A stretch of 64,000 bases of DNA. Origin: Squalus acanthias. Lineage: Eukaryota. Both the position numbers and the translations under genes were made by a program. The notes under the pieces are model-generated. The model saw only the letters and a list, made by a program, of their open reading frames with translations. It ran no database searches and was not told the origin of the DNA. The DNA lies in contig CM059453.1 in assembly GCA_030390025.1 (NCBI GenBank), positions 7,750,001 to 7,814,000 on the forward strand, in the 5' to 3' direction. Each line of letters begins with the position of its first letter. Positions within the stretch are counted from its first letter, which is position 1. Positions 1 to 64,000 of the stretch are shown here, in pieces.

Positions 1-164
1 AATGGAGGGTGATCGCAAGTGGCAAAAAGAGGCTGGAATTACAACATCGGAGATTTCGAACCGGTGCCGATTGTTGTAGGACCAGAGGCCGTTACAGAGC
101 CAGTGTGGGGGCCATTGATAGTTTTATAAAAATATTAATCTGTTCAATGGTAAGAAAGTAAAGA

Positions 165-618
165 ATGAAGACTTGCATTTATATAGCGCCTTTCACTACC
201 TCAGCACGTCTCAAAGCGATTTACAGTCAATGAAGTCCTTTTGAAGTGTAGTCACTGTTGTAATGTGGGAAATGCGGCAGTCAATCCATGCACAGCAAGC
301 TCCCACAAACAGCAATGTGATAATGACCAGATAATCTGTTGATTGACGGATAAATATTGGACAAACCCCTCGCGTAGAACTCCCCTGCTCTTCCTCGAAA
401 TAGTGCCATAGGATCTTTTACGTCTGCCCGAGAAAGCATATGTAACCTCGGTCGAACGTCTCATTCGAAAGACGGCACATCCGACAGTATAGCGCTCCCT
501 CAGTACTGCAGTGGAGGGTCAGCCTGGATTTTAGTGCTCAAGTCCCTGGAGCGGGACTTTGAACCCACAAACTACTTGACTCAGAGGCGAGAGTGTTATC
601 CACTGATCCACGGCTGAA
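165..618 (-). mobile_element. tRNA-derived SINE, SacSINE1/DeuSINE-like
   Basis: Minus strand starts with a tRNA-like head (tcagccgtggatcagtgg...gtgggttcaaagtccc) and ends ...aaaggcgctatataaatgcaagtc. A near-identical copy lies at ~57826-58277. Family name is from recall. Confidence 0.75.
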
Positions 619-941
619 AAGCTACCAGAGGGTAGCCGTTAGCAGGAACGCAGTATATGTTTACGTTAGTTGTTAGGGTGTAATAGAAAAACAAGGGTAT
701 TTGGAGAAAAGTGTTATTCTTATCTTTCACTCTTTCTTCTGAAGCTGTTTAGTTTCACTATGTTTCTTCCAAGGCTACTGTCAGAATTTCTCAATTGAAG
801 AAAGGTAGGTTGTTGAATACCATCAACAAAGTAACTGGAAGCAAGTGAATTTAAATAAATCGACAATTAAAAAGAAGCAGCTAATTTAAATATATTTTAA
901 ATAATCACAGAGGATGTTTGTGTTTGGAAAGCCAGAATAGG

Positions 942-1677
942 GAATTGTTGAGGTTCAGTGGGACCTGAGTGTCCTTCTACACGGATCAATTAAAGTTAAC
1001 ATGCAGGCACAGCAAGCAAATGGTATGTTGGTCTTTATTACAAGAGGATTTTTGTATAAGAGTAAAGACGTCTTACTGCAATTATATCGGGCCCTGGTGA
1101 GACCACACCTGGAGTATTGTGTACAGTTTTGTTCTCCTTACCTAAGGAAGGATATACTTGCCATGGAGGGAGTGAAACGAAGGTTCACCAGACTGGTTCC
1201 TGGGATGGGGGGATTGTCCTATGAGGAGAGATTGAGTAGACTAGGTCTATATTCTCTAGAGTGCAGAAGAATGAGAGTTGATCACTTTGAAACATAGAAA
1301 ATTCTTACAGGGCTTGACAGGGTAGATGCAGAGAGGTTGTTTGCCCTGGTTGGGGAGTCTAGGAGCAGGGGTCACAGTCTCAGAATAAGAGGTCGGCCAT
1401 TTAGGACTGAGATGAGGAGAAATTTGTTCACTCAGAGAGTGATGAATCTTTGGAATTCTCTACCCCAGAGGGCTGTGGATGCTCAGTCGTTGAATATATT
1501 TAAGACAGAGATCGGTAGATTTTTTGGATATTAAGGGAATCAAGGGATATGGCGATAGCGCAGGAAAGTGGAGATGAGGTAGAAGATCAGCCATGATCTT
1601 ATTGAATGGCGGAGCAGGCTCGAGGGGCCGAATGGCCGACTCTTGCTCCTATTTCTTATGTTCTTATGTTCTTATGT
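942..1677 (+). mobile_element. CR1/HER1-like LINE 3' fragment
   Basis: ORFs [12 protein letters not shown]...RRFTRLVPG and FTQRVMNLWNSLP; tail (ttcttatg)n. Confidence 0.93.
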
Positions 1678-2480
1678 TTTCTTTCCTCAGGCCCTTGCCT
1701 GATAACAACCACAGACTGGGCAGCAAGTGTATCTCAGTGAAGTCCAACAGTCCTGTTTGAGTGAAGCTGTTTTTTTAACGGCAATTTCGAATAACAGAAT
1801 CTGAAAAAAAATAACAAGCTAAATTTGAAGACAAATTGATTCGTTTTAGTCACAGGAATAACAAAACAGAATCCAGGTTTTCAAACTGATTCAAAAAGGA
1901 AATTCCTTTCTCTCGCAGTTGATAACTCCAATGTACTGGAATTAGACTATGTAATATGAGGAATGAATGTATGTTACCGCACTTTCACAAAGTCCTGTCT
2001 GTAATTATAAAATTTAGGTCGGATTTTGCATTAAACCCTTCCGTCTGCTCTTTAGACTGTTTGTCCAGACAATGTGTGCAAATCGTGTCTATTGAACAAG
2101 GCGTGAAACACTTGTCTGCTACTTAATAGGGTGTTAAGACAATGTGTGAAACTCATGCATGCCGTTCACGCACAGTCTTAACAAACAACAAAACTCCCCC
2201 GTCTGATACTTACTCGGTGTGCACGTACTTTACAAAACTACTCTATTTGCTCTTTAAACAGTATTAACTTAATGTGCGTAATTCCTGTCTACAATGCTGA
2301 AGGAACACTGTGCAGGCTGATCATTCCTCCCAGTGCGGACTGCACCATATCATTAACCAGCTTCATTAGATAGGGAGAAATCTTCATTTATAAATTTGGA
2401 AGTGTAAGGACAGAAAAGTAACGGGAATCAAATCCTGTCTTTGCTAATCAGGAAATATCAGACACTCAAGTCACTGATGA

Positions 2481-3535
2481 TTACATAGGATTACATAGGA
2501 TATACGGCACAGAAACAAGCCTTTCGGACCAACCAGTCCATGCCGGCGTTTATGCTCCACTCGAGCCTCCTCCCGTCTTTCCTCATCTAAATCTATCAGC
2601 ATGATCCTCTATTCACTTCTCCCTCACATGTTTGTCCAGACTCCCCTTAAATGCATTTATACTGTTCGATTCAACCACTCCCTGTGGTAGCGAGTTCCAC
2701 ATTCTCACCACACTCTGGGTAAATAAGTTTCTTCTGAATTCCCTATTTGATTTCTTGGTGACAATCTTAAATTCACTCCCTCTAGTTATGCTCTTCCCCA
2801 CAAGTGGAAACATTCTCTCTGTATCCACTCTATCAAAACCTTTCATAATTTTAAAGAACTCTATTAGGTCACACCTCAGACTTCTTTTTTCAAGAAAAAA
2901 GAGACCCAGCCTGTTCTATCTTTCCTGATATTTTTAACCTCGCATTTCTGGTATCATCCTTGCAGATCTCCTCTGGACCCTCTCCAGTGCCTCTATATCC
3001 TTTTTATAATATTGTGGCCAGAACTGTACGCAATACTCCAAGTGTGGTCTAACCAAGGTTCGATACAGGTTTAGCATAACTTCCCTACTTTTCAATTCTA
3101 TCCCTCTAGAAATAAACCCTAGTGCTTGTTTTGCATTTGTAATGGCCTGGCTAACCTATGGCGCAACTTTCAGTGATGTGTGTATTTGTAATCCGAGATC
3201 CCTTTATTCCTCTACCCCACCTAGACTCGCACCCTCCAATTGATAAAGTGACCTCCTTATTCGTCCTACCAAAATGCAATACCTCACATTTATCTGTGTT
3301 GAACTTCATTTTCCAAATATTTGCCCATTCTGCGAGTTTATTAATGTCCTCCTCTAATTTGTTGCATCCTCCTCAGTATTGAGTATCCCACCAATTAGCT
3401 ATCATCCTCAAATTTAGAAGTTGTTTGTGATTCTAAAATCCAAATCGTTAATTTAAATTGTGAGCAGTCTTGGTCCCAACACTGATCCTTGTTGAACACC
3501 ACTACCCACCTTCTGCCACTGTGAATGTAGTATGC
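2481..3535 (-). mobile_element. CR1-like LINE 3' fragment
   Basis: Minus ORF 2613-2846 ...[16 protein letters not shown]; repeated ttacatagga tail. Confidence 0.9.
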
Positions 3536-3628
3536 AGCCCTGGTTCAAAACACGAGGACTGTAAGATTTATTGAATTTAATTTTAATCTGTTGTGAGATG
3601 TGCCTTATTTTTATTTTTTAACACTCAG

Positions 3629-3677
3629 GAAGAAGACAAGAGGTACCACTGGTGTCCCCTTAACCAACAACGATTCG
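3629..3677 (+). CDS. Gene A cytoplasmic exon 1 (R)KKTRGTTGVPLTNNDS; alternative donor after 3716
   Basis: Pyrimidine tract+CAG acceptor at 3626-3628 and GTGAGT donor at 3678; phase 2 in, phase 0 out; matches gene C exon 60641-60689. Confidence 0.75.
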
Positions 3678-4311
3678 GTGAGTTACTTTGTTGTGTAGAC
3701 CCCATTTAACACCGAGGTAAGTGAGTGGATGGCAACGGCCCAGCATCCGATGGAGTTACCCCTGTCTGATATTGGCACTGTTTGTAACCAGAGTGAGTCA
3801 CATTAACCGTGCATTTCAAAGGGTCAACAGGTCATCCAGAAAAATGTTTGACTGTGTTTTTAAGTGGTGGAATCAGCAGCTCAAACTACTAACAGAAAGT
3901 GATGTGCTGGCCATGTCCTGGTCAATGCATCGTGCATTTTCCCTGCAGTGGATTTCTATTGAATTCAACGTGGGTCGAAGGGTATCGATTTACCGTGTCA
4001 CGACATATATTAACCAGAATAATGTTTACACTCCCCTCACCCACGACATTACCTCCGGTGGTTTAAATTATCATCAAGATCGTATAGTTTCAGGGGTTTG
4101 AGAGGATCAAATAGAATTATATTTCTCTGACATTATCTACATTGTCCTCCCTGGATTTTAAGGCGCTATATTACCGCGAGGCGGCAACAATCCGCGCGAG
4201 GAGCCTGGGTGAGCAATAGGCTCGCATTTTCAAGCCCGGACAGGTTTTAAATCCGGGGTCTTAATTCAATATCCAGCCCCGACTCCCACCCGAACTAGAC
4301 TGCAATCATTG

Positions 4312-4775
4312 GCTATAATAAAAGCTGAAAATGCAGGAAATACTCAGCAAGTCGGGCAGCATCTGTTGAAGATGGAACCGGTTTTAAGCAAGTGCAGGGG
4401 CAGAGAAAGGGGGAGGGGAGGAAACGATAAAAGTGAAGGTCTGTGATAGGGTGGAAGGCAGGAGAGATTAAATGACAAAACAGATGATGGTGCGAGGCAA
4501 AATGAGATAGTAATAGGACAAGTGAAGGAACATAAGTTGGGCCGAGAGGAGGTGTAAATGGCAGCAGCAGAACCATCACCAAAAACTGCTGTCCGAAACA
4601 ATGGGGGCAGTGATGATGATCTGAAATTGTTAAACTCGGTGTTGAGTCCAGAAGGCTGTAAAGTGCCTATTCGAAAGATGAGGTGCTGTTCCTCGAGTTT
4701 CCATTGAGTTTCATTGGAACAGTGTAGGATGCTGAGGACAGAGAGGTCAGAGTGGGAGTGGAGCAGAGAATTATA
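4312..4775 (-). mobile_element. Penelope-like element 3' fragment (GIY-YIG C-terminus + UTR)
   Basis: Minus strand ~4619-4772 translates ...HSDLSVLSILHCSNETQWKLEEQHLIFRIGTLQPSGLNTEFNNFR, typical of the end of a PLE endonuclease. Confidence 0.8.
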
Positions 4776-5015
4776 CTCAGGCTCTCTCTCGCAATTGCCC
4801 CAGCAGTCGGGTAAATGTTGAGGAGTGGGGAATACTATCGGCGCGGCAGTACTCAGGGCCAGGGGAAGCCAAGGCGTCCTTTTAGGGACAGAAGGAGCTC
4901 AATAGGACAATTAGAACGGTGGCAGAGTCGGAATAAAGCGGGTTAGTCTGGTACAGGAAGCGCACTGTCACCCGGTTCAGTATCTCCACATCTAATGCAC
5001 TACTTTCTGTTATAG

Positions 5016-5183
5016 AGACAAGACATGTATGGAGACACGGGTGTGAAAGGGGCTACATCAAAAAGGTCAGCACAAAGTGAAGAGGTCCTGTATGCAGCTG
5101 TCAATTTTTCAAAAGTTCACAAGCAAGAGCAATATCTCCAGAACGAGGAGACAAGTGAATACGCCGCAATTACATTTAAATGA
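5016..5183 (+). CDS. Gene A terminal exon with ITIM (VLYAAV) and ITIM-like motif (SEYAAI)
   Basis: TAG acceptor 5013-5015; translates RQDMYGDTGVKGATSKRSAQSEEVLYAAVNFSKVHKQEQYLQNEETSEYAAITFK*, the Siglec-type tail layout. Confidence 0.88.
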   Translation, partial: RQDMYGDTGVKGATSKRSAQSEEVLYAAVNFSKVHKQEQYLQNEETSEYAAITFK

Positions 5184-5434
5184 AATCCACTATTCTGACA
5201 GATGGAATCTATCAATATCAACACGACTGTTGTTATGACTTAGAATAGGAATTTCACATTCCAGGAAGTAGTGTGAATGGACATCTATAAGAGATTAATT
5301 GCTATGATTTCAATTCTCTTTGTGAGAAGATTTGATTTCCAATCCCAAACGAGTTTCTGTTGCAAGCCTCTGTCTGAAATTGAGCGATAAGCACGCTTTA
5401 ACTAAATGTAACTTTAAACTATTTTATCTGCTTT

Positions 5435-5440
5435 AATAAA
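5435..5440 (+). terminator. Putative polyadenylation signal of gene A
   Basis: AATAAA ~250 nt after the stop; conserved in gene C at 62495-62500. Confidence 0.6.
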
Positions 5441-6117
5441 CAACCTCTCAGCATCTATCCTGTCAATCCCCTTCGGAATCCTTTGTTTCAATGAGTTCAC
5501 CTCTCATTCTTCTAAACTCCAGAGTGTCCAGTCTCATTCGACACAATCTCTCCTCATAAGACAGCCCTCTCATCCCAGGAATCAATCTAGTAAATCTTCG
5601 TTGCACCAACTCCAAGGCAAGTATATCCTTCCTTAGATAAGGAGACCAAAACTGTTCACAGTACTCCAGGTGTGGTCTCAGCAATGCCCTGTACAATTGT
5701 AGCAAGACTTCCTTACTCTTACACACCAACCCCTTGCAATAAAGGCCAACATGCCATTTGCCTTCCTTATTGCTTGCTGTACCTGCATGGTATATTTCTG
5801 TGTTTCTTGAACGAGGACACCCAGATCTCTCTGAACACCAGTATTTAAAAGATTTGCAGCATTTAAAAAATATTATGTTCTTCGATTCTTCCTACCAAAG
5901 TGAATAACCTCACATTTCATGACATTATACTCCATCTGCCACCTTACTGCCCACTCACTTAGACTATCTATACCCCTTTGCCGACTCTTTGATTTCTCCT
6001 CACAGCTAAATGCCGCACCTAGCTTTGTATCGTCAGCAAACTTGGATACATTACACTCAATTCCTTCATGTAGGTCGTTAATATAGATTGTAAATAGTTG
6101 AGGCCCCAACACTGATC
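5441..6117 (-). mobile_element. CR1-like LINE RT fragment
   Basis: Minus ORFs with [10 protein letters not shown] and LRPHLEYC. Confidence 0.92.
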
Positions 6118-6869
6118 TGGATTAAGCAAACTTTACGAGGCTCCTTTGATTAAATCACATTGTTCAGGACTGGAAGACAGCAGTTGACCCTTAACCTCAG
6201 CTTTATGCCGACAATTGCACAACCCTCTTATCTCCAGCAGGCAGATCTCATCTGAACTGATTCTGTTTCTCAATCTAATGATTAAGGTCGACGTGGCTTA
6301 CTTGAGATCCCGATTGCGTCCAGAATTGGTTCAAACTGATCAAATTAAAGAGACTTGTTCATGTAGATAAAACATGGCAATATTGTTTCATGCAGCATTG
6401 ACACTCGAATGTAAAAGCTGATGCCACTCTTCCCAGATCCAGCATTGAAATGAGAAAACAATCATAAAAGGGTCACTGTGGCAACTGGGATATGAATGAG
6501 TTAATTTCACCAAATGTCATATCGCTGAAGTGTGAGTATAAACAGTTGAGGTCACTTCGAAAAATGGAAGTTTACCGTGTGAAACTGTCAAACTATTTTG
6601 ACCCTTTGACATTTCAGCCTACTGAAGGTGATAAGCCCACATGTCTGCAGAGAGCGGCAACAGAACAAACCAAACCATCTCGTTCACAGCACATTGGCAG
6701 CCAAGTACCTAAACATGTGAGAGATATGAGGCTAAAGTGTGCGCACGAGGCTATTTTAGATATTCGAATCATAAATGTTGGTTCCTGTCCTGTAACTGTG
6801 TAGCTGATGAGGGGGGAGGAGGGGTAATTATCTGTTCGGGAGTCTTTGGCATTATGTTGATATCATCAT

Positions 6870-8237
6870 AGCAAACGTAATAACGATATTTAAGAAGGGA
6901 GATAGAACATTTCAAGGGAATTATAGACCAGTCAGCTTAACATCGGTGGGAGAAAAATTATTGGAATCCCTACTTAAGGAGAAAATGGAAGAACATCTGG
7001 AAACCAAAAATATAATAATGAATGGTCAGCATGGATTTCAACAGGGAAAGTCTTGCTTGACCAACTTTATTGAATTTTTTGAAGAGATAACTGCGAGAGT
7101 AGACAATTGCAATGCAGTAGATGTAATTTATCTGGATTTTCAAAAGGCCTTTGATAAGGTACGCCATAATAGACAGATGAACAAGGTCAGCGAATCTGGA
7201 GTCAGGGGACAAGTAGCAGATGGGATTGCTAGCTGGATTAAGAACAAACAGCAGAGAGTAGGAGTAAAGGGCGGCAGCTATTCACAGTGGCAGCAGGCGG
7301 GTAGTGGTGTTCCACAAGGATCAGTGCTGCGACCACTGCTGTTCAAAATTTGCATTAACGATTTAGACTTTGGAATCAAAAACAATTAAAAATGACACCA
7401 AATTGGGGGCGATAGTCAATACTGAGGAGGACTGCAAAAAATTACAGGAGGGCATTAATAAACTTATAGAATGGGCAAATAATTGGCAATTGAAGTTCAA
7501 AACAGATAAATGTGAGGTATTACATTTTGTTACGAAGAATAAAAGGTCACTTGTTACTTGGATGGTGTGAGTCTAGGAGGGGTTGAGGAACAAAGGGATC
7601 TCGGAGTACAAATACACAAATCACTAAAAGTTGCGCCACAGGTTAGCAAGGCCATAAAAAGCAAATCAAGCACAACGCTTTAAGGATTGTTTCTAGAGGG
7701 AGAGAATTGAAAAGTAGGGAAGTTATGCTAAACCTGTAGGGGCAGAGAAGATTTACAAGGATGATACCAGAAATGCAAGGGTATACCTATCAGGACAGGA
7801 TGAACAGGCTGGGTCTCTTTTCTCTTGAAAAAAGAAGACTGAGGGGTGACCTAATAGAGGACTTTACAATTATGGAAGATTTTGATGAAGTGGATACAGA
7901 GAGAATGTTTCCACTTGTGGGGAAGAGCATATCTAGAGGCCATCAATGTAAGATGGTCACCAAGAAATCCAATAGGGAATTCAGAAGAAACTTATTTACC
8001 AAAAGCGTGGTGAGAATGTGGAATTCGCTACTACAGGGAGTGGTTGAAGCGAATAGTATGGATGCATTTAAGGGGAGGCTAGACAAGCATATGAGGGAGA
8101 AGGGAACAGAGGGTTTTGCTGACAGATTTCGGTGAGTAAAGATGGGAGGAGTCTGGAATGGAACATAAACGCCGGCAGGGTCTGGTTGGGCCGAATGGCC
8201 TGTTTCTGTGCCGTATATCCTAAGTGATTCTATGTAA
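6870..8237 (+). mobile_element. CR1-like LINE RT-3' fragment, degenerate
   Basis: QHGFQQGKSCLTN, YLDFQKAFDKV, GVPQGSVL motifs. Confidence 0.93.
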
Positions 8238-8482
8238 TCATCAGTAAATCTGAACATGTTCGCAGACATATTCGAACTGTCCGAGAGTGACAACAGTTAT
8301 GTTCACTAACAGTGAAGGAGTTTCACAACCTATGTGAGGTAACACGGTTGCCAATGATTGGTGGATTTCCAACAGTTGATATCCCGATGCTCTTATACAA
8401 TAGATGACCGGCGAGCTGAATCCAGCACCGTGATTAGTCTTAGACTGAGAAGGCTGTTATACATCGTGAACTCTCTGCAGTG

Positions 8483-8519
8483 ATGAAGTTTATTTCACTC
8501 CTCCTGATATTTTTCGAAT
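8483..8519 (+). pseudogene. Orphan signal-peptide exon MKFISLLLIFFE (phase 1)
   Basis: Homologous position and sequence to the leader exons at 22972 and 47000; weak donor GTATAA. Confidence 0.55.
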
Positions 8520-9051
8520 GTATAATTAGTACTCATGGAGGCAATTTCCATCGTGTGGGAAAATAACCAAATAACTAGTAATCGATCCAGGATTGTACCC
8601 ATACTGATTGGTTTGGCAGGACCTGTTGTTTAAATCACTTTCAGCTGTGTATTTTCTCGACAAAAACTCCAGGTCCATTTCACACGTACCAGACATCAGA
8701 CCGAAATTTGCAAAAATAAACACTGCAACACATAGGGGGGGGATTTGTGTTAAGTTGTGCAAAATTAGAGAGCTTGAGTGTGCAATTCAAAAATTAAATC
8801 AAAAGGGAAAACAAGCTGTTTACCACAGCGTCAAACGGTTTACTATCAAACAGCTCCTATCTATGACGTCACAGATGCATGTTGGAGCCCTCATTAACGA
8901 AGGTGACGAAACCACACGTCTACAGACTGCAGCAAGCTAACCAACTGAAGTTAACAACTCTACAACATTCAGCTCGTATTAGCTGCCAGAAAGCGGAATA
9001 TGTGTGAAATGTGAGTCAGAGGCGTCTGCAAGCGTGCGCGTTGCCATTCTG

Positions 9052-12000
9052 ACACAGAATATAGGGAGTTAGGAGGTAAATTAAAAAAGAGGACCTCAAA
9101 GGTAGTAATCTCAGGATTGCTACCAGTGCCACGTGCTACTCAGAGTAGAAATAGGAGTATATTTCAAATGAACACGTGGCTAGAGGAATGGTGCAAGGGG
9201 GAGGGATTCAAATTCCTTGGACATTGGAACCGGTTCTGAGGGAGGTGGGACCAGTACAAACGGGACGGTCTGCACCTGGGCAGGGCCGGGACCGATGTCC
9301 TAGGGGGAGTGTTTGCTAGTGCTGTTGGGGAGGGTTTAAACTAAAGTGGCAGGGGGTTGGGAACCTGAGCAGGGAGACAGAGGAAAGGGAAATAAGGATA
9401 AAAGCTAAAGACAGGAAGGAGAAAACCAAAAGCAGAAGGCAAACAACTCAACGGTTTAAATCAAACATAGTCACAGTAAATAATAATTCATATAGGTCTG
9501 ACAGCGTTAAAAAAACAAGCCTGAAGGCTTTGTGTCTTAATGCAAGGAGCATTCGGAACAAGGTGGATGAATTAGCTGCTCAAATAGAGGTAAATGAATA
9601 CGATTTGATTGGGATTACAGAAACATGGCTCCAGGGTGGCCAAGGCTGGGAACTCAACATCCAGGGTTATTCAATATTTAGGAAAGATAGGCAAAAAAGA
9701 AAGGGAGGTGGGGTAGCATTGCTGGTTAAAGAGGGGATTAACACAATTGAAAGGAAGGATATTAGCTCTGATGGTGCGGAATCTGTATGGGTAGAACTGA
9801 GAAATAACAAGGGGCAGAAAACGTTAGTAGGAGTGGTATATAGACCTCCAAACAGTAATACGGAGGTTGGGGACGGCATTAAAAGGGAAATTAGAGAAGC
9901 ATGCAGTAAGGGCACAGCAGTCATCATGGGTGACTTTAATTTACATATAGATTGGGCTAACCAAATTAGTAAAAATACTGTGGAGGAGGAATTCCTAGAA
10001 TGTTTACGAGATGGTTTTCTGGAACAATATGTCGAGGAACCAACCAGAGATCAGGCCATCTTAGACTGAGTATTATGCAACGAGAAAGGATTAATTAGCA
10101 ATCTTGTTGCACGAGGCCCCTTAGGTCAGAGTAATCATAATATGATAGAATTCTTCATTAGGATGGAGAGTGAAGTAGTTGAATCAGAGACTAGGGTCCT
10201 CAATTTAAATAAAGGAAACTACGATGGTATGAGGCGCAAATTGGGTAGGATTGATTGGGGAATGTCACTCAAGGAATTGACGGTGGATAGGCAATGGCAA
10301 TCATTCGAAGACTGCATGGATGAACTACAGAATTTGTACATCCCAGTGTGGCATAAGAATTAAACAAAAAGGGTGACACAACCATGGCTAACAAGGAAAA
10401 TTAGGGATAGCATAAGATCCAAGGAGAGGGCATATAAATTGGCCAGAAAAAGCGGTAGCCCTGAGGATTGGGAACAGTTTAGGATTCAACAAAGGAGGAC
10501 AAAGGGATTAATTAAGAAGGGGAAAATAGAATATGAAAGTAAGCTTGCTGGGAACATAAAAACTGACTGTAAGAGCTTTTATAGATATGTGAAGAGAAAA
10601 AGATTAGTGAAATCAAGTGTAGGTCCCTTGCAGTCAGAAGCGGGCGAAGTTATAATGGGGAACAAAGAAATGGCAGCCCAATTAAATGCATATTTTGGTT
10701 CTGTCTTCACAAAGGAGGACACAAATAACCTCGCAGAGATGTTGGAGAACATACGGTCTGATGAAAGGGAGGAACTGAAAGAAATCAGTATTTGCAGGGA
10801 AATGGTGTTAGGGAAATTGACGGTATTGAAGGCCGATAAATCCCCAGGGCCTGATAATCTACATCCTAGGGTACTTAAGGAAGTGGCCCTAGAAATAGTA
10901 GAGGCATTGCTGATCATCTTCCAACATTCGATGGAATCTGGAACTGTATCCATGGATTGGAGGGTAGCTAATGTTACCCCACTATTCCAAAAGGGTGGTA
11001 GAGAGAAAGCGGGGAATTACAGCCCGGTAAGCCTGACATCGGTAGTGGGGAAAATGCTAGAGTCCATTATAAAGGATGTAATAGCTGAGCATTTGAAAAA
11101 CAGTGACAGGATCGGACAAAGTCAACATGGATTTACAAAAGGTAAATCGTGCTTGACTAATCTACTGGAATTTTTTGAGGATGTAAGTGGGAAAATAGAT
11201 AAGGGAGAACCAGTAGATGTGGTGTATTTGGACTTTCAAAAGGCTTTCGATAAGGTCCCGCATAAGAGATTAACGGGTAAGGTTAAGGCACATGGGGTTG
11301 GGGGCAAGGTATTGACTTGGATAGAGAACTGGTTGGCGGACAGAAAGCAGAGTGTAGGAATTAATGGGTCTTTTTCCGAGTGGCAAGCAGTGACTAGTGG
11401 GGTACCGCAGGGATCGGTCCTTGGACCCCAGCTATTCGCAATATACATTAATGATCCAGATAAGGGAATTAAATGTAATATCTCCAAGTTTGCAGATGAC
11501 ACAAAGCTGGGTGGGAGTGTGTGCAGCGAGGAGGATAGCGAGAAACTCCAGGATGTTCTGAACAGGTTGGGTGAGTGGGGAGAAGCGTGGCAGATGCAAT
11601 ATAACGTGGATAAGTGCGAGGTTATGCACTTTGGTGTCAAAAACAGAAAGGCAGACTATTATCTGAATGGCATTAGATTGGGACAAGGGGAAGTGCAACG
11701 AGACCTGGGTGTCCTTGTGCACCAGTCGCTGAAAGTAAGCATGCAGGTGCAGCAGGCGGTGAAGAAGGCAAATGGTATGTTGGCCTTCATAGCGAAAGGG
11801 TTTGAGTTTAGGAACAGGGATGTCCTGCTGCAGTTCTACAGGGCCTTGGTGAGACCACACCTTGAGTACTGTTTGCAGTTTTAGTCGCCTTATCTGAGGA
11901 AGGATGTTCTTGCCATGGAAGGAGTTCAGCAAAGATTCACAAGGCTGATACCTGGGATGGCAGGAATGACATATGAGGAGAGATTGGGTCGATTGGGCTT

Positions 12001-12411
12001 ATACTCACTGGAGTATAGAAGAATGAGAGGGGATCTCATCGAAACATATAAAATTCTGACAGGTCTGGACAAACTAGATGCAGGAAGAATGTTCCCGATG
12101 GTCGGAGAGTCCAGAACCAGGGGTCATAATCTACGGATAACGGGTAAACCATTTAGGACAGAAATGAGGAAGAATTTCTTCACCCAGAGAGTGGTGAACC
12201 TGTGGAATTCTCTACCACAGAAGGTAGTTGAGACGAAGTCATTAAATATATTCAAGGATGACTTAGATATATTTCTTAAAGCTAAAGGTATCAAGAGATA
12301 AGGGGAGAAGGCAGGTATAGCGTACTGAGTTTAGATGATCAGCCATGATCTCATCGAATGGCGGAGCAGGCCGAATGGCCTACTCCTGCTCCTATCTTCT
12401 ATGTTTCTATG
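9052..12411 (+). mobile_element. 5'-truncated CR1 LINE: ORF1 esterase C-terminus + nearly intact ORF2 (APE endonuclease + RT)
   Basis: ORF1 end ...VVISGLLPVP...DGLHL...; ORF2 segments 9530, 10142, 10373 and 11915 share one frame, broken only by nonsense codons; motifs LNARS, GDFN, FADD. Confidence 0.96.
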
Positions 12412-12587
12412 CTTATTTGACTCCAATTATTAATATCATAAACAACAGTACATTTGTGTGTTTGTATATGAGAGAGAGAAGTTATTTCTGTATTAAGCAT
12501 TCTGTAGCAACTGATAAACATACCATAACATCATATTCAGTAACCGTCGGTCACACGCAGCCAATGTACATTCATTTAGTATTATAC

Positions 12588-14240
12588 TGTACGAAAGACT
12601 GATATTTAAAGATATTTAGTAAACGAGAATCATATATCTATAACTTCAAGTGTAGCCATTGACCAAATAATATGACCCATAATTACTCCTGAGTAACTGA
12701 GAAAACTAAGACTTGTTCAAAATACAGCTGCGAGGACAGTCAACAGCAGTTTTGATGAAGCTTTGATAAGAAACAGTCGCAGGCTGCTAGTGAAGGTTAA
12801 ATCATTAAATAACATATTATTGGCCAGAAATTCGGCTGTTGTCGGGTGAGTACGCGCTGTGTACTCACCCGGAAGGCAACCTGAAGTGCTGGTTTCCTGC
12901 GTGCACTGCGCATGTGCAGGAAACCGGAACTTCCGTTCCCCTGAAGGGAGGGGTTCAGAAGTCGAACGCGTGCGCGGGAGCAAACTTCGTTTTTTTTCCG
13001 ATTTCTCCGTGAGGGTGTGTATGGAGAAGCTGCAATTTTAAAAAGGAGACGCAAGGCCTGTTTTTAACATGGTGAGTGGTTAACTAATTACAATTTAAAC
13101 ATTTTTTCAGCAGGTTTATACTTTTAGATACTTAAAAGAACGGTAATTTTTTTTAAAACCGTTAAAAAGTATAATTAATTTTTTCAAAAATGTCAATTTT
13201 TGTTTAAAGTAGTTAATTTATGTAACTTACAGTTATTTAAAAATTTTGATTTTTTTTTTAAGTTTATTTGAAGTTTAAGTGTGGTTTAGGGGCCGATCTC
13301 TATTCATAGATTTGACAGGCCTTCCTGTCAAATCTATGAATGAAAATGCCCTGCTCGGATTGGCTCTCCATGGCCCACGTGATCCAAGGGGACGCTTCGA
13401 ACTAACTGCGCAACTGGGATACGCAAGCACTGCGCGCCGGCTGCTGGAGGTGGCCCAGGACGCAAAGTCCTCGAGGGCCCAAAGCACAACTGCAGACGCG
13501 GTACGTAAGTACTCATGTGATGCTTGCAACCGCAGGCATCCAGAAAGCCGAATTTCTGGCCCATTAAGTTGCTAAGTAGAAATTAGAATTCACTTAACAA
13601 AACTAATTGCATCGATCTTTAAAAAATAATTAGTATAATCACATAAAATGAGAGAGATCATGGAGATAAAGTATTTATCTGGTAGATTAAAGTGAGATAG
13701 TCTGGATACCTCAAGACTAGTGAAACAGCGATGAAATGGGGCCTAGGTATAAAGTCCTTGTACGAGGGAAGCTAGAAATGAAAGAGATAAAGTAAATTCC
13801 AATGGGGTGAAAAACTCTAAACAAGATAACACTGAACATAGCAAAGTTGGTGGAAAAATAATGGAAAGGTGGATGCTACTTTAGTCTGAGTGACAATGGT
13901 ATTTTGACCATTGAAACCAATTAAAAAAGGTGATTTTGTTAAAGACCTTACATGGACACTTTCCAAACGAACTGTTGATAAGACAAGGGTTAAAACCTCG
14001 ACATTCAAAGAACAACTTCACACAGATGTATTGCGAGGACAAAGGAACAGAATTAAGAGGGCATTATCTGTGTCCGAGAGGTTCCAGAGACCTAGGGCTG
14101 CGAGCTACTCGCTAAAACTATCGCCTAATATTAAGTATATTACGCTGTATGCTTAATAAATCTTGATCTATAGCTCATTCATACTGGCTGCTGCCTATTT
14201 GTGTCTTGTCCAAGAACTCACAGATCGTTAAGATCTTACA
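12588..14240 (+). repeat. 5' LTR (contains MITE insertion)
   Basis: tgtacgaaag...gatcttaca; aligns to 17962-18698. Confidence 0.88.
12820..13563. mobile_element. Non-autonomous PIF/Harbinger-like MITE
   Basis: TIRs ttggccagaaattcggct / agccgaatttctggccca; TTA duplicated at 12817-12819 and 13564-13566; absent from the 3' LTR. Confidence 0.8.
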
Positions 14241-14243
14241 AAT

Positions 14244-14261
14244 TGGCACCCCAGATCGGAC
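14244..14261 (+). promoter_or_regulatory. Primer-binding site, tRNA-Arg(CCT)-like
   Basis: tggcaccccagatcggac, 3 nt after the LTR end; 17/18 match to the reverse complement of the vertebrate tRNA-Arg(CCT) 3' end (recalled sequence). Confidence 0.75.
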
Positions 14262-16934
14262 AAGACAAAGCCGCTAGTATTGTGTAATAGATCGGACCTG
14301 GAAAGTAGCTTCCTGATCAGCTGCAGCACTTGAGGAGGGATAAATCCCATGGGGAGTGGAGAGTGCCTATGAATTGCGCGCGGATAGTTATTGATGTTAG
14401 AGTTCTGTTAAGAAAATCACCAAATGGCTAGTAAAAGTTGTGTTAAAGCATATAAGTGTAACTTAGACATAGGAGCATGTGCGGAAAAAGTGCAGGTATT
14501 ATTGATGGAATGTTTAATCAAAGGAGACCGAGTCCCCTTTGAAAAAGTGATAAACTTTATTGCAGAAAGTCTGTCTCAGAAAAAACACAACGGGTTCAGA
14601 GAGAAATATAGGCAGGTGGTTAAGCATAAAGTGCAGGAGAGAGAGGGAGAGATAAAGAAGGAAAAAGATCCAATTTGCAGGCTAACCAATCTGAAAACTT
14701 AGCAAAGGAAGGAAAAAACAGGGATTTGGAAAGCCAGGAAAAGCTGCTGAAACGACGATGCAAAAAGAGAAAAAAAAGTGAAACTTAAAGATTTACGGAC
14801 ATGGAAGTTATTAACATTTGTGCCGAGACAAATAAAAAAAAGATTTGCTGAGTGAAAGGAAACTTAAAAAAATGCAGGAATTTCAGTTTGTGTAAAAGTG
14901 TGCAATTTTCCTCGACTATGAAGGCTTAAGACGTTATAATATTCCTTTCTCTGAAAGTCAGTCTATAAAACAAAAAGTGTTTGTTATGTGTGTTTTAGCT
15001 CCACCCACTTCTCTGTGTTAAATGCGTTTAACACTTTGGTCTTTTATTGGATTTTGGAAGTTTTAAGAATGTGCGAATAAGATGGTGCACCAAGAATTGG
15101 AAAAAAATACTTTGAACTACAATTTAAGTTAAGCTGGTGTGTAAAAACTGAGAAGAACAACAAAAAATGTGTTGAACAAAAGATTAAGTTTCGGTCTAAG
15201 ATTTAACCTTGGAGTTGCGGTTGCTATGGGGAAATCTTCCAAAGCAGTATGATATGATTTGTTTAAATGTGAAAAACTAATTTTTCTCCAGTTATATTCA
15301 ATGCTTTTACAGTATTTTGGAAAGGCATCTGAAGAAAGGACAATAAGAAATATGACGTAATGTATGCTTTTCTACAAGCATGTACTAGTTTTTTTTTTAC
15401 CTGTTCTGTTCGTGTTTTGTTAAAGTGTGAAAACTAACTGTCTTTTTCGAACGGGAAAGTTTGTTTTAAATTTATGTGAAGTGACGCAATTGCGTGCATT
15501 TGACAATGTTTCGCTCCACCTTCTTAAAAACCTGCAAAGGAGTTAACCCTTTCCACTGACTGCTGTTTAAGTTCACCAAGCAACAACTTTAGTATGACAT
15601 TTAAAGATATTGGACATTATTACAATTAAGTTTCTTAATTTTAAGTTAATATTTCACCAGAATGACAGAAGGAAAATTATGATTTGATAAATTAACTCTA
15701 AGCAGAGCCACAATGGATTCTCTTCTTTCTTTTGTTATATGGAAGTTACCTTGTAAACTGATTGCAGCACTTCTGTCTCTAATGTTAAAACACTGTGTAA
15801 GCCACCTAGCCTGAGAATCAGTTGTTTCTGCAATTGGAAATGTAAGATAAATTGTCAGAAATGAAATTGAACATTGACAAAACCTTTCAGTTCAACAATA
15901 CTGCTGTTTGAAATTTGGGATAATTTTGTAATAACAAAATCGGGCACTATATATTGGGTTACTTTTGGAAAATAAAAGATCCTCTAAAATAATGATAATT
16001 AAAAAAATGTTAATAACTTGGACCAAGTGAGAATGTTTGATCTATGTTTGCAATCTTAAATATTGTACTGGACAGTAAAGATCCTCCAGGGCTCATGAAT
16101 GAGATATGAATAGTAATTAATAGGCTGTGTAAAATTGAGAGAGGAAGTGATTGAGGGTGTGCGATAGAAACAGGAGAATTACACCACCAATTGAGAATTT
16201 TCCAAACTTTCTAGTGAAAGTCAGGAAAGTGTAGTTAAGAATAGTAATTTGATAGCTTTCTCTTGGAGACATTTGTGTCCCTGCCTATAATGAACTTTTT
16301 AAGAAAACTGAATTTGATAGCCTGGCCACTACATAAGACACCGGGACCATGCGATCGAAGATGAACAAAGACCTCCAGACAATATTTTGATAAGATCACC
16401 TGAAAGCCCGAGAAAGGCTTGTATCGGATGGCAAGTGTGGCATAATATGGGGATACCGGTATGAGTGTGCAAGTGTGATTTGTTACGTATGAAGCAATTA
16501 CCAACCGGGAATGTATGTTGATTGTGCTCTGAAAACGGGTCTCAGACATGCTCAGTTACTTGACAACAGCAAAACATGAAATGGTTAATGTGGTTCAGGA
16601 GAGCGAGACAACCTATAAAGCATTGACACATACTCCATCGAGAAACTGTCTAATTAATGAAACAATCAGATTAGAGTTAAATAGACTGGTACCTGTTCGA
16701 GGGATTGAAATTGAAGTTGAAGTGGACAGTTACATGGAATCTGGATTGAGACAATTGAGGGCTAAGGAGAAATCATGTTTAGTTAGAATAATCCACAAGA
16801 TAGATATGAGTAAAAGAGAGATCTGGAGAATCTTTTAAGTCCATGATTTGTTGATTAGATGTTAAACTGTAATGTCGCTTGAAATGATTGTAAGACTGAA
16901 TTTAACTGTGACTGTAATAATTGTGTTTTGTAGG

Positions 16935-17417
16935 TAACAGAGCGTGGGAAAAACCAGTGCGAATCCAGTATGAGGTGATTTTTCTGGTGCCTCCTTTGGC
17001 ACTACTACTGCAACTACCATGCTTTACGGGTCTAACAGGACCTGTCCCATCAACCAACACGTTTTAATCAATATCAAAACCTATGCTCAAGTGAAACTGA
17101 CAGTAAATGTAATACTTTAGTGTGAGCTGCACAATTATGTGGCACAATTCGGATACGACGTTCCCCTGCTGTCTGAATGTTTCAGTGAGCTCATGGTGCA
17201 ACTGAACTCATCCCTAAAGCATTTTTAAGTTTTGGAGAAAGACAACTCGAGAATGGATATTGAAATTGACAGCATAGAGGACAATTCACACTGGTGGGAT
17301 ATTGGGCTTTATATATCAGCACGCCCTTCGGTTTGTATTATTTCACATGCTCTGGTATTTCTCCAACTTGTAATGATATTGTATTTGATATATGTAACGT
17401 GTGTAGTAAGACTTTGA
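16935..17417 (+). pseudogene. env-like remnant (helical region, HWWD motif, TM segment)
   Basis: Frame of ORF 17232 read upstream: ...FSELMVQLNSSLKHF*VLEKDNSRMDIEIDSIEDNSHWWDIGL...HALVFLQLVMILYLIYV, located shortly before the 3' LTR. Confidence 0.5.
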
Positions 17418-17961
17418 TACATAAGCCAATTGTATACTCATGCCTATGACTAACCAGCACTAACAAATTAATTGAGCACACCGAAAGAGAAGATCCGAAG
17501 CAACGTAGAGGAGACCCCAGACCGGGTAACATCAGGAAAGATATAAGAAACAGAGGACACCCCAGGTGGGGCAGAATTGGAACACCGGAACCGGGAATTG
17601 AATTTAAGTAAGGGATCAGATCAGGGCCTTTACTGCCAGATCGTATGATGCAGCAATAGGAGTAGCGGGCGGAGGAGAAAGGATAGTGGGGACGCACTAG
17701 AAGTCATGACATATCAGCACAGCCGACATGATGTTTGTGAGACCCCGGGGTGTCCTCCATCCATGAGGATAGGCGGTCGTCCCCTGTGAGTGCCATAGTT
17801 AGCACCCAGGCCTATAATAAAAAGGGGTTTTAAACTTCATTTGAGAAGCGCTCCGTTCCCCTCAATTAGAGGACTCCAATTTGCAGCAACGCTGGTAAGA
17901 GAATAGATTGAAGTAGTCGAGGAATCTATGTTTAGAACATTTCACCCTCGAGGTGGGGACT

Positions 17962-18698
17962 TGTACGAAAGGCTGATATTTAAAGATATTAAGTAGACGA
18001 GAATCATATATGTATAACTTCAAGTGTAGCCATTGACCAAATAATATTACCCATAATTATTCCTGAGTAACTAAGAAAGCAAAGACTTGTTCAAAATGCA
18101 GCTGCGAGGACAGTCAAAAGCAGTTTTGACTAAGCTTTGATAACAAACAGTCACAGCTGTTAGTGAAGGTTAAATCATTAAATAACATATTATGATGCTA
18201 AGTAGAAATTAGAAATAGCTGAACAATACTAATTGCAACGATATTGAAACAAGAATTAGTATAAGGACATAAAATGAGAGAGATCATGGAGATAAATCTG
18301 GTAGATTAAAGTGAGATAGTCTGGATTCCTCAAGACTAGTGAAACAGCGCTGATATGGGCTCTTGGTATAGAAAGGCCGTGTACTGCTTGAAGCTAGAAA
18401 TGAAAGAGATAAAGTAAATTCCAATGGGGTGAAAAACTATAAACAAGATAACAATGAAAATGGTAAAGTTGGTGGAAAAATACTGGAAAGGCGAGGACAA
18501 AGGAACAGTCTTAAGACAACATCATCTGTGTCCGAGAGGTTCCAGAGAACTAGGGCTGCGAGCTACTCGCTAAAACTATCGCCTAATATTAAGTATATTA
18601 CGCTGTATCCTTAAAAAATCCTGATCTATTGCTCAAACATACTGGCTGCTGCCTATTGGTGTCTTGTCCAAGAACTCGGTGATCGTTAAAATCTTACA
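17962..18698 (+). repeat. 3' LTR
   Basis: Preceded by PPT-like cgaggtggggact; ends atcttaca. Confidence 0.88.
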
Positions 18699-20072
18699 AT
18701 AAAGCACATTTAATAACATTTTAATTCATTGTTATTGAGAAATCCATTGAATGTTTATTATAGATATATTTTGATCAATATTTTAACGTATATTTGAAGA
18801 GTTTTTATTAGGCATTCACTTGCTTTTTAGTGTATATTTATTTGGCTTTTGCAGGGCTGTGGAGAAACCGCATGGGAGTGGGACTAATTGGATAGCTCTT
18901 TAAAAGAGCCGGCACCGGCACGGTAGAGTAAATAATTACCTTATGTATTGTATTATTCTATGATTCTACTGAGAAACATCAGAACAGGAATGTTGGAGAG
19001 CCGGGTCAGTACGGTTTCCTGAAAATCAGTGCAAAAACCAACAAGAACCTATTTGCCATCACAGTCGAACAGATTGCAATGTCCCAATTCAATTTAAAAA
19101 GCACGTTGATTTCCAAAAAGTAACTGTGTGTTCCAAGCATCAAACAGAATGACTTGCATGAAATGTCGCATCGAGTACCCTTTGGTAAAACTCCAGCCTT
19201 TACTATAATTCAAACTAATACAGCCAGACTGTGTATGCCAGTAAGAGCAGAGTTGGGACCTGGGTCTGGACACACATCTCTAAACTATTGAGTAAAGCCA
19301 AGCTGAGACCTGGGTCTGAACACACATCCCTCAACTAGCCTGTAAATCCAGATTATGACATGGATCTTAGCACGCATTCCCTGTCCCCCTCTTTCTTTGT
19401 CATACTCTCTCTCACACACTTTCTCTCTGTCTCTCTCTGCTCTATAAAACAAGAAGACTGAGCAGTGATTTCATAGCTATCTTGAAACTTTGATCTTAAG
19501 AAGCCGAGATTCATACAGTAAATTGTGGCCTAATATTTACTGTAAATGTGTAATAAATCTATTTAATAGTTACTGCAACAGGTGGCACTAGGTAGTGACC
19601 AGTTGCAGCAAGAACAGTGAAAGTAACTAAGTAGGAAATAATTTGATATTGTCAGTGGCATCAAGGGATTGAAGGGAACTGCTTAACCCAACAACAGGAT
19701 CGTGCTTAAGAAAACCAACTAAAAGCACATGGAATACCTTCAAGGAGATAATAAATACATGACAAGAAATAGGTAATGCAGGCTATTAATACTGTGTGAA
19801 GGACATCAGTGCAATATGGAATATCACAGGTGGTGGTTGAGGTAGGTTGGGGCGGAGGGGTAAGGGTGGAGATTATTCCCGAGACACCAGCAGGAACATT
19901 GCGGCAGAGGTGGGGGTATGTATTTGGAGGAGGAGGGAGGAGCGAGGAATTTCTTTGAGACACCATGTATAGTTCCGAGGAAGGGAACCAATTCGCTGAA
20001 TGCGATGAGTTAATTACATCGAATTTGCAGCTTAGAAACAATACATTAGGCCCAACTGGTCTGAGCCTTCTC

Positions 20073-20530
20073 CCACCCCTCTTCATCTAACTCTATCTAC
20101 ATAACCTTCCATTGCTTTCCCACTCATATACTTATCTAGCAGCCCCTTAAATGCATCTATGATATTCGCCTCAACTATTCCTTCTGCTAGCAAGTTCCCA
20201 CTTCTAATCACACGCTCGGTAAAACAGTTTCTCCTGAATTCCTTATTGTATTTCTCAGTGACTAACTTATATCGAGGATCTCGAGTTTTGATCTCCCGAC
20301 GAATGGAAACATCTTCCCTACGTCAACCCTATCGAACCCCTTCATAATATTAAAGGCCTCTATTAGGACACCTGTCAGCCTTCTCTTTTCTAGAGAAAAG
20401 CGCCCCAGACCGTTCAGTCTTTCCTCGTGTTTATAACCTCTTATTTCTGGTATAATACTTGAAAATCTGTTTTGCACCTTCGCCAGTGCATCTATATCCT
20501 TTTCTGTAATTTGTCGACCAGAACTGTGTA
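20073..20530 (-). mobile_element. CR1-like LINE 3' fragment
   Basis: Minus ORF ...FSLEKRRLTGVLIEAFNIMKGFDRVD. Confidence 0.85.
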
Positions 20531-22437
20531 TTGATTTAATTATTAACCTGCCGATGCACAATCCTTTCGTCTGCACACCCCAAATACAGCTGCCGTTCTA
20601 CATACCCCACAATTAGTGTCAGGACCGATTTTAAGTAGAATTGGACGGGTGAATGACTATTGGTCGCGGGGATGCTGCAAAGTGACCATGTGAAATTCAC
20701 TCTCACTGACTCTTCTTCACTTCTTTATTATCCTTGAGGGAGTGGAATAACCGGGAGGCACTTCCGAGAAGGCACTGTTCCCTTTCCTGAATTGCCGAAC
20801 CCAGAGATAGTCCAGAGAAACTGGCATTGCACCGGGATTGCATGTTCAATTTAGTGCTTATATATGCTAGAATGTTAAAAACAGTCACATTCAGAAAGTC
20901 ACGTGGTGTGTTCCTGCTGGACAATTATCATCCTCTGTACCGATTGCTCATTCCTCAGTTCTTATATTGTATTTTCATTCACTGCCCGATGATATTTTAT
21001 ATGTTGTAACAGCCTTGTACTAACTGGTTTGTAAGCCAGTGATCCCCATCCTGTAATGCGGGCTTCTGTTGTCTCGTCAAAGGCTTCTTCTTTCTCGCTT
21101 TACAAAACTGTTTGATAATCTTTGGTTTTCAATTCTGCTGTATTCTTCTCCAAAAAATGTTCACTACTATCTTCACCCCACAGACAGCAACTGACCTGTT
21201 TTGCCTTTTCAACAGTTCCGGGTGTTCTACAAGGCTTTGTGTGCCCGGGATGTTCAAGAGCCCTGATTTATCAGTCGCGGCTGCCGAGCCCCTCTGATTG
21301 TGTGCGTCGGAAAAAGCCGGAGAATTAAATATCTTTCCTGTGTGGAGAAGTCCAATTAGTAGGAATAGAACGCTCATCATATTGTAATGGGAGAGCGGCA
21401 GAAAAATAAGCAATTTCCTCAGGAAAGTGTTTCGGATTTCAGATTTTGAATTTTGAAAATGGAAAAGAGGGAGTTGTTCAAACTGCAAGATGCTCATTCG
21501 AGGTGCTTTACTGAGATATATAAGGTAAGGCTGCGATTGATCACTAACCCCTTCATGGTAGCAGTGATACGGTCCTCTTATCTTCCAACTAATCTGAACT
21601 GATTCTGCTTCTTAATCAGATGCGAAATGCGCCCAGCTTGAAGCTGGAATGTCTTCGAATGAGGTTCCCGATTGTATCCAGGATTTGATCCCACTGATCA
21701 ATTTGCAGGGATTTGTTCCGGTAGATAAAAATATCCACATTGTTTCCAGCAGCATTGACACTCCAATCTGAAATCTCAAGTGACGCCTCACAGTTCTAGT
21801 ATTAAAGACAGAAACTTCATAAACCCGTCATTGGAGCAACTCGGATCTCAATGAGTTAATTTCAGCAGATTTCATCTCGCTGCAGTGTCAGTATAAACAG
21901 CTGAATCACTTCTATAAATGGCACTTTACCCACTTGAAACTGTTTACTGATATACTCCTTTGTATATTTTGACATTTCAGATAAGTGTTGTGCTCCCGAA
22001 CTACTGAAGGTGATCAACCCACACGTCTGCAGACAACGGCTACAAGACTAACCACAGCTTCACACTTCAAACACTTACACTTCAAGGGCTGATAAATAGC
22101 TCAGTGTTTGGGCGTTGTGAGTCGGGGCGTCTGAAGCTGGTGGAGAGGCTGGTTTAAATATTGCAATCTAAAGTGCCACCGCCTGTCCTGTAACTGTACA
22201 GATGATGAGGGGGCTGGGTTCATCTCTGCTCAGGGTTAATCAGAAGTAGCTGGGCCTCATCATATCCTGTAACTGAGGGCCAATCACTGATGCACACTGT
22301 CATATTCGAAGTTGCCCCAGATTTCCAGCAGTTTTGATCATCAACATTTGAGGAGTGGCACAAGCTGTCTGAGCTATCACGGCTCCCAATGATTGGTGGG
22401 TGGGTGGCGAACCGCTGACCTCCTAATACTTTGATTC

Positions 22438-22858
22438 GGTGGCATAGTGGTTAGCACTGGTGCCTCACAGCGCCAGGGACCCGGGTTCGAATCTGACCTC
22501 GGGTGACTGTCTGTGTGGAGTTTGCACATTCTCCCCGTGTCTGCGTTGGTTTCCTCCGGGTGCTCCGGTTTCCTCCCACAGTCCAAAAATGTGCGGGTTA
22601 GGTTGATTTGGCTATGATAAAAATTGACCCTTAGTGTTCGGGGGGGACTAAATATGTGGGGTTATGGGGATAGGATGGGATTTGTTTGGGGGAATTAAAT
22701 ACGTGGGGTTACGGGGGTAGGGTGGGATATGTGAACTGTGGGGATTAAAGCAGGGACAGGGTACTGGATTTGGATGATCAGCCATGATCGTATTGAATGG
22801 TGGAGCAGGCTCGACGGGCCGAATGGCCTACTCCTGCTCCTTGATTCTATGTTTCTAT
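22438..22858 (+). mobile_element. HE1-type V-SINE inserted in the gene B promoter
   Basis: tRNA-like head (ggtggcatagtggttagc...gggttcgaatc), V-domain core (gtgtggagtttgca...tttcctccgggtgctccggtttcctccc), CR1-derived tail; tgattcg on both flanks; absent from gene C. Confidence 0.9.
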
Positions 22859-22971
22859 GATTCGCTATGAACTCCAGTCTATTACCGGCGAATGGAATCT
22901 AGAAACTTGATTACTGATATCTGATATAAAAATAATTTCCGTCATTTTGACATCCTCAACCGCCTCCAGTC

Positions 22972-23014
22972 ATGAAGAGTATTAGATTGATCTCCATTCT
23001 GATATTTAGCGAAG
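22972..23014 (+). CDS. Gene B leader exon [14 protein letters not shown](V)
   Basis: ATG, hydrophobic core and phase-1 donor G|GTAAAA; identical in gene C. Confidence 0.82.
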
Positions 23015-26000
23015 GTAAAATATTCATTTTAATAATTAATGTCAGAAGCGAAATCCGTTGTGTGGGAAATTAACACGTTCATTGTTTGTGGAGATAGTAC
23101 ATGTTTAGTTGGTAATTTACAAATTCTCGATTTGCCCATTTAATGTATATTTCATTGGAAACTTTATCTTGTATTTTATAAGATTGATTTAATATTTACT
23201 CTATGATTTATCGACTTTCAATTGAATAACTAATGGAATCTGAATAGTTTTAATGAAACTTTCTCGAGTTTTAATGGATGTAATAATGAATATGTTAGTG
23301 GATGTTTAAAGGTTAAATGAATAGTATTTAACTTGTCGGTCAGGGTATGTTTTAATTTCCATGTTATTGCGGATTTCAGTGGGTGTTTAATTTCTATTTT
23401 TTCACCAGTTGTCCATAGTTCACGATGGTCTGTGAAGGTGCCGTGGAATTTATCGCCGGTGAGCTGGTCATGTGCTGAGATCCCGTGTACATTTGATTAT
23501 CCCGCCTATGGCCGCTGTCCACAGGGTATGTGGTTAAAGTGGGTTCCTAAACCTGGTACCTCAGGGTTGTTGATTATCTGTGATTCCCGGGATTCAGAAA
23601 ATTTGGCCTTGAAATATAGAGGGCGAGCTCAGTTCCCCGGCGACTTTGAAAAGAAACAATGTTCCTTACGGTTAAAGGAGATCAGGAAGATCGATGAAGA
23701 TGATTATTATTTCAAATTGAAGATCATCAATGCCAAGAATAAGAAAGAAGGATATTCTACCGAATCTAAGGTCACTCTTTCTATTTTAGGTAATTTTTTT
23801 TATTTGTTCCTTATGTAGTTTATATTCCATCTCGCCTTGCCATTTAATTTTAGCCTAAAATGGATAGTTATCGTGTTACTCTTGGCCCATGTCACAGGCT
23901 ACAGCGGCAGGACTGCTACATTGAATAATACACAGGTGTGTGTTATGTTTTGACTTGAACTGAAATGGGGCGCTGGCCTTCATAGTAACTTGCAGAATCT
24001 CCTTCTGTTGTTCAGTCAGTAAGTGCAATGCTAGATGGCATTGCCATCGCCGAATCCCCCACCATCAACATCCTGGGGGTCACCATTGACCAGAAACATA
24101 ACTGGGCCAGCCATATAAATACTGTGGCGACAAGAGCAGGTCAGAGGCTAGGTATTCTACGGCGAGTGTCTCAACTCCAGACTCCCCAAATCCTTTCCAC
24201 CATCTACAAGGCACAAGTCAAGAGTGTGATGGAATACTCTCCACTTGCCTGGATGAGTTGCAGCTCCAACAACACTCAAGAAGCTCGACACCATCCAGGA
24301 CAAAGCAGCCGGGTTGATTGGCAGCCCATCCACCACCTTAAACATTCACTCCCTCCACCACTGGCTCACCGTGGCTGCAGTGTGTACCATCTACAAGATG
24401 CACTGCAGCAACTCACGAAGGCTCCTTCGGCAGCTCCTCCCAAACCCGCGACATCTTCCACCTCGAAGGACAAGGGCAGCAGGCGCATGGGAAACACCAC
24501 CACCTCCAAGTTCCCCTCCAAGTCACACACCATCCTGACTTGGAAATATATCGGCCGATCCTTCATCGTCGCTGGGTCAAAATCGTAAAACTCCCTCCCG
24601 AACAGCACTGTGGGAGTACCTTCACCAGATGGACTGCAACGGTTCAAGAAGGTGGCTCTCCACCACCTTCTCAAGGACAATTAGGGAGGGCAATAAATGC
24701 TGGCATTGTCAGCGACGCTCACATTCCATGAATCAATAAAAGTAAAGAACGGTTTGTCAAAATCCATTCCCTGAAGGGTGTGGAAATATAAATCAAGATT
24801 TGTACTTCTAATGGACAGGTCAGAGGACATGGTCAATATTAGGAGGGATTTCTTCAATCTAATCATTTACAGGTCCCCATCTCTTAGGGTCATGTTTCAA
24901 AGACTTTGGGCTAAATCAACTTGCACACCATTGGCCATTTTTTAAATTAAAATCTACGGTCCAGGAGCCAGTGGTGAGTGTAGGGAGGTACTGAGGAGGG
25001 TATCAAGGTCGCAGGAATGTACCGGCAGGCAGGAAGATGGCTTGAAGTGTGTCTACTTCAATGCAAGGAGCAACCGGAATAAGGTAGGAGAACTTGGAGT
25101 GTGGATTAGTACTTGGGACTACGATGTGGTGGCCATTACGGAGACATGGTTAGAACAGGGACAGGAATGGTTGTTGGAAGTTCCGGGGTATAGATGTTTC
25201 AGTAAGAGTAGGGAAGGTGGTAAGAAAGGTGGAGGAGTAGCATTGTTAATCAAGGATAGATTAACAGCGGCAGCAAGGCAGTTCGAGGGGGATCTGCCGT
25301 CTGAGGTAATATGGGCTGAAGTTAGAAATAGGAAAGGAGCGGTCACGTTGTTAGGAGTTTTCTACAGGCTCCCAAATAGTAATAGAGATGTGGAGGAAGA
25401 AATTGCAAAGCAGATTATGAATAGGTGTGGAGGTCACAGAGTAGTTGTCATGGGTGACTTCAACTTTCCAAATATTGATTGGAACCTTTATAGGTCAAAC
25501 AGTTCGGATGGGATAGTTTTTGCACAGTGTGTGCAGGAGGGTTTCCTGACACAATATGTGGATAGGCCGACAAGAGGTGGGGCCACATTGGATTTGGTAC
25601 TGGGTAATGAACCGGGTCAAGTGTTTGATTTGTATGTGGGAGAGCACTTTGGAGATAGCGACCACAATTCGGTGACTTTCACTATTGCAATGGAGAGGGA
25701 TAGGGCCATACGGCAGGGCAGGGTTTATAATTGGGGGAGGGGTAATTATGATGCGATTAGGCAAGAATTAGGGAGCATAAGATGGGAACAGAAACTATCG
25801 GGAAATGCACAAACGAAAAGTGGAGCTTTTTCATGGAGCAATTACTGCGTGTCCTTGATAGGTATGTCCCTGTCAGGCAGGGAGGAAATGGCCGAGTGAG
25901 AGAACCATGGTTCACAAAAGAGGTTGAATGTCTAGTCAAGAGGAAAAAGGAAGCGTATGTAAGGATGAGAAAACAAGGTTCAGTTGGGTCGATTGAGGGT

Positions 26001-29000
26001 TACAAGGTAGCAAGGAATGAGCTAAAAAAAGAGCTTAGGAGAGCTAGGAGGGGGCATGAGAAGTCCTTGGCGGGTCGGATCAAGAAAAAGCCCAAGGCTT
26101 TTTACTCTTATGTGAGAAATAAAAGAATGACCAGGGTGAGGGTAGGGCCCGTCAAGGACAGTAGTGGGAACTTGTGCATGGAGTCAGAAGAGATAGGAGA
26201 GGTGATGAATGAATACCTTTCATCAGTGTTCACCGAGGAGAGGGGCCATGTTTTTGAGGATGAGTGTGTGATAAAGGTGGATAGGCTGGGGGAGGTAGAT
26301 GTTCTGAGGGAAGATGTTTTAGCAATTTTGAAGAACCTGAGGGTCGATAAGTCCCCTGGGCCAGATGGGATATATCCTAGGATTCTTTGGGAGGCAAGGG
26401 AGGAGATTGCAGAGCCTTTGGCTTTGATCTTTGGGTCCTCACTGTCCACGGGGATGGTGCCAGAGGACTGGAGAGTGGCGAATGTTGTTCCTCTCTTCAA
26501 GAAAGGAAATAGGAATGACCCTGGTAATTAAAGGCCGGTTAGTCTTACTTCGGTGGATGGTAAGATAATGGAAAAGGTCCTGAGGGATAGGATTTATGAC
26601 CATTTGGAAAGAGGCAACTTAATCAGGGATAGTCAACACGGATTCGTGAAGGGTAAGTCTTGCCTAACAAATTTGATTGAATTCTTTGAGGAGGTAACTA
26701 AGTGTGTAGATGAAGGTAGAGCAGTTGATGTCGTATACATGGATTTTAGTAAGGCGTTTGATAAGGTTCCCCATGGTCGGCTCATGAAGAAAGTAAGGAG
26801 TTGTGGGATAGAGGGAAGTTTGGCCGATTGGATAAGTAACTGGCTATCGACTCATCGATCGACAGTTCCGACGGGCCACAGCGAAAAATCGCATAGACCT
26901 CCTCAGAAGGCAAACACGGGACACAACCAACAGGGTACCCTACGTCGTCCAGTACTTCCCCGGAGCGGAGAAACTACGACATGTTCTTCGCAGCCTTCAA
27001 CATGTCATCGATGACGACAAACACCTCGCTAAGGCCATCCCCACGCCTCCACTACTTGCCTTCAAACAGCCGCCTAACCTCAGAAGTACCATCGTTCGCA
27101 GCAAATTACCCAGCTTTCAGGATAACAGCGACCACGACACCACACAACCCTGCCATGGCAAACTCTGCAAGACATGCCAGATCATCAACACAGATACCAC
27201 CATCACACGTGAGGACACTACCCACCAGGTACATGGTACATACTCATGTGACTCGGCCAACGTTGTCTACCTCATACGTTGCAGGAAAGAATGCACCGCG
27301 GCATGGTACATCGGCGAGACCATGCAGACACTGAGACAACGTATGAACGAGCACCGCGCAACAATCGCCAGGCAGGATTGTTCCCTCCCAGTCGGGGAAC
27401 ACTTCAGCAGTCAAGGACATTCAGCCTCGGATCTGCGGGTAAGCGTTCTCCAAGGCAACCTTAGAAACACACGACAACGCAAAATCATCGAGCAGAAACT
27501 GATAGCCAAGTTCTGCACTCATGAAGACGGTCTCAATCGGGATCTTGGGTTTATGTCACGATACATGACGTGATCCGGACTCGAGTCGTCGTTAGCTTGT
27601 TCACAGATGTGATTCCCAGTAAAAAAGTAAAAATTTTCCCAGTAAAAAAGTAAATTTTTTTTTAAAGCTTTTCGTTTTACATACATACGGCAGCTTTTGA
27701 CACGTTAGAACCCCTGCGACTTCACCTCATTGTCTCAGTTGTATCTTGCTATGTCTTTTGATGTGGTACCTTCCTGGCTGACTTAATTAACTTTATCACA
27801 CCTCGGCAGATAGTCAGGATGATTTAATTTATTGGTCTGCAATTGTAAAGTACACATGCTTTTTTTTCCATCTATATATGCTCTGACGATTCTGTATCCA
27901 ATTTACTTCACCTGAGGAAGGAGCGATAGTTCCGAAAGCTTGTGATTTCAAATAAAACTGTTGGACTATAACCTGGTGTTGTGCGACCTCTCAATTTTAT
28001 CTCATAGAAGGCAGAGGGTGGTGGTGGATGGAAAATTTTCGGACTGGAGACCAGTTACCAACGGTGTGCCACAGGGGTCGATGCTGGGTCCTCTGCTGTT
28101 TGTGATTTTTATCAATGACTTGGAGGAGGGGACTGAAGGGTGGATCAGTAAATTTGCTGATGACACCAAGATTGGTGGAGTAGTGGATGAGGTGGAGGGC
28201 TGTTGTAGGCTGCAAAGAGACATTGATAGGATGCAGAGCTGGGCCGAAAAATGGCAGATGGAATTTAACCCTGATAAGTGCGAGGTGATTCATTTTTGGT
28301 AGGGCAAATTTGAATAAGGATTACAGGGTCAACGGCAGGGTTCTGAGGAACGTGGAGGAACAGAGGGATCTGGGGGTTCATATCCACAGATCTCTGAAGG
28401 TTGCCACTCAAGTGGATAGAGCAGTAAAGAAGGCCTATAGTGTGTTAGTGTTTATTAACAAGGGGTTTGAGTTTAAGAACCGTGAAGTTATACTACAACT
28501 GTACAGGACCTTGGTGAGACCACATTTGGAATATTGTGTGCAGTTCTGGTCACCTCACTTTCGGAAGGACGTGGAAGCATTGGAAAGAGTGCAAAGGAGA
28601 TTTACCAGGATGCTGCCTGGTTTGGGGAGGAGGTCTTATGAGGAAAGATTGAGGGAGTTAGGGCTTTTCTCTTTAGAGCGGAGGAGGATGAGAGGCGACT
28701 TAATAGAGGTTTATAAGATGATGAGGGGGATAGAGAGAGTGGATGTTCAAAGACTATTTCCTCGGTTGGAGGTAGCTGTTACAAGGGGGCAAAACTATAA
28801 GGTGCATGGGGGGAGATATAGAAGGGATGTCCGAGGTAGATTCTTTACTCAGAGAGTGGTTGGGGTGTGGAATGGACTGCCTGCTGTGATAGTGGAGTCG
28901 GACACTTTAGGAACTTTCAAGCAGTTATTGGAAAAGCACATGGAGCACACCAGAATGATAGGGAGTGGGATAGCTTGATCTTGATTTTGGACAATGCTCG

Positions 29001-32000
29001 GCACAACATCGAGGGCCGAAGAGCCTGTACTGTGCTGTACTGTTCTATGTTTATATGTTTTCTATGAATGTCCTTCTCTCCTTACAGATAAACCACGGTT
29101 ATCAGTCTCTGGGGAATTGAATGCAGGAAAGCCAGCACACCTGATCTGTTCATTTACCCACAGTTGCCCATCCGCCAACCTTGAATTGATGTGGACCCAT
29201 GACAATGTTGTACCTCCATTTCTGCCAGAGAATAAAACTTCAAAAGAACATGATAACGCTTTCGAGGGTTTCCAGAAGGTTTCATCCACTTTCAACTTCA
29301 ACCCATCACTGGACGATCATGGGAAGATGTTGGGATGTAAACTTATAGTCGACGGTGTCACAGCTACTGATGAAGAAACTCTTACACTGGATGTTAAATG
29401 TAAGTGCCTGCTCTAAGCTACAGTCAACCAACTTGTTGATGAACCGGTTCAATAGATGTCTGTAAGCTAAATATAGTGATAGCTCGCCTGGATAATTGAA
29501 GTTTCTTGTAAGTCACATTATTTGACATTTGCCCCAGACCCATGGAGTAATATTGGTCACTCCAGTGGTGTGGTTTATATGAAATATAATTGCAAAGGAT
29601 TTCAAGGCCTGATTTTTTTTTCAGCCACAGAGTAACTGAAACATACAGGCCAAGGAGAGTCCATTCATGGTCTGAGCTAACTCAGATACATACATAGGAT
29701 ATACGGCACAGAAACAGGTCATTGGGCCCAACGAGTCCATGCCGGCTTTAATGCTCCACTCGAGCCTCCTCCCTTCTTTCCCCATCTAAATCTATCAGCC
29801 TAACCCACTATTCCCTTCTCCCACATATGCGTGTCCACCCTCCCCTTAACTGCATCTCTACTATTCGCCTCAACGACTCCCTGTGGTAGCGAGTTCCACA
29901 TTCTCACCACTCTCTGGGTAAAGAAGTTTCTTCTGAATTCCCTATTGGATTTCTTGCTGACTATCTTATCTTGATGGCTTGTAGTTATGCTCTTCCCCAC
30001 AAGTGGAAACATTCTCTCTGTATCCGCTCTATGAAAGCCTTTCATAATTTTAAAGACCTCTATTAGGTCACCCCTCAGCCGTCTTTTTTCAAGACAAATG
30101 AGACTCAGCCTGTTCACCCTTTCCTTATATATATACCCCCGCATTTCTGTTATCATCCTTGTAAATCTTCTCTGCCCCCTCTGCAGTGCCTCTACATCTT
30201 TTTTTATAATATGGCGGCCAGTTCTCTAAGTGTGGTCTAACCCAGGTTCGATACAGATTTAGCATAACTTCCATACTTTTCAATTCCATCCTCTCGGAAT
30301 AAACCTTAGTGCTTGGTTTGCTTTAGTTATGGTCTTGCTAACCTGTGGCGCAATTTAGCTGGGGCGTTGGTCAGGATTCTACAATTTACCTCAGCAACCA
30401 TGTATAAGAGATGGGAAAGTCCACCCTACTTATTCTGGGAGGAATGGCCACTTGGTTGATGTACCGGAGGAATAGAACCTTACGCAGGAAAACATACAAC
30501 TCTTCAAATCTTTGAAGATAAGAGGGGAAAGAAGGCTTATTTTTGAAATAAGCTTAAGATCTAGTGCCTAAAAGTCTGGAACTGCATTTTGAATTTATAG
30601 TTTGCAAAATAACCACCATATCTTACTTTAATATTCTTCTTTAGTGATCACATATATTGTTTTATTTTCCGCATCCGCACTGATAACCGCATTTAGATCC
30701 AATGGCCTCATCTCTTCCAGATGGCCCACAAAAACCAGCCATCAATTCCTCTATAGCGGCAGTGGAAGGGAGCTCTTTATTATTATACTGCACGGCCCGG
30801 GGGACCATACCAGGCAAGTTAACTTTGGTCCGAAATGGTGAAGAGATCAGCACGTCTTCCACTGGGGAACTGAAGCAGATATTCCACAACATTAGTTCTG
30901 AAGATAAAGGAGAATATTGGTGCGTGGCTGAAAATAACTTGGGCAAAGCGAACAGCTCCACACTCATTTCTGTACAATGTAAGTGGTGTGTCAACCTATC
31001 AAATGTATATTGGGACATCAATCCGTTTTACAGTGATTAGGCATCGGTGTTTCTCCCCCAGTGTTCATACAACTGTCTTAAAACCCGTCAGTAATATTGC
31101 CTGAAATGTCAGGAAAAGAAGGGTTCTTGAACCAAATTCATTGAGTAAATGACACTTTTAAAAACAAACTGGAGACCCCAAGACACAACTCCAGGTAGAA
31201 TGCATCTCTGATTGGCTAAAACCAACTGAATGAATATGTGAGATGTGCAACTACACATTTTCTGTACGGCGGACTGAACCCAGCGGCCCGGATTCATAGA
31301 ATGATAGAAATTTACAGCACAGAAGGAGGCCATTCGGCCAATCGTGTCCGTGCCGCCGACAAAGAGCTATCCAGCCTAATCCCACTTTCCAGCTCTTGGT
31401 CCGTAGCCTTGTAGGTTTCGGCTTCCAATTGGATATCCAGGTACTTTTTAAATGTGATGAGTGTCTCTGCCTCGAACATCCTTTCAGGCAGTGAGCTCTA
31501 GAACCCCACCACCCTCTAAGTGAAAAAATCTCCTCAAATCCCCTCTCAACCTCCGACCAATTACTTTAAATCTATGCCCTTGGTTATTGACCCTTCTGCT
31601 AAGGGAATTAGATCCTTGCTATCCACTTTATTTAGAGCGCTCATAAGTTTATACACCTCAATCATGTCACCACTCAGCCTCCTCTGTTCCAAAGAATACA
31701 ACCCCAGCCTATCCAATCTTTTCTCATATCTAAAATTCCACAGCCTAGGTAAAATTCTCGTAAATGTCCTCTGCACCCCCTCAAGTGCAATCAGATCCTT
31801 CCTGTAGTGTGGTAACCAGAACTGCATGCAGTATTCTAGCTGCGGCCGAACTAGTGTTTTATACAGTTCAAGCACAACCTCGCTGCTTTTATATTCTATG
31901 CCTCGGCTAATAAAGGCAAGGAACCCGTATGCCTTCTTAACCACCTAATCTACCTGTCCTGCTACCTTCAGGGATCTGTGGACATGCACTCCAAGGTCCG

Positions 32001-35000
32001 TCTGATCCTCTGCACTTCTCAGTGTCCTACCATTTATAGTGTATTCCTTTGCCTGTTAGCCCTCCATAAATGCATTACCTCACACTTCTCCAGAATGAAT
32101 TCCATTTGCTACTGTTCTGCCCACCTGGCCAGTCCATTGATATCTTCGTGCAGTCCACCGCTTTCTTCTGCATTCTCAACCACACGGCCAATTTGTGTAT
32201 CATCTGCAAACTTCTTAGTCATACTTCCTACATACAAGTCCAAATCATGGATATATACCACAAAAAGCAAAGGACCCAGTACTGAGCCTTGCGGAATCCC
32301 ACTGGAAACAGCCTTCCAGCCACAAAAACACTGAAGTGCAGGAACATTTTAGTCCAGCACAAAGGTAGATAAAGAGAGAAACTGATCAGAAGTTATTGAA
32401 ATGTTTAGCAGAAATTACATGTTGGAGTATTTAGCCAGGATTGTTTACAAGGTTGTAACTCGGAAATCCTAACAACATAACAGCATTAGAACATAAGAAT
32501 TAGGAGCAGGAGTAGGCCATTCCGCTCCTCGAGCCTGCTCCGCCATTCATTCAGGTCATGGTTCACCTTTGACATCAACTCCACTTCCCGCCGGATCCCC
32601 ATATCCTTTTCTCTCCCTAGAACCCAAAAATCTATCTATCTCAACCTTGAATATACTCAACGACTCAGCATCCACAGCGCCATGGGGAGGAAAATTCCAT
32701 ATATTCACAAACCTCTGAGTGAAGAGATTCTTCCTCATCTCAGTCAGAAGAAGATAAGAACATAAGAAATAGGAGCAGGAGTAGGCTATACAGCCCCTCG
32801 AGCCTGCTCCACCATTCAATAAAACATGGCTGATCATCGACCTCAACTCCACTTTTCCGCCCGATCTCCATATCCCATTGATTCCATATGAGTCCAAAAA
32901 TCTACCTGTCTCTGCCTTTTATACATACTCAAGACACAGCATTCACAGCCCTCTAGGACAGGGAATTCCAAAGATTCACAACCCTCTGAGTGAAGAAATG
33001 TCTCCTCATCTCAGTCGTAAATCGCCCACCCCTTAACCTGAGACTGTGACCCCCGTTTCTAGACACACCAGACTGGGCGAAACATCCTGTCAGCATCAGC
33101 CCTATCTTTCCTCTTCAGAATCTTCTATACTTCAATGAGATCACCTGTCATTTTTCTAAACTCCTTTCTCCACCCATACTGATTATATTTCCAGATCTTC
33201 CGAGCCGAGATCATTTTTCTCTACTGTCCATATGTTATCCTTTATAATCAGGGCTATTCACCCTCCTTTTCCATTCCGTCGGTCTTTTTGAAACGTCAAG
33301 TACCCTGGAATATTTAGTTCCCAACATTGGTCACCATGCAACCACGTTTTTGTAATGGCTATTAGATCAAACCTATTTTATTCTATTTGTGTCACTACTT
33401 CGTCTATCTTCTTACGAATGCTTCGTGCTTTCAGATAAAGAGCCTTTAATTTAATTTGTTACCATTATTCCCTGCTTTGACCTGATTCTCCGCTGCACTG
33501 CTCCCGTTCAACTCTCTGTCACTTCCTGTCACACTCTGCATATATTTACCCAAATCACTACACTGCTCTATTGCCTTGAGCTTTCTTTTTAGATTTCTAA
33601 ATTTCCCCTCACCTGACCCACTCCCCCTTTTTTAGTTTAAAGCCCTATCCACAGCCCTAGTCAAGACGCTTGTCCCAGCCCGGTTTAGGTGGAGCCCTTA
33701 CTGATGTAACAGCTCCCTCTTTCACCAGTACTGATGCCAGTGACCCATGAATTGAAACCCCTTCTTCCCACATCACATTCTGAGCCAAGCATTTATGTTT
33801 CCGATCTGTTTGACCCTATGCCAATGTGAACGTGGCTCAGGTAGTAAACCAGAGATTATTACCCTTGAAGTTGCGCTTAATAACTTAGACCCAAGCACCT
33901 CGAACTCCCTCAGCAGAAACTAATTCTTTGTTCTACCTATGTCGCTGGTTCCTACATGAACCACGACAACTGGATCCTCCCCCTCCCACTCCAAATTCTT
34001 CTCCAGCCGCGTGGAGATATCCTTAACCCTGGTGTCGTGCAGGCAACACAGCCTTCGGGACTCTCTTTCACAGCTGCAGAGAACAGTATCTATCCCCCTG
34101 ATTATACTGTCCCCTACCACTTCCACATTCTTCCTTCTCCCACCACTTGGATGGCCCCCTGTACCACAGTGCCGTGGTCAGTTTTCCCATCCTTCCTGCA
34201 GTCCTTTTCCTCATCCATACAGGTAGCAAGTACCTCGTACCTATTGGACAAGATCCTGGGCTGAAGCTCATCCAACACTACATGCTGGGTCCCCATAACT
34301 TCCTGACTCGCAGTCATACCTTCCTTACCCTGACCACTGACGAAATCTAAAGTAGTACTGAACCGAAAGGGTGTTACTGCCATCTGGAACAAAGTGTCAA
34401 GTTAACTCTCCCCATCCCTGATGCATCGCAATGTCTGCAGCTCGTACTCCAGCTCAACAATTCTGAGCCGAAGTTCCTTGAGTTGCAAACACTTACTGCA
34501 GATGTGGTTGCTCAGAATCGCGAAGTACTCCACAGACTCCCACATGCTGCAGTTGCGACACACCTGCTGCCCCGCCATCTCTAACCTTGTTTTATTTATT
34601 AATTCATTAGTGAAAGCTTTTATTCAATCGATATTTCAGTTTTATTGTTTGATTATTTTATCTAGTCTAAGTTATCAATTTATAAAGTATTGGAAGTTAG
34701 AGTTTCTCAGCTCTTAATTTAATGCCTTCCCTAACTTAGAGAGCAAAAAAGAGCTGATATATTCACCAACCAATCGCCTACCTGCTCTCCTGTGAAGTCA
34801 CTATGGTTTTATTGTTGTTTTGGAATCGGAGGCTCGCCGCCGCCGCTGTTCTAAATGGACGATCCCTCATCCTGAGACTATGCCCCCTATTTCTATATTC
34901 CCCCACGAGGGAAAACAGCCTCTCAGCATCTACCCTGTCAATTCCACTCAGAATTTTATATGTTTCAATGAAATCACCTCTCATTCTTCTAAACTCCAGG

Positions 35001-37559
35001 GAGTATAGGCCCAATCTACTCCATCTCTTCTCATAGGACAACCCTCTCATCACACATGTTGCTCCAGGAAATATATGGATTAATTGACTGCTCATTGGCT
35101 CGATGCAATTTCATACCTGAGTTATTGCCTTGCTAGAAATTAGGGGAAAGGAAAGTCTGATGAAGCATTAAATGAATGCAACATTAACTGGTTCTAATCA
35201 AACTCGTTATGTGCAGTTACCTCTCTGCTTAATCTAAACGCCGAAATTGGTTCTATTTAGACACTGCAAACTGCTGTATGGAAACTATCTCAAGCTGGCT
35301 TCTCTTTTTTCAGATAAACCCACAATAGTATCAGGCCCGACCTGCACCAGCTCTGAGGGTGGGGTTTATTGTACCTGCAGTATCAGAGCCAACCCCCCAG
35401 CAAACATCACCTGGGGCATCAATGGGAGAAACATCACTGCGAACAGTTCAGATATCAATATCCTCTCCTCGGGGTTGAAAAGTCACCTGGTGAAGAGCTC
35501 CCTGACACTGACTCAACCAACTGCAACTGAACGCCTGATCTCATGTTTTGGAGTGAACGAGCATGGCGTTACTGTCGGAAAATACCAGCTCCAATCTGGA
35601 GGTATATATTGCATTTTCCTGTAATTTAATTACTGCGAATGTTTCTGTCCATCACCTGTCAGTGACTAACTCAACGGTGTTAGTGTCAGCATGTTCCAGT
35701 TCCACTGAGCTGAAATATCATTCTTATCTGCAAAGTAGGACTGAATCCAATTTTAATTTCAGTAGTGTTTGGGACTGGTTCATGACTGAGCGCTACCTCA
35801 CTGAAAGTTAGGATGGGAATAATTCATGTAAAGTTTAGAGTCTGGTATCTGAATTTGATTATTGTCGCCTTGTTTTTGTGAAGATAGGAGGGTTAAGATA
35901 AAACACTAGTAGCAGCGTGTGATCTTTCATAAAATAAACCCTTCTGACTTAGTGACACACTCGATGAAATCATGTTTCCTCTCATTGTAACGGTAGTGGG
36001 GTACAGTCGATCAGTTCAACATATTTTCACAGATATTTCAGCCGACTGCCGGTTTTGTTATGCTGACGATATTCTGAAAGAACTATACAGTGCGATAACA
36101 CTGACAATGGAGCCAGGAGAACTTCGATAACTGAAAGAGCCGGTTATAGACTGAATTAACTTATCGGATAGCAAGCGAGCAGATCCGAGTATGCGGCGTG
36201 GATTGATGCAGTCTCTCAGGGAGACTGCGTTATTTAATGGTTTGAAGAAGAGCAGGGGAGTTCTGTCTGGTGCCCTGGCCAATATTTATCCCTAAACCAA
36301 TAACACCGAAACAGTTTTATCTGCTGATTTACTTTATGGCTGTTTCTGGGATCTTGCTGCGCGCAATTTTGCGGCCACGTTCCCTATATTACAACGGTGA
36401 CGACACTTCAAAAGTACTTCATTGGCTGTAAAGCGCTTTAGACGTCGGCAAAAGCGCTATGTAAAAACAAGTTCATTTTGTTCTTAACAGCTTCCCGTAC
36501 ATGCTGTTAAATGTTATGTTGAATCTTGGTATAATCTTAGAGCAATAATGAAGAGCACGATTTTTTTTTATATTTTAGGATCATTTTGGAGAATTGTCAT
36601 GCTAATCAGAGCCGCCGTCGCAGTTCTCATTCTGATTGGCATCATTGTCTTGGTGACGATAGAGATTGATTCACACAGGTATGGTTCATATTACTTATTC
36701 TCGTGCTTTAATAAGACAGATTTCAAAAGGACGTGACATCAGGATTTCAGCCCATGAGCAAATATTGCTTAATGTAATTAACCCCAGATATCATTGACCC
36801 TCAATCTCAGCTAAGAGTTGACAAGGGAATGCTTGCTGGACTTCAAGTGTCTTGTGAGGGGAAAGTAGGGGAATGTCAGAAGTTCAGCATCCCATGTCTG
36901 GTCTTTCACTTCCTAGTTCAAAGATTGTACATCAAGGGCCAGTCCAGAACTTGAGTGCAGAATCTAGTCTCTCACTTGAGTGGAGGCGTCGTATTTCATA
37001 CCAGACAATTTAAGCTGAACACGGTTTGGCAGCTCAAATCTCCCGTGGCCATATTGGCGGAGGACCTCATGACTCAGGAGGTCATAAAATGCTCCACAGC
37101 ACGATTGCTGGACACGAAAGGGCAAATTCCGGTGCATTTTTAAGACTTGGCTGAAATTGCAATGGTTATTCTGCACCAGTAGAATGCTCGCTTACCATCC
37201 ATAAAATGTTCAGTGAACACTGAATTTGTCCAAGCAGATCAAGATAGATTTAACCAGCTTCATCAGATAGAGAGAATGCTTTCTTTGGAATTAGGAAAGT
37301 GTAGAGATAGAAAAGAAACGGGTATTAAATCTGGTCGCAGCCAATCAGGAAACATTAACAAGGACGAGTTACTATAGTGCGCCCCCTGTGGTTCAACACA
37401 GGGACACTGGGTGTTGTATTGAAGCGAATTATCTGTAATTAGGAGACGTGAATCATTTGTATTTTCTGTTTCAGGAAGAAGGTAAATATCCCTGTCGTGG
37501 TCTCTCCCACAGACACGGGTGCAGCGATTTACTGTGGGTTGCAGAACCCACTGAACTGA
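22972..37559 (+). CDS. Gene B: Siglec/MAG-like receptor, putative activating type (L-V-C2-C2-C2-TM[Arg]-short tail), 7 coding exons, 488 aa
   Basis: Exons 22972-23014, 23409-23789, 29088-29399, 30721-30978, 35314-35601, 36579-36678 and 37475-37559 join in frame with GT-AG sites (1467 nt including stop). Confidence 0.82.
23409..23789 (+). CDS. Gene B V-set Siglec-type Ig domain
   Basis: [28 protein letters not shown]...CSL, and F strand YYFK without Cys; AG/GT phase 1-1. Confidence 0.92.
24030..24745 (+). mobile_element. Non-LTR retrotransposon 3' fragment (second CR1/L2-group family)
   Basis: [11 protein letters not shown]...[17 protein letters not shown]; the same insertion is in gene C at ~48060-48770. 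Confidence 0.85.
26849..27997 (+). mobile_element. 5'-truncated Penelope-like element (Zn-finger linker + GIY-YIG endonuclease)
   Basis: Open frame 26851-27573 ...[10 protein letters not shown]...NVVYLIRC...WYIGET...RMNEHR...GLNRD; tatc duplicated on both sides within CR1 ORF2. Confidence 0.92.
27908..27945 (+). ncRNA. Minimal type I hammerhead ribozyme of the Penelope element
   Basis: tcac-CTGAGGA-a-ggagc/gata/gttcc-GAAA-gc-TT-gtga: catalytic core, stems I and II, palindromic AAGCTT in place of stem III. Confidence 0.8.
29088..29399 (+). CDS. Gene B Ig domain 2 (C2-set, with extra Cys in HSCP)
   Basis: DKPRLSV...[11 protein letters not shown]...W...DHGKMLGC...LTLDVK; phase 1-1. Confidence 0.92.
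29690..30356 (-). mobile_element. CR1-like LINE 3' fragment (shared with gene C ~49605-50285)
   Basis: Minus ORF ...[17 protein letters not shown]. Confidence 0.88.
30721..30978 (+). CDS. Gene B Ig domain 3
   Basis: YGPQKP...[13 protein letters not shown]...[15 protein letters not shown]; CAG acceptor, GTAAGT donor. Confidence 0.92.
31293..32330 (-). mobile_element. CR1-like LINE 3' fragment, gene B-specific
   Basis: Minus ORF ...[13 protein letters not shown]...; absent from the gene C intron. Confidence 0.88.
32488..35050 (-). mobile_element. Nested CR1 fragments, including an ORF1 (SGNH esterase) remnant at ~33620-34580
   Basis: [11 protein letters not shown]...[11 protein letters not shown] esterase blocks; the outer fragment is uninterrupted in gene C (~51388-51845). 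Confidence 0.82.
35314..35601 (+). CDS. Gene B membrane-proximal Ig domain (C-x8-C-x-C, MAG domain-5-like)
   Basis: [33 protein letters not shown]...SSLTL...SCFGVNEHG; phase 1-1. Confidence 0.9.
36240..36480 (+). mobile_element. DeuSINE/SacSINE1-like 3' fragment
   Basis: Similar to the reverse complement of 165-400. Confidence 0.65.
36579..36678 (+). CDS. Gene B transmembrane exon with Arg ([34 protein letters not shown])
   Basis: TAG acceptor, AG|GTATGG phase-2 donor; Arg codon at 36608-36610. Confidence 0.88.
37475..37559 (+). CDS. Gene B cytoplasmic exon ending in stop ([27 protein letters not shown])
   Basis: CAG acceptor; TGA at 37557-37559, one base before a GTAAGT donor; homologous to 3629-3716 and 60641-60728. 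Confidence 0.75.
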
Positions 37560-38551
37560 GGTAAGTGAGGAGATGGAATGTTGAGAACATTGTCTGGGAT
37601 CACATTACAGACACATCCAAGGGTTAAACAGATGTTATAGGAACTGGTTTGACCGTGTTCTTAAAGTGTGGAATAGCCTCCTCAACCCATGAACAGGGAA
37701 ATGTTGCAGTGGCAATTGTGTGCATTGATCGGGCAAATGGGATCATGGACATTTTCTCAGCTCTTGACTTATTTTGAAATGAGTCGGTCTAAAATAACAC
37801 CTTCACAATGTCATTAGACACATTACCCAGAGTAATGAATACTCCCCGACTATATTATCTCTTGCGGTTAAAATTCTAAACACATAGTGTGAGGCCAGAG
37901 CAGGGCCAAATCGCATCGCATTTCTCCAGCCTATTTTGTGAATATTCCGCCATGTGTCTTGGTGTCAGTTTGGCTGATTTGGTAGCGTGCACTCTCTGAG
38001 GCTGAAGGTTGTGGGTTACAACCTCACGTCAGGATTTGAGCCTTTGTCGTACTCCGGGCATGTCGCATTGTTGGAGCTGCGGCATTTCCGATATAGCGAG
38101 GCTTTGGCTCCAGCTCGATGTTCTCAACGTCATGCACTGTGAGAAGGAGAGGACAGACACCTCCACACAACTTATTCCCAGACCCAGGCTGCCTGTTCTA
38201 TTGGTTCAGGTGGATGTGAGAAATCTCATGCACTAATGCAAGAAGAATAGGGATTGCACCACACGTGTTGGTTAGAACTCCTCCAAAGCCAGCAAATTGT
38301 GACTGCTTGGCCATTGATCTCATTTGCTGTTTGCATTCGCTTGTTGTAAGCAGGTTTACTGTAACACGTCCATTGTAATGCATTGGGTACAAGGTGTTGC
38401 TGTCCTGATAATTCGCCGGATGAAAACCTATAACTATTTAAGATATCTGATGGTTTTTCTTTACCCAGGGGCTCATCGACACGTGTAATACGTTATCGGC
38501 TCTTGTGATGAGTGTGAATTCGCTGCAACAATTCAAAAAGAAACTGGACCA

Positions 38552-39000
38552 ACATAAGAACATAAGAAACAGCGGCAGGAATAGACCAGTTGGCCCCTCG
38601 AGCCTGCTCCGACATTCAATAAGATCATGGCTGATCTTGGGCTCAAAGCCACTTCCCCACCCGTTCCCCATAACCCTTCAATCCCTTATCTTGCAAAAAT
38701 CTGTCTATCTCCACATTAAATGTATTTATTGACCCAGCCTCCACAGCTCTCTGGGGCAGAGAATTCCACAGATTTACGACCCTCTGAGAGAAGAAATTCC
38801 TCCTCATCTCAGTTCTAAAAGGGCGACCCTTTATTCTGAAACTATGCCCCCGAGTTCCAGATTTCCCCACGACGGGAGACATCCTCTCTGCATCTACCTT
38901 GTCGAGCCCCCCCGGTATCTTATATGTTTCAATAAGATCACCTCTCATTCTTCTAAACTCCAATGAGTATAGGCCCAACCTGCTCAACCTTTCTTCATTA
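38552..39000 (-). mobile_element. CR1/HER1-like 3' fragment
   Basis: [20 protein letters not shown]...; aacataagaacataag tail. Confidence 0.9.
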
Positions 39001-39455
39001 GTCATGAGGACGAATTCCTTCCTTGGGCTGATATCAGTGTATGCAAATCTTAGGTGGGATGTTGGGTGATCTACCTCAAGGACACTGTTATCCCCTTGGA
39101 ACTCGTTTTGTTCATCTTCGGGGTCGGAGAAAAATTTTGCAGATTCCTGAATTGGCCGAGTGCTATTTACATATTTTTGACTCCCGCGAGAGGTTGCCTG
39201 GTGGTGAGAGGGAATACTGCCGTCATGATGCATTGTTGCATACTGACTGTTTTGGAGAGGCTCGATGAAACTGTCGATTATTTCCTGTTCGTCTTTTCAC
39301 ACGACTGTATGTTCCAAAGCTCAGAATGTGTCCCTCACTGAGTGAGAACAATGGAAAATGAACAGAGAAGCGAGAACGTTGGTTATTCTGGTACAGGAAT
39401 CGCCCTCATACCCGTATCTCTTGCTCCCTATCTAACCCACTCCTTTCTGTTACAG

Positions 39456-39623
39456 AGCCAAGACCAGGATCGAAATATTGCTATCAGATGATCTACATCC
39501 AACAATCAGCGCAAAGTGTAGAGGGTCTGCACGCAATCGGTGAATTTTTGAAGTCTTCAAAAACATAAAAGATATCTCCAGAATGAGTAGTCCAGTGAAT
39601 ACACCGCGATTAATTTTAAATCA
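39456..39623 (+). pseudogene. Decayed ITIM exon of gene B (probably now 3' UTR)
   Basis: Aligns to 5016-5183 but has several stops and indels; ITIM Tyr is His (ctg cac gca); acceptor intact. Confidence 0.8.
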
Positions 39624-40239
39624 AATCCAGTGGGATTTAATCCATTTGGACTGATGGAGTTCATCAATATCTCAACACAACTGGTTCATCAGATAGAAAA
39701 GAATCTCACATTCCAGGGATTGCTGTGAAAATGAGCATGTTTCGCTGATTAATTGTTATCATTTTTCAATTCTGCTTGTTGCTTTTTAAATTAACAATCC
39801 CACACATGTTTTCATTCAAACCACATTTCTGAAATGCTGTGGGCTTTAAAGGTCAGAGTAACTTTGTAACAGTTTCTGATGTGCTTTAATAGAATAGCAG
39901 TCTTCATGAGCAATGTTAACAGTGTTTCCATTGCAGAGCTCCCTCTGTTACATTCATAGACAACCATGTCGGTCAACGACGAACCTCTCTATTGTCAGCT
40001 GGATTAGTTTGTCAGCCTCTGCCAGCCTAGTATAATAAACATTCACATCGCAGTATCAGTTCCCAGTAGTTTCCTTTACAAAACCCGGACTTTTATCAAC
40101 CTCTTGTCAATTCCAGAAGAGATATTCAGAATCAGGGTGCAATGTAAGCAAAATCATTATAAAGAATGGATCTGGGTATTTTGTCAAGTATTGCAGCACG
40201 CATTAGATTCCGCTCGTTATTAAACTGTACAGAAAATCA

Positions 40240-40601
40240 GAACATAAGAAAAAGGAGCAGGAGTCGGCCATTCGGCCCCTCGAGCCTGCTCCGCCATTCA
40301 ATAAGATCATAGTTGATCTGATCTTGGTCTCAACTCCACTTTCCTCTCCGCTCTCCATAACCTTTGACTCCCTGATAGTTCAACAATCGGTCTATTTCCA
40401 CCTTAAATATATTCAATGACTCCGCCTACATAGCTCTCTGGGGAAGAGAATTTCAAGATTCACGACCCTGTAAGAGAATAAATTCCTCCTCATCTACGTT
40501 TTAAATGTGCGACATATTATTCTGAATCTATGCCCCCTAGGTCTAGATTATACCTCGAGGGGAACCATCCTCTCTGCTTCTACCCTGACAAGCCCCCTCA
40601 G
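40240..40601 (-). mobile_element. CR1/HER1-like 3' fragment
   Basis: agaacataagaa...ggagcaggagtcggccattcggcccctcgagcc tail. Confidence 0.82.
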
Positions 40602-41964
40602 ACAATTGATTCTTGCTCAAAAATGCTGGGGACAGTGTTAGAAGAGGATCACGATGTAACGCATAATTTGTCATTGTTTAGTGTATCCAATGCTTTATTA
40701 AAAACTCATAAATCATTTACCTTTTTATCCGTTACTTGAGCTCAGTGGAGCTGAGAGTGGAAAACTTGACATACATTCAAAATAAGCATCAACCTTTCCC
40801 CGGTCAGGCACAGTGCAGTCAATTGTACGAATAGTCTCCTGTTAAGGCTTCTGTACAGCAACTGCAAATCATCCCCTTTTATCTGTTTGTGGTGCTGACA
40901 GTGTAAATATTTCTGGGGGATTCCATTTAGTTAGTGACATTGGAAATGCAAATCGGTAACACTTCCCTTCTTCAGTATCTCCACTGAAATCGCAAACATT
41001 CCCTGGGTGTTATGTTTGCAATTGAAATAAACCTTACATTGAGGGTCACACTGTCACTAAAACACAGCCTCCGGAGGAATATTCCTGCAATCTTCTTCAT
41101 CTGAGTCTCTACTTCAGTTCAAGAGAGGCCAAACGAAAAACTAAGATATAAAATATGTTATAATAATAGGACTCTGGTGATATCTGCCTCTTTCTCAGTG
41201 CTGCAATATCAGCTCACTTTTCGCTATTGTCTGTCAGGTCAGTGGTACTTAGCATATATATTAGATTATGTATTTACTCTGTTGTAGATTAGAACAATAA
41301 GTCGGCTAGATTTCGGAGCATGGATATATGAGCGGATACCAAACCAGCATCCACAGCTCCCAGTGCGGGATACAATGAGCAATCGTCATCTCCCCACCGT
41401 TATCAATTAGTCAACAATAATGTGAGATTCAATGGATGAGACTCTGGGCTTCAGGGATAATCAATGTCTGCTCCCACTGTACGACACATTAGGTACATTA
41501 CACATCGCCACAGGTAGTCCATTCAGACCACCCACTCTGAGATACAATGTGTGATCCAGGTGCCATCAGGAAAGTTCATTTGATAGTCCCATCTGCAATA
41601 TTCAATGGGAAATTTACATGTGTCCATTGCCAATCCACTAACCACCGCCAATGTGAGATATATTGGGTGAGGTAAAACCTCTTATGAAAATCAACCTTAA
41701 CATAGTGCCTGGAAGTACAAAACGTCGTGATGCACTTACAAAGTTTATAGCAAGAGAAGTACATTCCAAGACAGTGGAGACATTTTAAGAGATTTAGAGA
41801 GAGAGTAAATTGAAGGCTAGGACAAAAAGATGGCGTTGAAGGATGATAGAGACATAGAGAGGGGATCTGGATATAATGGGCTTTTCCACAAGGCCTAGGC
41901 AACAGTAAGTCCTGGGAAACAATGGTGGGATGCATGCAATGGAGAAATGCACAGGACGCCACAT

Positions 41965-42395
41965 TTTCTTTTATTGATTCATGAGATGTGGGCGTCGCTG
42001 ACAAGGCCAGGATTGATTGCCCACCCCTAATTACCCTTGAGAAGGTGGTGCTGAGCCGCCCACTTGAACTGCTGCAGTCCGTACTGTGAAGGCTCTCCCA
42101 CAGTGCTGTTAGGGAGGGAGTTCCAGGAATTTGACCCAACGACGATGAAGGAACGGCGATATAATTCCAATCAGGATGGTGTGTGAATTGGAGGGGACCT
42201 TGGAGGTTGTGGTGTTCCATTGCGCCTGCTGCCCTTGTCCTTCTTGGTGGAATGGGCCTCTGGTTTGGGAGGTGCTGCCAAAGAAGCCTTGGTGAGTTGC
42301 TGCAGTGCATCTTGTAGATGGTACACACTGCAGCCACGATACGCCGGTGGTGGAGGGAGTGAATGTTTAAGGTGCTGGATCGGGTGACGATCAAA
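41965..42395 (-). mobile_element. Second-family LINE 3' fragment (another copy at ~43750-44030, minus strand)
   Basis: [23 protein letters not shown]; reverse complement of the 24030-24745 family. Confidence 0.82.
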
Positions 42396-44932
42396 CATGC
42401 ATAACACTGAAAGGTGCTGGAAAGTAAATTTGGAAAAAATTGCAGAGTATAAACGGAGAATTGCTATGACATGGAGTGCACTGCCTGAAGCTGTGATAAT
42501 ATCAATTTCAATAGTAACTTTCTAAAGTGAACTGGAGTTATACTTTAAAAGGAATAATTTGCAGGGTAATGGAGAAAGAACAGGCTAGTGGGACTAATTG
42601 GATATCTCTTTCAAATAGCCGGCACAGGCACGTTGGGGTGAATAATTACTTTCTGTACTGTATTATTCTATGATTATACCAATAAACAATAGAACAGGAA
42701 TGTTGGAGAGGCGGGTCAGTAGGGTTTCCTGAAACTCAGTGCAAAAATCAACAGTAACTTATTTGCCATCACAGTTTAACAGATTGCAAGGTTCCAATTC
42801 AATTTAAAAACCACGTTGATTTCCATGAAATCACTCTGTGTTCCAAGCATCAAACAGAATAATTTGCATGAAATGTCGCAACGAGTCACCTAAGTAAAAC
42901 GCCACACTTGACTATAATTCAACTTAATACACCCAGACTCTGTGTGCCAGTAAGAGCAGAGTGTCTTAACAAGAGGAATGTAGCAAGCTTAAAACTTGTT
43001 CCGGATGCGTTTAGCTTGGATAACAGAAGATTCATGGGCCTGATCTACAAAGTGATTTAAATGGCAGCTCGAGCGCTTCCTTCTATTGAGAGGATGTGTG
43101 GAAATCGACCAGATCACAATACGTGTCACATCTGTTGGACAATGGTGGAAAGTGCATTGCATCAGGAAGAAGACATTATCCGGCCACAGCTGCTTCGTTC
43201 TGCACACGCTGTAACAACTTTCGATAGTCCATGTTGGGGAGGGTGAGGTGGACTCGGAGTTTATCTTGGCATGATACAGGATGTCTGCCTCAGTTGGGCT
43301 CAAATGTCTCTGATGATATAGTGACAAATAGCCCATGTAATACCGGCGGTCGGCCACTATGTGGCGCTGTTGGATTTAGACGCTTTTCTCAATCACACTG
43401 AGCACAAGGAACAAACATGATTTCAGGCTGCAGAAGGAATCAGAGAAATTGCAACAAATAGCAATTCAAAATGCAATTGCAGATATTCCCGCACTCGGAA
43501 AATCCAAGGAGAAATTCAGCAATTAGTATTTCGCCATCCCAGCTAACCTGGACCAGGCACTTAAAGATCAATCAGTGCTCCCGATCTGGTCTAAAACCAC
43601 ACAGTAATTCTTTGTTAGACTTGCAAGTTAAAAATGGGCAATTGTTTGAGGTACTGGCGGGAATGTATTTTAATAATAGACAAGCATTTCACAACAGGGG
43701 CAAAATTGTAACATGGGAGAGGAGTGGAAAAATACAGGGGCATAATTTTTAATTCATTCTTGGGATGTGGGCGTCGCTGGCATGGCCTCGTTTATTGCTC
43801 ATTCCTAGTTGCCCTTGAGAAGGTGGTGATGGGCCTTCTTCTTGAAACGCTGCAGTCTGTGTGGCGAAGCTGCTCCCACATTGCTGTTAGGGAGGGAGTT
43901 CCAGGATTTTGACCCAGCGATGTTGAAGTGATGGTCGTATATTTCCAAGTCAGGGTTGTGACTTGGAGGGGAAATTGGAGGTGATGGATTGCCCATGCAC
44001 CTATTGTCCTGATATAGAGGCAGTGACATCTTCCTTGTATCTTACATTCTGATTTTAGGGATAAATGCGCAATCCCATTCTCCAAGCAGTGGGCCGAACA
44101 TGCAGAGATGGTTGTTCAGAGAATCGCGCTCAGTGTTGCAGCCTATCTCCGACCCGTGCTTCCTGTAATTCACTGTCAACTCTGAGCTCTCACTTTGCAG
44201 TACAGTTTAAACACTGATGTGCAAACACAACAAGTCCTTTCAAGCTGCAGCATTGAGTCTAAGACGGATGGTGCCTGAGCACAGATAAACTCATTCTGGT
44301 TCAATTGTCCAGAATGATTCAAACCCAAGAACGTCACAGATAGCAGCGGGCTGACGGCTGTAGTAACCACATACAGGGGCTCTAAATAGAACCCAGCACT
44401 TCACACCTCCGCTTTGGTGCTTTTCTGACACACGGTGTAAATAAACCCACCTCGGAGCAGCCACACTGAATGAGGCACAGAGCAAGCTCCATAGGAACAT
44501 TCTGTGTTAAACCCAAAGTGTGCCCCGAAGTTGACCACACCTCACATCACCTGACATTCTCAAAGTAAACTGGGCCTTGTGTGGAGCATAATTGAGCAGA
44601 GTGCATTGCACAAACCTCCACTCTGGGATTGACCAGACATACGGCATCACTTGTTGTTAATGCGAAACTGGGCCTTGGAGCTGAACACATCTCCCTAAAT
44701 GAGTCCCTGAAACCCAACTGGGACCTGGATCTGTAAAGACATTTCTAATCTAGACAGTCAAACCAAGCAGACGCCTGGATTGAACACACATTCAAAAAAA
44801 TAGTCAAGAAAGAAACAAAAGAAAAAAAAGAAAAAAACAATTTCAGTCCTCAATCTGAACACACATTCATAAATGTGTCCAGAAAACCCAACTGGTCTCT
44901 GGGCCTGAACATATATTTTTATACTGGTCACT

Positions 44933-45150
44933 AAAGCCAAGCTGTGACCTGGGTCTGAAAACACATCCCTAAACTAGTCAGTAAAGCCAAGCTGAGACCT
45001 GGGTCTGAACACACATCCCTAAACTAGTCAGTAAAGCCAAGCTGAGACCTGGGTCTGAACACACATCCCTAAACTAGTCAGTAAAGCCAAGCTGAGACCT
45101 GGGTCTTAACATACACCCCTAAACTAGTCAGTCAAACCAAACTGGGCCCG
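44933..45150. repeat. 50-bp minisatellite, 4 near-perfect units plus degenerate flanking units (~44665-45350)
   Basis: aaagccaagctgagacctgggtctgaacacacatccctaaactagtcagt starting at 44933, 44983, 45033 and 45083. Confidence 0.92.
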
Positions 45151-46999
45151 CAAACTGGATAGAAAAACAAACAAAATGTGCCCTGGATCTGAACCCAAGC
45201 CCACCAACACACACACAATGCAACGGGTGTCCCCACTTATGATTTTATCATCTTATTTGTTTAACAAGAAAAACTGGGCCCTGGAACTGAACTCACATCC
45301 CTAAACTAGCCTGTAAATCCAAAGTGTGACATGGTTCTTAGCACGCATTCCCTGTCTCCCTCTTTCTCTGTCATATTCTCTCTCACAGGCTTTCTCTCTC
45401 TCACTCTTTATTCTGTAGAAAACCTAATAGGTACCATGAAAATTTGATCTTAAGAAGCTGAGATTCTTGAAGTAAATAGTGGCCTAATATTTATGTTATT
45501 AAATAGAGTGCAAGAACTCTATTTAATAGTTACAGCAACAGGTGGTACTAGGAAGTTACCAGGTGCAGCAAGAACTATGAGAGTAATTATCTGGGGTAGA
45601 ATTTGACATTGTCAGTGGCATAAAGAAATTAAGGGAACTGCTTAACTCAACAACAGGGTGGTGCTTAAGAAAACCAGCAAAAAGAACATAGAATACCTTC
45701 AAGGAGATAATAAAGATAAATACATAACAAGAAATAGAAAATGCAGACTATTAATACAGTGTGAATGAAATCAGTGCAATGTGGAATATCTTAGGTGTTG
45801 GTGGATGTAGGTTTGGGCGGAGAGGTGGGGGGTGGATATTATTCCTGAGTCAGCAGAAAAATAAACAATTTGCTCAGGAAAATGTAACGGTTTTCAGATT
45901 TAGAATTGTGAAAAAGGAAAAGAGTGAGTTGTTCAAACTGCACGAGGCTCATCCGAGGTGCTTTACTGAGATCTATAAGGTAATGTAGCGATTGATCACT
46001 GACCTCTGCATGGCAGCAGTGATACGGTCCTCTTATCTTCCAACTAATCTGAACTGATTCTGCTTCTTAATCAGATGCGAAATGCATCCAGTTTGAAGCT
46101 GGACTGTGTGCGAATGAGGTTCCCGATTGTATCCAGGATTTGATCCCACTGATCAATTTGTAGGGATTTGTTCCCGTAGATAAACATATCCACCTTGTTT
46201 CCAGCAGCACTGACCCTCCAATCTGAATGCTCTCGTCACACCTCACAGTTCTAGCACTGAAGTCAGAATCTTCATAAACCCGTCATTGTAGCAACTCGGA
46301 TCTCAATGAGTTAATTTCAGCAGATTTCATCTCGCTGGACTGTTAATATAACCAGCTGAAGTCATTTCTAAAAATGGCAGTTTACGCTCTTGAAACTGTT
46401 TTCTGAGAAACACTTGAACTTTTGACATTTCAGATACGTGTTGTGCCCCGGAACTACTGAAGGTGCTCAACCCACACGTCTGTCGACAACGGCTACAGGA
46501 CTAACCACAGCTTCACACTTCAAACACTCGCAGTTCAAGGGCTGATAAATAGCTCAGTGTGTGGGAGTTGAGAGTCGAAGCGTCTAAAGTTGATGTAGAG
46601 GCTATTTTAGCTATTGCAATCTAAAGTGCCACCGCCTGTCCTGTACCTGTACAGATGATGAGGGGGCTGGGTTCATCTCTGCTCAGGGTTAATCAGAAGT
46701 AGCTGGGCCTCATCATATTCTGTAACTGAGGGCCAATCACTGATGCACACTGTCATATTTGAAGTGGCCCCAGATTTCCAGCAGTTTTGATCATCAGCAT
46801 TTCAGCAGTGGCGCAAGCTGTGTGAGCTACCGCGGGTTCCAATGATTGGTGGGGGGCGAACAGCTGACCTCCTAATACTCTAATTCGATTCGCGATGAAC
46901 TCTAGTCCATTACCGGCGAACGGAATCTAGAAACCTGATTAATTATATCTGTGATAAAAACAATTTCTGCCATTTTGACATCGTCAACCGCCTCCTGTC

Positions 47000-47042
47000 A
47001 TGAAGAGTATTAGATTGATCTCCATTCTGATATTTAGCGAAG
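47000..47042 (+). CDS. Gene C leader exon
   Basis: [14 protein letters not shown], phase 1. Confidence 0.82.
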
Positions 47043-50000
47043 GTAAAATATTCATTTTATTAATTAATGACAGAAGCGATTTTCATTGTGTGGGAAATCA
47101 ACACGTTCATTGTTTGTGGAGATAGTACATGTTTAGTTGGTAATTTACAAATTCCCGATTTACCCATTTAATGTATATTTCATTGGAAACTTTATCTTGT
47201 TTTTTATAAGATTGATTTAATATTTACTCTTTGATTTATCGACTTTCAATTGAATAACTAATGGCATCTGTAAAGTTTTAATGAAACTTTCACCAGTTTT
47301 AATGGATGTAATAATGAATATGTTAGTGGATGTTTAAAGGTTAAATGAATAGTATTTAACTTGACGGTCAAGGTATGTTTTAATTGCGATATTATTGCGG
47401 ATTTCAATGGGTGTTTAATTTCTGTTTTTTCACCAGTTGTCCATAGTTCACGATGGTCTGTGAAGGTGCCGTGGAATGTGTCGGCGGTGAGCGGGTCATG
47501 TGCTGAGATCCCGTGTACATTTGATTATCCCGCCTATGGCCGCAGTCCACGGGGGACGTGGTTAAAGGGGGGTCCTGATCCTGGAACCTCAGGGTTGTTG
47601 ATTATCTGTGATTCCCGGAATTCAGACAAAGTGCCCTTGAACTATAGAGGGCGAGCTCAGTTCACTGGCGACTTTGAAAAGAAACAATGTTCCTTCCGGT
47701 TAAAGGACATCAGGAAGATCGATGAAGGTGTTTATTATTTCATATTGAAGATCATCACCGCCCAGAATACTACAGGAGAATATTCTAACGAAACTAAGGT
47801 CACTCTTTCTATTTTAGGTAAGTTTTTTCATTTGTTCCTTTTGTAGTTTATATTCCATCTCCCCAGTGCCATTTAATTTTTAGCCTAAAATGGATAGTTG
47901 TCGTGTTACTCTTGGCCCATAGCACAGGCTGCAGCGGCAGGACTGGTCCATTGTGTAATACACAGGTGTGTGTTATGTTTTGACTTTAACTGAAATAAGG
48001 CGCTGCCCTTCTTAGTAACTTACAGAAGCACCCTCTGTTGATCAGTCAGTAAGTGCAATGCTAGATGATATTGCCATCGAAGTATCCCCCAACCATCAAC
48101 ATCCTGGGGGTCACCATTGACCAGAAACATAATTGGGCCAGCCATATAAATAATGTGGCGACAAGAGCAGGTCAGAGGCTAGGTATTCTGCGGCGAGTGT
48201 CTCAACTCTGACTCGGCAAATCCTTTCCACCATCAACAAGGCACAAGTAAGGAGTGTGATGGAATACCCTCCACTTGCCTGGATGAGTGCAGCTCCAACA
48301 ACACTCAAGAAGCTTGACACCATCCAGGACAAAACAGCCCGCTTGATTGGCACCCCATCCACCACCTTAAACATTCACTCCCTCCACCACCGGCGTACCG
48401 TGGCTGCAGTGTGCACCATCTACAAGATGCACTGCAGCAACTCGCCAAGGCTTATTCGGCAGCACCTCCCAAACCCGCAACCTCTACCATCTAGAAGGAC
48501 AAGGGCAGCAGGCGCATGGGAACACCACCACTTCCAAGTTCCCCTCCAAGTCACACACCATCCTGACTTAGAAATATATCGCCGAACTTTCATCGTCGCT
48601 GGGTCAAAATCATAGATCTCCCTCCCGAACAGCACTATGGGAGTACCATCAGCACACGGAATGCAGCGGTTCAAGAAGGTGGCTCACCACCACCTTCTCA
48701 AGGGCAATTAGGGATGGGCAATAAATGCTGGCCTTGTCAGCGACGCTCACATTCCATGAATCAATAAAAGTAAAGTGTGTCAAAATCCAATCCCTCAAGG
48801 ATGTGGAAAAATAAATCAAGATTTGTACTTCTAATGGACAGGTCAGAGGACATGGTCAATACTTAGGAGGGATTTCTTCCATCAGATCATTTACAGGCCC
48901 CCATATCATAGGGTCATTTTGCAAAGTCTTTCGGCTCAATCAACTTGCACACCACTGGCCATTTTGAAAATAAAATCTACGGTAACGCGAATGTCCTTCT
49001 CTCCTTTCAGATAAACCATGGACATCAGTCTCGGAGGAATTCATTGCAGGAAAGCCAGCACACCTGACCTGCTCAGTCACCCATAGTTGCCCGTCCGCCA
49101 ACCTTGAATTGATATGGACCCACGACAATGTTGTACCTCCATTTCTGCCAGAGATTAAAACTTCACAAGTACATGATAACGCTTTCGAGGGTTCCCAGAA
49201 GGTTTCATCCACTTTCAGCTTCAGCCCATCACTGGAACATCATGGGAAGAAGCTGGGATGTAAATTTAAAGTCGACGGTGTCACAGCTACTGTTGAAGAA
49301 ACTCTTATACTGGATGTTAAATGTAAGTGCCTGCTCTAAGCTACAGTCTACCAACTTGTTGATGAACCGGTTCTATAGATGTCTGTATGCTAAATATAGT
49401 GATAGCTCGCCTGGATAATCGAAGCTTCTTTTAAGTCACATTATTTTAATTTGCCTCAGACCCATGGAGTAAATTGGTCACTCCAGGGGTGTGGTTTATA
49501 TGAAATATCATTGCAAAGGCTTCCAATGCCTGATTTTTTGCAGCCACAGAGTAACTGAAACATACAGGCCAAGGAGAGTCCATTCATGGTCTGAGCTAAC
49601 TCACATACATACATCGGACATACGGCATAGAAACAGGTCATTGGGATCAAACAGTCCATGCCGGCTTTAATGCTCCACTCGAGCCTCCTCCCGTCTTTCC
49701 TCATCTAAATCTATCAGCCTAACCCGCTGTTCCCTTCTCCCTCATATGCTTGTTCAGCCTCACCTTAAATGCATCTCTACTATTCGCTTCAACCACTCCC
49801 TGTGGTAGCGAGTTCCACATTCTAATCATCTCTGGGTAAAGAAGTTTCTTCTGAATTCCCTATTGGATTTCTTGCTGACTATCTTATATTGATGGCTTGT
49901 AGTTATGCTCCTCCCCACAAGTGGAAACATTCTCTCTGTATCCGCTCTTTGAAAGCCTTTCATGATTTTAAAGACCTCTGTTTGTTTATCCCACAGCCTT

Positions 50001-53000
50001 CTTTTTTCAAGACAAAATAGACCCAGCCTGTTCATCCTTTCCTGATATGTATACCCCCGCATTTCTGATATCATTGTTGTAAATCTTCTCTGCACCCTCC
50101 CCAGTGCCTCTATATCCTTTTTATAATACGGCGACCAGAACTGTACGCAGTTCTCTAAGTCTTGTGTAACCAAGGTTCGATACAGATTTAGCATATATCC
50201 CTACTTATCAATTCTATCCGTCTCGGAATAAACCCTAGTGCTTGGTTTGCTTTCGATATAAACTTGCTGACCTGTGGCGCAATTTAAATGGGGCGGTAGT
50301 CAGGATTCTACAATTTCCCTCAGCAACCATGTGTGAGAGATGGGAAAGTCCACCCTACTTGTTCTGGGAAAAATGGGCACTTGGTTGATGTACCGGAGGA
50401 ATAGAACCTTACGCGGGAAAACATACAACTCTTCAAATCCTTGATGATAAGAGGGGAAAGAATGCTTATTTTTGAAAGAAGCTTAAGATCTAGTGCCTAA
50501 AAGTCATGAACTGCATTTTGAATTTATAGTTTACAAGAAAACCACCATAGCTTACTTTAATATTCTTCTTTAGTTGTCACATATATTGTTTATTTTCCTC
50601 ATCCACACTGACAACCACATTTAGAACCAATGGCATCATCCCTTCCATATGGCCCACAAAAACCAGCCATCAATTCCTCTATAGCGGCAGTGGAAGGGAG
50701 CTCTTCGTTATTATGCTGCACGGCCCGGGGGACCATACCGGGCAACTTAACGTTGTTCCGAAATGGTGAAGAGATCAGCAGGTCTTCCACCGGTGAACTG
50801 AATTATATAATTCGATAAATTAGTTCTGAAAATAATGGTGAATATTGGTGCGTGGCTGACAATAACTTGGGCAAAGCGAACAGCTCCACACAGATTTATG
50901 TACAATGTAAGTGCTGGGTAAACCTTTCAAATGTATATTGGGACATCAACCCTTCTGACAGTGATTAGGAATCGGTGTTTTCCCCCAGTGCTCATACAAC
51001 TGTCTCAAAATCCGTCAGTAATATTGCTAGAAAAGACAGTAAAAGAAGTAGAGTTGAACCAAATTCATTGAGTAAAATACACTTTTAAAAACCAACTGAG
51101 ACCCCGATACACAACTCCAGGTAGAATGTATCTCTGATTTGCTAAAACCAACTGAATGAATATGTGGGATGTGCAAAGGCAACATTTCTGTACGGCGGAC
51201 TGAACCCAGCGGCACTGAATTGTAGAAACATTTTAGTCCGTCACAAAGGTAGACATTTATAGCATTAAATAAAGACACAAACTGAACAGAAGTTATTGAG
51301 GTGTTTACCAGAATTCACATGTTGGAGGAGTTAGCCGGGTTTATTTACAAGATTGTAACTTGCGAATCCACACAACATAAGACTATAGGAACATAGGAAT
51401 TCGCATCAGGTGTTGGCAATTCGGCTCCTCGAGTCTGCTCCGCCATTCAATGAGATCATGGCTGATCTTCGACCAAAACTCCACTTTCCGTCCTATCTCC
51501 ATATCCCTTGATTCCCCAAGAGTCCGGAACTCTATCTATCTCATCGTTGAATATGCTCAATGACTCATCATCCACAACCCTTTGGTGTAGAGAATTTGAA
51601 GATTCAAAACCCTCTGAGTGAAGAAATTCCTCCTTATCTCAGTCTCAAATGGCCGTCCCCTTATCCTGAAACGATGCCCCCTAGTTTTAAGCTCTCCGGA
51701 CAGGGGAAACAATCTTTCAGCATCTACCCTGTCAATCCCCCTCAGAATATCATGTTTCCATGAGTTCATCTCTCATTCTTCTAAACTCCAGCCAGCATAG
51801 GCCTAATCTACTCAATCTCACCTCAAAGGACAGCCATCTGATCACACATGTTATCCCAGGAAATATATGGATCAATTGACTGCTTGATGCAATGTTGTAC
51901 CTGATTAATTGCCTTGCTAGAAACTAGGGAAAGGACGTCTGATTAAGCATTAAATGAAAGTAACATTGAATGGTTCTAATCAAACTCGTTATGTGCAGTG
52001 ACCTCTCTTCTTAATCTAAACGCCGAATTTGGATCTATTTGGACAATGCAAACTGCTGCATGGAAACTATCTCAATTTGACTTCACTTACCTTTTAGATA
52101 AACCCACAATAGTATCAGGCCCGACCTGCATCAGTTCTGAGAGTGGGATTCATTGTACCTGCAGTGTCAGAGCCAACCCCCCAGCAAACATCACCTGGGG
52201 CATCAATGGGAGAAACATCACTGCGAACAGTTCAGATATCAATATCCCCTCCTCGGAGTTGAATAGTCATCTGGTGCAGAGCTCCCTCACACTGACTCAC
52301 CCAAATGGAACTGGACACCTGATCTGTTTTGGAGTAAACGAGCATGGCATTACTGTCGGAAAATACCAGCTCCAATCTGAAGGTATATATTACATTTTGT
52401 TGTAAAATAAGTACTGCGGACGGCTTGGTCCATCACCTGTCAGTGACTAACTGAACGGTGTTAATGTCAGCAAATAACAGTTCCATTCGATATCTGCATG
52501 CCAAATCCAATGGCAATTTAAGGCTGAATTCATGGATATTTTAAGTAGTGTATGGTCTGGCCAACAACTCATTGAATGTTGCGATGGGAATAATGAATGC
52601 ATTTTTAAATGTGTCTCTCATTTCTGGGTTTGTTTATTTTCGAATTAGGAGCAGGAGTAGGCCACACGGCCCCTCGAGCCTGTTCTGCCATTCATTAAAA
52701 TGATGGCAGTTCTGATTACTCCACATTCCCTGCTAACCCCGATAGCCTTTCACCCCCTTGCTAATCAATAATCTATCTACCACTGCCTTAAAAATATTCA
52801 AAGACTCTGCTTCCACCGCCCTCTGAGGAAGAGTTCCAAAGACTCACGACCCTCTCTGAGAAAAACATTCTCCTCATCTCAGTCTTAAATGGGCGTCCCC
52901 TTATTTTTAAACAGTGACCCCTAGTTCTGGATTCTCCCACAAGAGGGAACATCCTCTCCACATCCACCCTGTCAAGACTCCTCAGGATTTTATTTGTTTC

Positions 53001-56000
53001 TTGTCGCCTTTTTTTTTGTCTCGAATGGAAAGGATTAACATTCAGAAATAGAAGCGGCCCGCAATCGTCAATAAAACAGAAACTTCGGAATTAATTAAAC
53101 TCTTTATTAAGTCAGGTTTCCTCTCACTCTTCCGGAAGCCGGCAGCAGTCTATCATTTAATTGAACTTGTAAAGTTTTAGTCTCGTTTTCTGAGGAAGGA
53201 TATACTAAGAGGCGGTGCAACGAAGATTCACTAGATTGATACATGGAATGAGAGACTTGACCTATGATGTGAGATTGAGCAGACTAGGCCTATACTCTCT
53301 GGAGTTTAGAAGAATGAGAGGTGATCTTAGTGAAGTATATAAGCTTCTGAGGGGATTGACAGGGTAAGAACATAAGAAATAAGAGCAGGAGAAGTCCATA
53401 CGGTCCCTCGAGCCTGCTCCGCCATTCAATAAGATCATGACTGATCATCGACCTCAACTCCACTTCATTGCCCGATCTCCAAATAGATGTGGAGCGGTTG
53501 TTTCCCCTGGTAGATGTGGAGAGGCTATTTCCCCTGGCTTCAGTGCCCAGAACTAGGGGGCATATTCTCAGGATAAGGCGTGGGCCATTTAAGACTGAGA
53601 TGAGGAGGAATTTCTTCAATCAGAGGGTTGTGAATCTTTGGAATGCTCTACCCCAGACGGTTGTGGATGCTGAGTCGTTGAGTATATTCAAGGCTGAGAT
53701 CGATAGATTTTTGGACTGCAGAGGAATTAAGGGATATGGGGATCGGGTGGGAAAGTGGAGCTGAGTTCGAAGATCAGCCATGATCTTATTGAATGGCGGA
53801 GCAGGTTGGAGGGGCCGTAGCCCCGACTCCTGCTCCTAATTCTTAAGTTGTTTTGTTCTTATGAACTTCGTTATTTTGAACATTTAGCTCAACTTTTTCA
53901 CCTCGCTCAATAAAACACATTTTAGAGCTATATCTGATTGCCCCTGGATTGTTGTCATGGAGATATTATGAGAAGATAACATGAGATAATCCTGAAAATT
54001 GAGCGAGAATATTTGAGATAATTGAAAGAGCAGAAACAAGATTGGTTTTAAGCATTGGATAGCAGGCGAACAGATCCGAGTGTGCAGCGAGGTTATAGGC
54101 AGACTGTCGGGGTTATACCTGGAAACATATATTTGGTCAGATCATTAATCACATGTTTTCAAGGTGGATGGTCCCATGAAATTCAAACATCGTATCGTTT
54201 GAAGAGGAGTCGCGGGTTCTTTAAGCCCCAATTTTGCAAAACAACTCAGTTAGAATCATCGAAATTTACGGCACAGAAGGAGACCATTCGGCTAATCGTG
54301 TCTGTGGCGGCCGAAAAATAACTATCCAGCCCAATCCCACTTTTCAGTTCTTGGTCCGTAGCTTTGCAGGTTACGGTGCTACAAGTGCATATCCAAGTAC
54401 TTTTTAAATGCAATTAGGATTTTTGCCTCTATCACTCTTTCAGGCAGTGAGTTCCATTCCCCCAGAACACTCTGGGTGAAATAGCTTCCACTCAAATCCC
54501 ATCTAATCCTTCTAAAAATTACTTTAAATCTATGCCCCTTGTTATTGACCTCTAACCTAAGGGAAATAGGTCCTTCCTTTCCACTCTATCTAGGCCCCTC
54601 ATCATTTTATACACCAAAAATTTGCATCAAATGAATCAACATGCATTACCAATGCTGAGATGTGTACCGGGTATGGTTTATTTACATTTTCTTATTTTGA
54701 TTTCTTATAACTTCAACATAGGGGAGGTACCAGAGGACTGGAGGACAGCTAACGTAGTATCATTATTCAAGAAGGATAGTAGGGATAAACCAGGGAATTT
54801 ACAGGCCAGTGAGCCTAACATCAGTGGTAGGGAAATTATTCGAAAAAATTCTAAGGGACAAAATTATTCTCCACTTGGAGAGGCAAGGATTAATGAAAGA
54901 TAGTCAGCATGGCTTTGTCAGGCGGTGATCATGTCTAACCAATTTGATTGCATTTTTCGAGGGGATGACTTGGTGTGTGGCTAAGGGTATTTCAGTTGAT
55001 GTAGACTACATGGACTTCAGTAAGGCTTTTGACAAACTCCAGCATGGGAGACTGGTCAAGAATGTAAGAGCCCATGGGATCCAGGGCAATTTAGCACATT
55101 GGATCCAAAATTGTCTTAGTGGCAGTAGGCAGATTGTGATGGTCGAAGGTTGTTTTTGTGACTGGAAACTTGTGTGCAGTGGTATACCGCAGGGATCGGT
55201 GCTGGGTCCCTTGCTGTTTGTAGTTTACATTAATGAATTTGAAATGAATTTAGGAGGTATGATCAGTAAGTTCGCAGATGACACGAACATTGCTGGTGTG
55301 GTAAATAGCGAGGAGGGAAGCCTCAGGCTACAGGACGATGTAGACGAGTTGGTCAGATGGATAGAATACTGGCAAATGGAATTTAAACCTGAAACGTGCG
55401 AGGTGATGTATTTTGGGAGGACTAACAAGGCAAAATAATAAATAATGAAAGGTAGCACCCTAGGAAGGACAGAGGATCAGAGGGACCTTGGTGTGCTTGC
55501 ACATAGATCCCTGCAAGCAGCAGGACAGTTAGATAAGGTGGTTAAGAATGCATGTGGGATACTTGCCTTCATTAGCCGAGCCATAGAATATAAGAGCAGG
55601 GACGTTATGATGGAGCTGTACAAAACGTTTGTTAGGCCACAGCTGCAATATTGTGTGCAGTTCTGTTCCCCTCACTATAGGAAGGATGTGATTGCATTCG
55701 AGAGGGTGCAGAGGAGATTCACCAGAATGTTACCTGGGCTGGAGCGTTTCAGCTATGGAGAGACTGGACAGGTTGGGGTTGTTGTCCTTAGAGCAGTGAA
55801 GGCTGAAGGCGGACCTAATTGAAGTGTCCAAAATTAAGAGGGGCATAGATAGCGCAGATAGAAAGTAACTTTTTCCCTTAGTAGAGAGGTCACTAACCAG
55901 GGGGCATAGTTTCAAGGTAAGGGGCAGGAGGATTAGAGGGGATTTGAGGAAAAACTTTTTCACCCAGGGGGTGTTTGGAACCTGGAACTCACTGCCCGAA

Positions 56001-59000
56001 AGGGTGGTAGAGGCAGGAACCCTCACAACATTCAAGAAGCATTTAGATGAGCACTTGAAACGCCATAGTATACAAGGCTAAGGGCCAAGTGCTGGAAAAT
56101 GGGATTAGAATAGGCAGGGCTTGATGGCCGGCGCGGACACGATGGGCCGAAGGGCCTCTTTCCGTGCTGTATAACTCTATGACTTTATGACTATGACTCT
56201 ATATAGGACAGCAATCATAAGACAATTAGTTCAAATTTACACAGGGGACAAAACCATTGCTGAAATGCAGTGTCAGTCTGTGGAAGGAAAAATCATTTCA
56301 AATGATGCCCTCTCTGTGTTCAGTGAACATTGCCCATTAAATGAATAAAATATAACAAGGATTTGCAGGGAGATTAGATGTGGGGTCATTTCCAAGTCAT
56401 CCATCTTATGATTGCCGGTTCAGAGTCCTGTCTGTTTAGGAATAGATAGAAATACTGAACTCTTACGTTTAAGTAGAGAATTTCTAGAAAACGTGCCTGC
56501 ACAAACTGATAAAAGTTATCCTAAAACCATGATGTAATCTTCGAGCAATAATAAACAGCAAAGTCTTTTTGAATATTTTAGGAACATTTCCCGGGGAAAT
56601 TGTCATCCCAGTACTAGCAGCCGCCGGAGTTATACTGCTGATCCTGATCGTGGTGATGGTGCGCAGGTATGTGTGGTTCATAATTACTTAAACTATTGTG
56701 TCAATCACAGATTTGATAGGGGCCATGACATCAGGATATCTGCCTGTGAGAAACTATTGTTTCAAATAATTAACCCATGAGAGTATTGACCCTGAAACTC
56801 AGCTAAGATTTGTAAAGGGGGGTATTCGAGAGGTCAAGTGCTTCTGTGCCGCAAGTAGGGAAGTGTTAAAGGCTCATCTGCCCCTGGTCGCTCTATGGCC
56901 AGTCTATCGCTGGTCTATCGCCGGCCTATCGCTTCTCCCAGCACCAGTAACACCAGAATAATGGTTGTCTAGCCTTTGCCCCGTAGCTTAAGCTTCCATG
57001 TCCAACGCTTTTGCGTTCAAGTATCAAAACAAAACATGAGCACCACATCTAGTCCGACATTGTGGTGGAGTGCGGCATTGTTGGAGATGCCGTCTTTCAT
57101 ACCAGACATTAAATCAGAAACACCATCTGCCTGCTCAAGTGGATATGAAAGATCCCATGATAATATTGGTTGGAGAGCAGTGAAGTTCTCCCTGTGTCAC
57201 GGCAAACATATATCCCCCAATCACTCCAGAAAAGATGCTTAACTCTTCATTTGGTTTATTGTTGTTTATGGGATATTGCTGTGCTCAAAATGGCTTCCAT
57301 GTTTGTCTATAAAACTAGATTCAAGTAATAATTAATTGGCTGTGGAATGCTTTGGGAAGATCCTGAGGTAAAGGCACTATATAATTGAAAGTTTATTATC
57401 CTGGATTTGTCCTTTAACAGCCAACCAACAACTTGCATTCCTATAACATCTTGTAGGAACAGGTGCAAGGGCTTCACAAGGGAGCATAACTCGAACACGA
57501 ATTTAAACAAGCTGATGTAATGAACAGTGATTAAAGTCTTGGTCAGAGACTTGGGGTTTAAGGTGGGTGTAAATGGAGAAGATGGATGTGGAGTCGCGGT
57601 GGAGTCCAAGGAGATGTTTCCAGAGTGTGTGGGCTGAGTGATGGAAGTCACGGCCGCCAATGGAGGGTGATCATAAGAAGCAAAAAGAGGCTGGAATTAC
57701 AACATCGGAGATTTGGAACCGGTGCCGATTGTTGTAGGACCAGAGGCCGTTACAGAGGCAGTGTGGGGGCCATTGATAGTTTTATAAAAATATTAATCTC
57801 TTCAATGGTAAGAAAGTAAAGAAATAAAGGCTTGCATTTAAATAGCGCCTTTTACTACCTCAGCACGTCTCAAAGCGCTTTATAGCCAATGAAGTCATTT
57901 TGAAGTGTAGTCACTGTTGTAATGTAGGAAACGCGGCCGTCAATCCGCGCACAGCAAGCTCCCACAAACAGCAATGTGATAATGACCAGATAATCTGTTG
58001 ATTGAGGGATAAATATTGGACAAACCACTCCCGTAGAACTCCCCTGCTCTTCCTCGAAATAGTGCCATTGGATCTTTTACGTCTGCCCGAGAAAGCATAT
58101 GTAACCTCGGTCGAAAGTCTCATTCGAAAGACGGCACATCCGACAGTGCAGCGCTCCCTCAGTACTGCAGTGGAGGGTCAGCCTGGATTATAGCGCTCAA
58201 TTCCCTGGAGTGGGACTTTGAACCCACAAACTACTTCACTGAGAGGCGAGAGTGCTATCCACTGATCCACGGCTGAAAAGCTACCAGCGGGTAGCTGTTA
58301 GCAGGAACTCAGTATATGTTTATGTTAGTTGTTAGGGTTTAATAGAAAAACAGCGGTATTTGGAGAAACGTGTTATTCTTATCTTTCACTCTTTCTTCTG
58401 AAGCTGTTTAGTTTCACTATGTTTCTTCCAAGGATACTGTCAGAATTTCTTAATTGAAGAAAGGTAGGTTGTTGAATACCATCAACAAAGTAACTGGAAG
58501 CAAGTGAATTTAAATAAATCGACAATTAAAAAGAAGCAGCTAATTTAAATATATGTTAAATAATCACAGAAGATGTTTGTGTTTGGAAAGCCAGATTAGG
58601 GAATTGTTGAGGTTCAGTGGGACCTGGGTGTCCTTGTACACGGATCAATTAAAGTTAACATGCAGGTATAGCAAGCAAATGGTATGTTGATCTTTATTAC
58701 AAGAGGATTTGAGTATAAGATAAAAGACGTATTACAGCAAATATATCGGGCCCTGGTGAGACCACACGTGGAGTATTTTGTACAGTTTTGTAATCCTTAC
58801 CTAAGGAAGGATATACTTGCCATGGAGGGAGTGCAACGAAGGTTCACCAGACTGGTTCCTGGGTTGGGGGGATTGTCCAATGAGGAGAGATTGAGTAGAC
58901 TAGGTCAATATTCTCTAGAGTTCAGAAGAATGAGAGTTGATCACTTTGAAACATAGAAAATTCTTACAGGGCTTGACAGGGTAGATGCAGAGAGGTTGTT

Positions 59001-62000
59001 TGCCCTGGCTGGGGAGTCTAGAACCAGGGGTCACAATCTCAGAATAAGAGGTCGGCCATTTAGGACTGAGATGAGGAGAAATTTCTTCACTCAGAGGGTG
59101 ATGAATCTTTGGAATTCTGTACCCCACAGGGCTAGGGAGGCTCAGTCGTTGAATATATTTAAGACAGAGATCGATAGATTTTTTGGATACTAAGGGAATC
59201 AAGGGATATGGGGATAGTGCATGAAAGTGGAGATGAGTTAGAAGATCAGCCATGATCTTATTGAATGGCGGAGCAGGCTCGAGGGGCCGAAAGGCCGACT
59301 CCTGCTCCTATTTCTTATGTTCTTATGTTCTCTTTCCTCAGGCCCATGCCTGATAACAACCTCAGACTGGGCAGCAAGTGTATCTCAGTGAAGTCCAACA
59401 GTCCTGTTTGAGTGAAGCTGGTTTTATAACTGCAATTTTCCATAACAGAATCAGAAAAAAACAATAACAAGCTAAATTTGAAGACAAATTGATTCGTTTT
59501 AGTCACAGGAATAAGAAAACAGAATCCATCTTTTCAAACTGATTCAAAAAGGAAATTCCTTTCTCTCGCAGTTGATAACTCCAATGGACTGGAATTAGAC
59601 TATTTAATATGAGGAATGAATGTGTTACCGCACTTTCACAAAGTCCTGTCTGTAATTATAAAATTTAGGTCGGATTTTGCATTAAACCCTTCCGTCTGCT
59701 TTTTAGACAGTTTTTCAAGACAATGTGTGCAAATCGTGTCTGTTGAACAAGGCGTGAAACACTTGTCTGCTACTTAATAGGCTGTTAAGACAATGTGTGA
59801 AACTCATGCATGCCGTTCACGCACAGTCTTAACAACCAACAAAACTCCCCCGTCTGATACTTACTCGGTGTGCACGTACTTTACGAAACTACTCTATTTG
59901 CTCTTTAAACAGTATTAACTTAATGTGCGTAATTCCTGATATGTTTAACTTCGCATTTCTGGTATCATCCTTGCAGATCTCCTCTGGACCCTCTCCAGTG
60001 CCTCTATATTCTTTTTATAATATTTTGCCCAGAACTGTACGCAATACTCCAAGTGTTGTCTAACCAAGGTTCGATACAGATTTAGCATAACTTCCCTACT
60101 TTTCAATTATATACCTCTAGAAATAAACCCTAGTGCTTGGTTTGCATTTGTAATGGGCTTGGTAAACTATGGCGCAACTTTCAGTGATTTGTGTATTTGT
60201 AATCCGAGATCCCTTTGTTCCTCCACCCCACATAGACTCGCACCCTCCAATTGATAAAGTGACCTCCCTATTCGTCCTACCAAAATGTAATACCTCACAT
60301 TTATCTGTGTTGAACTTCATTTGCCAAATATTTGCCCATTCTGCGATTTTATTAATGTCCTCCTCTAATTTGTTGCAGTCCTCCTCAGTATTTACTATCC
60401 CACCAATTTGGTATCATCCTCAACTTTAGAAGTTGTTTGTGATTCTAAAATCCAAATCGTTAATATAAATTGTGAGCAGTCTTGGTCCCAGCACTGATCC
60501 TTGTGGAACACCACTACCCACCTTCTGCCACTGTGAATGTAGTATGCAGCCGTGGTTCAAAACACGAGCACTGTACGATTTATTGAATTTAATTTTAATC
60601 GCTTGTGAGATGTGCCTTATTTTTAATTTTTAACACTCAGGAGGAAGACAAGAGGTACCACTGGTGTCCTCTTAACCAACAACGATTCGGTGAGTTACTT
60701 TGTGCTGTAGACCCCGTTTAACACGGAGGTAAGTGAGTGCATGGCAACTGCCCAACATTCGATGGAGTTACCCCTGTCTGATATTGGCACTGTTTGTAAC
60801 CACAGTGAGTAACATTAACCATGCAGTTCAACGGGTCAACAGGTGTTCTGGAAAATTGTTTGACTGAGTTTTTAAGGGGTGGAATGAACATCTTACACTA
60901 CTAACAGAAAGTGATGTGCTGGTCATGTCCTGGTCAATGCATCGTGCATTTTCTCTGTAGTGGATTTCTATTGAATTCAAAGTGGGTCTAAGGGTATCGA
61001 TTGACCGTGTCACGACATATATTAATCAGAGTAATATTTACACTCACATCACCCATGGCAGTACATCCGGTGCTTTAAATTATCTACAAGATCACATAGT
61101 AAGAGGGGTTTGAGAGGGTGAAATAGAATGGTATTTCTCTGGGATTATCTACATTGTCCTAACTGGTTTTTATGGCGCTATTTTACCGCGGGGCGGCAAC
61201 AATCCGTGCGCGGGTCCTGGGTGAGCAATAGGCTCGCATGGGACAGGTTTTAAATCCGTGGTCTTAATTTAATGTCCAGCCCCGACTCCCACCCGAACCC
61301 GACTGCAATCATTGGCTATAATAAAGCTGAAAATGCAGGAAATAATCAGCAAGTCGGCAGCATCTGTGGAGAGAGAAACAGATGTAAAGTTTCAGGTCGA
61401 TGACCTTTCATCAGAACTGGAAAAAAGTTGAAGATGTAACCGGTTTTAAGTAAGGCAGATAAAGGGGGGAGGAGAGGAAACGATAAAAGTGAAGGTCTGT
61501 GATAGGGTGGACGGCAGGAGAGCTTAAATGAAAAAAAGAGATGAAGGTGCGAGGCAAAAGGAGATAGTAATGGGACAAGTAAATGAACATAAGTTGGGCC
61601 AAGAGAAGGTGTAAATGGCAACAGCAGAACCATTGCCAAAAACTGCTGTCCGAAACAATGGGGGCAGTGGTGATGATCTGAAATTGTTATACTCGGTGTT
61701 GTGTCCAGAAGGCTGTAAAGTGCCTATTCGAAAGATGAGGTGCTGCTCCTCGAGTTTCCATTGAGTTTCATTGGAACAGTGTATGAGGCTGAGGACAGAA
61801 AGTTCAGGGTGGGAGTGGAGCAGAGAATTATACTCAGGCTCTCCCCCACAACTGCCCCCAGCAGTCGGGTAATGTTGAGCAGTGGGGAATACTATTGGCG
61901 CGGCGTTACTCAGGGCCAGGAGACGCCCAATGTTTCCTTTTAGGGACAGAAGGAGCTCAATAGGACAATTAGAACGGTGGCAGAGATGGAATAAAGCGGG

Positions 62001-62241
62001 TTATTCTGGTACAGGAAGCGCACTGTCACCCGGTTCAGTATCTCCACATCTAATACACTACTTTCTGTTATAGAGACAAGACATGTATGGAGACACTGAT
62101 GTGAAAGGGGCTACATCAAACCGGTCAGCTCAAAGTGAAGAGGTCCTGTATGCCGCCGTCAGTTTTTCAAAAGTTCACAAGATAGAGCAATATCTCCAGA
62201 ACGAGGAGACAAGTGAATACGCCGCAATTAAATTTAAATGA
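47000..62241 (+). CDS. Gene C: Siglec/MAG-like inhibitory receptor (L-V-C2-C2-TM-ITIM/ITIM-like), 440 aa if the dead D3 exon is skipped
   Basis: Exons 47000-47042, 47437-47817, 49011-49322, 52098-52382, 56582-56666, 60641-60689 and 62074-62241 join in frame (1323 nt including stop). Confidence 0.8.
47437..47817 (+). CDS. Gene C V-set Siglec-type Ig domain
   Basis: [13 protein letters not shown]...YRGRAQFTGD...CSF...DEGVYYFI. Confidence 0.92.
48060..48770 (+). mobile_element. Second-family LINE 3' fragment
   Basis: Equivalent to 24030-24745. Confidence 0.85.
49011..49322 (+). CDS. Gene C Ig domain 2
   Basis: DKPWTSV...LTCSVTHSCPS...HHGKKLGC...LILDVK; intact splice sites. Confidence 0.92.
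49605..50285 (-). mobile_element. CR1-like LINE 3' fragment
   Basis: Minus ORF 49826-50194. Confidence 0.88.
50649..50906 (+). pseudogene. Gene C inactivated Ig domain 3 pseudo-exon
   Basis: Acceptor CAG changed to CAT (50646-50648) and in-frame TAA at 50816-50818; otherwise aligns to 30721-30978. Confidence 0.88.
51388..51845 (-). mobile_element. CR1/HER1-like 3' fragment
   Basis: Minus ORF ...[18 protein letters not shown]. Confidence 0.85.
52098..52382 (+). CDS. Gene C membrane-proximal Ig domain
   Basis: [33 protein letters not shown]...; 285 nt, phase 1-1. Confidence 0.9.
52643..54620. mobile_element. Cluster of CR1 3' fragments in both orientations
   Basis: Tails and ORF ends at ~52643-53000(-), 53186-53865(+, with an inverted tail inside) and 54250-54620(-). 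Confidence 0.78.
54715..56200 (+). mobile_element. CR1 LINE RT-3' fragment
   Basis: [24 protein letters not shown] motifs; (atgact)n tail. Confidence 0.92.
56582..56666 (+). CDS. Gene C transmembrane exon, uncharged (GTFPGEIVIPVLAAAGVILLILIVVMVRR)
   Basis: TAG acceptor ending 56581, AG|GTATGT phase-2 donor; flanks homologous to those of the gene B TM exon. Confidence 0.88.
60641..60689 (+). CDS. Gene C cytoplasmic exon 1; alternative donor after 60728
   Basis: (R)RKTRGTTGVLLTNNDS|GTGAGT. Confidence 0.75.
61315..61832 (-). mobile_element. Penelope-like 3' fragment with degenerate hammerhead (61379-61419)
   Basis: Paralogue of 4312-4775; minus strand reads cagttCTGATGAaaggtcatcgacctGAAActttacatctg. 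Confidence 0.78.
62074..62241 (+). CDS. Gene C terminal exon with ITIM (VLYAAV) and ITIM-like motif (SEYAAI)
   Basis: RQDMYGDTDVKGATSNRSAQSEEVLYAAVSFSKVHKIEQYLQNEETSEYAAIKFK*. Confidence 0.88.
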   Translation, partial: RQDMYGDTDVKGATSNRSAQSEEVLYAAVSFSKVHKIEQYLQNEETSEYAAIKFK

Positions 62242-62494
62242 AATCCACTATTCTGACAGATGGAATATATCAATATCAACACGACTGTTGTTATGACTTA
62301 GAATAGGAATTTCACATTCCAGGAATTACGTTGTGAATGGACATCTATCAGAGATTAATTGCTATGATTTCAATTCTCTTTGTGAGAAGATTTGATTTCC
62401 AATCCCAAATGAGTTTCTGTTGCAAGCCTCTGTCTGAAATTGAGCAATAAGCAATCTTTAACTCAATGTAATTTTAAACTATTGTATCTGCTTT

Positions 62495-62500
62495 AATAAA
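62495..62500 (+). terminator. Putative polyadenylation signal of gene C
   Basis: AATAAA at the same offset as in gene A. Confidence 0.6.
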
Positions 62501-64000
62501 ACAACCTCTCGGCATCTATCCTGTCAATCCCCTTCGGAATATTTTGTTTCAATGAGTTCACCTCTCATTCTTCTAAACTCCAGAGTGTCTAGTCCCATTC
62601 TACACAATCTCTCATCATAGGACAGCCCTCTCATCCCAGGAATCAATCTAGTGAACCTTCGTTGCACTGACTCCAAGGCAAGTATATCCTTCCTTAGATA
62701 ATGAGACCAAAACTGTACACATTACTCCAGGTGTGGTGTCAGCAAGGCCCTGTACAATCGTAGCAAGACTTCCTTACTCTTACACACCAACCCCTTGCAA
62801 TAAAGGCCAACATGCCATTTGCCTCCCTTATTGCTTGCTGTACCTGCATTCTATATTTCTGTGTTTCTTGCACGAGGACACCCAAATCTCACTGAACACC
62901 AGTATTTAAAAGGTTTGCAGCATTTAAAAAATATTCTGTTTTTCTATTCTTCCTACCAAAGTGAATAACCTCACATGTCACTGCATTATACTCCATCTGC
63001 CACCTTACTGCCCACTCACTTAGACTATCTATATCCCTTTACCGACACTTTGGTTTTTCCTCACAGCTAAATGCCCCACCTAGCTTTGTATCTTCAGAAA
63101 ACTTGGATACATTACACTCATTCCCTTCATGCAGGTCGTTAATAAAGATTGTAAATAGTTGAGGCCCCAACACTGATCTGGATTGAGCAAACTTTACGAG
63201 GCTCCTTTGATTAAATCACTGTGATCAGTAATGGAAGACAGCAGTTGACCCTTAACCTCAGCTGTATGCCAACAATTGCACAATCCTCTTATCTCCTGCA
63301 TGCAGATCTCATCTGAACTGATTCTGTTTCTCAATCTAATGATTAAGGTCGACGTGGCTTATTTGAGATCACGATTGCGTAGGGAATTGTTTCACACTGA
63401 TCAAATTAAAGGGACTTGTTCATGTAGATAAAACATGGCAATATTGTTTCATGCAGCATTGACACTCGAATGTAAAAGCTGAAGCCACACTTCCCAGATC
63501 CAGCACTGAAATGAGAAAACAAACATAAAAGGGTCACTGTGGCAACTGGGATACGAATGAGTTAATTTCACCAAATGTCATATCGCTGAAGTGTGAATAT
63601 AAACAGTTGAGGTCACTTCGAAAAATGGAAGTTTACCGTGTGAAACTGTCCAACTATTTTGAGCCTTTGACATTTCAGCCTGCTGAAGGTGAGAAACCCA
63701 CATGTCTGCAGAGAGCGGCTACAGAACAAACCACAGCATCTCGTTCACAGCACATTGGCAGCAAAGTACCTAAACGTATGAGAGATATGAGGCTAAAGTG
63801 TGCGCACGATGCTATTTTAGATATTCGAATCATAAAAGTTAGTTCCTGTCCTGTAACTGTGTAGCTGATGAGGGGGTAGGAGGGGTAATTCTCTGTTCGG
63901 GAGTCTTTGGCATTATGTTGATATCATCATAGCAAAAGTAATAACGATATCTAAGAAGGGGGATAGAACATTTCAAGGGAATTATAGACCAGTCAGCTTA

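Follow-up and report, generated by a model that had tools for sequence, protein, structure and literature searches.

We have analysed a 64-kb stretch of Squalus acanthias DNA (the window) in which two intact, multi-exon Ig receptor genes, B (22972-39623) and C (47000-62241), lie next to one another on the + strand. We consider it likely that the stretch is one unit of a tandemly repeated Siglec-family receptor gene cluster of an elasmobranch-specific branch, with B as the putative activating and C as the putative inhibitory member of a pair. Activating/inhibitory pairing is known from mammals and seems to be undescribed for cartilaginous fish. In the proposed mechanism C (and its near-copy, gene A) would be a type I membrane protein with a leader, a V-set domain, two working C2-type Ig domains and an uncharged transmembrane (TM) segment, and ligand binding would lead to phosphorylation of the two ITIM-consensus tyrosine motifs in its tail, engagement of SHP-type phosphatases, and dampening of the cell. 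B would present nearly the same ectodomain, extended by one Ig domain, together with a TM Arg and a short ITIM-less tail, and the Arg may pair with an acidic residue of an ITAM adaptor dimer, such that the same or a similar ligand would give an activating signal.

Gene models and signalling ends

An exon-by-exon check bore out the core of a preliminary description of this DNA, which had reported adjacent same-strand genes with shared Ig domains and opposite signalling ends. Gene B begins with its ATG, gene C ends with the last base of its TGA, and the two starts are 24 kb apart. Every exon is matched by tblastn with seven shark proteins, which match nothing else in the window, and chance is thereby excluded. 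Splice sites are canonical (AG/GT) and Ig exons are phase 1-1 throughout, including the seven open exons of gene B; the sole exception is the third Ig exon of C, and because that exon is dead the domain order is V-D2-D4 in C and V-D2-D3-D4 in B (Table 1). A 4-kb LINE lies in sense orientation in the V-D2 intron of B. The relic of the B ITIM exon is probably now 3' UTR, and the first AATAAA 3' of it is at 40034.

Table 1. Exons of genes B, C and A, numbered from the first base of the window.
Feature	Position	Strand	Details
B leader exon	22972..23014	+	donor GTAAA, phase 1; identical in C
B V-set exon	23409..23789	+	Siglec cysteine pattern; Lys (codon 23714-23716) at canonical Arg position
B D2 (C2-set) exon	29088..29399	+	extra Cys in HSCP (29159-29170)
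B D3 Ig exon	30721..30978	+	intact, conserved
B D4 Ig exon	35314..35601	+	
B transmembrane exon	36579..36678	+	Arg, ...IDSH; ends phase 2; exon type also in Cetorhinus P0025, Mustelus P0056
B cytoplasmic exon	37475..37560	+	TGA 37557-37559, one base 5' of GTAAGT donor; without canonical ITIM
B ITIM-exon relic	39456..39623	+	acceptor retained; 4 stops in phase 0
C leader exon	47000..47042	+	identical to that of B
C V-set exon	47437..47817	+	Ile at canonical Arg position
C D2 exon	49011..49322	+	HSCP at 49082-49093
C D3 exon, dead	50649..50906	+	acceptor AG>AT, in-frame TAA
C D4 exon	52098..52382	+	one codon shorter than B D4
C transmembrane exon, uncharged	56582..56666	+	ends phase 2
C cytoplasmic exon 1	60641..60728	+	donor 1 after 60689 (G/GTGAGT, cut after the first G), donor 2 after 60728
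C last exon	62074..62241	+	VLYAAV 62143-62160, SEYAAI 62212-62229; TGA 62239-62241
A cytoplasmic exon 1	3629..3716	+	donor 1 after 3677, donor 2 after 3716; copy of that of C
A last exon	5016..5183	+	VLYAAV 5085-5102, SEYAAI 5154-5171

The signalling ends of B and C are opposite, as had been claimed: C has an uncharged TM (TFPGEIVIPVLAAAGVILLILIVVMVR) followed by VLYAAV and SEYAAI, and B has Arg in its TM, stops early, and retains its ITIM exon only in decayed form. In the tails of both C and A, SEYAAI follows VLYAAV 17 residues on and ends 3 residues before the stop, which is the CD33-related-type layout, with one ITIM close to the membrane and an ITIM-like motif farther out towards the C-terminus. 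Donor 1 of C cytoplasmic exon 1 preserves the frame into the ITIM exon, and read-through to donor 2 gives VSYFVL and then TAG; most elasmobranch ITIM forms have a third, membrane-proximal ITIM (VTYAAV), whereas A and C have the new donor or the stop at this position. The preliminary description had also extended the uncharged TM and both tail motifs to gene A. The motifs are present there, but only the last two exons of A lie inside the window and its TM falls outside, about 1 kb before base 1 by homology offset; the last exons of A and C differ at 11 of 168 nucleotides and 5 of 56 codons (55 amino acids plus the shared stop).

The Arg of B lies roughly six residues into the TM, counted from its outer face. 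Its short tail has no [SIVL]xYxx[ILV] motif and retains one Tyr, in AIYCGL (a YxxL motif), and the old ITIM exon, with its four stops, is still 73.5% identical to that of C. In an ITIM-less receptor, a basic residue within the outer TM third usually marks adaptor coupling, and the LIRxAV-like context of the B Arg may resemble that of FcR-gamma-coupled receptors. By these features B would be activating. The TM exons of B, Cetorhinus P0025, and Mustelus P0056 share three features, namely the Arg column, the loss of one codon, and an extension of six codons that ends in (N/D)SH, which are found in none of nine aligned ITIM-type sequences, and tblastn of P0025 and P0056 matches the B exon at 6e-6 and 7e-6, respectively. 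The motif occurs in two of 194 fetched proteins, making three Arg-type sequences in all, and identity in the cross-species comparisons of the exon is just 15/32 and 12/32. The tails of the three proteins are unrelated. The alignments show both TM exon types to be old, with the Arg type common to two other shark species, and the predicted TM exon of B to be a distinct exon type and not a mutated C-type exon.

Siglec family membership and elasmobranch relatives

Siglec-family membership had been claimed for both genes, and sequence and fold comparisons place their V domains with Siglecs. The best 14 PDB sequence matches (phmmer) to the B V exon are all Siglecs, with sialoadhesin first at 4e-13, as are the best 18 to the C V exon, and the best matches of D2 are to domain 2 of Siglec-5, MAG, CD22, and CD33. 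With the AlphaFold model of the B V exon (pLDDT 83.6), Foldseek returns sialoadhesin and MAG as top matches, sialoadhesin being best (E 8e-11, TM 0.81/0.87). Pfam recognises V-set and Ig_CD22, the latter at 23.2 and 26.5 bits, slightly below the cut-off of 27. The predicted Siglec cysteine pattern is complete, with C-x4-C (SCAEIPC), an E-strand Cys (KKQC), Phe replacing the F-strand Cys (YYF), and the extra D2 Cys in HSCP, whose HSC aligns with GSC of Siglec-5 domain 2; the disulfides are predictions. The three V-domain Cys columns are retained in 21, 24, and 23 of 24 aligned rows. The V-sets of sialoadhesin (Siglec-1) and MAG (Siglec-4) have the same cysteine pattern and N-terminal Trp as the B and C V exons; sialoadhesin differs in having 17 Ig domains and in lacking a signalling motif. 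Homology thus places B and C in the Siglec family.

The canonical strand-F Arg, which binds the sialic acid carboxylate, is absent from both V domains: the residues aligned to FRFE of sialoadhesin (Arg97) are FKLK for B and FILK for C. In the family alignment there is an Arg at this position in eight of 19 elasmobranch homologues and in three of three outgroups. Because neither V domain has it, B and C are at most putative lectins, and they probably do not bind their ligand as classical Siglecs do.

Among proteins, B and C are closest to "Siglec/MAG-like" models that RefSeq has predicted automatically for sharks and rays; six of the seven best matches (E<=1e-30) are elasmobranch proteins, the closest from Heptranchias perlo, in agreement with the cartilaginous fish origin proposed earlier, and genes of the family are automatically predicted in at least 13 elasmobranch species. 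Examples are 'sialic acid-binding Ig-like lectin 5 isoform X2' of Heptranchias perlo (P0171), 'Siglec 13' of Cetorhinus maximus (P0025), and 'MAG-like' (P0056) and 'Siglec 14' (P0005) of Mustelus asterias, names that derive from best hits and not from orthology. Since these gene models already exist, the novelty is in the reading and not in the genes. The models resemble B and C in the leader, the domain order, a tail with SEEVLYAAV ... SEYAAIKWK, and two TM types, but V identity to B and C is merely 40-65%, and several retain the canonical Arg.

In a V-domain tree that is unrooted, built on 128 columns, and unresolved in its deep branches, B and C fall in a 21-row elasmobranch clade (97/97), separate from a tetrapod CD33-related-type clade (Rhinopithecus Siglec-12 and three tetrapod relatives, 100/99). 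The separation supports the earlier proposal that this pairing has an origin separate from that of the mammalian pairs. No orthology of B or C to Sn, MAG, or CD22 is resolved by the tree, in which their V domains group outside the tetrapod CD33-related clade.

Ectodomain homogenisation and the maintenance of gene B

B and C are alike in their ectodomains and diverge past D4. Over inner codons the amino acid identities are 97/126 (77%) for V, 82/103 (80%) for D2, 70/85 for D3, and 78/95 (82%) for D4; the 98/127 and 83/104 reported earlier for V and D2 are the same counts plus the split codon. The TM segments are identical at only 11 of 33 aligned columns. DNA identity is 85.5-91.4% in the ectodomain half, introns included, versus 72% around the TM exon, 54% in cytoplasmic exon 1, and 73.5% in the last exon. 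In the tree the V domains pair within species, B with C (100/99), the Mustelus ITIM form with its Arg form (100/98; 77% identity over 371 aa), and Cetorhinus P0025 with P0027 (100/100), in all three species tested, P0027 being compared by its ectodomain. That the Arg-type TM exon recurs across species, yet V domains cluster within species, is the signature of conversion-homogenised paired receptors, and these comparisons show that conversion or unequal crossing-over maintains, within the species, the likeness of the ectodomain-coding halves of the two genes.

Likeness of this kind could also come from constant duplication and exon reshuffling in a family that is large, with B and C perhaps in different cells and facing different ligands, and no functional pairing. 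The two V domains do differ at 29 of 126 positions, including the canonical-Arg site (K versus I), and the genes differ in domain number. We regard this as unlikely, however: Mustelus has both Arg-type and ITIM-type genes whose ectodomains are closer within than between species, and Cetorhinus Arg-type P0025 pairs by ectodomain with P0027. Recurrence of the same arrangement in Mustelus points to something maintained and not accidental.

Both genes have been kept open, as the aligned non-coding bases (4910) carry 27 frameshift-length indels between B and C and the 1279 exon bases none, where 7.0 are expected (P=9e-4). Amino acid change has been fast. The dN/dS ratios between B and C are near 1 (V 1.60, D2 0.93, D4 1.27), which fits relaxed constraint and diversifying selection equally. 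Relative to Heptranchias P0171, B has 27 lineage-specific changes and C has 11 (p=0.014), a difference that is non-significant against three of five outgroups. In D3 the same comparison gives one change in B and eight in the dead copy of C. These data show two ectodomains kept open amid fast amino acid change, with the B V domain fastest.

The faster change in B and the V dN/dS bear on whether the pair is one working inhibitory receptor and a relic, B being a dying or dead copy of an inhibitory gene that has lost its ITIMs and is drifting. The decayed ITIM exon would fit such a history, as would the LINE in the B intron and a B V domain in which Gly is replaced by Trp before the first Cys and one extra Cys is present. 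Three sequence runs of the species (of a kind guessed to be RNA, as contigs) cover only repeats in 35200-39700, with no contig on the D4, TM, or cytoplasmic exons of B. In primates the activating partner SIGLEC16 is described as often a pseudogene in the available text of PMC5701461. A relic is nevertheless distinctly improbable given seven open exons with canonical splice sites, the lack of exonic frameshifts, a D3 much better preserved than the dead one of C, and a distinct Arg-type TM exon common to two other sharks.

The Arg column, invariant in all three Arg-type sequences while its neighbours vary, and the position of a basic residue in the outer TM third of an ITIM-less protein, usually a mark of adaptor-coupled receptors, argue against the equally improbable case of a B that is functional but non-activating (an ITIM-less ligand decoy, an endocytic receptor via YxxL, or a partner of a non-ITAM protein, with the Arg used for assembly or retention), for which the AIYCGL motif and the unrelated tails, Tyr-free in Cetorhinus, can be cited. 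In its favour too is the report, as far as the available text of a 2014 survey goes, of no FcR-gamma homologue in shark genomes (PMC4016189).

Comparison with known paired receptors

Where pathogens exploit inhibitory receptors, pairing these with activating counterparts is a recurring response, and Siglec pairs are to our knowledge so far known from primates. The architecture of such pairs had been proposed for B and C, and its sequence-level elements are present: neighbouring genes with similar ectodomains, ITIMs and an uncharged TM in C, a basic TM residue and no ITIM in B, and concerted evolution of the ligand-binding part as against older signalling parts. Primate Siglec-5/14 and Siglec-11/16 are likewise adjacent Siglec genes, in which a partner with an ITIM and an ITIM-like motif is set against a basic-TM, short-tail partner, ectodomain exons are homogenised in each species, and V domains cluster by species and not by type; signs of relaxed or fast evolution in the converted exons are reported in the accessible parts of two studies (PMC5701461; PMC4042635). 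B and C differ from the primate pairs in that they belong to another branch of the family, their V domains are only 77% identical (near-identical in primates), the canonical Arg is absent from both, and conservation of the activating-type TM exon extends over three shark species. KIR, LILR, and PIR, the LRC-type receptors coupled to FcR-gamma or DAP12, also form tandem clusters in which an ITIM form and a TM-Arg form have similar ectodomains, but their Ig domains are unrelated and C2-only. LRC-type paired receptors were reported absent from sharks in the sections seen of the 2014 survey (PMC4016189).

A literature search found no paper describing paired Siglec-like receptors in cartilaginous fish, and in a 2019 review of cartilaginous-fish immunity the terms ITIM and Siglec occur nowhere. 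Fish are described, in the available text of one paper, as regularly having only Siglec-1, CD22, MAG, and Siglec-15 and no inhibitory CD33-related Siglecs (PMC7226832); that text does not mention sharks.

A wider reading, possible but doubtful and offered tentatively, is that innate 'missing-self / pathogen-decoy' signalling in sharks and rays depends on a paired Siglec-family cluster that is large, evolves fast, and has an origin independent of mammalian CD33-related Siglecs, KIR, and LILR, with a dedicated Arg-type TM exon dating back at least to the last ancestor shared by this species, Cetorhinus, and Mustelus. Because many members have lost the canonical Arg, the family would on this wider reading have shifted from glycan to protein or pathogen ligands. 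If true, it would overturn the published picture of four conserved Siglecs as the only ones in fish, and cartilaginous fish would have a system equivalent in function to the leukocyte receptor complex, which they reportedly lack.

Should the paired reading of B and C hold, it would point to an undiscovered ITAM adaptor in sharks, and Siglec V domains that have or lack the canonical Arg would provide a natural series for studying lectin-site loss or re-use. Paired-receptor logic would then have been reinvented in the oldest living lineage of jawed vertebrates.

Gene models and tandem layout

Two receptor genes lie on the same strand, the Arg-type gene B and the ITIM-type gene C, and the last two exons of a third, gene A, an upstream near-copy of C whose transmembrane (TM) exon is expected about 1 kb upstream of base 1 and outside the window. 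The splice borders of B and C are all AG/GT except for the acceptor of the D3 exon of C. Phases are 1-1 for the Ig exons, both TM exons have phase 2 at their 3' border, and the reading frame carries through from exon to exon. A tblastn comparison with seven shark proteins matches every listed exon of A, B, and C and nothing elsewhere in the window; the database searches were run with single exons rather than joined models. An upstream acceptor for the TM exon of B was rejected because a stop codon is met at once.

Exons of the three receptor genes (V and D2 to D4, Ig domain exons in order)
Gene	Feature	Position	Strand	Remark
A	cytoplasmic exon 1	3629-3677 or 3629-3716	+	two donors
A	last exon	5016-5183	+	
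B	leader exon	22972-23014	+	
B	V exon	23409-23789	+	
B	D2 exon	29088-29399	+	
B	D3 exon	30721-30978	+	
B	D4 exon	35314-35601	+	
B	TM exon	36579-36678	+	
B	cytoplasmic exon	37475-37560	+	TGA at 37557-37559
B	relic last exon	39456-39623	+	
C	leader exon	47000-47042	+	
C	V exon	47437-47817	+	
C	D2 exon	49011-49322	+	
C	D3 exon	50649-50906	+	dead: acceptor AG>AT, in-frame TAA
C	D4 exon	52098-52382	+	
C	TM exon	56582-56666	+	
C	cytoplasmic exon 1	60641-60689, or 60641-60728 with the second donor	+	two donors
C	last exon	62074-62241	+	

The preliminary description assigned inhibitory tails to C and A, and the reading of the last exons agrees, with both ending SEEVLYAAV(S/N)FSKVHK.EQYLQNEETSEYAAI.FK and stop. 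Cytoplasmic exon 1 has two strong donors in each of these genes. The first (G/GTGAGT) interrupts DSVTYAAV, which is the third, membrane-proximal ITIM in the proteins of other sharks, and extension to the second gives VSYFV(V/L) and then TAG; with either donor an ITIM-consensus motif is kept. For B, the earlier claims of a TM Arg, a short tail, and a decayed ITIM exon likewise hold: the Arg is read in the TM exon, the tail ends at its TGA with no canonical ITIM, and the old last exon persists as a relic. Neither AATAAA nor ATTAAA occurs within 840 bases 3' of the stop of B and several such signals lie beyond the relic exon; that exon has thus probably become 3' UTR of B.

The window is repeat-rich vertebrate DNA without N runs, Rfam and tRNA scans of it returned no RNA genes, and self-comparison reveals a tandem structure. 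Positions 1-6939 match 57659-64000 at 92-95% identity, linking the tail of A and everything behind it to the tail of C and the DNA that follows, and 21398-35704 match 45853-52485 at 85-91% identity, covering the front halves of B and C. Because the tail of A and its downstream DNA are repeated behind C, the tandem unit is about 57 kb, with one B-type and one C-type gene. The V-D2 intron of B is occupied by a sense-oriented LINE some 4 kb long (24946-28975) that is missing from the intron of C. It carries an endonuclease domain (Exo_endo_phos, 3.5e-22) and a reverse transcriptase in two parts (RVT_1, 3e-17 and 1.9e-14), broken at about 27011-27946 by another insert that is perhaps Penelope-like and has a weak, below-cut-off GIY-YIG match (4.5e-4).

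Family placement and the canonical arginine

The V domains of both genes fall in the Siglec family, as had been proposed. Against the PDB, the V exon of B places 14 Siglec sequences on top (sialoadhesin at 4e-13, then Siglec-10, -8, -5, -15, MAG, and CD33) with the best non-Siglec at 8e-4, the V exon of C places 18 Siglec sequences on top, and the D2 matches are to domain 2 of Siglec-5, MAG, CD22, and CD33. An AlphaFold model of the V exon of B, made from a 20-row alignment (mean pLDDT 83.6), has the sialoadhesin V-set as its best PDB match (E 8e-11, TM score 0.81/0.87), with MAG next. The Siglec cysteine pattern reported in the preliminary description is present in both genes as it was described.

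When 1.84 billion representative proteins were searched with a profile built from both V exons, there were 583 matches at E<=1e-3 and seven at E<=1e-30, the latter being six elasmobranch RefSeq models and one multi-V teleost protein. Additional models from sharks and rays came from later searches, under names such as 'Siglec-5/8/12/13/14', 'MAG-like', 'sialoadhesin-like', and 'CD33-like', and the nearest V domain is that of a Heptranchias perlo model (P0171), with 65% identity to the V domain of C and 59% to that of B. A tree built from V domains (34 rows, 128 columns) places B and C inside a 21-row elasmobranch clade (97/97), separate from a tetrapod clade containing Rhinopithecus Siglec-12 (100/99), and the MAG, sialoadhesin, and CD22-like rows branch around the elasmobranch clade without resolution. 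Since the tree separates the elasmobranch and tetrapod clades, the RefSeq names are best-match labels, and the orthology to mammalian Siglec-5/8/12/13/14 that they suggest is rejected. We are highly confident of the architecture and family assignment of B and C. P0171 is itself an isoform that lacks the TM exon and has its last exon translated in a different frame (residues ~405-491); this alternative frame is also open across the last exons of A and C, save for one or two stops, and the isoform may represent a soluble form or a modelling artefact.

Literature searches, which for papers naming both Siglec and shark covered the 40 best-ranked titles of 325, turned up no account of paired Siglecs in sharks. 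In the available portion of PMC7226832, only Siglec-1, CD22, MAG, and Siglec-15 are regular in fish and CD33-related Siglecs are absent from fish genomes; that portion contains no mention of shark or cartilaginous. The terms ITIM, Siglec, and inhibitory receptor have no occurrences in the searchable portion of PMC6795676. Siglec families are counted among jawed-vertebrate gains in an excerpt of PMC8455134, and according to an excerpt of PMC4016189, FcR-gamma, FcRL, and C2-only LRC homologues were not found in shark genomes as of 2014.

The residue aligned with sialoadhesin Arg97 is Lys in B, and C has Ile there. Arg occupies this site in 8 of the 19 elasmobranch homologues, including the nearest (P0171), and in all three outgroups; in the remaining 11 homologues the residue is I, S, T, K, A, or L. 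The canonical Arg has thus often been lost in the clade, and its loss is derived in B and C. We regard glycan binding by either protein as doubtful on the sequence. The two V domains also share a Cys in IICDS (codon 57; 23579-23581 in B and 47607-47609 in C), in a column where the other 22 aligned rows have 18 Tyr, two Ser, one Asn, one Phe, and no Cys, and B alone has a second additional Cys in GRCPQ (codon 36, 23516-23518). These cysteines could be unpaired, or in B could form a new C-C' disulfide.

Ectodomains and signalling ends of the pair

Between B and C, 97/126 inner codons are identical in V, 82/103 in D2, 70/85 in D3, and 78/95 in D4, as against 11 of 33 aligned columns in TM. With the split codon counted in, the V and D2 values reproduce the 98/127 and 83/104 obtained previously by hand. 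DNA identity is 85.5-91.4% from upstream of the leader to D4, and beyond D4 it falls to 72% in the region of the TM exon, 54% in cytoplasmic exon 1, and 73.5% in the last exon. Such a pattern has been described for Siglec-11/16 (in the accessible part of PMC5701461).

The TM exons of B and of two automatic RefSeq models, P0025 from Cetorhinus maximus and P0056 from Mustelus asterias, have Arg in a common column, lack one codon behind the initial F, and carry six extra codons at the end, closing (N/D)SH; this comparison covers some 30 residues, with three sequences of the Arg type. All nine aligned ITIM-type TM exons, including that of C, have a TFPW start and a short end. With tblastn the TM exon of B matches P0025 (6e-6) and P0056 (7e-6), and that of C matches ITIM-type proteins (2e-3 to 3e-3). 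A pattern scan for the Arg-type TM found it in 2 of 194 proteins, a word search seeded with P0025 residues 336-425 returned P0025 alone among 13 candidates, and a PDB search with the TM exon of B gave no matches.

In two V trees the V domains nevertheless group by species and not by TM type, so that both kinds of signalling end would be old and the ectodomain young. B groups with C (97/91 in the first tree and 100/99 in the second), and the Mustelus ITIM-type P0005 groups with the Arg-type P0056 (100/99, then 100/98), these two proteins being 77% identical over 371 aa. The Cetorhinus Arg-type P0025 groups with its putative contig neighbour P0027 (100/100), at 96.5% identity over 227 aa, although P0027 is partial and its signalling end lies outside the model.

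Constraint, transcripts, and proposed roles

Between B and C, 8.7% of the bases in exons and 9.7% of those in aligned non-coding DNA are different. There are 27 frameshift-length indels in 4910 non-coding bases and none in 1279 exon bases, where 7.0 would be expected (P=9e-4), and the exons contain one in-frame indel. Values of dN/dS are 1.60 for V, 0.93 for D2, 1.27 for D4, and 0.58 for D3, with small counts and none significant alone. With P0171 as outgroup, V, D2, and D4 together carry 27 changes specific to B and 11 specific to C (p=0.014), and the same trend is seen with four other outgroups and is significant with one of them; in D3 this is reversed, with one change in B and eight in the dead exon of C. 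That B is a plain pseudogene is rejected, given its indel-free frames, the one versus eight changes in D3, and a TM exon type shared with two sharks. Our reading is that the frames of both genes appear protected while their amino acids change fast, the V domain of B fastest, which fits a working receptor under diversifying or relaxed selection better than a plain pseudogene.

Three sequencing runs of the species, presumably RNA and in contig form (each at 0.04-0.05 of sampled words), yield contigs on 35200-39700 that cover two high-copy repeats, and none for the D4, TM, and cytoplasmic exons of B, although contig data cannot show absence. In each of the three runs the interspersed repeats, at 36106-36558 and 38522-39125, match thousands of contigs whose depths sum to 10^4-10^5; the family of the second repeat has more than 10 copies inside the window. 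One 238-nt contig (X3, depth 4.4) matches 39454-39550, from the acceptor of the relic exon of B onwards, with 5 of 97 letters different, and its first 141 letters match nowhere in 35200-39700; it could derive from a spliced transcript or from a paralogous locus.

We propose that C, an intact gene with ITIM-consensus motifs, is an inhibitory receptor that would recruit phosphatases, and that B, also intact and with a conserved TM Arg and no ITIM, would be its activating counterpart, coupling to an acidic ITAM adaptor. We lean only slightly towards B being expressed and activating. The likeness of the two ectodomains follows the pattern expected if conversion or unequal crossing-over holds them alike, and ligand contact is probably not of the classical Arg-carboxylate type. 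Taken as a whole, an inhibitory C and an activating B with homogenised ectodomains and non-classical ligand contact is the reading we consider likely for this pair.

What the first reader, a model, noticed from the sequence alone, without database searches (positions are those of the whole stretch)
23714..23716. The essential sialic-acid-binding Arg is absent in both V domains (Lys in B, Ile in C)
Established: Siglecs bind the sialic acid carboxylate via an F-strand Arg in a Y-x-F-R motif. Seen: B has YYFK (AAA, 23714-23716) and C has YYFI (ATA, 47742-47744). Each is one substitution from AGA at the same middle base. Inference: the pair has lost or altered sialic-acid recognition and may bind a protein or microbial ligand, as some Arg-less or protein-binding mammalian Siglecs do.
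Basis: partly seen in the sequence, partly recalled or inferred. Interest (0 to 1): 0.7.

Follow-up and report, generated by a model that had tools for sequence, protein, structure and literature searches.

The report
Shark Siglec pair lacking sugar-binding arginine
Two neighbouring shark immune-receptor genes, one built to activate and one to inhibit, both lack the arginine that such receptors use to grip sialic acid; the same loss is known from an ape receptor pair and has happened repeatedly in this shark and ray gene family, so it is real but not unique.

Summary
B reads YYFK (23714-23716), C reads YYFI (47742-47744); both residues align with the essential Arg of sialoadhesin, and neither F or G strand carries another Arg. 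The genes are a Siglec-like paired receptor set of a cartilaginous fish: B has a transmembrane Arg and a decayed ITIM exon, C a neutral helix and ITIM exons, and their ectodomains are homogenised to about 91% DNA identity. The nearest relatives keep the Arg, so the loss is derived. It is not special: 16 of 29 V domains of this shark and ray family lack it, through at least 3 and most simply 5 changes, including an 11-member Arg-less clade across sharks and rays. Ape Siglec-5/14 is the printed precedent. Two independent hits from AGA are not shown, since AAA and ATA are one step apart. Canonical sialic-acid binding is probably gone; a protein or microbial ligand is plausible but untested. Relaxed constraint is a live rival: dN/dS is about 1, C has a dead Ig3 exon, B has radical changes. 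No expression data.

The parts
23714..23716 (+). Gene B, codon at the essential-Arg position: AAA, Lys (residue 102 of the V exon translation)
47742..47744 (+). Gene C, same position: ATA, Ile
22972..23014 (+). Gene B leader (signal peptide) exon, coding part; identical in C
23409..23789 (+). Gene B Siglec-type V-set exon (Cys 21, 26, 84; Trp 6; extra Cys 36 and 57)
29088..29399 (+). Gene B second Ig exon (C2-set_2-like, carries the extra Cys expected to pair with the V domain)
30721..30978 (+). Gene B third Ig exon, intact
35314..35601 (+). Gene B membrane-proximal Ig exon
36579..36678 (+). Gene B transmembrane exon with an Arg codon at 36608-36610 (activating type); closest to the helices of P0026 and P0068
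37475..37560 (+). Gene B cytoplasmic exon, one YxxL, stop at 37557-37559
39456..39623 (+). Decayed copy of the ITIM exon behind gene B (frameshifts, stops, first Tyr lost)
47000..47042 (+). Gene C leader exon, coding part
47437..47817 (+). Gene C Siglec-type V-set exon
49011..49322 (+). Gene C second Ig exon
50649..50906 (+). Gene C third Ig exon, dead: acceptor reads AT (50647-50648), in-frame TAA at 50816-50818; length is a multiple of 3, so skipping keeps the frame
52098..52382 (+). Gene C membrane-proximal Ig exon
56582..56666 (+). Gene C transmembrane exon, no charged residue in the helix
60641..60728 (+). Gene C first cytoplasmic exon: ITIM-like YxxL, then TAG at 60708-60710; an internal GTGAGT donor at 60690 would bypass the stop in frame
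62074..62241 (+). Gene C last coding exon, intact, with an ITIM and a distal ITIM/ITSM-like motif
3629..5183 (+). 3' end of a third, C-like gene (A): cytoplasmic exon 3629-3716 with the same TAG (3696-3698) and last exon 5016-5183; its V exon lies outside the window

Best explanation
B and C are an activating/inhibitory pair of an elasmobranch Siglec-related receptor family. Shown: Siglec-type V domain, no F-strand Arg, no substitute Arg nearby, opposite signalling anatomy, homogenised ectodomains, Arg kept in the nearest relatives. Inferred: the Arg was lost on the line leading to B and C (once and then hit again, or spread by gene conversion, or twice); the salt bridge to the sialic-acid carboxylate is gone in C and at best weak in B; the genes still encode receptors (C as a three-Ig form that skips its dead exon) whose V face drifts or diversifies fast. 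The likely working logic is that of ape Siglec-5/14: the inhibitory receptor sheds the site that sialic-acid-coated microbes exploit, and the activating copy tracks whatever sialic-acid-independent ligand the pair now sees. The ligand is not identified.
For: Register and fold. Arg positions in B and C: none after residue 92; the C-strand position facing the site is Met/Thr. Pair anatomy. Homogenisation: leader 100%, intron 1 94%, V exon 91%, intron 2 92%, against 63% for the TM exon and about 70% behind it; B and C V domains are sisters (100/99) while B's helix is closer to those of basking shark P0026 and smooth-hound P0068 (scores 80, 78) than to C's (44). Arg in nearest relatives P0157, P0001, P0003. 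Frames kept: 0 frameshifting indels in the exons against 7.7 expected from the introns. Arg-less relatives keep ITIM-like tails (7 of the 11 in the Arg-less clade, plus P0006, P0158, P0160), so Arg loss is compatible with a whole receptor. Precedent.
Against: No expression, binding or ligand data. dN/dS between B and C is 1.08 over four exons and 1.74 in V, neither different from 1 (p 0.81, 0.41), which neutral decay also predicts. C needs two splice rescues (dead Ig3 exon; TAG in the first tail exon). B carries P16, W19, C36 and D97, seen in none of the relatives (28 or 29 rows per column). In this family position 102 changes 9 times against a median of 8 per column, so its loss needs no special cause. 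Siglec-6 binds sialylated glycolipids without its canonical Arg (PMC10122656, passages).
Confidence: 0.55

Rival explanations
1. Relaxed constraint or early pseudogenisation: one or both copies are recent casualties of birth-and-death evolution in a tandem array, and the Arg change is one of many neutral hits with no new ligand.
For: dN/dS about 1 and exon divergence equal to intron divergence; C Ig3 exon with lost acceptor and stop; TAG in the tail exon of C and A; radical changes at conserved positions in B, whose end branch is 0.22 against 0.08 for C; Arg loss goes with null alleles or pseudogenisation in human SIGLEC12 and SIGLEC17 (PMC7379906, passages).
Against: No frameshifting indel in about 1,280 aligned exon bases where introns predict 7.7 (P about 4e-4, overstated because most intron indels are single bases); all splice sites of B intact; B has no stop (chance 0.10 under neutrality); both lesions of C can be spliced around in frame, and relatives without the third Ig exist (P0160, P0026, P0030); leader exon identical.
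Confidence: 0.28
2. Sialic-acid or other anionic-glycan binding persists by another route: Lys102 with neighbouring lysines in B (104, 109, 111, 112), or a second pocket as in Siglec-6.
For: Lys keeps the charge; B's F-G hairpin is lysine-rich; Trp 6 and a G-strand Tyr 115 are kept in both; the D-strand Arg is kept; Lys is the commonest substitute among other V domains (10 of 41); Siglec-6 precedent.
Against: C has Ile and no added charge; from memory (not found) Arg-to-Lys mutants of sialoadhesin and CD22 lose binding; the D-strand Arg is conserved in Arg-bearing and Arg-less relatives alike (28 of 29) and is most simply structural.
Confidence: 0.12
3. The whole shark family stopped being sialic-acid lectins long ago, and the Arg still present in some members is a relic.
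For: Position 102 is as variable as an average column; the G-strand aromatic is not conserved in the family; Arg in 13 of 29 against 170 of 211 outside.
Against: Arg persists in both rays and several shark orders (12 of 17 in B and C's sub-family), more than drift alone would easily leave over that time (inference).
Confidence: 0.05

Closest known systems
Great-ape Siglec-5/Siglec-14 pair with the essential Arg changed to His or Tyr (PMC7379906 and PMC6288428, passages read)
   Same: Adjacent inhibitory and activating Siglec genes, ectodomains homogenised by gene conversion, basic residue in the activating helix, essential Arg lost in both partners.
   Different: Cartilaginous fish; no orthology shown; conversion tract covers all four Ig exons here against two domains in primates (PMC4042635, passages); substitutes are Lys and Ile; no ligand known here, whereas the GBS beta protein is a sialic-acid-independent ligand of human Siglec-5/14.
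Human Siglec-XII (R122C) and SIGLEC17P (PMC6288428, PMC7379906, PMC13358205; passages)
   Same: Arg loss in an otherwise Siglec-like V domain, accompanied by further gene lesions.
   Different: Single recent human events; here the loss recurs across a family and persists in an old clade.
Sialoadhesin (PDB 1QFO) and MAG (PDB 5LFV) V domains
   Same: Best sequence and fold matches; same Cys pattern, A-strand Trp and F-strand register.
   Different: 25-28% identity; no Arg; F-G loop about four residues longer; MAG orthologues form a separate clade (100/99).
RefSeq-predicted shark and ray proteins auto-named MAG-like or Siglec-5/8/12/13/14-like (for example XP_067831352.1, XP_078093182.1, XP_078392811.1)
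   Same: Same exon set, tail motifs and, for two of them, the same activating helix; 59-65% identity in V for the nearest.
   Different: The nearest keep the Arg; the names are automatic and none of my searches found a paper on this family.

Membership tests
Siglec (functional sialic-acid lectin) | N-terminal V-set domain of Siglec fold followed by C2-type Ig domains, single transmembrane helix | tested here: met
Siglec (functional sialic-acid lectin) | Cys on strands B and E, none on strand F (intra-sheet disulfide; definition recalled) | tested here: met
   Cys 26 and 84, Phe 101, aligned to sialoadhesin; the bond itself is inferred
Siglec (functional sialic-acid lectin) | Extra Cys pair linking domains 1 and 2 (MAG C37-C165, PMC5150538) | tested here: met
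   Cys 21 in V and the extra Cys in the second Ig exon of both genes; sequence level only
Siglec (functional sialic-acid lectin) | Essential F-strand Arg | tested here: not met
   Lys in B, Ile in C; no other Arg after residue 92
Siglec (functional sialic-acid lectin) | Aromatic residues flanking the site (A-strand Trp, G-strand Trp/Tyr) | tested here: inconclusive
Siglec (functional sialic-acid lectin) | Sialic-acid-dependent binding | not testable with these tools
   needs a binding assay
Paired receptors of the Siglec-5/14 type | Linked genes with near-identical ectodomains and divergent membrane and tail exons | tested here: met
Paired receptors of the Siglec-5/14 type | One partner with a basic transmembrane residue and no ITIM exon, the other with ITIMs | tested here: met
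   C's distal ITIMs depend on an unproven internal splice donor
Paired receptors of the Siglec-5/14 type | Co-expression, adaptor (DAP12 or FcR gamma) coupling, shared ligand | not testable with these tools
   no expression or functional data obtained
MAG (Siglec-4) orthologues | V domain groups with MAG | tested here: not met
   six MAG-type rows form their own clade (100/99) without B or C
CD33-related Siglecs | Descent from the mammalian CD33-related cluster (tree, synteny) | tested here: inconclusive
   deep forks of the V tree are open and long branches meet; no flanking genes in the window and no genome held

The most novel reading that the evidence does not exclude
Sharks and rays have their own Siglec-derived receptor family that has given up the sialic-acid Arg about five times, including a clade that has lived without it since before sharks and rays split while keeping inhibitory tails. 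B and C would be a recent, independent replay in an activating/inhibitory pair, a fish parallel of ape Siglec-5/14, showing that paired Siglecs and escape from sialic-acid recognition are as old as jawed vertebrates. In the old clade a basic residue on the facing C strand (7 of 11) may have moved the anion-binding site by one strand.
Probability: 0.3. Interest if true: 0.65.

Novelty: new member of a known kind. Interest (0 to 1): 0.38.

Why it matters
Why Siglecs keep losing their essential Arg is argued mostly from a few primate cases. This family offers several independent losses, close Arg-bearing relatives as controls and a natural activating/inhibitory pair, so the question (escape from sialic-acid mimicry, a switch to protein ligands, or plain decay) becomes testable with a small panel of Fc fusions. 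For the two codons alone the news is modest: a known kind of event in a new lineage.

Tried and rejected
No whole genome is held, so other paralogues of this species, gene A's V exon and synteny could not be examined. The RNA search listed no RNA holder, and no reads were laid, so expression, splicing and base accuracy stay open. A single-sequence fold gave a poor model (pLDDT 61) and was replaced by the alignment-based one; no coordinates were returned, so side-chain neighbours are inferred from Ig topology (recalled). A search for short relatives (69-221 residues) found none among 2 candidates. Positive selection on V: not significant. Two independent Arg losses in B and C: not shown. A single origin of all Arg-less forms: rejected (AU p 7e-5, Arg column left out, group defined by the residue after a first tree had been seen). 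Compensation by a C-strand Arg/Lys: absent in B and C; in the family 8 of 16 Arg-less against 2 of 13 Arg-bearing, but only 3 independent pairs, sign test p 0.5, so unproven. One search stopped on a frame error (its V figure and the identities were printed; its C1 dN/dS is void; redone); the B helix scores were in the wrong frame and were redone. Literature: no paper on this family or on Arg loss in shark Siglecs (0 papers; 1, unrelated by listing; 6 held, 5 listed; PMC8455134 checked by passage, one passing mention; 0; 4, unrelated by listing); the library lacks most subscription journals and no supplements were opened, so this is weak evidence of absence. Arg-to-Lys mutagenesis data were not found and are recalled. 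Earlier scan notes: nothing relevant.

Full report
Observation. The exons encode V-set Ig domains. Their best matches among solved structures are sialoadhesin, Siglec-10, Siglec-8, MAG and CD33, and the gap-free F-strand alignment places Lys (B) and Ile (C) on the essential Arg of sialoadhesin. A model of B's domain built with 44 aligned sequences (pLDDT 86) matches sialoadhesin and MAG best (Z 18.3 and 18.2). Arg residues lie at 5, 35, 60, 70, 72, 87, 92 (plus 38 in C), none on the F or G strand, and the C-strand position that should face the site (topology recalled, not measured) is Met or Thr.

What the genes are. The window holds a tandem array: the 3' end of gene A, all of B, all of C. 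B has leader, V, three further Ig exons, a membrane exon with an Arg in the helix, and a short tail exon with one YxxL and a stop; a decayed copy of the ITIM exon lies behind it. C has the same ectodomain plan, an uncharged helix and an intact last exon with an ITIM and a distal tyrosine motif. B and C are 94% identical in intron 1, 91% in the V exon and 92% in intron 2, but 63% in the membrane exon and about 70% behind it. Their V domains are sisters (100/99), whereas B's helix scores 80 and 78 against helices of basking shark and smooth-hound proteins and 44 against C's. In the smooth-hound the activating-type and inhibitory-type V domains are again sisters (100/98). This is the pattern of concerted evolution described for primate Siglec-5/14 (PMC4042635, passages). 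The activating form is thus old, and in those two species it keeps the V-domain Arg.

Relatives. All close matches are shark and ray proteins. The nearest, from the sevengill shark (59-65% identity in V) and bamboo shark, read Y-Y-F/I-R, so the loss in B and C is derived. I counted 29 V domains from 13 species, leaving out isoforms, proteins without a full V (P0161, P0162, P0170) and one long-branch row (P0166, Arg): 13 have Arg, 16 do not. With the Arg column removed, the tree needs 5 changes (3 forced by well-supported branches; 4-5 over bootstraps), and one origin is rejected (AU p 7e-5): the B/C pair, zebra shark (Lys), horn shark (Ala), catsharks (Thr), and an 11-member clade from 8 species of sharks and rays with Ile, Ser, Leu or Thr (98/93, 93/89). 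Seven of these 11 carry ITIM-like tails, two are partial, two have short tails. Outside the family, 41 of 211 anchored Siglec-like V domains among the hits also lack the Arg; these rows are related to each other, so the contrast (13 of 29 against 170 of 211) is descriptive. Within the family the position changes 9 times, the median column 8 times, structural anchors 0-1 times.

How special is the double change? Not very. AAA and ATA are one step apart, so one loss plus a second hit equals two losses from AGA in cost; the ancestral codon is unseen. Of 56 conserved columns both genes deviate in 11, with different residues in 2. dN/dS is 1.74 in V and 1.08 over four exons, neither different from 1.

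Are the genes alive? Against: C's third Ig exon has lost its acceptor and has a stop; C and A share a TAG in the first tail exon where relatives read on; B has Pro16, Trp19, Cys36 and Asp97, seen in no relative. For: no frameshifting indel in the exons where the intron rate predicts 7.7 (the rate is inflated by single-base indels); B's frame and splice sites are whole; C's dead exon can be skipped in frame, giving an architecture that relatives have; an internal consensus donor would bypass the TAG in frame. No transcript evidence was obtained (one search listed no RNA holder, which says nothing either way).

Mechanism. Established: the Arg makes the salt bridge to the sialic-acid carboxylate, and R118A abolishes MAG binding (PMC5150538, passages; PMC13358205, passages). 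Inferred: C cannot bind canonically, B at most weakly (Arg-to-Lys data recalled, not found). Most likely (0.55) the pair are working receptors of opposite sign that no longer read sialic acid as self and, if they have a ligand, see it through the same fast-changing face. Rivals: relaxed or decaying copies (0.28), retained anionic-glycan binding by Lys or a second pocket as in Siglec-6 (0.12; PMC10122656, passages), a family that never depended on the Arg (0.05).

Comparison with what is known. It works like, or decays like, the Arg-less primate Siglecs: ape Siglec-5 and -14 both carry Arg-to-His or Arg-to-Tyr changes, human Siglec-XII and SIGLEC17P have lost the Arg too, and Siglec-5/14 bind a bacterial protein without sialic acid (PMC6288428, PMC7379906; passages). 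By descent and fold B and C are Siglec-family genes; they fail the Arg test and should not be filed as sialic-acid lectins. They are not MAG orthologues; their relation to CD33-related Siglecs is unresolved. Five searches found no paper on this shark family, in a library that lacks most subscription journals; no supplements were read.

Verdict. Real, derived, and of a known kind. The two codons are one instance of a recurrent loss; the wider family pattern, with its old Arg-less clade and conserved activating partner, is the more interesting lead. Interest 0.38.

Noticed in passing
P0019, P0030, P0032, P0044, P0047, P0102, P0104, P0112, P0159, P0163, P0164: An Arg-less clade of Siglec-like receptors shared by sharks and rays; 7 of 11 have Arg or Lys just before the C-strand Trp, the position that should face the lost Arg. 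Possible shift of the anion site; not statistically separable from ancestry.
   Followed up: partly
window 60641-60728 and 3629-3716: C and A share a TAG right after the first ITIM-like motif and a consensus internal donor 18 bases before it; two tail forms are possible (short with one ITIM, or long with the two distal motifs).
   Followed up: partly
window 36579-36678; P0026, P0068: The Arg-bearing membrane exon is shared by three shark lineages, so an activating Siglec-like receptor is old in sharks.
   Followed up: partly
window 23579-23581, 23516-23518 and 47607-47609: Both V domains have a Cys at residue 57 (seen in 0 of 29 relatives; mostly Tyr) and B a further Cys at 36: unpaired or a new disulfide.
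   Followed up: no
window 47766-47795: C has two N-glycosylation sequons in the F-G hairpin (residues 110 and 117) that B lacks; they could shield the old site.
   Followed up: no
window 6308-6815, 21666-22054, 46121-46666, 63392-63876: A repeated element (68-71% between copies) lies behind the ITIM genes and before both leaders; two copies hold a 111-codon open frame, and the one scanned (6468-6800) had no Pfam match.
   Followed up: partly
window 24961-29065 and 9320-12298: LINE-type reverse transcriptase and endonuclease remnants (recognised from memory, not scanned); the first is an insertion in B's intron 2 absent from C and holds a nested GIY-YIG-like frame at 26836-27570.
   Followed up: no
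P0001: This 1066-residue database protein looks like two tandem genes fused by annotation (two V domains, two helices, two tails).
   Followed up: no
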